NCBI GenBank assembly: GCA_002269645.1 | Contig: NIVC01000559.1 | Location: forward strand, 1 to 39,231 | Length of the DNA stretch: 39,231 nucleotides | Source of the DNA: Macrostomum lignano | Lineage: Eukaryota | Reading direction: 5' to 3' | Program-made: the position numbers and the translations under genes | Notes under the pieces: generated by a model | Database searches by the model: none | Told to the model about the DNA's origin: nothing | The model's input: the letters and a program-made list of their open reading frames with translations, nothing else | In this document: one piece after another, positions 1 to 39,231 of the stretch | Numbering within the stretch: position 1 is the stretch's first letter | Layout: each line of letters starts with the position of its first letter

Positions 1-187
1 AATTAGTAGTTAGGGGCCTGCCTAGCCTTAGATTTCAGATCATTTTAGATCTTAGTTCATTCTAGCCTCAAATTTGCCAAATGGCAAAATGATTCAAGAA
101 TTTGATAAAGTTTATCAACTATATAGACATAGGCCAAGTCCTAGTGAGTAGTGATTAATTAGGGAGTCTAATCATAGGGCCTAAGTT

Positions 188-257
188 CAGGGGCATAGGC
201 ATAGGAAGGGGGATAGGGGGGTGTATCCCCCATAGGAAATTCCTGGCTATGCCCCTG
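188..257. mobile_element. Tiny hAT-like TIR element
   Basis: caggggcatag ... ctatgcccctg form 11-bp inverted repeats. Flanks cctaagtt / tctaggtt match at 6/8, as for a decayed 8-bp TSD. Confidence 0.4.
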
Positions 258-1566
258 TCTAGGTTCTATAGGCTACTTTCACATTCCTAATTCCAGAACC
301 AGAATCAGTTTGGATCTTACAAGAAAAAAGCAGTATAACTAGGGCCTATTCAACTTTGTTGAACGTTTGACTGCTTTAAGAGCCTCACAATTTGCACAAT
401 TTTCGACTTTCTTCTTGGCTATTGCCATTCTGGCATTCAATAATTACAACTTTATAGCACGTAGGCCCTATATCCCTCTAGTTTAGGAGACAAAAGTTAC
501 TTTACAAATTGGATCTGGTTCTAGAACCAGAACAAGCAATAAGAAAATGTGGTGTACGAATAATGTAGTAATAGTAGAAAGTTTGGCTCAAGCAAGAAGC
601 CTGTTTGGCCAATATATTTCAGTGCATTTAAAAATAATTCAAGAGTAGAAGGCAATATTTATAACGCAGCAAGTACGACAGGCACCCAGCAGCAGCAGGT
701 TAAAATACTTTTAAACTATAAACGTTTTAAACAAAAATTCGACTACTTATAAGGAAAAGTTATAAAATTCTAACTTGCATTCCTAAAATCGTCTTTCTGC
801 TTAAATTATACATTCTGGCAGTTATGCATGCGTGTAGGCTTATGCGTCCTCATATCTGATCGTCCCAGACAAGACCGAAAATTCGAAACCGATTTTTGAG
901 CTTCCAATTTTAACAGGGTCCCTCCGGCCAAAATTCCTGTCCAGAGGAAATTTTTATATGCCAAACAATTCCAGCAGGTAACTTAAGGGCCTGTCAACTT
1001 AAGATCATAAAGCTGACCCGAAAAAGTTAAAACCTATCTATCTACATAAATCATTATTACGTGTCATTCTGCTCACGTGACACCAGAAAGCTGGATTTGG
1101 CAAAAAATACAAAATTGGACCTGGGATAGGAGAGAACAAGCAAAGGGACAATTTGGTACGTCACCTTATGAGCTTAAGTTTACATAAGATCGAGTAAGGT
1201 TGGCGATGCAAAAACTGTAGTGTCAATAAAGACTTCATTAAAAGCGCAAGATGGACAGCAATAGGAAAATTTCTTATTCGACGACAGTAGCATTGCCAGT
1301 GTTGTCCCAACTCTACCCATTTTCCACTTCTATCCATCCTCTTCCCCCTCCCAGTCCCATCCCTTCTGCGTGGCCTTCTGCAGCTCCATCCTCGTCGCTC
1401 TCGCTCGTTGCATTTCTATCCCCTCACCAACCTCTCTCCCTGCTTTCTTTTTTCAATGGCTGTTGAAACTTTCCATGTCAATTTTCAGCCTCTTGACAAG
1501 AATGTGCGACGCAGTGGCCGAACGAGTGATACAACCCCAGACCTTGTACCGTGTAATTGACTGAGT

Positions 1567-2510
1567 GTGACAGACGAGTCGCAATTCTTTTCCAGTTTCG
1601 ACTTTGCTAATCTGCCTCCGCGAGTGCTTGCAGACGCTTCAGCCTTGAGTGATGAAGCCCTCATCCCAGACGATGGTGTACAAGTAATTTGGAAGGTTTC
1701 TTTCTGGCTGCCTGGAGCTGGACGATGTGAACGGGAAGATCGTCCGAATTCAGCCATTACAAATGCGATTTCTGTTCATCGATCTGGGCATGGAGCTGGA
1801 TCGAAGGTGTCTGTGCGCTGGGTACCCCATCATTTGAACACGACCCAGATGCAAGCTCGTGTTGAGTTCGCGAACTTTATACTAAACAAATTCGACGCAG
1901 GGACTTTGAAATTGGTGGACAACATCCTAATAGGGGATGAAACTTGGGTGTACTTATGACCCAGAGACAAGATCCCACAGCAGGCAGTGAATTGCCTTCG
2001 AAGAGGATGCCCCTTATTATATTTCTACTCAAGAGGAGTATCCGCAAGGTCATGACTGCAGTCTTCTTTTGGCAGTGTGGCATCCTGCCGCCCATTCTAC
2101 TCGAGGAAGGTACTGTGCTAAAAAGTGACTGGCTGCTGGTAGTCAGGTGTCTGCTTGCCGCAGGTGATGGAGTTCCTCCGTAAGGAGCGACCAAAGACCA
2201 GAGACCGTACCATTTTCCTGCACCATTACAATTCGCACCAGCTCACCGAGCCAGGGTGACGCAGGAGTTTCTGACATCGACTCAGCTGACTCTGCTGTCA
2301 CATCCAACCTACTCGACCGACCTCGCTCCTGTTGACTTCTTCCACCTTACAAAAATCAAGAAGAATCTCAAAGGAAGGCGCTTTGACTCAGAGGCGCTGA
2401 GAGTAGAGCTGGAAGTTTCATAGCTGGAAGCCGTCACTCTACTGTACTGTTTTAATTATAGCATCGTTTCATCGGATGAAGAAATGTGTCAAATCTGTCT
2501 GGAAACAATA
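1567..2510 (+). pseudogene. Mariner-family transposase remnant
   Basis: WVPHHL and GDETW motifs in ORF 1567-1959, and HPTYSTDLAPVDF (YSPDLAP motif) at 2301-2339; broken by stops and frameshifts. Confidence 0.88.
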
Positions 2511-2639
2511 CGTATGTTGGGAAGTCTCATTAGGTGGGGGTAGATGCAGATAAAATTTTGAAGTGACAGCACTTTAAAATGTCTTTTTCCGCGAATTTAT
2601 TAGCAGCCCTCGTACTCCGTGAAAAGAATTGGAAATCTG

Positions 2640-3856
2640 AACACGGCTTTTCTTAATTCTAACCCAAAAACTATATTATATATTCCTCACTTGCCCACAG
2701 TCCACAGTCTATGGTTAAAAGTGGACCCGTTTATACGCCCCAGACAAGGAGTTCATATAAGTAGCTCATGGATGAATGGACAAACATTTTTCTCCAGACT
2801 CATACTCGCTGTTATCTCAAAGGTCTTTCGCAATGGAAAAAAAAACTTAAACCTGGCGCAATACCAATGCAATACCCAGCTACGCTGCAGCTTCCAGCTT
2901 CAATCCCACCCCAAGTGTCACCGCAACCATCACCAGCTTCAATCCCACCCTAAGTGTCACCGCAACCATCACCAGCTTCAATCCCGCCCCAAGTGTCACC
3001 GCAACCATCGCCATGCAGCTTCAGTCCCACCCCAAGTGTCACCGCAACCATCACCAGCTTCAATCCCACCCCAAGTGTCACCGCAACCATCACCAGCTTC
3101 AATCCCACCCCAAGTGTCACCGCAACCATCACCAGCTTCAATCCCACCCCAAGTGTCACCGCAACCATCACCAGCTTCAATCCCACCCCAAGTGTCACCG
3201 CAACCATCACCAGCTTCAATCCCACCCCAAGTGTCACCGCAACCATGGCCAGCTTCAATCCCGCCTCAAGTTGCACCGCAACCTTCGCCAGCTTCAATCC
3301 CATCTCAAGTTGCACCGCACTCACCAGCTTTCATGCAAAATCCAAATTCAACAAAGAAGAATTTGCGGCCTAAAATAAAGAAAATGGAGACAAAGTAAGA
3401 AAAGAAGGATACCTGACGCATTTAGAAGGAATTTGCAGCACTATAAGATGCGCTCAAAGCGGCTAACCAAAATTTTAAATGCAACCGTGAAAAGAGTTAA
3501 GCGGCTGGAAAATGAATCAGCAAATATGAGCAAAAATCTGAAGATGTTTTTTAACGAAAGAAGGACGAAGAATGATGCTAAACTCGAGCAGAGGGAAGAG
3601 TGGCAGATTTTTGGCGGACATTGGCATCTTTGCCGCACAGGTGCACTTCTGTTCTCCAAAGGCGTATTCTGTAATCAGACGAGTTGTAAAGTTACCGGCT
3701 GTGTCTACCATCAGAAGATGGAAGCTCGCTGTTGACGGGGATCCTGGTGTGTCCTCTACGGTAGTTTCAAAGATAAAGGAGCTATGTAATCAATCGATAT
3801 GGAACAAAAATTGGGTAATCGTGATTGATGCGATGAAGCTGCGAAAGGAGTTATGA
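2640..3856 (+). pseudogene. P-element/THAP9-like transposase remnant
   Basis: THAP C-terminal motif LKPGAIP (~2850), followed by FAAQVHFCSPKAYSVIRRVVKLPAVSTIRRW...DPG...VIDAM (3572-3856), typical of the P-element transposase N-terminal region. Confidence 0.75.
2894..3330 (+). repeat. 39-bp minisatellite (~11 copies) inside the P-element-like remnant
   Basis: Unit ccagcttcaatcccaccccaagtgtcaccgcaaccatca, encoding PASIPPQVSPQPS. Confidence 0.95.
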
Positions 3857-4932
3857 AGTGATACATTTTGGCTCTAGAAAGCTCCCATCCAGATTGAATG
3901 TATTTTAACCAATGAATGCGCTCCAAATAGCAAAAGCTGAGGACACGACCCCAACCTCAACCAATGAAAAACAGTTATGTACCATCCAATGCGATTAAGA
4001 CTGAAAAGTACTATAAAAGCTCATGTTAACCAAGAAAGAAGCTCCGCCCTTCTCTCGCTCCGCCTCTCCTCGCCCTTGCCTCTCCTTCGCCATTCTCCTA
4101 GCTTACCTCGCCTGACTATTTTGATTGACATAGTTAGGGTCTCAACCCAAACACCAAAACTGATAGATTGACTTACCATAGCTAAACCAACACCCAATCC
4201 ACGTTTTACAATAGACTGAACCTTTGGTTCACCCGAACAACTAGAAACACCTTGTGACTTAAATCGAACGAGCTTCTTATTTGGAATTCACCCCTTAGAC
4301 ATTAAATTTTGTGAGACAACATCTCGAGATTGTGACCATCAAATACAACGGTCTGTAAGTTACATCAAGTGTTTGCATCATCAGAAAAAGTCAGTTGAAT
4401 CCGCCGCCTCAGTTATTTGGCTCTCACATTGATATTTGAAGTAGAACAAGAGCCATAGAAGTGAGAGACCAGAAGAAGAACAATAACGTATATTTTAAAA
4501 TATTTCAGTTATGTTGAAGTAGAGCAAAGGGTGAATTCGTTGGCTACGAAGACTTGGGGAAGGCTGTTGAGCATACCAGAAGCTTTTTCGACATAAAAGC
4601 ATGGGCGTCAAAAATACAAACTAACTGCTGGTCTATCAAGGGGCAAAATTCGTTTACCACGCAAAAGAGCGCAAATGTAATGTCTGGCCATGTTACTTGT
4701 ATGTCTTTAAAATAGTGCATTCTTTTCCTATGCGCGTTAATCCGTGACTTTGGAATTAAGAACTTAGGGGGGGACTATTATTACATTCCAGCAGCCAATA
4801 AAATTCATGGGGGGAATATCCCAATTTTTTAGGAGTCTTGGCTTAAGGACTCGCTTTTAGATGAGCGATCCTTTCTATTCCTTCATCCATGAAGTAGCTC
4901 GTAGCAACCTGGAGTGGAAACGAATTTTTCTG

Positions 4933-5040
4933 TTTTACCTCATGAGGCCAAACTAGCATAGACAGAGTCAGACAGAGCCATCTAGAAATTCAGTGCTGGC
5001 TCCTTATTCTTTAAAATTGGCACGGCCTCATGAGGTAAAA
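4933..5040. mobile_element. 108-bp MITE-like element
   Basis: Perfect 17-bp inverted repeat ttttacctcatgaggcc / ggcctcatgaggtaaaa; no clear TSD. Confidence 0.55.
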
Positions 5041-5180
5041 TCGCTTCTGCTTCAGATTGCTAATTGTAGAGCTCCTTGCCCCAGGCGAGCGGGAAATAAA
5101 TCAATTATTGCCCGGGGCAAATAAATGAAGTACTTTAAGACATAGACTGCGTTGGCGGGCGAACGGAGAATACATACATA

Positions 5181-5277
5181 ATTCCCCACTTGTTTGACTT
5201 ATCTTTGGCCGTAATCGTCTTCACACGCGTCTATTTGGCCTCGGCTACGACCAAAATAAATAAAACAAGTGGGGAAT
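5181..5277. repeat. Imperfect hairpin repeat
   Basis: attccccacttgttt (5181-95) / aaacaagtggggaat (5263-77), with inner arms tttggccgta / tacgaccaaa. Confidence 0.7.
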
Positions 5278-6315
5278 AACATATACTTAATCCAAACTGT
5301 TTCCTGGTAACCTGCTGCAGTGCGTTACAGTACACGTCCCGTCGCTACGAGCGTATTGTTAATTTTTCGAGCCTCTGATGAGATGTCGTAAAATCGATTG
5401 ATTTCTTCAGTATCGCAGATTTGAAATTGAGGAAATATACCGCCCGGTATTTTACGCTCGTAATTTTATTAGAAATCGATACAACAGTTGTAAGCCGAGC
5501 TACTTTGCTAACACGTCCGCAAGGTTGCATAGCAAGTCTCCGTACGGGACAAGTTGGTTTACTAAGAAACCGGCAATTTACAAACAAAATAGTAGAATTC
5601 TATAATGAAAACTGAACTTTTCACTATAACAATCTCTCATCTTTGACGCTTGGACAAACAAAGCCAAAAGAGGTCTCACAATACGAGCCTATCACAGAAA
5701 CACCTCTTCCTAATATTACCATTTGCACAGCGTAGTATACATACGATACAGTGAAACCCCTGGTCTTCTACGGACAGGGGGGATGCCCCCCAGTAAACGC
5801 TGTGGGGAAGGAACATGCCAATCCTTGACCCGCCAAATTTTGATCGAGCGGTCTTGGAGTTTCAAGCTTTAATTACTACAAAAAAATTATGCGTACATGC
5901 TGCAAAGCTGAATATAAATAAAAAAATTGTTTAGGCTTACTCTGCGTGTTGCCATTTGGCGTAAAGCAGTGAGCTGCGTTTTTCACCAAAGCCACAACTA
6001 GCTGAGCGCTCGTTGTCAATGGACGGCAAAGATACGCTAACTCGTTTTTTAGATATCATGACAAACTAGCATTCTTAGATTGCTTAGCTGCATTTGCGAA
6101 ATTGATTCAAGTCTAACAAAAAACTTCATTGAATATTAACTACGAGTATTTACAAAAAATTCTCACCTGCAGGGTTTAAAATAGATTATGGATAGCTATA
6201 GCTCTCTTCAAACTTAATCTACAAAAAACTAAAAAACACGGAACACAAAACTAATCTACAATAGAAGCAACAATCAGAAACAACATTTAATATTGAAACT
6301 TCATTCCTTGTCAAC

Positions 6316-6321
6316 TTTATT
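6316..6321 (-). promoter_or_regulatory. Candidate polyadenylation signal (AATAAA on the minus strand)
   Basis: tttatt on +, about 320 nt downstream of the stop codon. The region is AT-rich, so a chance match is possible. Confidence 0.35.
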
Positions 6322-6643
6322 TTCAAAACTATTCTCATCACTTAAAGTAAAAAAATTAGTTTGTCATCACGATAAAATCAACACTGTTTTAAAAATCAAA
6401 GCTCATTGAATCGGCAGTCAAATATACTCATAAAAATATTGCGTTTACAGTATTTATGATAGAAGCTATATCCTATTCCTAAACTAAAGTTGCAATAAAA
6501 TCGTGAAGTCCTACATGGTTTGTTATCAAAGTCTATTGAAAAAGTACTAAGATATTCTACACACAGATAGACTACGGATGTTGAGGCGGGCTTAATAATT
6601 ATTAATTAACTTGTACTAAAACATTGAAAAGAATTAATTCCTG

Positions 6644-7209
6644 CTACATAAGGTAGATTACCAGCCGATCAGCGTAGCCGCTGCCCACTCTGCTAGGAGC
6701 ATCCTGGATGTAGTTGTAAACCAGAACTGGCAGAGATCCCTTGAAGCCCTCGCTAATCCAGGGACAGGAGTCTTCCTTGTCCGAAACGACAAAGAAGCTG
6801 CGCTCGGTGTCACAGCCCCCGCCCGTACTGCTGATTGAGAAATGCCGCTTTCTGGATGAGTCGCCATTCAGCGAAAACTGGCTGAATTCAGTCCGGCCGA
6901 TCCAAAATGGGTACGACGACTCGATCCGCTCCTTCGAGAACCAGTTTTCGCGAGTCAACTTGTCCGTATCCTTGGCAACGTTGAAAATCACCTGCGACAC
7001 GACGCTCTTGCCTTCGCGCATCTCAACAACCATCCTTGACTTGCCCGACTGCTTTACAGTCAAGGCCAGCTGGTCCAAGAGATCGGAGCGGTACACTGGT
7101 GGCAGCGAACCGTCTGCCAGCATTTTGAAGTCCTGCCTATGCGAAAACACGTTAAGCGCCTCTCGGTCGACATTTGCCTTGATTGTGAACAGAAGCTGCT
7201 TGTATTCTT
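6644..7209 (-). CDS. Terminal exon D (module 13)
   Basis: Acceptor ttacag|AA GAA TAC AAG CAG CTT CTG TTC. Open to TAG; ends ADRLVIYLM*, without the linker carried by the other exons. Confidence 0.87.
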
Positions 7210-10200
7210 CTGTAAATAGAGGAAATTAAAGAGTGAAACATGAAATAAAATTTCATTAGCTTTAATAATCAACTACGTCAGTAGTAGCTTTAAAGGGTCC
7301 GGCAAACCCGTTTAATATAAAGCAAATACGACTCACCGAAAATAATAATTTTTTTGTATTCGGCACGTGGGTCAAGGAACTCGTTTGACAGATAAATGAT
7401 CAATCTGTCCGCGTACCCAACGCTTTCGTGGAACGATCGACCCTGCTCTCGGTTGTAGGCCAGACTCGGAGGAGAGCCTCGCCAGCCTCGAGTTACCCAG
7501 TCGCAGCTGCCGCGCGAGTCAGACACCATGATGAAGCCTGAATCTCTGGTGCAACCTCCATAGTGGTTGCTGATGTAGAATTTTCGGCTAGCATCCCCTT
7601 CAAAGAAAAGTAGTTGAACTCTTTCCGACTAATTGGATAAGGGTAAGATGAGTACAGTCTTAACAGCGAAAACCAGTTCTCTTTGTCGAGCTTGTCAGTG
7701 TCGGTGGAAACATCGAATGCCACTTGAGAGACGACTTTATTGTCTTTGCGCATCTCGACGACCATCTTGGTCATTCCCGACTGCCTCACAGCTCGAGGAA
7801 GCTCGTCGATGAGATCGGATCTGTAGACCGGAGGCAGAGATCCATCGGCAGGCATTTTGTAGTTTTGTTGATGTTTGAATGTCTCCAGAGCCTTCAACTG
7901 CACGTTCGGAACAATAGTGAACAACAGCTGTTTGTCGTTTTCTAAATTGGAAAGTGATGCAGGTTTGAATATTTTTTACAGTACTTATTTCTGGTGAATA
8001 AGTTTTGTTCACCTTAGTAAGTAATATTCGAGAATTTAATGGCTTTACATGCACCGATTCAATTTATTCGTAACCTCACACACAAATCTTTCCATTCGAG
8101 TAGAAATCAAGTTAAATACAGTAAAATCCGATACAATTCATACATAGTATTTGCAGACAGTTAGCTTTGGAAGGTCAAACAACATGGATCGGCACGACCG
8201 GCTGGTTACCAATGCTCTCGCTCCAAGCCGAGCTCAGAGCAATTGAAAGAGCTCCGAACCTCCTAGAGCACCACAGGGAGGAGCGGTGGAGAGTCTGGGT
8301 AATCACTGACAGCAAAAGCGGCCTGCAGTCACTGCGCGGGCTCTCAAGGAACCCGATCGCCGTGGAAACCCAAGTCCAGGTTGCCATGAAGTAAGAGTCA
8401 CCATCGAGTGGAGATGGATACCCGCACATTGTGGCCTCTGGAACGAGAAGGCAGACCGTCTGGCTGGAGCAGCCGTCCATACTCAGCAGGAGGACACCCC
8501 GGTCCTCGCCAGTGTTGTAGTGAAGCAACTTGCCCGGCTGAGACGCGCACGCACCAGCGGTCCCGAAAAAAATACGGAACCTGAGGACCGGCCAAGGACC
8601 CCTGTTACGGCAGCAGAGATAAGGCGAACAGCTTCATGAGAATGAAAACGGGCTACTCACTTGAACTCGGAGTCTACTGCAAAAGAATAAGGAGGGTGCA
8701 GAACGGCCACTGCAAGATGTGCAGCGGTGAGGAGGAAACCGTGACTCACATAGTCCAATGCCCAGCAACTTTCTGTCAGAGAAGTGAGTGAGACGTGATG
8801 GCGCTGAAAGACCCAAACCACTTCAGAAAAGGCGTCCCCAAATTCTGGAAGTGGTAGAGAAGCAAACCACTAGAACAGCAAACACCAGGCAATACGGTAG
8901 CGTGAGTAGCAAAAAAAAACACAACAACAAAAACAACAACACCAACAACAACAACAGCGGCAGCAGCAGCAGCCCGCCGGCCCCAACAGGGACCGCGTGC
9001 CCCAGTCCATCGGGGGCACGGTCATGGACGCTGCCTTGTCGTGGCGACCCGGCTTAATCCTGTCGTCGGCTCCTGCCGGTTGCCGGCGGCAGGAGAACCA
9101 AAGTGTCTACCCTTCGGCTATCGACAGGGACACAGCGGCTGCCTGCGTCCCTGCCGCCCTGCTATCAGGCAGGCGCTCCGACTCGGCCGGGAGTGCGACA
9201 GACCAGGCGCCGAAGCCAGGGTCGGCCGGTCCACCACTCGCCCCAGGCGAGGCTGCGTCTGGTCCCCTGGCTGACTCGTCTGGGATGACGTTGGCGCTGA
9301 CTGGCTCCGGTGGGAGGATAACATGCCATGCTCCCACGCTGGCAGCAACCACCCTTCCGGAGTCCAGGATGATGCGTGGCTTGTCCCCTCCCTGCCCGGA
9401 GTTCGGAGGCGCTTCCTGGAAGGCTAGCCCTTTACAACAACAGCAGTAGCAGAAGCCCGTCGTATCAACAGGTACGGAAAGCCGTGTTATTAAAAATGAA
9501 GTGGCTATGGTCATAGGCATCGCCTCTCCGAGATGACTCGGATGGCCTAGGGCTTGCCATACCACGATACCTGCTACCAGGCAACCACCTAACCCGGTGG
9601 GCACACACTACTTGGCCGCGGATTACGGAGGTGATTATTTCTCTGAGCTCCAGCTCGTCCGATGCCCCAAGTTCTGGCACTTCTTATTTTGCCACTGCTT
9701 GCAACCCAAGCCCCAACGACTGCAAACGCTCCGGCCAGACTCTCAGAAAAGGTCTCCCATTCCTACACTGCCAAAGCACACCATGAAGAAAACTTGCCAA
9801 AAAATTTATTACAGCTGGGTCTAACGCTATCTACGGAACCAGGTATGGACGTATAGCGCCCATCACACTCTTGGTCCTGATGAGCGACACTCTGAGACTC
9901 GGCAGCCACGCCACCGCTCCGCAGTCACTCCAGACCCTGTGCCTTTCCTACGACGCCAGTATTCACACCGGGACCATCCCGCTCAAATGCGCCGGCCAAG
10001 ACTGCACCTCGTTTTGCCATCGCACGACAGCATGCAGAGAAATCCCCAGGTACAAGGGGTGCACTCTCGGAATTTGTCCGAGCCACTCGGCGATACCGGA
10101 CCCCGTCAAGTCGATCGCCGGCCTTCGCGCTGGCGCCCTTTGTGAAAACTGCTGCGACCCGGGATCCGAACATGGCCTGTTGCGGGGGGCTGAAGCCACA

Positions 10201-13200
10201 AAGTCCGCGCCGTCATCCGCTGATCCCTTGCAACCGCTGGGTCGACTATTGCCACAAAGTGTACACCGGCCTCAAAAGAACCGTTGCAACACAGAATGCC
10301 TTTAGCAGCATGCATTGCATCACCCCCGTGCCACCCGGAGGTGACCCCGGAGCACGCCAACCGCTCCGCCTGCTTCCGCACCATCGAGCGCCAGGAGTCA
10401 ATTCGGTTTCTCCAATGGAACGCCGGTGAGGTCTCCCTCAAGATTGCCGAACTTCAAGACCACACCAAACAACAGGAACAACCAATCAGCATAAAGGCAA
10501 CAAATACTAACCTAGCTTTAAATAACACACTTACCAAACATGACTGTCCGATTGAACTCCTCTCGCAGTTCCGCCACCGAGTCCGTCAGGTAGATTGTGA
10601 ACCGATCAGCATAGTCCACTCCGCTCCTTAAGGTGGCAGTTCGGTATCTGTTGTACGCCAGCACTGGAGCCGAGCCCTTCCAGCCTTCGTTGGCCCAGGT
10701 GCACCCATCGCGTTTGTCGGACACCATCCAGAAACCTCGATCATTGACACAACTACCGTAAGAAAATGAGGCCAAAAAGCGACGTTTCAAAGGGGCGTCC
10801 CCGTTAATACTAAAGTAGTTCATGCTTTGTTTCGGATCGATATTGAATGGATACGACGAGACGAGTCGAGAGCGCGAGAACCAGTTCATCAGTGTGATCT
10901 CGTCGGTCTTCTCTGACAAGTCAAACACCATCCGAGCGCCCACGCGATCGTCCTTCTCCATCTCAGCGACAATATTTGTCTTTCCTGATTGCTTCACAGT
11001 GAGGGCGAGTTGATCGAGCAGGTCAGATCTGTAGACAGGAGGCAGAGACCCGTCAGTCGGAGCCTTGTAGTTCTGCTGGACAGAGTACGCAGACAAGGCC
11101 TCGGTGTTGATATTGGATTTGATCGTGAACAGCACTTGCTTGTTGCCATCTGCAATTATTAGATATTTAAAAATTCGCCATCAACGTTGGTTACATTGAT
11201 GTTTGTTTTTTTCTGAAGCTCCAAAGTTGAGACGTTTACAGGTAGAATCCTAAAATTAGTGATCTGTTTTTTACCAGTACTCTCCTATGCGTCATAAAGA
11301 AGTAACTCAAACTTAACTTAACTAAAGCGGGTCAATTCAATTACGACTAACCATACACTGCTTTTGATCACATGCACTGGACCTTACGAGCATTTAGAGC
11401 AAAATATTGGCATAAAGCATATCGTACCAACAATGAGCGGCTTCTTAAACTCGGCCCGTGGATCCAGTACCTCTTTCGCAAGATAAATTATTAGCCTGTC
11501 CGCGTAGCCCACGCTTTCGTGGAACGATCGACCCTGCTCTCGGTTGTAGGCCAGACTCGGAGGAGAGCCTCGCCAGCCTCGAGTTACCCAGTCGCAGCTG
11601 CCGCGCGAGTCAGACACCATGATGAAGCCTGAATCTCTGGTGCAACCTCCATAGTGGTTGCTGATGTAGAATTTTCGGCTAGCATCCCCTTCCAAAGAAA
11701 AGTAGTTGAACTCTTTCCGACTAATTGGATAAGGGTAAGATGAGTACAGTCTTAACAGCGAAACCAGTTCTCTTTGTCGAGCTTGTCAGTGTCGGTGGAA
11801 ACATCGAATGCCACTTGAGAGACGACTTTATTGTCTTTGCGCATCTCGACGACCATCTTGGTCATTCCCGACTGCCTCACAGCTCGAGGAAGCTCGTCGA
11901 TGAGATCGGATCTGTAGACCGGAGGCAGAGATCCATCGGCAGGCATTTTGTAGTTTTGTTGATGTTTGAATGTCTCCAGAGCCTTCAACTGCACGTTCGG
12001 AACAATAGTGAACAACAGCTGTTTGTCGTTTTCTAAATTGGAAAGTGATGCAGGTTTGAATATTTTTTACAGTACTTATTTCTGGTGAATAAGTTTTGTT
12101 CACCTTAGTAAGTAATATTCGAGAATTTAATGGCTTTACATGCACCGATTCAATTTATTCGTAACCTCACACACAAATCTTTCCATTCGAGTAGAAATCA
12201 AGTTAAATACAGTAAAATCCGATACAATTCATACATAGCATTTGCAGCCAGTTAGCTTTGGAAGGTCAAATTGCGCGCGGTGTACCAAGAGAGTGCATTG
12301 GTACCACCGTCATCAAAGTTTGTTTTACGGGAAAAGTGAGTAGGAAGCGGGTGCAAGAATGGAAGAAGGGAGGTGGGTGGAAGTGCAAAGAATACGGCTC
12401 GTAGGCTGCGGACGAAGCAAAGTGCGCCAGGAGCAGATGGATGGTGAACAGAGAGACGGATGTTGGTAACGCCGAGAAGGAGAGGGAAGAGGTCGGAAAG
12501 CAGCCCGGTTGGAACGTGTTACAGTGGAACTGCGGTCATCTACACGCTAAAAAACGGAGCTGGCCGGGCTGCTGGAGAAAAAAGAAATCGACATAGCGCT
12601 GCTTCAGGAAGCGAAAATAAGGATGGAAGATCCGCACCCGTACGTATCAGGGTTCAAGCTGCTGAAGCAAGACAGGCACAGAGAAGCAGGATGCTGGAGA
12701 GCGAGAGAAGTAGGACTGGCTGTCTACATTAGAGGTCTATGCTACAAGAAGCGGCAGGCCCCGGGGCGGGCTTGATGGAGGGCGGCTTGAAGCGATGGCG
12801 ATGGAGGTCCAGAAAGCTTGTGGAGAGATGCTGTGCGTGCTTAACTGCTACATGCCCCCAAATGCGGATGGTAATTGGAAGGTAAGCGCTGAATAGAATG
12901 CTAGGGAGCGAGAGATGGCTAGTCGGTGGCGACACCAATGCCCACGACGAGGTGTGGGACGGTACAGAGGCTTGACAGTATGCTCAGGTGTAAGAAGGGC
13001 TCTACCAGGTGGAGGCTGGCGGAAGACAGAGGGAGCAGGCGTTTGAATAGGCCGAACTAGAACCGACTGGTTTTGGAGCTGATGAAGAAATGGGAGCAGA
13101 AGGTACCAAGATTCGCGGATGTGAAGAGGGTGATGTCCAGCAAGAAGTGGAGAGGAATTATGAGTAACATCCAGGCGGAAGGGGTTCGACCGGTCGAGAC

Positions 13201-16200
13201 TGAGGAGTGCAAGTGTCTGATTTATGTCCCATTAGCAATTGGACATAAGCAAATGGGCATCGCTTGTATCAAGGAGGCCGGAGTTAAAGCGGATGTGATT
13301 AACTTTACGGATGGATCGGTTGACAGCGATGCCGCTGGTGTAGGTGGCATTGTCGTCAAGGGCAGAAGCATGGAGCTGACGTTAGAAAGGAGGAAAGTGC
13401 CCGGAGGCAAGCTCGCGTCTTCCACCAGAGCTGAAATGTACGCTTTGTGGGCGTTAGGGTTAGTTGTGCGCCTGCCTAGCAGTCTATGGTTTGTGTGTAC
13501 GCTTGGTGTCCCCCTCCTATGTACGTATGGTGGGGTGGTTGTTGCGAGAGACTGAGCTAAATATAATATAAGGTATTGCACGCCTCTTAGTGAGCGATTA
13601 ATTGTTGATTTTTTCTTGTTAGCTAAATTGACGGCCCTCAGACTTGTTCAATTTCTACAACATGGCGCCCGAACTGAAATCACAGTAAAGTGAAAGTATT
13701 GGCTCTATAGTGCTCCAGTGACTCAGCGATTTCTTATCAGTTCAGCATGGATTCCAAAAAGCGTGGAGTTTTGAGAGCGAAGGTCACCAGATTGGCTCAG
13801 AAAGCCCTAAGACCTGCTCAACTCAGAGGCTGCTGAGGATGACATCGACAGCGTACTGGAAGCCCTGCACCTCAAAAAGCAACAGCTGCTGGCAGCGGAT
13901 GAAGAGCTGTCCGTTGAGATCGACGAGAAAATACTCCAATGGGAAGTGGAGAAGACGATGGAGTACGAGCTGTTGGCTGGGAAGATGATTTCGAGTCTCG
14001 CCAAGCGACTGCAGAGTCTTCAGGCCGAGCGAGAAAGCCGCATGCAGGCTAAAGAGCAACAGCAAACGAAAGAGTCAACTCCATCCACGTCACCGCGAGA
14101 GAATGCTGCTTTGACGACTACGCCAGCCATTAGGCTGCCCAAGCTGCCGCCAATAGCATTCAATGGAGATCGTACGCAATGGACTGCATTCTGGGACAGC
14201 TTCAGCTCCAGCATCCACGACAACCCGAGCCTCAGCGTCGTCGACAAGTTTAGCTACCTGCAATCGTGCCTTTCAGAAGCCTAGAATTCGATCGCCGGCC
14301 TTAACATCACAGCCGAGAACTACAAGATCGCGATCGATAACCTGCAACGACGGTTCGGATCCTGGAGTGGAGCCGTGCGCGAGCATCTGGCGTAGTTCTC
14401 GGCGCTGACTTGTTCAGGTGCTTCAGTCCACCACCTCAGAAACTTCTACTATCAAGTCAACGGCAATGTCCGCAGCCTGGAGAATCTCGGGGTGAGTGTT
14501 ACTTCATACGAGACTATGTTGCTGCCCAAGTTGCTAGCGAAGTTACCGGAAGTGGTCCGCCGCGGGATGCTTAGAACTGCCAGGATGGTTGCCGTACGGC
14601 CTTTCTATGGTGACAGTCAGCTACAGGTGACGGATGAGAACAGCTTAGATTTGATTAAGGAATTCCTCAGTGTCTTGGACTTAGAAATCCTGGTTAGAGA
14701 AGAAGCTGTTCTCGGAGCAGGAGTTCAAGCAGCCAGTTCATCGAAGGCTTCCACGGTCGACAAGCAAACCAAGGAAGGCACGGTATCCGCTTTACAGACG
14801 AAGGCTACGAAGGCTACGAAGGTCGCCAGAGCCAGCAACGTGTGTCCTTTTGTGACGCTGAACATGCTCCGGAGAGTTGCAATCGACTGGTGGATGTGCC
14901 TTCTAGGCTTAAGTTCTTGAAAGAACAAAGACGCTGCTTCAATTGCCTCTCTAAAGGTCATGCCACAAAGACTTGTTATCAAAAGAAGCGGCGTGACGTC
15001 TGCAAGTTACAGCATCATCCCAGTCTCTGCGCTGCGCGAGTAGAACGGCCACCGAGACCGACAGACAAGACGCCTAGTTGCACCTTCGATACGGCGGGTT
15101 CAGGGAAGAAGAAAGTCGAACAGTCGGCCGCTCAGAGTGTCAAGAGCCACGAAGTAAAGACTATGGCGATGGTCACCAAGGCCCAGACAGTAGTTCTTCC
15201 TACTGCGGGAGCTGTACTAATTTCACAAGATGGCTGCAGTGAAACACGGGTTCGAATTCTCTTTGACTCTGCGAGCAACCGTTTCTTCATCCCGTCGGGC
15301 GTAGCTGAGCGTATGGGACTCTGTGTGATCGGCAAAGAGACAATACAATGGAAGTGAGGACATTTGGAGGCACCGAGCCCAAGGTCTTACAAACGGAAAA
15401 GGTCGAGTTCCAACTTCGCAAGCTTGACAGCGTCACTCCCTTTACATTGCGCACCAACACAGTACCCTACATCTGCTCTCATCAGCTAGTTGTCAACAGC
15501 TTGCGCAGCGATCACTTCCCACATCTGGATCTGGCAGACTGGGACATCGGCAGCGAGCAGCATCCAGAGATCAACATCCTCATAGGAGCTTACCAGTTCT
15601 ATGACCTTGTCACAGGACAAGTGGATCGTTCTGAGAGCAGCACCGGGCTGGTTGCGGTAGCAGGTCAGCTTGGGTGGCTCCTGTGTGGCTCCTTGTCCGA
15701 CGCCATTTCGGCAGGAGGACTGGAAGACAAAAAAGAGCAAGTGCTTCTCTGCTGCACACACGGAGCCAACAAAGGCCTTGACAACTGTTCCATGGAGACG
15801 TTTTGGACGCTTGAAGGCATTGGCATTACCAGCGCATCCGAACCCGAGCATCGGCCTTTCGAATTGGGCACTCAATTCTAGGATGGGCGCTACTCAGTCA
15901 AGCTGCCGTGGAGGCTTACCAAGGAGGAATTGACCTTACCGGACAACTTCGACGTGGCATTCAAGAGGCTTCAGGGCAACCTGAGCAGGCTGCGCCGTGA
16001 ACCCGCACTGCTGCAGGAGTACCACCGCATTCTGATGAGCCAGAAAGAAGCTGGAATAGTGGAGGAGGTTCCCGACGGCACGCACCATGTTGTCCACTAC
16101 TTGCCTCACCGAGCAGTGATTCGTCCTGAAGCAGATTCGACGAAGGTTAGAGTGGTTTTCGATGCCAGTGCTAAGCGAGGTCGGTGGAGCTCGTCCTTGA

Positions 16201-19200
16201 ATGAGTGCTTGGAGACTGGATCGTGTTCGTTGGTCGAGATTCCTCGTCTTCTTAAAGCATTCCGGTTTCATCCGATCGCTCTTACAGCTGATATTGAGAA
16301 GGCGTTTCTTCAGATTCGCATTGCTGAAGAAGATCGGGATGCACTGCGGTTTATCTGGCCACAGGATCCAAGTCGAGCTGAATCGCCACTCGTTGTTCTT
16401 CGTTACGCCGCTCTGGTGTTCGGACTCACCTGATCACCTGCGATTCTGGAGACGGTCATTCAACATCATTTAGCATCTCATCGGGACCAGGATGCGCAGT
16501 TCGTGGACAAAGTATCGAAAGAGATCTATGTGGACAATCTAATCTCTGGGTGTGCAAGCGAACGGCAAGCCATGGAACTCATCCAAAAATCTCGTCACGT
16601 CTTCCGCCAGGCAGGAATGAATCTACGCCATTGGCAGTCCAACAGTAAAGCGGTTTTGTCCGCAGTTCGAGCTAGCGCTACAGACCAGGACATTCTGGCT
16701 CCAGCCCTGTCAGTAGAGACTCTCAGAATGACGGAAGATCACGGGAGCTATTCCTCCGCCTCATTGGGTGAGGAGGGCGTGTTGTCGAAGGTCCTTGGGT
16801 TGCACTGGGAAACCGGATCGGACGTGTTCGTGCTTCGGTTCTCACCACCAGAGGGGTTACTCAGAGCTACGCAGTCCAAGCGAGTCATGCTACAGCTTCT
16901 GGCACGTGTCTATGATCCTCTCGGCTTCCTAGTTCCACTGCTGACTTGGCCGAAAACAATGTTTCAGACGCTCTGTGTCCGCAAAGTTGCTTGGGAATGC
17001 CCGCTCGATGAGCCGACTGAACAGCTGTGGCAGAAGTGGCTGCAGGACATGCTGAAAGCACGATTCCAGGTACCACGGCTGGTGCTTTTCGCGACACGGG
17101 TGGTCCAAGAGATGCAGCTGCGTGGCTTCTGTGGCGCATCCGCAAAGTGCTACGCGGCTTGTCTCTACCTACGAGTTCAGTACACCGACGGTTCTGTCAG
17201 CTGTACCCTGGTGACGGCGAAGGCCAGAGTGGCTCCACTATCGGCCCTGTCGATTCCTCGGCTGGAACTATTAGGCGCCCTGATACTGGCCAGACTAGTG
17301 ATTTCAGCCCTGAGTCAACATCCTCAAGTCCGCCAAGTTTTCTGCTGGACAGATAGTGCCGATACTCTGTACTGGATCCGACAGCACAAGCCCTGGAAGC
17401 TCTTTGTTCACAATCGAGTCTCTGAGATCCGCCGGCTGCTTCCGGAGGAATCATGGCGACACGTGCCAAGCAATGAGAACCCTGCCGATGTTGCATCTCG
17501 CGGCACTTCGGTCGACAAGCTGAAGACTGATATCAGCTGGTGGCATGGTCCTGATTGGCTGACTCGACCTCCAGAATGCTGGCCTGACCAATCCTTTCTC
17601 AATCTAATCTCAGCAACGGCAGACGAGGAGCAGAAGTCATCAGCAGACAAATCAATCGTCCTACTCACTGATGTTTTTCCGGAAATGGGATTGCATCGAG
17701 TTATACCAGATTCGGATTTCTCCTCCTGGACCAAGCTTTTTAGGGTGACGGCTTACGTCTTTCGATTTGTCAAGAACCTGCAAGTTCAAACTTCTGCAGC
17801 GGGGGAGGAGCGAGCAGGAACTTTGACAGCTGCAGAAGTGTCAGAAGCAGAGGAGCGTTGGCTGAAAGAGGTACAACGAAGGAGTTTCCCTGCTGAAATT
17901 GCTCACTTTGAAAGGTCGACAGCATCTACGGACCTCGCAAAGCAGCTAAATCTCTTCCTCGACAACAAAGGTCTGCTCCGAAGTCGGGGTCGATTGAGAG
18001 AATCAAACGTTGGTGCAGCTGCTGATTGCCCCATCCTCATCCCGAACAAGACTCATCTAGAAGTTCTCCTCATATGAGATGCGCACAGCAAAGTTCTGCA
18101 CGGGCGAGTTCCAAGCACCCTTTGCAAACTGCGTGAGAAGTTTTGGCTGATCCGTGGCAGGCAGCGAGTGAAGGCAATTCTTGGAAAATGCGTCGTCTGC
18201 AGGCGTCTTCAGGGACTCCCGTTCGCTGTGAAGCAAGTTCCTGCGTTGCCAGAATCTCGCGTGAAAGCAATGAGAGCGTTCGAGTTGAGCGGGTTCGACT
18301 ACTGTGTTCCGGTCAAGCTGAGAGAAGACACTGCTGTCGAGAAGGGCTACATCTTGGTGTTCACGTGCGCAGCAACGCGAGCGCTTCATCTAGAACTGGT
18401 GAAAGACCTAACTACTGAGACCTTCTTAAGAGCCCTAAGGAGATTCTGTGCAAGAAGAAGTATCCCTAGTCTCATCAGCGATAACGCTAAGACGTTCGCC
18501 AAAGCCGCGCGGATATTGCAAGCATCGGAGAGTCAAAAGGTTCAGGAGTTCTGCGCCACTCGGATGATTACCTGGCAGTTCATCACCGAACGCGCACCCT
18601 GGCAAGGAGGCTTCTGGGAGCGACTGATGAAGGACATCAAGCTGGCGCTGCGCAAAACCCTTCTGAATGCAAGTCTAACACTGGACAAACTGCTGACAGT
18701 GATCATGGAGGTGGAGGCGGTGCTCAAATGCCGCCCTCTGCACTACGTGGATTCCGAGCCAGAAGGAGAAGTTCTGACACCGGCACACTTCCTGGTATTG
18801 CAGCGGCTGACGGCGGAGCCTACTTCTAGTTGCGCGCCAGATCTTCTGCTACCGTTGCCAAGACTGCTGAAGCAAATGCGCGCCAGACTTCACGCCTTCT
18901 GGGACTGCTTGAAGCGGCAGTATCTGACCAGCCTGCGTGAACATCGGCTCAATCCCAAGCACGGCGTGATCCGAGAGGCGAAGGTCGGTGACATCGTCCT
19001 GGTAAAAGGCGAAGCTGGCCAACCGAGGCTCACCTGGTGTACTGGCATTATCGAGGCGGTGCAGCCGGGACGAGACGGAGCAGTGAGATCGGCAACAGTT
19101 CGAGTCGCGCATAGGCCAGGCCGCGGACCCAGGAGATGCTTGATTCGCCGGCCGGTTGGGACCAGATTTTGCTAGAAGCCGTGACTCAGTGAACTGTTAT

Positions 19201-22200
19201 TGACTTTTCGAAAGCTGACAGTGACTATTGACATCTGACTTCTCAGTCTTTATCTCTCCTTGGTTTCAATCTTCAAGTTCTTATCCCAGCATATCGTGCT
19301 CGTGCTCTGTGAGTAAACTTTTCAACGTGACATTTGGTTTTCTCAAATTTACAGTACGCTGGTGACGGTGCTTACATTTTTGCTCCTTGGCGCCTTTTGT
19401 GTTCCTGCTTTTTCGATAATTTACAGTACTCTGGTGATGGTGCGTTACATTTACAGTTACGCTCGTAAGTTTCAAATCTGCTGTAATGTTGGTTCGTATT
19501 TTGTTGTTTATTTCGTTTGTTTTTTTGCTATTCGTTTCGTTTAATTTCATTTAAGTTCAAAGCGAGTTTCGTTTTTCGAATATCAATGTTAAGTTCTGTA
19601 ATGATGAAGCATCATTAGGGGGAGTGTTAGGGTTAGTTGTGCGCCTGCCTAGCAGCCTATGGTTTGTGTGTACGCTTGGCGTCCCCCCTCTCTGTACGCA
19701 TGGTGGGGTGGTTGTTGCGAGAGACTGAGCTAAATATATTATAAGGTATTGCGGGCCTCTCAGTGAGCGATTAATTGTTGATTTTTTCTTGTTAGCTAAA
19801 TTGACGGCCCTCAGACTTGTTCCATTTCTACAACAGTGGGATATCAGCAATAGAAGCAGAAGCTGCAGCAGCCCATCGTATCAACCGGTATGGAAAGCCG
19901 TGTTATTAAAAACGACGTTCTTTTGCCTCTACTGAGCCACTCGGCGATACCGGACCCCGTCAAGTCGATCGCCGGCCGTTGCGCAGGTGCGCCCTTTGTG
20001 AAAACTGCTGCGACCCGGGATCCGAACATGGCCTGTTGCGGGGGCTGAAGCCACAAAGTCCGCGCCGTCATCCGCTGATCCCTTGCAACCGCTGGGTCGA
20101 CTATTGCCACAAAGTGTACACCGGCAACACAGAATGCCTTTAGCAGCATGCATTGCATCACCCCCGTGCCACCCGGAGGTGACCCCGGAGCACGCCAACC
20201 GCTCCGCCTGCTTCCGCACCATCGAGCGCCAGGAGTCAATTCGGTTTCTCCAATGGAACGCCGGTGAGGTCTCCCTCAAGATTGCCGAACTTCAAGACCA
20301 CACCAAACAACAGGAACAACCAATCAGCATAAAGGCAACAAATACTAACTTTGCTTTAAATAACACACTTACCAAACATGACTGTCCGATTGAACTCCTC
20401 TCGCAGTTCCGTCACCGAGTCCGTCAGGTAGATTGTGAACCGATCAGCATAGTCCACTCCGCTCCTTAAGGTGGCAGTTCGGTATCTGTTGTACGCCAGC
20501 ACTGGAGCCGAGCCCTTCCAGCCTTCGTTGGCCCAGGTGCACCCATCGCGTTTGTCGGACACCATCCAGAAACCTCGATCATTGACACAACTACCGTAAG
20601 AAAATGAGGCCAAAAAGCGCCGTTTCAAAGGGGCGTCCCCGTTAATACTAAAGTAGTTCATGCTTTGTTTCGGATCGATATTGAATGGATACGACGAGAC
20701 GAGTCGAGAGCGCGAGAACCAGTTCATCAGTGTGATCTCGTCGGTCTTCTCTGACAAGTCAAACACCATCCGAGCGCCCACGCGATCGTCCTTCTCCATC
20801 TCAGCGACAATATTTGTCTTTCCTGATTGCTTCACAGTGAGGGCGAGTTGATCGAGCAGGTCAGATCTGTAGACAGGAGGCAGAGACCCGTCAGTAGGAA
20901 CCTTGTAGTTCTGCTGGACAGAGTACGCAGACAAGGCCTCGGTGTTGATATTGGATTTGATCGTAAACAGCACTTGTTTGTTGCCATCTGCAATTATTAG
21001 ATATTTAAAAATTGGCCATCAACATTGGTTACATTGATTTTTGTTTTTTCTGAAGCTCCAAAGTTGAGACGTTTACAGGTAGAATCCTAAAATTAGTGAT
21101 CTGTTTTTTACCAGTACTCTCCTATGCGTCATAAAGAAGTAACTCAAACTTAACTTGACTAAGCGGGTCAATTCAACTACGACTAACTATACACTGCTTT
21201 TGATCACATACACTGGATTTACGAGCATTTAGTGCAAAATATTGGCATAAAGTATATCGTACCAACAATGAGCGGCTTCTTAAACTCGGCCCGTGGATCC
21301 AGTACCTCTTTCGCAAGATAAATTATTAGCCTGTCCGCGTAGCCCACGCTTTCGTGGAACGATCGACCCTGCTCTCGGTTGTAGGCCAGACTCGGAGGAG
21401 AGCCTCGCCAGCCTCGAGTTACCCAGTCGCAGCTGCCGCGCGAGTCAGACACCATGATGAAGCCTGAATCTCTGGTGCAACCTCCATAGTGGTTGCTGAT
21501 GTAGAATTTTCGGCTAGCATCCCCTTCCAAAGAAAAGTAGTTGAACTCTTTCCGACTAATTGGATAAGGGTAAGATGAGTACAGTCTTAACAGCGAGAAC
21601 CAGTTCTCTTTGTCGAGCTTCTCTGTGTCGGTGGAAACATCGAATGCCACTTGAGAGACGACTTTATTGTCTTTGCGCATCTCGACGACCATCTTGGTCA
21701 TTCCCGACTGTCTCACAGCTCGAGGCAGCTCGTCGATGAGATCGGATCTGTAGACCGGAGGCAGAGACCCATCGGCAGGCATTTTGTAGTTTTGTTGATG
21801 TTTGAATGTCTCCAGAGCCTCCAAGTGCACGTTCGGAACAATAGTGAACAACAGCTGTTTGTCGTTTTCTAAATTGGAAAGTGATGCAGGTTTGAATATT
21901 TTTTACAGTGCTTATTTCTGGTGAATAAGTTTTGTTCACCTTAGTAAGTAATATTCGAGAATTTAATGGTTTTACATGCACCGATTCAATTTATTCGTAA
22001 CCTCACACACAAATCTTTCCATTCGAGTAGAAATCAAGTTAAATACAGTAAAATCCGATACAATTCATACATAGCATTTGCAGACAGTTAGCTTTGGAAG
22101 GTCAAACAACCAGGAGACCCAGTGGGTCGTCAATAACAACAATATCAATGACAGCAGCAGCAGCAGCACAGCCCCCACATCTCCATCCCTACGGCACGTT

Positions 22201-25200
22201 ATGCTGCGGTCCCCGGAAATGACGACTGGGGGGGGGGCATACCAGAAAAACAACAACCGTACAATGGGCTCCTTTTGTGGCCTCTGCAGCAGACGCACTA
22301 ACAAAGAGGGCCACCATGCCATTACTGCGGCAGCTTCCTCCATATCAAGTGCAGCCAGTTGAGCAGTTACAGGTTTTACAAATCCAAAGAAGGCATAGCA
22401 GCGAGAGAAGGATGGATCGGCCGTGCTGCAGTAGAAGAGAACATAAGGTCAATGATATCCAAAAAACCCAAAAATAAGGAAGAGGTAAGCAGGAAGGACA
22501 GCGCAGTAGAGGCGGGCGATCAGGAGCTTGTATGGGCAAAACTCGAAGTCTCGTCGTTGTTGCGGGGTTTGGCGAGGCCCGAGGAGGAGAAAGGAGACCG
22601 GAAAGGCCGAGTCACCTGGCTGGCATGCGGAAAAATGTCCGAGGTTAAGATCCAAGACATTCAAGTGTTTGACGAGGAATGCGAGAAATGGATTGTTAAG
22701 CGCAAAGGAGCCTACCTGGAAGCGGTGGCGCAGGCCGAGCAAATTTGGACAGAGAAGTTGAATCAGAAGTTGAATCCGGTAGATGTGGAGAGTGCAGCGG
22801 CTACATAAAAAAGAGCGCCTAGAATCACCTGCAGACTGCGGTAGCCTGAGCCATAAACAATGCTCGGGAGTCAGTTGATGGAGGATGGAGTCCTGTGCAG
22901 CTGGTCATGCCGAGAACGCACGGGTGCAAGGACGGCCGAAAAGTTTACGGAGACCCAAAGATGGAGGACGAAGAGTAAGATAGTCAGTAAAGGCTGGTTC
23001 GCGGTTTGCAAGATGTATCGGAAAGCCGGCCTGGGAATTGCCTGCTCCCGCTGTGATAAAACGGTCCACCAGAAGTCTTCCGGACTGGGCTCACGCAAGG
23101 CCCAGGACCAGACTAAGGTTTCGATAGTATGGCACTGCAGAGAATGCCAAGAAGAGAGAACCGGGCCACTACCGAGGTCCAAGGAGATGGGCACAACCAT
23201 GGTTGAAGAGAAGGTGGAGACGGGCAAGGAGAATTTGACGGTGCTGCAATGGAACTACGACCTACGATAAGAGGTGGACGTGGCCATGCTGCTGGAGACG
23301 AAGCTTCGGGCAGAGGACAGAGAAATCCAGACTATCGGCTACACACTACACAGGCAAGACAGATGCAGAAGCATGATGGCAAGCCAGGTGAGAGGCGGGG
23401 GCCTGGCCTTAATCATCCGGCAAGACAGACCTTTTCAGGTGCTCGACGAGTACTGCTGCAACGGCAAGGATGGCTGGGAAATGCAAGCCATCACCAGCTG
23501 GAAGGCCAAAACCAAGCTCAATTTAGCCAACGTCTACCTACAACCGGGAGTCAACATCAAGAAGGAAGAGATGACACGCTGGCCTAAATAGGCAGTGACC
23601 TAAATGCAAAACACGAACGGTGGGACAACAATATCGAAGCGAACGAGAGAGGAGAGATGATTGTGGAATGGATCGATACCCAAGAGTTCGCGTCGCTCAA
23701 TAATGGGGACACCACAACTGATGGCAGAGGAGGCAGCAGAGAGTCGATGCCCGATGCCACCCTCTTGTCACCTGGAGGAAGCTGAGGCATAGGAACGAAC
23801 GACCATGAAGGAGCTTGGGCCGGACAACCGACCTATCCTTTTGAGACAGGATACGAAGCCCGAGAAGACAGGATCAAGAAGATGGTCAGCTGGAACTGGA
23901 AGAAGGCGGACTGAAGGGAAAGCGGCGCAGCTGAAGGCCCAAGCCGGCAAATGGAAAGGTAGACGGCAAGCCGCTGAAGCAAGCGGAGGAAGAGCTAAGG
24001 AGGATGGTGCTCAAGGCCGCGAGGGAAAAAATCGGGCTGGTAGCCAGAATTACTAAGAACCTGATGGTGGAGTATGCGGAACTCAAAGCGGATATGGAAG
24101 CGCGAGGTAAACTGAGGGACGGAGAGGAGGAGGATGACTGGATCGCAGACAACGAGAAGATCATGCAAGAAGTGAGGAAATCCAAAGAGGTAGAATGGAA
24201 GAAGCACGTTGAAGATCACAAAGACAGCAGGCAATGTGGAAGGTGCTCAATAAGCTAAAAGGCTAGCCCAGCATTAATGGTAAGGACAATGTGCTGGTTC
24301 CCAACAACGTGAGGAGAGCCAGGAACCGTAGCAAAGCGCAAGCCTTCGTGAAGGAGTACAGCAGGGTGAGCAGCTTTAAGCTGCCGGAAAAAAGCGAGCA
24401 GGTACCGGAAGTAGGTGGCCGAAAGGATCAGATCAGTGGGGCCGGTGAACGAGGACGGACAGGACATCACGCTCGTGGAACTGGAGGATGCCCTGGACCT
24501 CATGGACGGTAAAAGGGCGGCGGGGCTGGACAGGGTGCATCCGAGGCTTCTCAAGGGGCTTCTTCAGGCTTTGAAGATGCACTTTCTGAGCCTGTTCAAC
24601 CTAAGCTGGCGCACCGGAGAAAGCCCTCAAAATTGGAGAAGGATTATCCCGATCTCAAAATGGCAAAGACCCGGCGCTCGTGATATCATCCCGCCAAATC
24701 AGCCTCACTTCTATTATAGTATCAGCAAATGGATGCAGAGGATCCTAGCGGCCTGGATTAGATTCAAGTTCGAAAAGACCAACTGGTTCAACGACTCGTA
24801 AGCTGGCTTTCGGAGGGGCAGATCAGGGACTTCTAGAGCTGGCACCACTGGACTGGAAGCTAGAATAAAACGCTCCCCCATTTTACGCTAGTGTGGCAAG
24901 GTAGAAATTTCGATAACAAAGCTAAAAAACTAGTTCTTTCGAGTTGGGGCACTGGGGATAGGGGACTGGGGGGAAGAGCAGGGAAACAGACAAACGAATA
25001 GAGATGTACACCAAGATGGGCACCAAGCTCAGGACACTGATACGTTGCTCGTTGTATGTACATTTTAAGAAATTAGTCACCCTCCTAACCCCCAGTTCCT
25101 CCTTGCTTCTCTGCCAAGCACTGACAAAGAGTATATGATGCCTTGAACTGTGCAGGTTTGCCATTAAATCAAAAATCCACACTGCTATCATTTCCAAGAG

Positions 25201-28200
25201 CCTGTTTCAGTACAAGCTTTAAATGCTGCATGCATATTCAGCCTACAGATGCTCAACTCGAAAAACCCCGGAATCTGGAGTGAGCTTCCACAGCCAGCCT
25301 CTCCAAGATGCTGCTCTTGAGAAATGGAAGGAAGCACGAGAATACTTTGAGCTGGCGAAGTTCTCCAAGATTTGCTCTCGCGATTTTTATTCTAATGACT
25401 TCATTCGCGGATACCAACGTCACATGCAATAAGAGAAACGAGTCGCTATCAAGGAGGTGTCTGAAGCCTGGAGCAGTTCCCTCCATCTTCCTGAATCGGC
25501 GGAACGCTCCCATCTACTTGTGATTTGATAAGAAGGCACCGCGAGCAACCACAGTGGCATTGTCTGAGCGCATGGAGAGAGACCTGGAATTGGAGTCTTT
25601 CTGGAAGCTGACTTCATTGCTGAGACAGACTTTCGGTTTCAGGAGATTCAGGGCAAGTTGGAGCTGGAAGCAACCAAGCTAGCTGGATTTCAGACGGCTA
25701 TCCAAGGCAAGCTCTGCATCTACATGCTAGAGGCAGCCAGTGTGCCGCGTTTCCTGCTACTAGGGTTTGCAATCCCGGGATCCCGGGATTAGGAGCCAAA
25801 TTCCGGGATTTGAATCCCAGGATTAAAATTTGTCGCGATTTACCGGGATTGATATCCCGGGATTATCCATGGCTGGAATTCGGATCCCGGGATTAAAATC
25901 TGTGAATCCCGGGATTTTCGGGATTGATAAGATGGAACAGACGCTTTCAATTTTAAATTTTCATCATGTACTTTTCAGTTCCACTTCACTTTACCATGCA
26001 ATTTTTTAGAATATCGTTTAAGTCATCCGAATAATGAAATGTGTGAATCGTAAAATTGTTTTCTAGGAATGAATTCAAAACTGTTTTGTATGAAATTTGA
26101 GGTCCCGAATCCGGCGACAAATTTTTGTTATTGTTTTTACATAAAGTGTTCTAATATGAACATAATTGGGCCCACAAGTATGTTATTATACTGCGCTAAT
26201 TTCCGTTAATTGCCTCACGTCGCGTGGCACCTTTTTAAACCCCACATCAGATTTAAATGTGAAGCTTATTCCAATTAAATTTTGATACTTGATTTGCTTC
26301 TTTACTACTAATTAGTACTTTTATACTACTTACTCAAATACGTCACACAAGATAATGCTGTTTTTATCTACAAACAGATCATTAACTCTATAACAGTCAA
26401 AACGGAAGCAAAAAACGCTTAGCGCATATTTTGACTTAAAATTTCAACCCAGAAGCTTAAAAAATCTGTATAGTTCTGATCCCGGGAGTGAATACCGGGA
26501 TTGGCCGAATTCTGGGATTAAATCCCGGGATCCCGAGATTACAAATACTAATCCCGGGATATCCCGATCCCGACAATCCCGGGATTGACAGAATTGGCGA
26601 TACCGGACCCTGTCAAGTCGATCGCCGGCCGTCGCGCTGGCGCCCTGGGTGAAAACTGCTGCGACCCGGGATCCGAACATGGCCTGTTGCGGGGCTGAAG
26701 CCACAAAGTCCGCGCCGTCATCCGCTGATCCCTTGCAACCGCTGGGTCGACTATTGCCACAAAGTGTACACCGGCCTCAAAAGAACTGTTGCAACACAGA
26801 ATGCCTTTAGCAGCATGCATTGCATCACCCCCGTGCCACCCGGAGGTGACCCCGGAGCACGCCAACCGCTCCGTCTGCTTCCGCACCATCGAGCGCCAGG
26901 AGTCAATTCGGTTTCTCCAATGGAACGCCGGTGAGGTCTCCCTCAAGATTGCCGAACTTCAAGACCACACCGAACAACAGGAACAACCAATCAGCATAAA
27001 GGCAACAAATACTAACTTTGCTTTAAATAACACACTTACCAAACATGACTGTCCGATTGAACTCCTCTCGCAGTTCCGTCACCGAGTCCGTCAGGTAGAT
27101 TGTGAACCGATCAGCATAGTCCACTCCGCTCCTTAAGGTGGCAGTTCGGTATCTGTTGTACGCCAGCACTGGAGCCGAGCCCTTCCAGCCTTCGTTGGCC
27201 CAGGTGCACCCATCGCGTTTGTCGGACACCATCCAGAAACCTCGATCATTGACACAACTACCGTAAGAAAATGAGGCCAAAAAGCGCCGTTTCAAAGGGG
27301 CGTCCCCGTTAATACTAAAGTAGTTCATGCTTTGTTTCGGATCGATATTGAATGGATACGACGAGACGAGTCGAGAGCGCGAGAACCAGTTCATCAGTGT
27401 GATCTCGTCGGTCTTCTCTGACAAGTCAAACACCATCCGAGCGCCCACGCGATCGTCCTTCTCCATCTCAGCGACAATATTTTCTTTCCTGATTGCTTCA
27501 CAATGAGGGCGAGTTGATCGAGCAGGTCAGATCTGTAGACAGGAGGCAGAGACCCGTCAGTCGGAGCCTTGTAGTTCTGCTGGACAGAGTACGCAGACAA
27601 GGCCTCGGTGTTGATATTGGATTTGATCGTGAACAGCACTTGCTTGTTGCCATCTGCAATTATTAGATATTTAAAAATTCGCCATCAACGTTGGTTACAT
27701 TGATGTTTGTTTTTTTCTGAAGCTCCAAAGTTGAGACGTTTACAGGTAGAATCCTAAAATTAGTGATCTGTTTTTTACCAGTACTCTCCTATGCGTCATT
27801 AAGAAGTAACTTCGTTAGCACTTTATTAAGTATTCGTAAAGTAACTGATTGTGCGAATGGTAAGCCTTCTCTGTTTTTCTGTTTAATTTTGGATTGTTTT
27901 ATTTTAAGTTCATTTATTTGGATCCGAGTAGCTGAAGCTATTGCAGTTTGTGTAAGGCCTACGAGTAAGCTGACTTTTTCTTGGCGTCAAAAATGTAACT
28001 GTTTAGTTTGTGCAAACACTTTCGGGACTAGCGTAGAGTAAAATTTAACGCCGTAAAAATAATCAGTCAGTGATATTTAAGGACTGTTTTACGATATTTA
28101 AGGGGGTGTTTCACGAACTGCTTCTTAAGACTGAGTCCTAAGTTCCAACTTAGGCTCGAACTTAGGACTGAGCCGTAAATGCGTTTTACAAACACTTAGG

Positions 28201-31200
28201 AGTCACTTCTAACCTCGATCTTAGCTAAGGTCGAGCTTTGGTTTTGGACGAGAAAGTTTAAGATAGGGTTGACCGTAGACTAATTCCGCGTGGCGAGAAA
28301 CTTTAGCCGTTTTATGTTATTTCCTTATGTTAGCCAGCAGAGACACGGTCACAGCTTATAGTACTTCTTGGTCATTGATTTTATTTTGCATTGTCCAGAA
28401 GACACAGCCTGGCGTAATGACAAACTCAACTGGCCATTATTCCAGCTACTTCTCGTCAGCTCAAGCCTATCATCAGCTTATTCATTTATAGTCTATGGCC
28501 CAACAGCTTTTTTATTTATAGTCTATGGCCCAACCACCGCCCTCTTTACGCAGTCGCACGCACGCAGACTCTTACCCTGAAATAATGACCGCTTCCGGCA
28601 CGCTAAAATAATGGCCAGGCTGTGTCTTATAGACAATGACGTTGCGTAGTAGGTAAGGGGCTGAAATAATGGCCATAGACACTCGTGCGCTACGCGCACT
28701 CGTGTTTGGCCATTATTTCAGCCCCTTACCTACTACGCAATCTACCATTGTAATTATACTTTTACCCAGACGCAATGAAAAAATATTTTGGCCATTATTC
28801 CACAGTTTTGATGTGTACCATAGACATTTGGATTGAAAAAATCCATCGCTCAGTATTTTTGTTAATAAATACAGAACAACAAGAGGTAAATGAACAAAAA
28901 GGAAAAATCATTAAAACTAAAGTACCAGCTACACGAAAAGAGTTAATAATAAATGTCACAGCTAGTGCAGTTTATCAGTTTGTAGTCGAAATTTGACAAT
29001 GTAAAAATCAATTTGTCACCCAAAGTGAAACATGCACAGTTCTCAAAGCCGCAGTTTCCAAAGATGCTCGACACTTTAGCCTGATGATTTGGCACTGCAA
29101 AAGGAGTTGGTCTATGTTGAATGTTTTCTATGAAAGAGAAATACAGGTGCTCAAGTATAGTTGCCGAACTTACCATTTGAAAGATGCACGTCTTGGTTAA
29201 GTTGGCATGCGACTGATGAGCTTCGTCTGATGAGCTTCTTTGGTACCGCAGTATCCAAGCTGGGATTCTTTGGGACTGTCGGCTGCTCGACTGAATCGAT
29301 TGGCCGCTTTCAGGCATCGTTTATAGCCGTCGAGGCGTTGAAGACTGCATGGTCGCGTTTTCTTCCTAGGTAGCGCCGCACGGTTCGTTCAGTCGTCGAC
29401 AGGAAGATTTTTTTCAATTAATAAGCGCGGCTGTTTGACGAGATGCACTATAGCCATAGTTGTTTGACAAGACAAATAGCTTTTTCTCCCACTACTCGCT
29501 TTCCTGATTTCTTGCAAGACGCAAGCAAAATCAGCACACATCAAACTATGGTCAAACTAAGCCACACAACTCAGTCGTCTATGGGTAAAACAACTCTTAA
29601 AACAGCCAATTGAAGCATGATAAAAAGTGTGGAATAATGACAGCGACAAAAGTGTGGAATAATGGCCGCAAAAGTGTGGAATAATGACTGGGCGCTGAGT
29701 GAAAGTATAAATACAATGCACTTGTATAGTATGCAACTTCGTTGAATAATGGCCATAGACACTCGTGCGCTACGCGCACTCGAGTTTTGGCCATTATTCA
29801 ACTCAGTTGCATACTATACAATCTACCATTGCAAATCACATTCCTTTGTCTCTCGGTCGCACGACGAGCAATTAAAACGGCAAACATTTTATTTCAAAAG
29901 ATCGGCTCTTGCTTTTCAGATAGCGACTTGAAACTTAGGACAACTCTAGATGTGTCCTAAAGTTAAGACCGACCATGACAGTTTTGGTCATAGACAGTCT
30001 CTCTTGATAAAACGCACCAATCTTATCTTCCCTTAGGTCAGACCTAAGTTGGATCCCAGCTAAGATCGACTTTTATCTTCATAGAACACGTCTATCCTAA
30101 ACTCAATCCTAAGTTTGATGTTAGGATTGAATTTTGGTTCGTAAAACACCCCCCAGCTGTCCATTGCATGCGGGCACTTAAGTCCTTATATTTCTAACTC
30201 CTTTATTGTGTTCTCTTTCTTCCTTGCAGCACATTATCCCCGAGCTTAATTGCTTTGTCGTAAGGGCCTGTCCAGTGAATCGAAGTTACTAAGATACGTA
30301 AAACCTAAAGCAAGTATGATTTCTTAAACTGACCCTTTTTAAAAGGCACTATCTTCGAGGAGAAGGCTTTCAGAAGTCAATAGCCAATAAAAATAACAAA
30401 ATTCTTACTAAACTGTTTGGCGTCAAGACCAATTTTACGAACTACGTATCAGATTGCGAGACACTTGTTGCAACTTAAATCTGAATCCTATTGGTCATGT
30501 GCCAGCTCGCATCGACAGATCTACATGCCGGCTTTACATTCAACTACAATCAACTACAAAATAAACCATCAGGCCCCAGTCGACTAATTTAGCGCGTGAG
30601 TTGTTCAGACGAGTGACACGAGAACTACCGAAGACAATTTCAATTCCGAAACAGCAAGGAAACAAGGAACCCTACAAAGGCGTCCCCTGACTCTCAGATG
30701 TTCTAAGATAAAGTCGGTAATATGCTATTTTTTCAAAACAATCAGCTTTCGCCATACTGTCGAACGCTCATAAGTCAATGGGTTCAAAATTAAAAGAGCT
30801 ATCATATCTAGAGATAGTAGAATTGTAAAATTTGTAGTTATCCTTCATATTCTCATACAATCGTAAAGGTAGCTCCAAGATAAGACGGTTAATGGCTTAA
30901 TATTTAAAATTCACAAACCTCGCAGAATTGGCTACGCTTCAAGCTTACGAGCTCGTAAGATAATTAACAAAGTTTCTATTCAGTAAGAGTCGAGGTAGGG
31001 TAAACCGTTTTAGGAATTTTAGGAAATGAATGCAAAACGAGCATTCGCATGCTTTTCTTTTTTATTTTTCTCCAATCAAATTGCGTTTTTAATCATGTTC
31101 ATATCCAACTCCGTGGTAGAGGGGCGAGTGTACATTTAAGGCTGTTTTGACCAGTGCTTGCCTCTCTAACTTAATATCTATTTTTTTGCCCATACCTGCT

Positions 31201-34200
31201 TTGTTGCATCATGTTGACTTAATTAAAATGATTTTACCATCTTTCTGTGTAATTGCCTTTGATTCCGATGGTTCGGCAAAAAATGTCACACAAACATAAA
31301 TAAAATGAAAATTTGATTGAAGAAAAAAAGAAGAAGGAAACAGTGTGAATGTTCGTTTTAGCATTCCTTTTCCTAAAATTCTATTCAGTAAAAACTGACT
31401 TAGAAGAATAAATAAAGAGATTTGTCTGAACTAATGATACATACATGCTTCAACTATTAGCTTACCGATAATGAGTGGCTTCTTGAACTCGGCCCTGAGG
31501 TCCGGAACTTCCTTCGCAAGGTAAATCAGTAGCCTGTCAGCGTATCCTGCGCTCTCTTCGAACGGCTTTCCAGGTAGTCGACTGTAAATCAAGGTCGGAG
31601 CAGATCCCCTCCAGCCTCGAGTCACGTAGTCGCAGTGACCGCGCGCGTCCGACACAAGAATGAAGCTCGTCTCTCGGTGGCATCCGTGGTGCCAGTTGTT
31701 GATGTAGAAGCGTCGCTTCGAGCTTCTCTCGCCTTCCAGAGAAAAGTAGTTAAACTCTTTCCGATCGACCGAGTACGGATAAGACGACTCAAGTCTCAGC
31801 TCCGAGAACCAGTTCTCTTTGTCGAGCTTCTCTGTGTCGGTGGAAACATCGAACACCACTTGGGAGACGACTTGATTGTCGTCTTTGCGCATCTCGACGA
31901 CCATCTTGGTCATTCCCGACTGCCTCACAGCTCGAGGAAGCTCGTCGATGAGATCGGATCTGTAGACCGGAGGCAGAGATCCGTTGGCGGGCATTTTGTA
32001 GTTTTGTTGATGCTCAAATGTCTCCAGAGCCTCCAAGTGCACGTTCGGGATAATGGTGAACAACAGCTGCTTGTCTTTTTCTGCAACAGAAGAACATGAC
32101 AAATAATCATTACAAAGATCTTGCCCGACGTTGTAATTTGATTTTTGTCTCTGCCTCCTAACCACCCTTATCATTGCATATTTAACCGCAATTTTCAGTT
32201 ACAATTGTGATATAAATTCTACGTTAATGCATTTAATGCGCATGACTGATACGGTCTGACCTCAATTTTCATGTGAATATCTACTTTGTAAACGCCTTGA
32301 AATTTTGTCTAGATACTAAAAGAGATATAGAGCTCGAAAAAACGGGATTTCCGTCTATAAAGTGTTACGAGATACGAGCTAGTTTGAGATCTCGTACCAA
32401 ACATGACCGTCCGATTGAACTCCTCTCGCAGTTCCGTCACCGAGTCCGTCAGGTAGATTGTGAACCGATCAGCATAGTCCACTCCGCTCCTTAAGGTGGC
32501 AGTTCGGTATCTGTTGTACGCCAGCACTGGAGCCGAGCCCTTCCAGCCTTCGTTGGCCCAGGTGCACCCATCGCGTTTGTCGGACACCATCCAGAAACCT
32601 CGATCATTGACACAACTACCGTAAGAAAATGAGGCCAAAAAGCGACGTTTCAAAGGGGCGTCCCCGTTAATACTAAAGTAGTTCATGCTTTGTTTCGGAT
32701 CGATATTGAATGGATACGACGAGACGAGTCGAGAGCGCGAGAACCAGTTCATCAGTGTGATCTCGTCGGTCTTCTCTGACAAGTCAAACACCATCCGAGC
32801 GCCCACGCGATCGTCCTTCTCCATCTCAGCGACAATATTTGTCTTTCCTGATTGCTTCACAGTGAGGGCGAGTTGATCGAGCAGGTCAGATCTGTAGACA
32901 GGAGGCAGAGACCCGTCAGTCGGAACCTTGTAGTTCTGCTGGACAGAGTACGCAGACAAGGCCTCGGTGTTGATATTGGATTTGATCGTGAACAGCACTT
33001 GCTTGTTGCCATCTGCAATTATTAGATATTTAAAAATTCGCCATCAACGTTGGTTACATTGATGTTTTTTTTTCTGAAGCTCCAAAGTTGAGACGTTTAC
33101 AGGTAGAATCCTAAAATTAGTGATCTGTTTTTTACCAGTACTCTCCTATGCGTCATAAAGAAGTAACTCAACTTAACTTAACTCAAGCGGGTGAATTCAA
33201 TTACGACTAACCATACACTGCTTTTGATCACATGCACTGGATTTACGAGCATTTAGAGCAAAATATTGGCATAAAGTATATCGTACCAACAATGAGCGGC
33301 TTCTTAAACTCGGCCCGTGGATCCAGTACCTCTTTCGCAAGATAAATTATTAGCCTGTCCGCGTAGCCCACGCTTTCGTGGAACGATCGACCCTGCTCTC
33401 GGTTGTAGGCCAGACTCGGAGGAGAGCCTCGCCAGCCTCGAGTTACCCAGTCGCAGCTGCCGCGCGAGTCAGACACCATGATGAAGCCTGAATCTCTGGT
33501 GCAACCTCCATAGTGGTTGCTGATGTAGAATTTTCGGCTAGCATCCCCTTCCAAAGAAAAGTAGTTGAACTCTTTCCGACTAATTGGATAAGGGTAAGAT
33601 GAGTACAGTCTTAACAGCGAGAACCAGTTCTCTTTGTCGAGCTTCTCAGTGTCGGTGGAAACATCGAATGCCACTTGAGAGACGACTTTATTGTCTTTGC
33701 GCATCTCGACGACCATCTTGGTCATTCCCGACTGTCTCACAGCTCGAGGCAGCTCGTCGATGAGATCGGATCTGTAGACCGGAGGCAGAGACCATCGGCA
33801 GGCATTTTGTAGTTTTGTTGATGTTTGAATGTCTCCAGAGCCTTCAACTGCACGTTCGGAACAATAGTGAACAACAACTGCTTGCTTTTTTCTGAAATGT
33901 TTATATTTGAGTTTTTGTTATTGTATTCTTAGTGCTAAGCAGCCAATGGCTTTTTGTTTGATTGGTATTTCACTACTGAATTTTTCCATAAATTCTTTTG
34001 ATCAAATGTCTTACCAAACAGGACCGCTTTTGTGAACTCTGGGCGCAGTTCGTCCACGTGGTTTGTCAAGTAGACCACGAAGCGGTCCGCATAGTCCACC
34101 CCGGTGCGAAATGGCGCCGTTCTGAATCTGTTGTATAGCAACACTGGCGCGGCTCCCTTCCAGCCCTGTGATCCCCAGTTGCAAGGATCCTTCCTGTCTG

Positions 34201-36334
34201 TGACAATCCAGAATCCTAAATCGTTGTCACATCCCTTTCCCGTGTCCGTTACAGAGAATCCTCGCTTTAAGGATGTGTCACCATCCACGCTAAAGTAGTT
34301 CAGATGAATTTTCTTGGAAATCTGATAAGGGTACGCTGCGACGAGTCTATCTCTTGAGAACCAATTGAGTAAGGTAAGCGAATCCGTGTCAGTTGCAACG
34401 TCAAATACAAGTCTCGCTACTACTGCGTTGTTTTTGCGCATCTCTGCAACCATCTTGCTACGACCTGAACGCCTCACGGTTTTATCCATCTGGTCCAGCA
34501 GGTCCGACCGGTAAATTGGGGGCAGGGAGCGATCGGATGGAATCGGGTAGTCCTGCTGATGCTTGAATGTGTCCACTGCTTCTTTCCCAATGTTAGGCGT
34601 GATTGTGTACAGGATTTGCTTGTCTCCGTCTGAAAGCCAATAGAAATAGATTAAATGGTTCGTGCCAAAAAGTTGCTAACACAATCAAAGATGCTGTATA
34701 ACTCTGGCGTTCGTTTTCTCAATACATGAACCTCTAGCTTCTTAAAGGCCGGTTCACATTACACTAATAGCTCTGCACGTCAAAGATGGCTTAAATCAAT
34801 GTACAGCTGGTTCAGATCCATTTTTAAACTTACTTCAGTATTTGAATGATATCTAACCTTTGGAACTTCTTGCGGCAATTTGAACCGGTCTTTGACTATG
34901 ACTCGCAGCTATTAGGGCATTAGAATTAAGATTTCTTATTTACTGCTTCGTTTAACTTCCCTAAGTATAGTGCCCAAAGTAATATACTTGCACAATGCTT
35001 TTGCAAAAATGTTCGCACGCACCAACAATGAACGGTTGCCTGAACTTCCATCGTCTGTCCTCGACCTCGTGCGTGAGGTACACAAGCATCCGGTCGGCCG
35101 TGTCGACGCCAGCATGGAACGGCTTGTTCTGCAGCCGGTTGTACAGCAGCAACGGCGGGGAGCCGCGCCAGTTGCGGTTGGCCCAGTTGCAACTGTCTCT
35201 GGCATCTGAGATAGCGATGAACCCGGCGTCAACATGACAGCCTCCATAGTTGTAGCTGATGTAAAACCGCCGCTGCTCGCCCACATCTCCATCCAAGAGA
35301 AGTAGTTGAACTTGGTCTTGTCCACCAGGTAGGGATAGGAGGACTCCAGCCGTTCTAGCGAGAACCAGTTGTCTAAGGTCAGACTGTCGACATCCTTAGT
35401 CACATTGAAAACCAACTGAGCCACCACTGAGTGGTCCTTGACGAGCTCCATCACCATCTGGGTCATGCCCGAGTCTTTCACGGTCCGCGACAGATCGTCC
35501 AGCAGGTCGGACCGGTACAAAATCGGCAAATTATCGTCGATTGGCGCGCGATAGTTTTGTTGCTGCCTGAACGTTTCCAGCGCGCTCTTGTGGATGTTGG
35601 CCTTGATCGTGTACAGAAGCTGTTTTCTTTCCGCTGTAGCAGATCAGGGTGACTTTCAACTATAATTGCCTTAGTTATTCGATAATGTTAATAGTTTCAG
35701 TAAAGTGCTCACCGTGGAAGAAGGGCTTCCTGAACTCGGCTCGAAACTCATCCACAGTGTCGGTGAGGTACACCAGAAACTGGTCGGCATACGCGGCGCC
35801 CTGTTGCAGCGTGCGGTCCTTAAATCTATTGTAGATCAGCGCCGGTGCGAGGCCCTTCCAGCCATTGCGGCCCCAGCCACAGGATCTCTGGCGCCGGACA
35901 CGAGCCAGAAGCCGCGGTCACCATTGCAGCCGTCGAAGCTCGTTGCTATGAAGAACCTGCGCTCCTTGTTTGCGTCACCCTCGATGGAGAAGGCGCTAAA
36001 CTTGGCCACGTCGTCAAGGCGGTAGGGCCAGGCGCCGATCAGGCGGGACGGCGAGAACCAGTTGAACTGGTCTATGCTGTCCGGGTAGTCGCCGACATCA
36101 AAGACGACGCGCATCACGACGGCCCTGTCGACGCGCATCTCGGCGACCATGTAGGTTTGTCTAGACGGCGGACAGTGTCGGGCAGCTCGTCGAGCAGGTC
36201 GGACCGGTAGACGGCCGGCAGCGGCTCATTGGGCGACGGGGCTGGCCGGTTGCCGTTGCCCCGGGTGACGAACGCCTTCTGCGGCTCCTCGCCGATGTTG
36301 CTCCGAATAGTGAACAGCAGCGTCTTGCCGTCCT
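6644..36334 (-). CDS. Multi-exon gene for a large modular protein (>=13 tandem ~200-aa modules, one per exon); 5' end not in view; likely extracellular
   Basis: 13 homologous exons bounded by (c/t)AG and GT, all joined in phase 1. Shared motifs: KQ(L/V)L(F/Y)TI, LPPxYRSDL(L/I)D, NWFS, NYFS, C-x15-C, YADR and (I/V)YL. The last exon ends in TAG at 6644-6646. Summed corrected coding length is 7916 nt. Confidence 0.85.
7337..7941 (-). CDS. Exon A' (module 12, A-type with a distinct C-terminal linker)
   Basis: Acceptor tttag|AA; donor ATT TTC G|gtgagt. 605 nt with one deletion at ~7601 (c versus cc in the other A copies). Ends YLSNEFLDPRAEYKKIIIFG. Confidence 0.83.
8185..8960 (+). mobile_element. 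5'-truncated LINE 3' end (RNase H, CCHC-like motif, AAC-rich tail)
   Basis: QAELRAI...VITDSKSGLQSL, then WIPAHCGLWNEKADRLA in another frame, then CKMCSGEEETVTHIVQC and caacaacaac repeats at ~8920-8955. Confidence 0.78.
9900..10465 (+). mobile_element. LINE 5' fragment (Cys/His-rich PHD-like region plus the start of an AP endonuclease)
   Basis: Cys-rich segments (CAGQDC..FCH; IPCNRWVDYCHKVYTGL) followed by RFLQWNAGEVSLKIAEL, the endonuclease N-terminal motif. Confidence 0.62.
10535..11149 (-). CDS. Exon B (module 11)
   Basis: Acceptor ttgcag|AT; donor TTT G|gtaagt. 615 nt, open. Confidence 0.88.
11428..12032 (-). CDS. Exon A (module 10)
   Basis: Acceptor tttag|AA; donor G|gtacga. 605 nt with one deletion at ~11761 (aaa versus aaaa in the copy at ~7668). 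Confidence 0.83.
12380..13451 (+). mobile_element. Internally deleted LINE (AP endonuclease joined to RNase H)
   Basis: VLQWNC...DIALLQE (~12515-12612), GGDTNAH (~12925) and FTDGS...SSTRAEMYAL (13305-13446). Most of the RT is absent. Confidence 0.75.
13452..13662 (+). repeat. 5' LTR
   Basis: cgttagggttag...ctacaaca (TG changed to CG); about 12 differences from the 3' LTR by hand count. Confidence 0.93.
13663..13674 (+). promoter_or_regulatory. Primer-binding site, tRNA-Lys(UUU)-like
   Basis: TGGCGCCCGAAC immediately after the 5' LTR equals the first 12 nt of the known tRNA-Lys3 PBS (TGGCGCCCGAACAGGGAC). Confidence 0.8.
13747..19175 (+). pseudogene. BEL/Pao gag-pol, disrupted
   Basis: LPKLPPIAFNGDRTQWTAFWDSF (BEL gag), CCHC knuckles (CFNCLSKGHATKTC), ILFDSAS protease, RVVFDAS / ADIEKAFLQI / YVDN RT, Pao RNase H (SIPRLELLGA), CVVCRR, SDNAKTF and APWQGGFWER integrase; several stops and frameshifts. 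Confidence 0.93.
19625..19835 (+). repeat. 3' LTR, preceded by the polypurine tract agggggag (19617-24)
   Basis: tgttagggttag...ctacaaca, TG...CA termini. Confidence 0.93.
19934..20303 (+). repeat. Copy of the LINE 5' fragment, duplicated with the B exon
   Basis: Near-identical to 10080-10465 and 26596-26970, at the same position relative to the B donor. Confidence 0.9.
20373..20987 (-). CDS. Exon B (module 9)
   Basis: Acceptor ttgcag|AT; donor TTT G|gtaagt. 615 nt, open. Confidence 0.88.
21263..21868 (-). CDS. Exon A (module 8)
   Basis: Acceptor tttag|AA AAC GAC AAA; donor GTT G|gtacga. 606 nt, open. Confidence 0.88.
22359..24830 (+). mobile_element. Decayed LINE: candidate PWWP, PHD finger, AP endonuclease and RT N-terminus
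   Basis: LVWAKL (22527), CSRC..H...WHCREC (~23040-23150), VLQWN / LLETK / SDLNAKH endonuclease motifs, and AAGLDRVH...LFNLSW...AGFRRGRS RT start; truncated within RT. Confidence 0.8.
25223..25520 (+). pseudogene. THAP domain fragment
   Basis: AYRCS...GVSFHSQP...KW...SKICSRDF...DF, then LKPGAVPSIF in the next frame. Confidence 0.75.
25761..26550. mobile_element. Non-autonomous TIR element rich in atcccgggat motifs
   Basis: Left end tagggtttgcaatccccggatcccgggatt versus right end aatcccgggatcccgagattacaaatacta (~24/30 inverted match). Palindromic cccggg motifs are clustered near both ends; no TSD found. Confidence 0.65.
26596..26970 (+). repeat. Copy of the LINE 5' fragment, duplicated with the B exon
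   Basis: Near-identical to ~10089-10465. Confidence 0.9.
27040..27653 (-). CDS. Exon B (module 7)
   Basis: Same splice sites as the B copies at 20373 and 10535 (donor gtaagt). 614 nt; one G missing at ~27482 relative to the other B copies. Confidence 0.83.
28642..28740. repeat. Perfect 34-bp-arm palindrome
   Basis: ttgcgtagtaggtaaggggctgaaataatggcca, then a 31-nt loop, then its exact reverse complement. Confidence 0.92.
29723..29820. repeat. Second palindrome with a near-identical loop
   Basis: tgtatagtatgcaac..gttgaataatggcca / tggccattattcaac..gttgcatactataca. Confidence 0.9.
31466..32080 (-). CDS. Exon C (module 6, A-related)
   Basis: Acceptor ttgcag|AA AAA GAC AAG; donor ATT ATC G|gtaagc. 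615 nt, open. Confidence 0.88.
32398..33012 (-). CDS. Exon B (module 5, B-type)
   Basis: Acceptor ttgcag|AT GGC AAC AAG; donor ATG TTT G|gtacga. 615 nt, open. Confidence 0.88.
33287..33891 (-). CDS. Exon A (module 4, A-type)
   Basis: Acceptor tttcag|AA AAA AGC AAG; donor ATT GTT G|gtacga. 605 nt with one deletion (cc at 33792-93, versus ccc in the copy at ~21768). Confidence 0.83.
34015..34629 (-). CDS. Exon E3 (module 3)
   Basis: Acceptor tttcag|AC GGA GAC AAG; donor CTG TTT G|gtaaga. 615 nt, open (ORF 33935-34576). Confidence 0.88.
35023..35633 (-). CDS. Exon E2 (module 2)
   Basis: Acceptor tacag|CG GAA AGA AAA CAG; donor ATT GTT G|gtgcgt. 611 nt with one deletion (aa at 35295-96) joining ORFs 34936-35529 and 34961-35296. 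Confidence 0.8.
35713..36334 (-). CDS. Exon E1 (module 1)
   Basis: Acceptor cgcag|AG GAC GGC AAG; donor TTC CAC G|gtgagc. 622 nt. Two single-base deletions (ttt at 36156-58, gg at 35882-83) split it into ORFs 36114-36347 and 35836-36150; restoring them gives 208 codons with no stop. Confidence 0.8.
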
Positions 36335-36683
36335 CTGCGATTTTCAAACGATTGTTTTAGTGCAAGCTCGAAGTTTTACAGCAGTTTCAGTTGGGGCAAA
36401 ATCGCCACCTGGTATCCTACCGACCCATTCTCAGACCCTTACTAGAACTGCGTAACCATATTTTTAGCTACAAATGAGACTGATACCTCGTACTGACTTG
36501 CCTGAGAAATTGATTATGTCATAACTGCTTCATGTGACTTACTCTAATCGACTTGGTGTGAGTGTTAAATTATAGGTGCTACTATTTATTTATTAAATTC
36601 GATGAGAGATAGCTGTATGTGAACAGACTAAACTGCTAGTGCGGCGACCTGGGTTCAAAGCTGAGTGTAAATCTTTTTTATTC

Positions 36684-36809
36684 AAAAGTAGAATTAAGAA
36701 GGTGGGCGCTATCATTTTTTATGCGACATGTTTCGCCTCGCGTCAGGTATCGTCAGGCTCTTAAAATTAGTAGCGATTTAATTGTTCATTAATACTTAAC
36801 ATTAAGACT
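36684..36809 (-). repeat. Left arm of a ~125-bp inverted repeat (Penelope pLTR-like, hammerhead-like core)
   Basis: Near-exact reverse complement of 37993-38119. Confidence 0.85.
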
Positions 36810-37057
36810 GGGGATATCTGTATACAATTAACAGTGATTCTCTACAAGTAACAAAAAGACAGAAATAAGAGACAGAGAGACAACCGAGATAAAGCTCAAA
36901 TAAAGTTACTGCAAAGAAATCATCCCTAGACATTCAGAGCATCCCCAAAGATAGTAAGCATACGATTCAAGCATCCCCAGATAAAGCACTGCATCCCCCA
37001 AATAGCAACATCCTAGCTGCACCCCAGAAGGAACATACCCCCCTCGATAGCTCTTTG

Positions 37058-37845
37058 ACATTGGTGGCTCTTTTATGTTCTACATGGTGGCTCTTTTATG
37101 TTCTACATGGTGGCTCTTTTATGTCTACATGGTGGCTTATAATGTTAGACATGGTGGCTCTTTACTTTTTGACAGGTGGCTCTTTTGTTCGACATGGTGG
37201 TCCTTTTATGCTTGACATGGTGGCTCTTTAATTTTGACATGTTGGATGTTTACATGGTGGCTGAATGTTAGACATGGTGGCTCTTTTATGTTGACAGATT
37301 CTTTTATGTTCTCAGGCGGCTTTATATTTTCAACATGGTGCTCTTCAATGTTCGGCAGATGGCTCTTTGATGTTTGAATGGAGTCACGAATATACTTGAC
37401 ATGGTGACTCGTTAATGTTAGACATGGTGGCTCTTTAATGTTTGACCTGGTGGCACCTTAATGTCTGTAATGATGGCTCCCGAATGTTTGATAGGGTGGC
37501 TCTTTAATGTTTGACATGGTGGTCCTTTTATGTTTGACATGGTGGCTCTTTTATGTTTGACATGATGGCTCTTTAATGTTTGACATGATGGCTCTTTAAT
37601 GTTAGACATGGTGGCTCTTTAATGTTAGACATGGTGGCTCTTTAATGTTCTACATAGTGGCTTTTTTATTTTCGACATGGTGGCTCTATAAAGTTTGGCA
37701 TGATGGCTCTTATATGTTTGACAATGAGTCACGAATATACTTGACATGGTGACTCGTTAATGTTAGACATGGTGGCTCTTAATGTTTGACCTGGTGGCAC
37801 CTTAATGTCTATAATGATGGCTCTTTAATGTTTGACATTGTGGCT
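37058..37845. repeat. Degenerate ~21-bp minisatellite
   Basis: Repeats of gacatggtggctctttaatgtt(t/a), with many variants. Confidence 0.92.
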
Positions 37846-37854
37846 CATAAATGT

Positions 37855-37873
37855 TCTCTCTCTCTCTCTCTCT

Positions 37874-37910
<37 letters not shown>
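37855..37910. repeat. (CT)n microsatellite
   Basis: Direct reading. Confidence 0.97.
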
Positions 37911-37913
<3 letters not shown>

Positions 37914-37992
37914 GCAACTCTGTGAGCGCTCCGTCGGACTGTACAATGTACTGTTAATTTATATACATTTCTGACTTTTATCGACCGTTTTT

Positions 37993-38119
37993 AGTCTTAA
38001 TTGTTAAGTATTAATGAACAAATAAATCGTTACTAATTTTAAGAGCCTGACGATACCTGACGCGAGGCGAAACATGTCGCATAAAAAATGATAGCGCTCA
38101 CCTTCTTAATTCTACTTTT
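37993..38119 (+). repeat. Right arm of the ~125-bp inverted repeat, with a hammerhead-like core
   Basis: CTGACGA (38047-53), cct/agg stem, then GAAACATGTC (38069-78). Confidence 0.85.
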
Positions 38120-38199
38120 TCTCAGACGCGCAACTTTACCACAGTACTATTTTTTATTCAAGTTTTGAAAGGATTTATTACAGAAATGGTTATATATGC

Positions 38200-38620
38200 G
38201 AAAGGGATTATTGCCCGAGCTTAAGAGGGATTATTGCACTAGCTTAAAAAGGGATTATTTCACTTGATGAGTAAAGAATTATTGTACTACACGAGAAAAG
38301 GAAATTTTGCACTTGATGAGTAAAGGATTATCGCGCTAGATGGGAAAGGGAATATTGCACTGGCTGAGACATGGATTATTGCACTAGATGAGTAGAGGAT
38401 TATAGCACTTAATGAGTAAAGGATTATTGCACTTAATGAGTAAAGGAATGAGTAATGCAAACCCGCACACACCCGCCCCAGCCAAGCGAGCCACCTCACC
38501 CCGCAGTTTAAACACCCTTACCACCAACACAGTGGCAAGGGTAACAGAAACTGATTTTTACAATGATGAGTTAAGAATTATTGCACTAGATGAGTAAAGG
38601 ATTACTGCATTAGCTAAAAA
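38200..38620. repeat. Degenerate ~24-bp repeat
   Basis: Variants of ggattattgcactagatgagtaaa. Confidence 0.8.
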
Positions 38621-38649
38621 AAAATTGTTGCAATAGCTACTTGCTTTCT

Positions 38650-38790
38650 GATGGATGCTTGCTATCTGTGGGATGCTTGCTGTTTAGGGATGCTTGCTAT
38701 CTGAGGATGCTTGCTATCTGTGGGATTCTTGCTATCTGGAGGATGCTTGCTATCTGGAGGATGCTTGCTAACTGGGTGATGCTTGGCTTT
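38650..38790. repeat. Degenerate ~18-20-bp repeat
   Basis: Variants of ggatgcttgctatctg; loosely the reverse complement of the agatagcaagcatcc-like repeats at 36935-37030. Confidence 0.75.
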
Positions 38791-39231
38791 TGTTACTTTT
38801 AAAAAAAGGATTCAAAGCAAACATCCTCGTCCGTGAAAATTTTGCTGTGATTTCAGTTTTTATGTGATTTATAAAACTGAAGAAGGAATTGGTTCTCTAG
38901 AAAATGCGCTTTTTGAATAGATTTGCATAAATAATATTTTTTCCTTGCTTATTGGCCGCCCGAAGGTGGGCACTATAGTTTGCTAGATGATCTTTAAAAA
39001 TTATTAAAACTAACTGATTTGGCTGTACTGTCGAACGTAACCGATGCTTTGAGGCTTTGACCTCGCGTTCGGCCTTTTGTGATCTTACACCATTTGTTTT
39101 CAGTGTCACTTAGTTCAAAGCCAGACCTTGCCAGATAAGATGGAATTCGATATTCAAAAAAAAATTTATGACTCATTGCAGAGAAAAATCGATGCCAATG
39201 ACCAAATGACCTGACCCAGCCAGAAGAAATG

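Follow-up and report, generated by a model that had tools for sequence, protein, structure and literature searches.

Thirteen one-exon modules of an unnamed domain in a minus-strand gene of Macrostomum lignano

Classical mosaic extracellular proteins, such as those with arrays of Ig, EGF, FN3 or Sushi domains, are built from modules that are encoded by symmetric phase 1-1 exons, in agreement with Patthy's exon-shuffling rule. Fibrinogen-related domains (FReDs; PF00147), which occur in ficolins, angiopoietins, tenascins and invertebrate FREPs, are extracellular globular domains of ~200 residues that act as multivalent binders of glycans or other ligands. Both systems are among the closest known counterparts of the locus analysed here.

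The window, a stretch of 39,231 nt, contains most of a minus-strand gene of the flatworm Macrostomum lignano. With mosaic proteins, this gene shares the encoding of one module per exon with phase-1 introns on both sides (12 of 12 internal exons), a signal-peptide exon ending in phase 1 (as seen in the paralogue P0019), growth via tandem exon duplication, and a mobile module that is found with different partner domains. The phase 1-1 cassette architecture as such is classical and of textbook type. In contrast to mosaic proteins, however, the module family is undescribed, and the cassette is unusually large for a single exon (606-624 nt). We regard it as likely that the window represents most of one gene with 13 modules, that its signal exon is located upstream, and that the observed lesions are assembly errors; the product may be a secreted multivalent binder.

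Organization of the exon array

A tblastn search with four module queries yielded exactly 13 copies, all on the minus strand between 36341 and 6650, and no further copy elsewhere in the window. Each of the 13 minus-strand exons (36334-6644) encodes one complete module of ~205 residues. The array opens with m1 (type E1; 36334-35713, 622 nt), m2 (type E2; 35633-35023, 611 nt) and m3 (type E3; 34629-34015, 615 nt); the signal peptide is directly followed by m1. These are followed by m4 (type A; 33891-33287, 605 nt), m5 (type B; 33012-32398, 615 nt) and m6 (type C, with 80% amino acid identity to type A; 32080-31466, 615 nt). Types B and A then alternate in m7 (B; 27653-27040, 614 nt), m8 (A; 21868-21263, 606 nt), m9 (B; 20987-20373, 615 nt), m10 (A; 12032-11428, 605 nt) and m11 (B; 11149-10535, 615 nt). 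The last two exons are m12 (type A', with a divergent 3' end; 7941-7337, 605 nt) and the terminal exon m13 (type D; 7209-6644), which includes the stop codon TAG at 6646-6644. The module order E1-E2-E3-A-B-C-B-A-B-A-B-A'-D is thus the one that had been proposed in the preliminary description.

All 25 splice sites are intact: an AG acceptor precedes each of the 13 exons, and the 12 internal exons end in a phase-1 donor G/GT (the slash marks the splice point). The first two bases of every exon complete a codon and both flanking introns are therefore in phase 1; m13 likewise starts in phase 1. Since all inter-module introns are in phase 1, the frame is preserved whatever number of modules is joined, duplicated or lost. 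The codon at the exon ends had been described as a Gly position. This is correct for the unspliced read-through, where GGT is read, whereas the split codon specifies Asp, Glu or Ala after splicing (G+AT, G+AA, G+AG, G+AC, G+CG).

A profile search and a cluster look-up identified the organism and existing protein models (UniProt/WormBase ParaSite). A0A1I8G1E0 (P0002) comprises a signal peptide and m1-m3, A0A1I8G0W3 (P0151) comprises m5-m13 in the same order as in the window, and A0A1I8J960 (P0001) comprises m10-m13. In all three models, the modules are joined at exactly the predicted phase-1 junctions, which supports the earlier claim of one gene with one phase 1-1 exon per module; this support comes from database gene models. 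Except for local model defects of P0151, the modules are 96-100% identical to those of the window, and m13 matches the C-terminus of P0151 with 100% identity. However, the models are fragments; none spans 13 modules, none covers m4, and the linkage m3-m4-m5 is contained in none of the three. They also differ from the window gene by artefacts: transposon sequence in antisense orientation is treated as exons, a micro-intron is introduced, and one stretch is out of frame. In P0151, for example, antisense transposon sequence is exonised and 11 amino acids are skipped by a micro-intron. The Pao element from intron 9 of the window recurs in antisense orientation in both P0001 and P0151, which points to the same locus, or to a duplicate with the same insertion. 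Judged from their sequences, the three models would represent this very gene, one of its alleles or a duplicated locus. P0002 departs from the window sequence at a small number of residues and, as the genome is neopolyploid, may stem from another allele or from a duplicate locus. The automatic names of the models (DUF4091, Peptidase S9, TSPc, MULTIHEME_CYTC) conflict with each other and correspond to nothing detected in this analysis. The novelty of the gene is therefore lower than had been implied: it is already present in databases, albeit as fragmentary, misnamed models.

In A0A1I8G1E0, the signal peptide MAWRDLRGWLLVLLWATASVEA directly precedes m1, which supports the earlier proposal of a secreted product. 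Signal peptides were judged by eye, without a predictor. A signal-peptide exon was not found within the window and, according to this orthologous protein model, would be located upstream of it. The paralogue P0019 consists of a phase-1 signal exon, which ends in G/GT, and one module exon; the paralogue P0162 consists of an N-terminal exon and two module exons. Single-module relatives possess hydrophobic N-termini that resemble signal peptides by eye.

The module and its relation to fibrinogen-related domains

Each module consists of ~188 folded residues and a tail of ~17 residues predicted with low confidence, which serves as a linker. The domain of m13 ends with ADRLVIYLM, directly followed by TAG, and lacks this tail. 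The AlphaFold model of the module has a pLDDT of 93.8 and a pTM of 0.90. In an alignment of 62 sequences, two Cys residues as well as W89, F90, R122 and D136 are invariant or nearly so. The two Cys probably form one conserved disulfide, Cys133-Cys149 (module numbering).

The profile search yielded 548 relatives, and those traced originate from a flatworm, amphioxus, a hemichordate, echinoderms, molluscs, cnidarians and Myxococcota. In relatives, the module is accompanied by ZP, EGF, C-type lectin, Sushi, fn3 and TIG domains. The domain belongs to an unnamed extracellular family with members in several phyla of marine invertebrates as well as in some Myxococcota. Internal introns split it in Ptychodera, Elysia and Nematostella; among the genes examined, the one-exon form occurs only in those of Macrostomum. 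Neither Pfam (five window modules) nor NCBIfam contains a match to the module. Comparison with PDB sequences gave no hit below E=0.6 with phmmer and none at E<=10 with the family profile, and Foldseek found no significant fold match of the AlphaFold model in the PDB. The domain is thus widespread in marine invertebrates and has neither a family name nor a solved structure. The absence of a Pfam family and the kinship to an unnamed marine-invertebrate domain had both been anticipated from the sequence of the window, and the HMMER and Foldseek checks produced no confident match to a characterised family.

It was considered whether the module is a very divergent FReD that lacks the A subdomain; the gene would then code for a giant FREP-like lectin and the domain would not be new. 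In the PDB search, FReDs are the only recurrent fold; with both models they make up most of the best 50 matches. Their TM scores are ~0.30-0.36 for full-length matches and 0.21-0.24 for three short partial matches, and the best probability is 0.51. This best match (E=0.13, TM 0.35, obtained with the pLDDT-93.8 model) is, like all others, not significant, and a TM of 0.35 is below the level usual for a common fold. Furthermore, Pfam Fibrinogen_C (PF00147) does not match any of five window modules even at E<=1, nor does it match the paralogue P0004. The FReD motifs GFG...EFWLG, FST.D.DND and NLNG are absent from the modules, and the A-subdomain motif CDM..GGGW is absent from all 13. The modules also differ from FReDs in that each has no more than two Cys.

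Some relatives, however, contain the FReD-type A-subdomain signature YCDxxxxGGGW directly upstream of the module, which is then located exactly where a FReD has its B and P subdomains. A motif search detected this signature upstream of the domain in 13 of 167 scanned sequences, including P0021 from Myxococcota and the cnidarian sequences P0070 and P0122. NF040941 (GGGWT_bact), a 46-residue bacterial fibrinogen-like domain with the same YCDxxxxGGGW signature, was confirmed in P0021 and P0047, two relatives from Myxococcota in which it is combined with the module, and positions 4-52 of Fibrinogen_C were confirmed in P0021. NF040941 is a short N-terminal subdomain only and has no match in the window modules. 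When the family profile of 62 sequences was compared by means of hhalign with an alignment of four FReDs, of which ficolin-2 alone was verified against the PDB, the start of the module (LLFTIK...) was aligned to GGGWTVFQ. The resulting probability was 0.6% over 47 columns, and the overlap is confined to the N-terminal GGGW region, which is absent from the window modules. A FReD origin of the module is therefore doubtful.

Tentatively, the fusions can be read in another way, although we would not call this reading probable either. The module might be a new extracellular fold, present from cnidarians to chordates and in bacteria, which ancestrally followed a fibrinogen-type A subdomain and there substituted for the B and P subdomains of FReDs. 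In Macrostomum, it might have been stripped to an intron-less phase 1-1 cassette and amplified, giving a secreted, 13-valent binder whose ligand specificity is new.

Integrity of the reading frame and of the array

As sequenced, only six of the 12 internal exons (m3, m5, m6, m8, m9 and m11, all intact) have a length divisible by 3. The six others carry seven 1-bp deletions, which are located near 36156 and 35882 in m1, near 35297 in m2, near 33792 in m4 (GGG to GG), in an A-run near 27484 in m7, in a T-run near 11761 in m10, and near 7600-7605 in m12. The corrected lengths of 606-624 nt given in the preliminary description are reached only after seven single-base insertions; that description indicated the broken frames by no more than the word "corrected". 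After restoration of these bases, in silico splicing of the 13 exons results in an uninterrupted ORF of 2,638 amino acids that reaches the stop codon without an internal stop. This agrees with the predicted product of at least 2,640 residues consisting of this domain alone, as the signal exon has to be added.

Six out-of-frame exons could indicate that the frameshifts are real mutations, and that the array represents a pseudogene in decay or a single dead copy within a neopolyploid genome. The genome contains ~180 Mb of duplicated non-repetitive blocks, in which redundant copies could decay (PMC5730564). P0151 seems to be frame-broken at or near the same site of m12, which it bypasses by its micro-intron. 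Moreover, the rate of exonic indels among recent copies is ~40% of the intronic one, a value that on its own fits assembly error as well as decay. However, every one of the seven lesions is a 1-bp deletion located within a homopolymer run or adjacent to one, and the 7.9 kb of exons contain no insertions, longer indels or nonsense substitutions. The assemblies of M. lignano are PacBio-based and of limited base accuracy (PMC5730564). With the exception of m4, the broken exons (five of six) are read intact by other protein models, including m1 and m2 by P0002, m10 by P0001 and P0151, and m12 by P0001. P0151 carries its own, different error signatures. The frameshift in m4, which no independent model covers, is without an intact counterpart. 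Because the database models read these five exons intact, the lesions are most likely consensus errors of a long-read assembly and not signs of decay.

The substitutions and the intact splice sites also argue against a pseudogene. Between module types, dN/dS is ~0.1-0.2, and purifying selection is discernible even between copies that are 99% identical; for example, m5 and m9 differ at synonymous positions only. The synonymous divergence of the seven module types is saturated, yet their splice positions are identical. Together with the low dN/dS, this excludes that the exon pattern is due to chance. We therefore consider a decaying array unlikely.

The seven module types are 45-57% identical, except for A and C with 80%, and go back to old duplications. 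Self-BLAST additionally revealed a two-exon unit (A-like, B) of ~2.2 kb, whose copies are 97-99% identical. It was duplicated in tandem later on, followed by transposon insertion in some of the introns. Near-identity over ~2.2 kb could also mean that the number of A-B units was altered by expansion or collapse during assembly, and the M. lignano assemblies are error-prone and redundant (PMC5730564). However, the units differ in their flanks: intron 9 harbours a Pao LTR element, whereas the insert of intron 7 is a different one and contains PHD. They also carry substitutions of their own, and P0151, which originates from another assembly, shows the same order C-B-A-B-[transposon]-A-B-A'-D. An artefactual repeat number is therefore very unlikely.

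That each module is a gene of its own or matures as an individual mRNA, e.g. with a spliced leader for each exon, is extremely improbable: the AG acceptor in front of every module, the spliced-leader trans-splicing that PMC8629364 reports for M. lignano, and the existence of single-module secreted paralogues would fit, but no module has its own ATG and signal peptide (the signal exon of the single-module paralogues is separate), the G/GT donor is kept in the same phase in all 12 internal exons, the modules are joined in database models, and six of the 12 introns measure only 79-393 nt, several of them only 79-127 nt, too short to accommodate a promoter or signal exon for each module.

Proposed product and implications

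The preferred reading, a single intact gene, predicts a secreted protein of ~2,670 residues that consists of a signal peptide and 13 modules. Since no characterised relative of the domain was found in Pfam, PDB sequence, fold or profile searches, its function can be deduced solely from this context, which suggests that the protein is secreted and acts as a multivalent binder or as part of a matrix. The lectin-like, adhesive or immune-recognition role proposed in the preliminary description is likewise hypothetical. It would resemble beads on a string in the extracellular space, with 13 similar binding surfaces, and might bind with high avidity to, or cross-link, a repetitive extracellular ligand such as a glycan, matrix or mucus.

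The main value of the finding lies in the domain and not in the architecture. It is a disulfide-containing extracellular module of ~190 residues that occurs from cnidarians to amphioxus and in Myxococcota. Its fusion to a fibrinogen-type A subdomain in some lineages leads to a hypothesis on the diversification of fibrinogen-like recognition domains. Moreover, the locus illustrates how 1-bp deletions of long-read assemblies split a gene for a protein of 2.6 thousand residues into many small ORFs. A family definition would give a name to hundreds of invertebrate proteins that are currently annotated as "uncharacterized", and would also correct the misleading names that M. lignano proteins have received automatically.

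Splice structure and reading frame of the array

The six-frame ORF listing of the window contains many similar minus-strand ORFs of ~200 aa. By means of tblastn with four module queries, 13 module copies were located between 36341 and 6650, and zero others in the window. All 13 copies, i.e. the exons m1 to m13 (minus strand, 36334-6644), are preceded by a canonical AG| acceptor, and the first twelve have a G|GT(A/G)(A/C)G donor at their 3' end; all 25 splice sites of the array are intact. Two bases at the start of each exon complete a codon, and a final G opens another; therefore, all inter-module introns are in phase 1. The 13th exon terminates at a TAG (6646-6644). According to sequence type, the modules are arranged in the order E1-E2-E3-A-B-C-B-A-B-A-B-A'-D. 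Six of the twelve introns are short, with lengths of 79-393 nt (m1-m2, 79; m2-m3, 393; m3-m4, 123; m4-m5, 274; m5-m6, 317; m12-m13, 127 nt), and transposons are present in the long ones. The preliminary description had postulated a single gene with one phase-1 exon per module and the same order of types. The AG acceptors, the G|GT donors and the junctions in existing protein models agree with this plan, and sequence typing reproduced the order. Both the observation and its structural interpretation are correct, and we consider the gene model highly probable. The exon architecture as such is ordinary.

The raw lengths of m1 to m12 are 622, 611, 615, 605, 615, 615, 614, 606, 615, 605, 615, and 605 nt; those of m1, m2, m4, m7, m10, and m12 are not multiples of three. 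Splicing the 13 exons in silico, a check suggested in the preliminary description, gave a continuous frame of 2,638 aa whose first stop is the natural one, but only after seven single-base insertions determined by a brute-force search (two in m1, one each in m2, m4, m7, m10, and m12). The lesions lie at approximately 36156, 35882, 35297, 33792, 27484, 11761, and 7605. Every one of them is a 1-bp deletion in or beside a short homopolymer run (e.g. a shortened A-, T-, or G-run), and four were pinned to single missing bases by aligning near-identical A and B copies. Insertions, longer indels, and nonsense substitutions were not found in the 7.9 kb of exons. Furthermore, five of the six broken exons are read in frame by the UniProt models P0002 (A0A1I8G1E0), P0151 (A0A1I8G0W3), and P0001 (A0A1I8J960). 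The published M. lignano assemblies are PacBio-derived, with only 32-64% of bases error-free according to REAPR, and many transcripts lose their ORFs when mapped to them (PMC5730564). Thus, errors of the assembly are the most likely cause of the frameshifts; m4 is the sole broken exon lacking an intact counterpart among the UniProt models. Decay of the array is the other, unlikely explanation; among recent copies, the indel rate of exons is about 40% of that of introns, which by itself does not tell decay from assembly error.

Protein models and history of the locus

The array gene is already in the databases, as fragmentary and misnamed models. P0002 (678 aa) contains the sequence …MAWRDLRGWLLVLLWATASVEAADVASPDGFAF|EDGKTLLF…, followed by m1, m2, and m3 free of frameshifts. 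P0001 (980 aa) corresponds to m10-m13, and P0151 (2,137 aa) to m5(part)-m6-m7-m8-m9, ~360 aa of antisense transposon, and m10-m11-m12-m13. The residues at the model junctions (…PLIV|D|GNKQ…, …TVMF|E|NDKQ…, and …IIIF|E|EYKQ…) agree with what phase-1 splicing would produce. P0151 has defects of its own: part of its m7 is out of frame, and a micro-intron of 11 aa is placed at the m12 lesion. Antisense sequence of the Pao element in intron 9 of the window is exonised in both P0001 and P0151, which therefore represent the same locus or a duplicate with the same insertion. A tblastn search with the N-terminus of P0002 indicated that the signal-peptide exon is absent from the window. The Logan contig L001, considered as a transcript source by way of the cluster mate P0159, is unrelated to the array locus. 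The locus tags of paralogues (Mlig031677 and others) led to no papers in the literature. Near-identical M. lignano members (P0001-P0005, P0151-P0158) carry contradictory automatic names: TSPc, Peptidase S9, CBM_X, DUF4091, MULTIHEME_CYTC, HZS_alpha, Fibrinogen C-terminal, and Jacalin. Pfam scans of the window modules and of the paralogue P0004 returned none of these families, and the UniProt names of family members should not be trusted.

The modules have evolved under purifying selection. Between module types, dN/dS is ~0.1-0.2 with saturated synonymous sites; for m6 versus m8, dS is 0.67 and dN 0.13, which gives a ratio of 0.20. The B copies are 99-100% identical and differ mostly or only synonymously, and among recent copies substitutions amount to 1.6% in exons versus 3.8% in introns. 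Self-comparison revealed a ~2.2-kb repeat unit comprising a B exon, an intron of ~275 nt, an A exon, and flanks. Its copies (10080-12270, 19934-22106; partial at 26596-27811 and 32395-33898; reduced to an A exon plus upstream flank at 7360-8179) are 95-99% identical. Module m6 (type C) is an older A-like copy with 80% identity. Essentially, the array consists of (A-like, B) pairs behind older modules. Three of the four B exons are closely followed by a GC-rich repeat (55-60% GC; 10080-10530, 19934-20370, 26596-27037; GC-rich stretch 8000-10450), which is part of the duplicated unit. Its minus-strand ORF (e.g. 26548-26946) is read as coding in A0A1I8G0W3, probably a prediction artefact.

Intron 9 contains a Pao/BEL-type LTR retrotransposon (13453-19835, plus strand) with Peptidase_A17, integrase core, and DUF5641 matches, flanked by 210-nt direct repeats (13453-13662, 19626-19835) that are 95% identical. 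Its coding region is spread over six or more successive ORFs that change frame, as would result from decay or from 1-bp assembly errors of the kind proposed for the exons. A second insert in intron 7 (22359-24801, plus strand) displays a run of plus-strand ORFs and a PHD-finger match in ORF 22860-23270; a reverse-transcriptase match was not found in it. A foldback-like element (36684-38119) lies between m1 and the missing signal exon; its inverted arms of 118 nt are 97% complementary and 1,200 nt apart, and between them lies a 23-nt tandem array of ~35 copies (37054-37855). Short tandem arrays follow at 38200-38447 (24-nt units, ~9-10 copies) and 38640-38785 (18-nt units, ~8 copies). At the other end of the window, a 39-nt tandem repeat (2894-3330; 11.2 copies, 92% matches), which gives rise to Pro/Ser/His-rich ORFs in several frames of both strands, is probably a minisatellite and not a gene. 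The C-terminal part (…RWVPHHLNTTQMQARVEFANFILNKF…GDETWVYL) of a 130-aa plus-strand ORF (1567-1959) resembles a mariner/Tc1-type transposase remnant; Pfam returned zero matches to this ORF even at E<=1.

Distribution and identity of the module domain

A HMMER search with a profile of the module alignment identified 548 proteins at E<=0.001, the best-scoring ones being from Macrostomum lignano. Relatives were found only by this full profile search; a word-indexed protein search with one module yielded 151 candidates and zero significant matches. The relatives assigned to an organism stem from Macrostomum, three Branchiostoma species and hybrids, Ptychodera flava, Anneissia japonica, Acanthaster planci, Elysia crispata, Pecten, Argopecten, Nematostella vectensis, Desmophyllum pertusum, and one Myxococcota bacterium, and are named "uncharacterized" or carry clearly transferred names. 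The 2,723-aa protein P0057, with nine apparent stretches, is probably a spurious match and by eye an RTX-like repeat protein. In its relatives, the module is combined with domains of extracellular proteins (ZP, EGF/cEGF, C-type lectin, Sushi, fn3, TIG). Two paralogues were traced in the Mlig_3_7 assembly: P0019 (222 aa) consists of a 21-codon signal exon ending in …G|GT and one module exon, and P0162 of an N-terminal-domain exon ending likewise and two module exons. An extra N-terminal domain of ~200 aa precedes one to five modules in the Macrostomum paralogues P0003, P0004 (nucleotide record L002, 3001-3660), and P0013; this domain sits behind the signal peptide, occupies a single exon with a phase-1 end, and has no Pfam match. 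In the Ptychodera, Elysia, and Nematostella genes, internal introns interrupt the module domain, with three exons per module in Elysia. Among the genes examined, the one-exon cassette occurs only in Macrostomum. Arrays of at least five modules were seen in M. lignano alone. It seems that the internal introns were lost in the Macrostomum lineage, leaving the single-exon cassette.

Pfam-A offered no family for the modules, nor for two-module relatives containing nothing else; NCBIfam gave zero matches to the module, and PDB sequence searches with a single sequence and with a 62-sequence profile were equally empty, in line with the preliminary claim of an unassigned domain. AlphaFold, supplied with 62 aligned relatives, produced a confident alpha/beta model (pLDDT 93.8, pTM 0.90) of a globular module with a flexible linker, low confidence being confined to the last ~15 residues, the inter-module linker. 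An earlier run with 10 window-derived rows reached a pLDDT of 72.5, and its fold matches are meaningless. Complete or almost complete conservation in the family is seen at Cys 133, Cys 149, W89, F90, F112, G116, R122, F124, D136, and A180. Foldseek detected nothing at E<=0.001 among 350,542 PDB chains and nothing in a viral structure library. The combination of HMMER, structure prediction, and Foldseek recommended at the outset has delivered relatives, no named family, and no significant fold.

The only recurrent weak Foldseek matches were fibrinogen-related domains (FReDs); their TM values were 0.30-0.36, and the highest probability among them was 0.51. At the sequence level, FReD membership was rejected: hhalign assigned 0.6% probability to the family profile against an alignment of four FReDs, and aligned only the GGGW region, which is missing from the window modules. 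Of the four FReD sequences, ficolin-2 alone was verified (PDB ficolin-2, full length, E=4e-150). A motif search detected YCDxxxxGGGW upstream of the domain in 13 of 167 scanned sequences, including P0021 from Myxococcota and the cnidarian proteins P0070 and P0122. HMMs confirm this upstream signature in two proteins, with NF040941 (a bacterial GGGWT domain) in P0021 and P0047, and positions 4-52 of Pfam Fibrinogen_C in P0021. In the motif-bearing relatives, the module domain stands where a FReD has its B and P subdomains, which would fit a very remote homology as well as a replacement of domains.

Proposed role of the array

The hydrophobic N-termini of single-module family members resemble signal peptides by eye. 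The array product would be a secreted chain of 13 globular modules that may act via avidity, and its predicted target is a repetitive ligand outside the cell, such as a glycan, matrix, or mucus, which it would bind or cross-link. We offer such a secreted 13-module binder or cross-linker as a tentative prediction with rather less than even chances; the function of the array is still a guess. It is the unnamed, widely conserved domain without a fold match that deserves follow-up.
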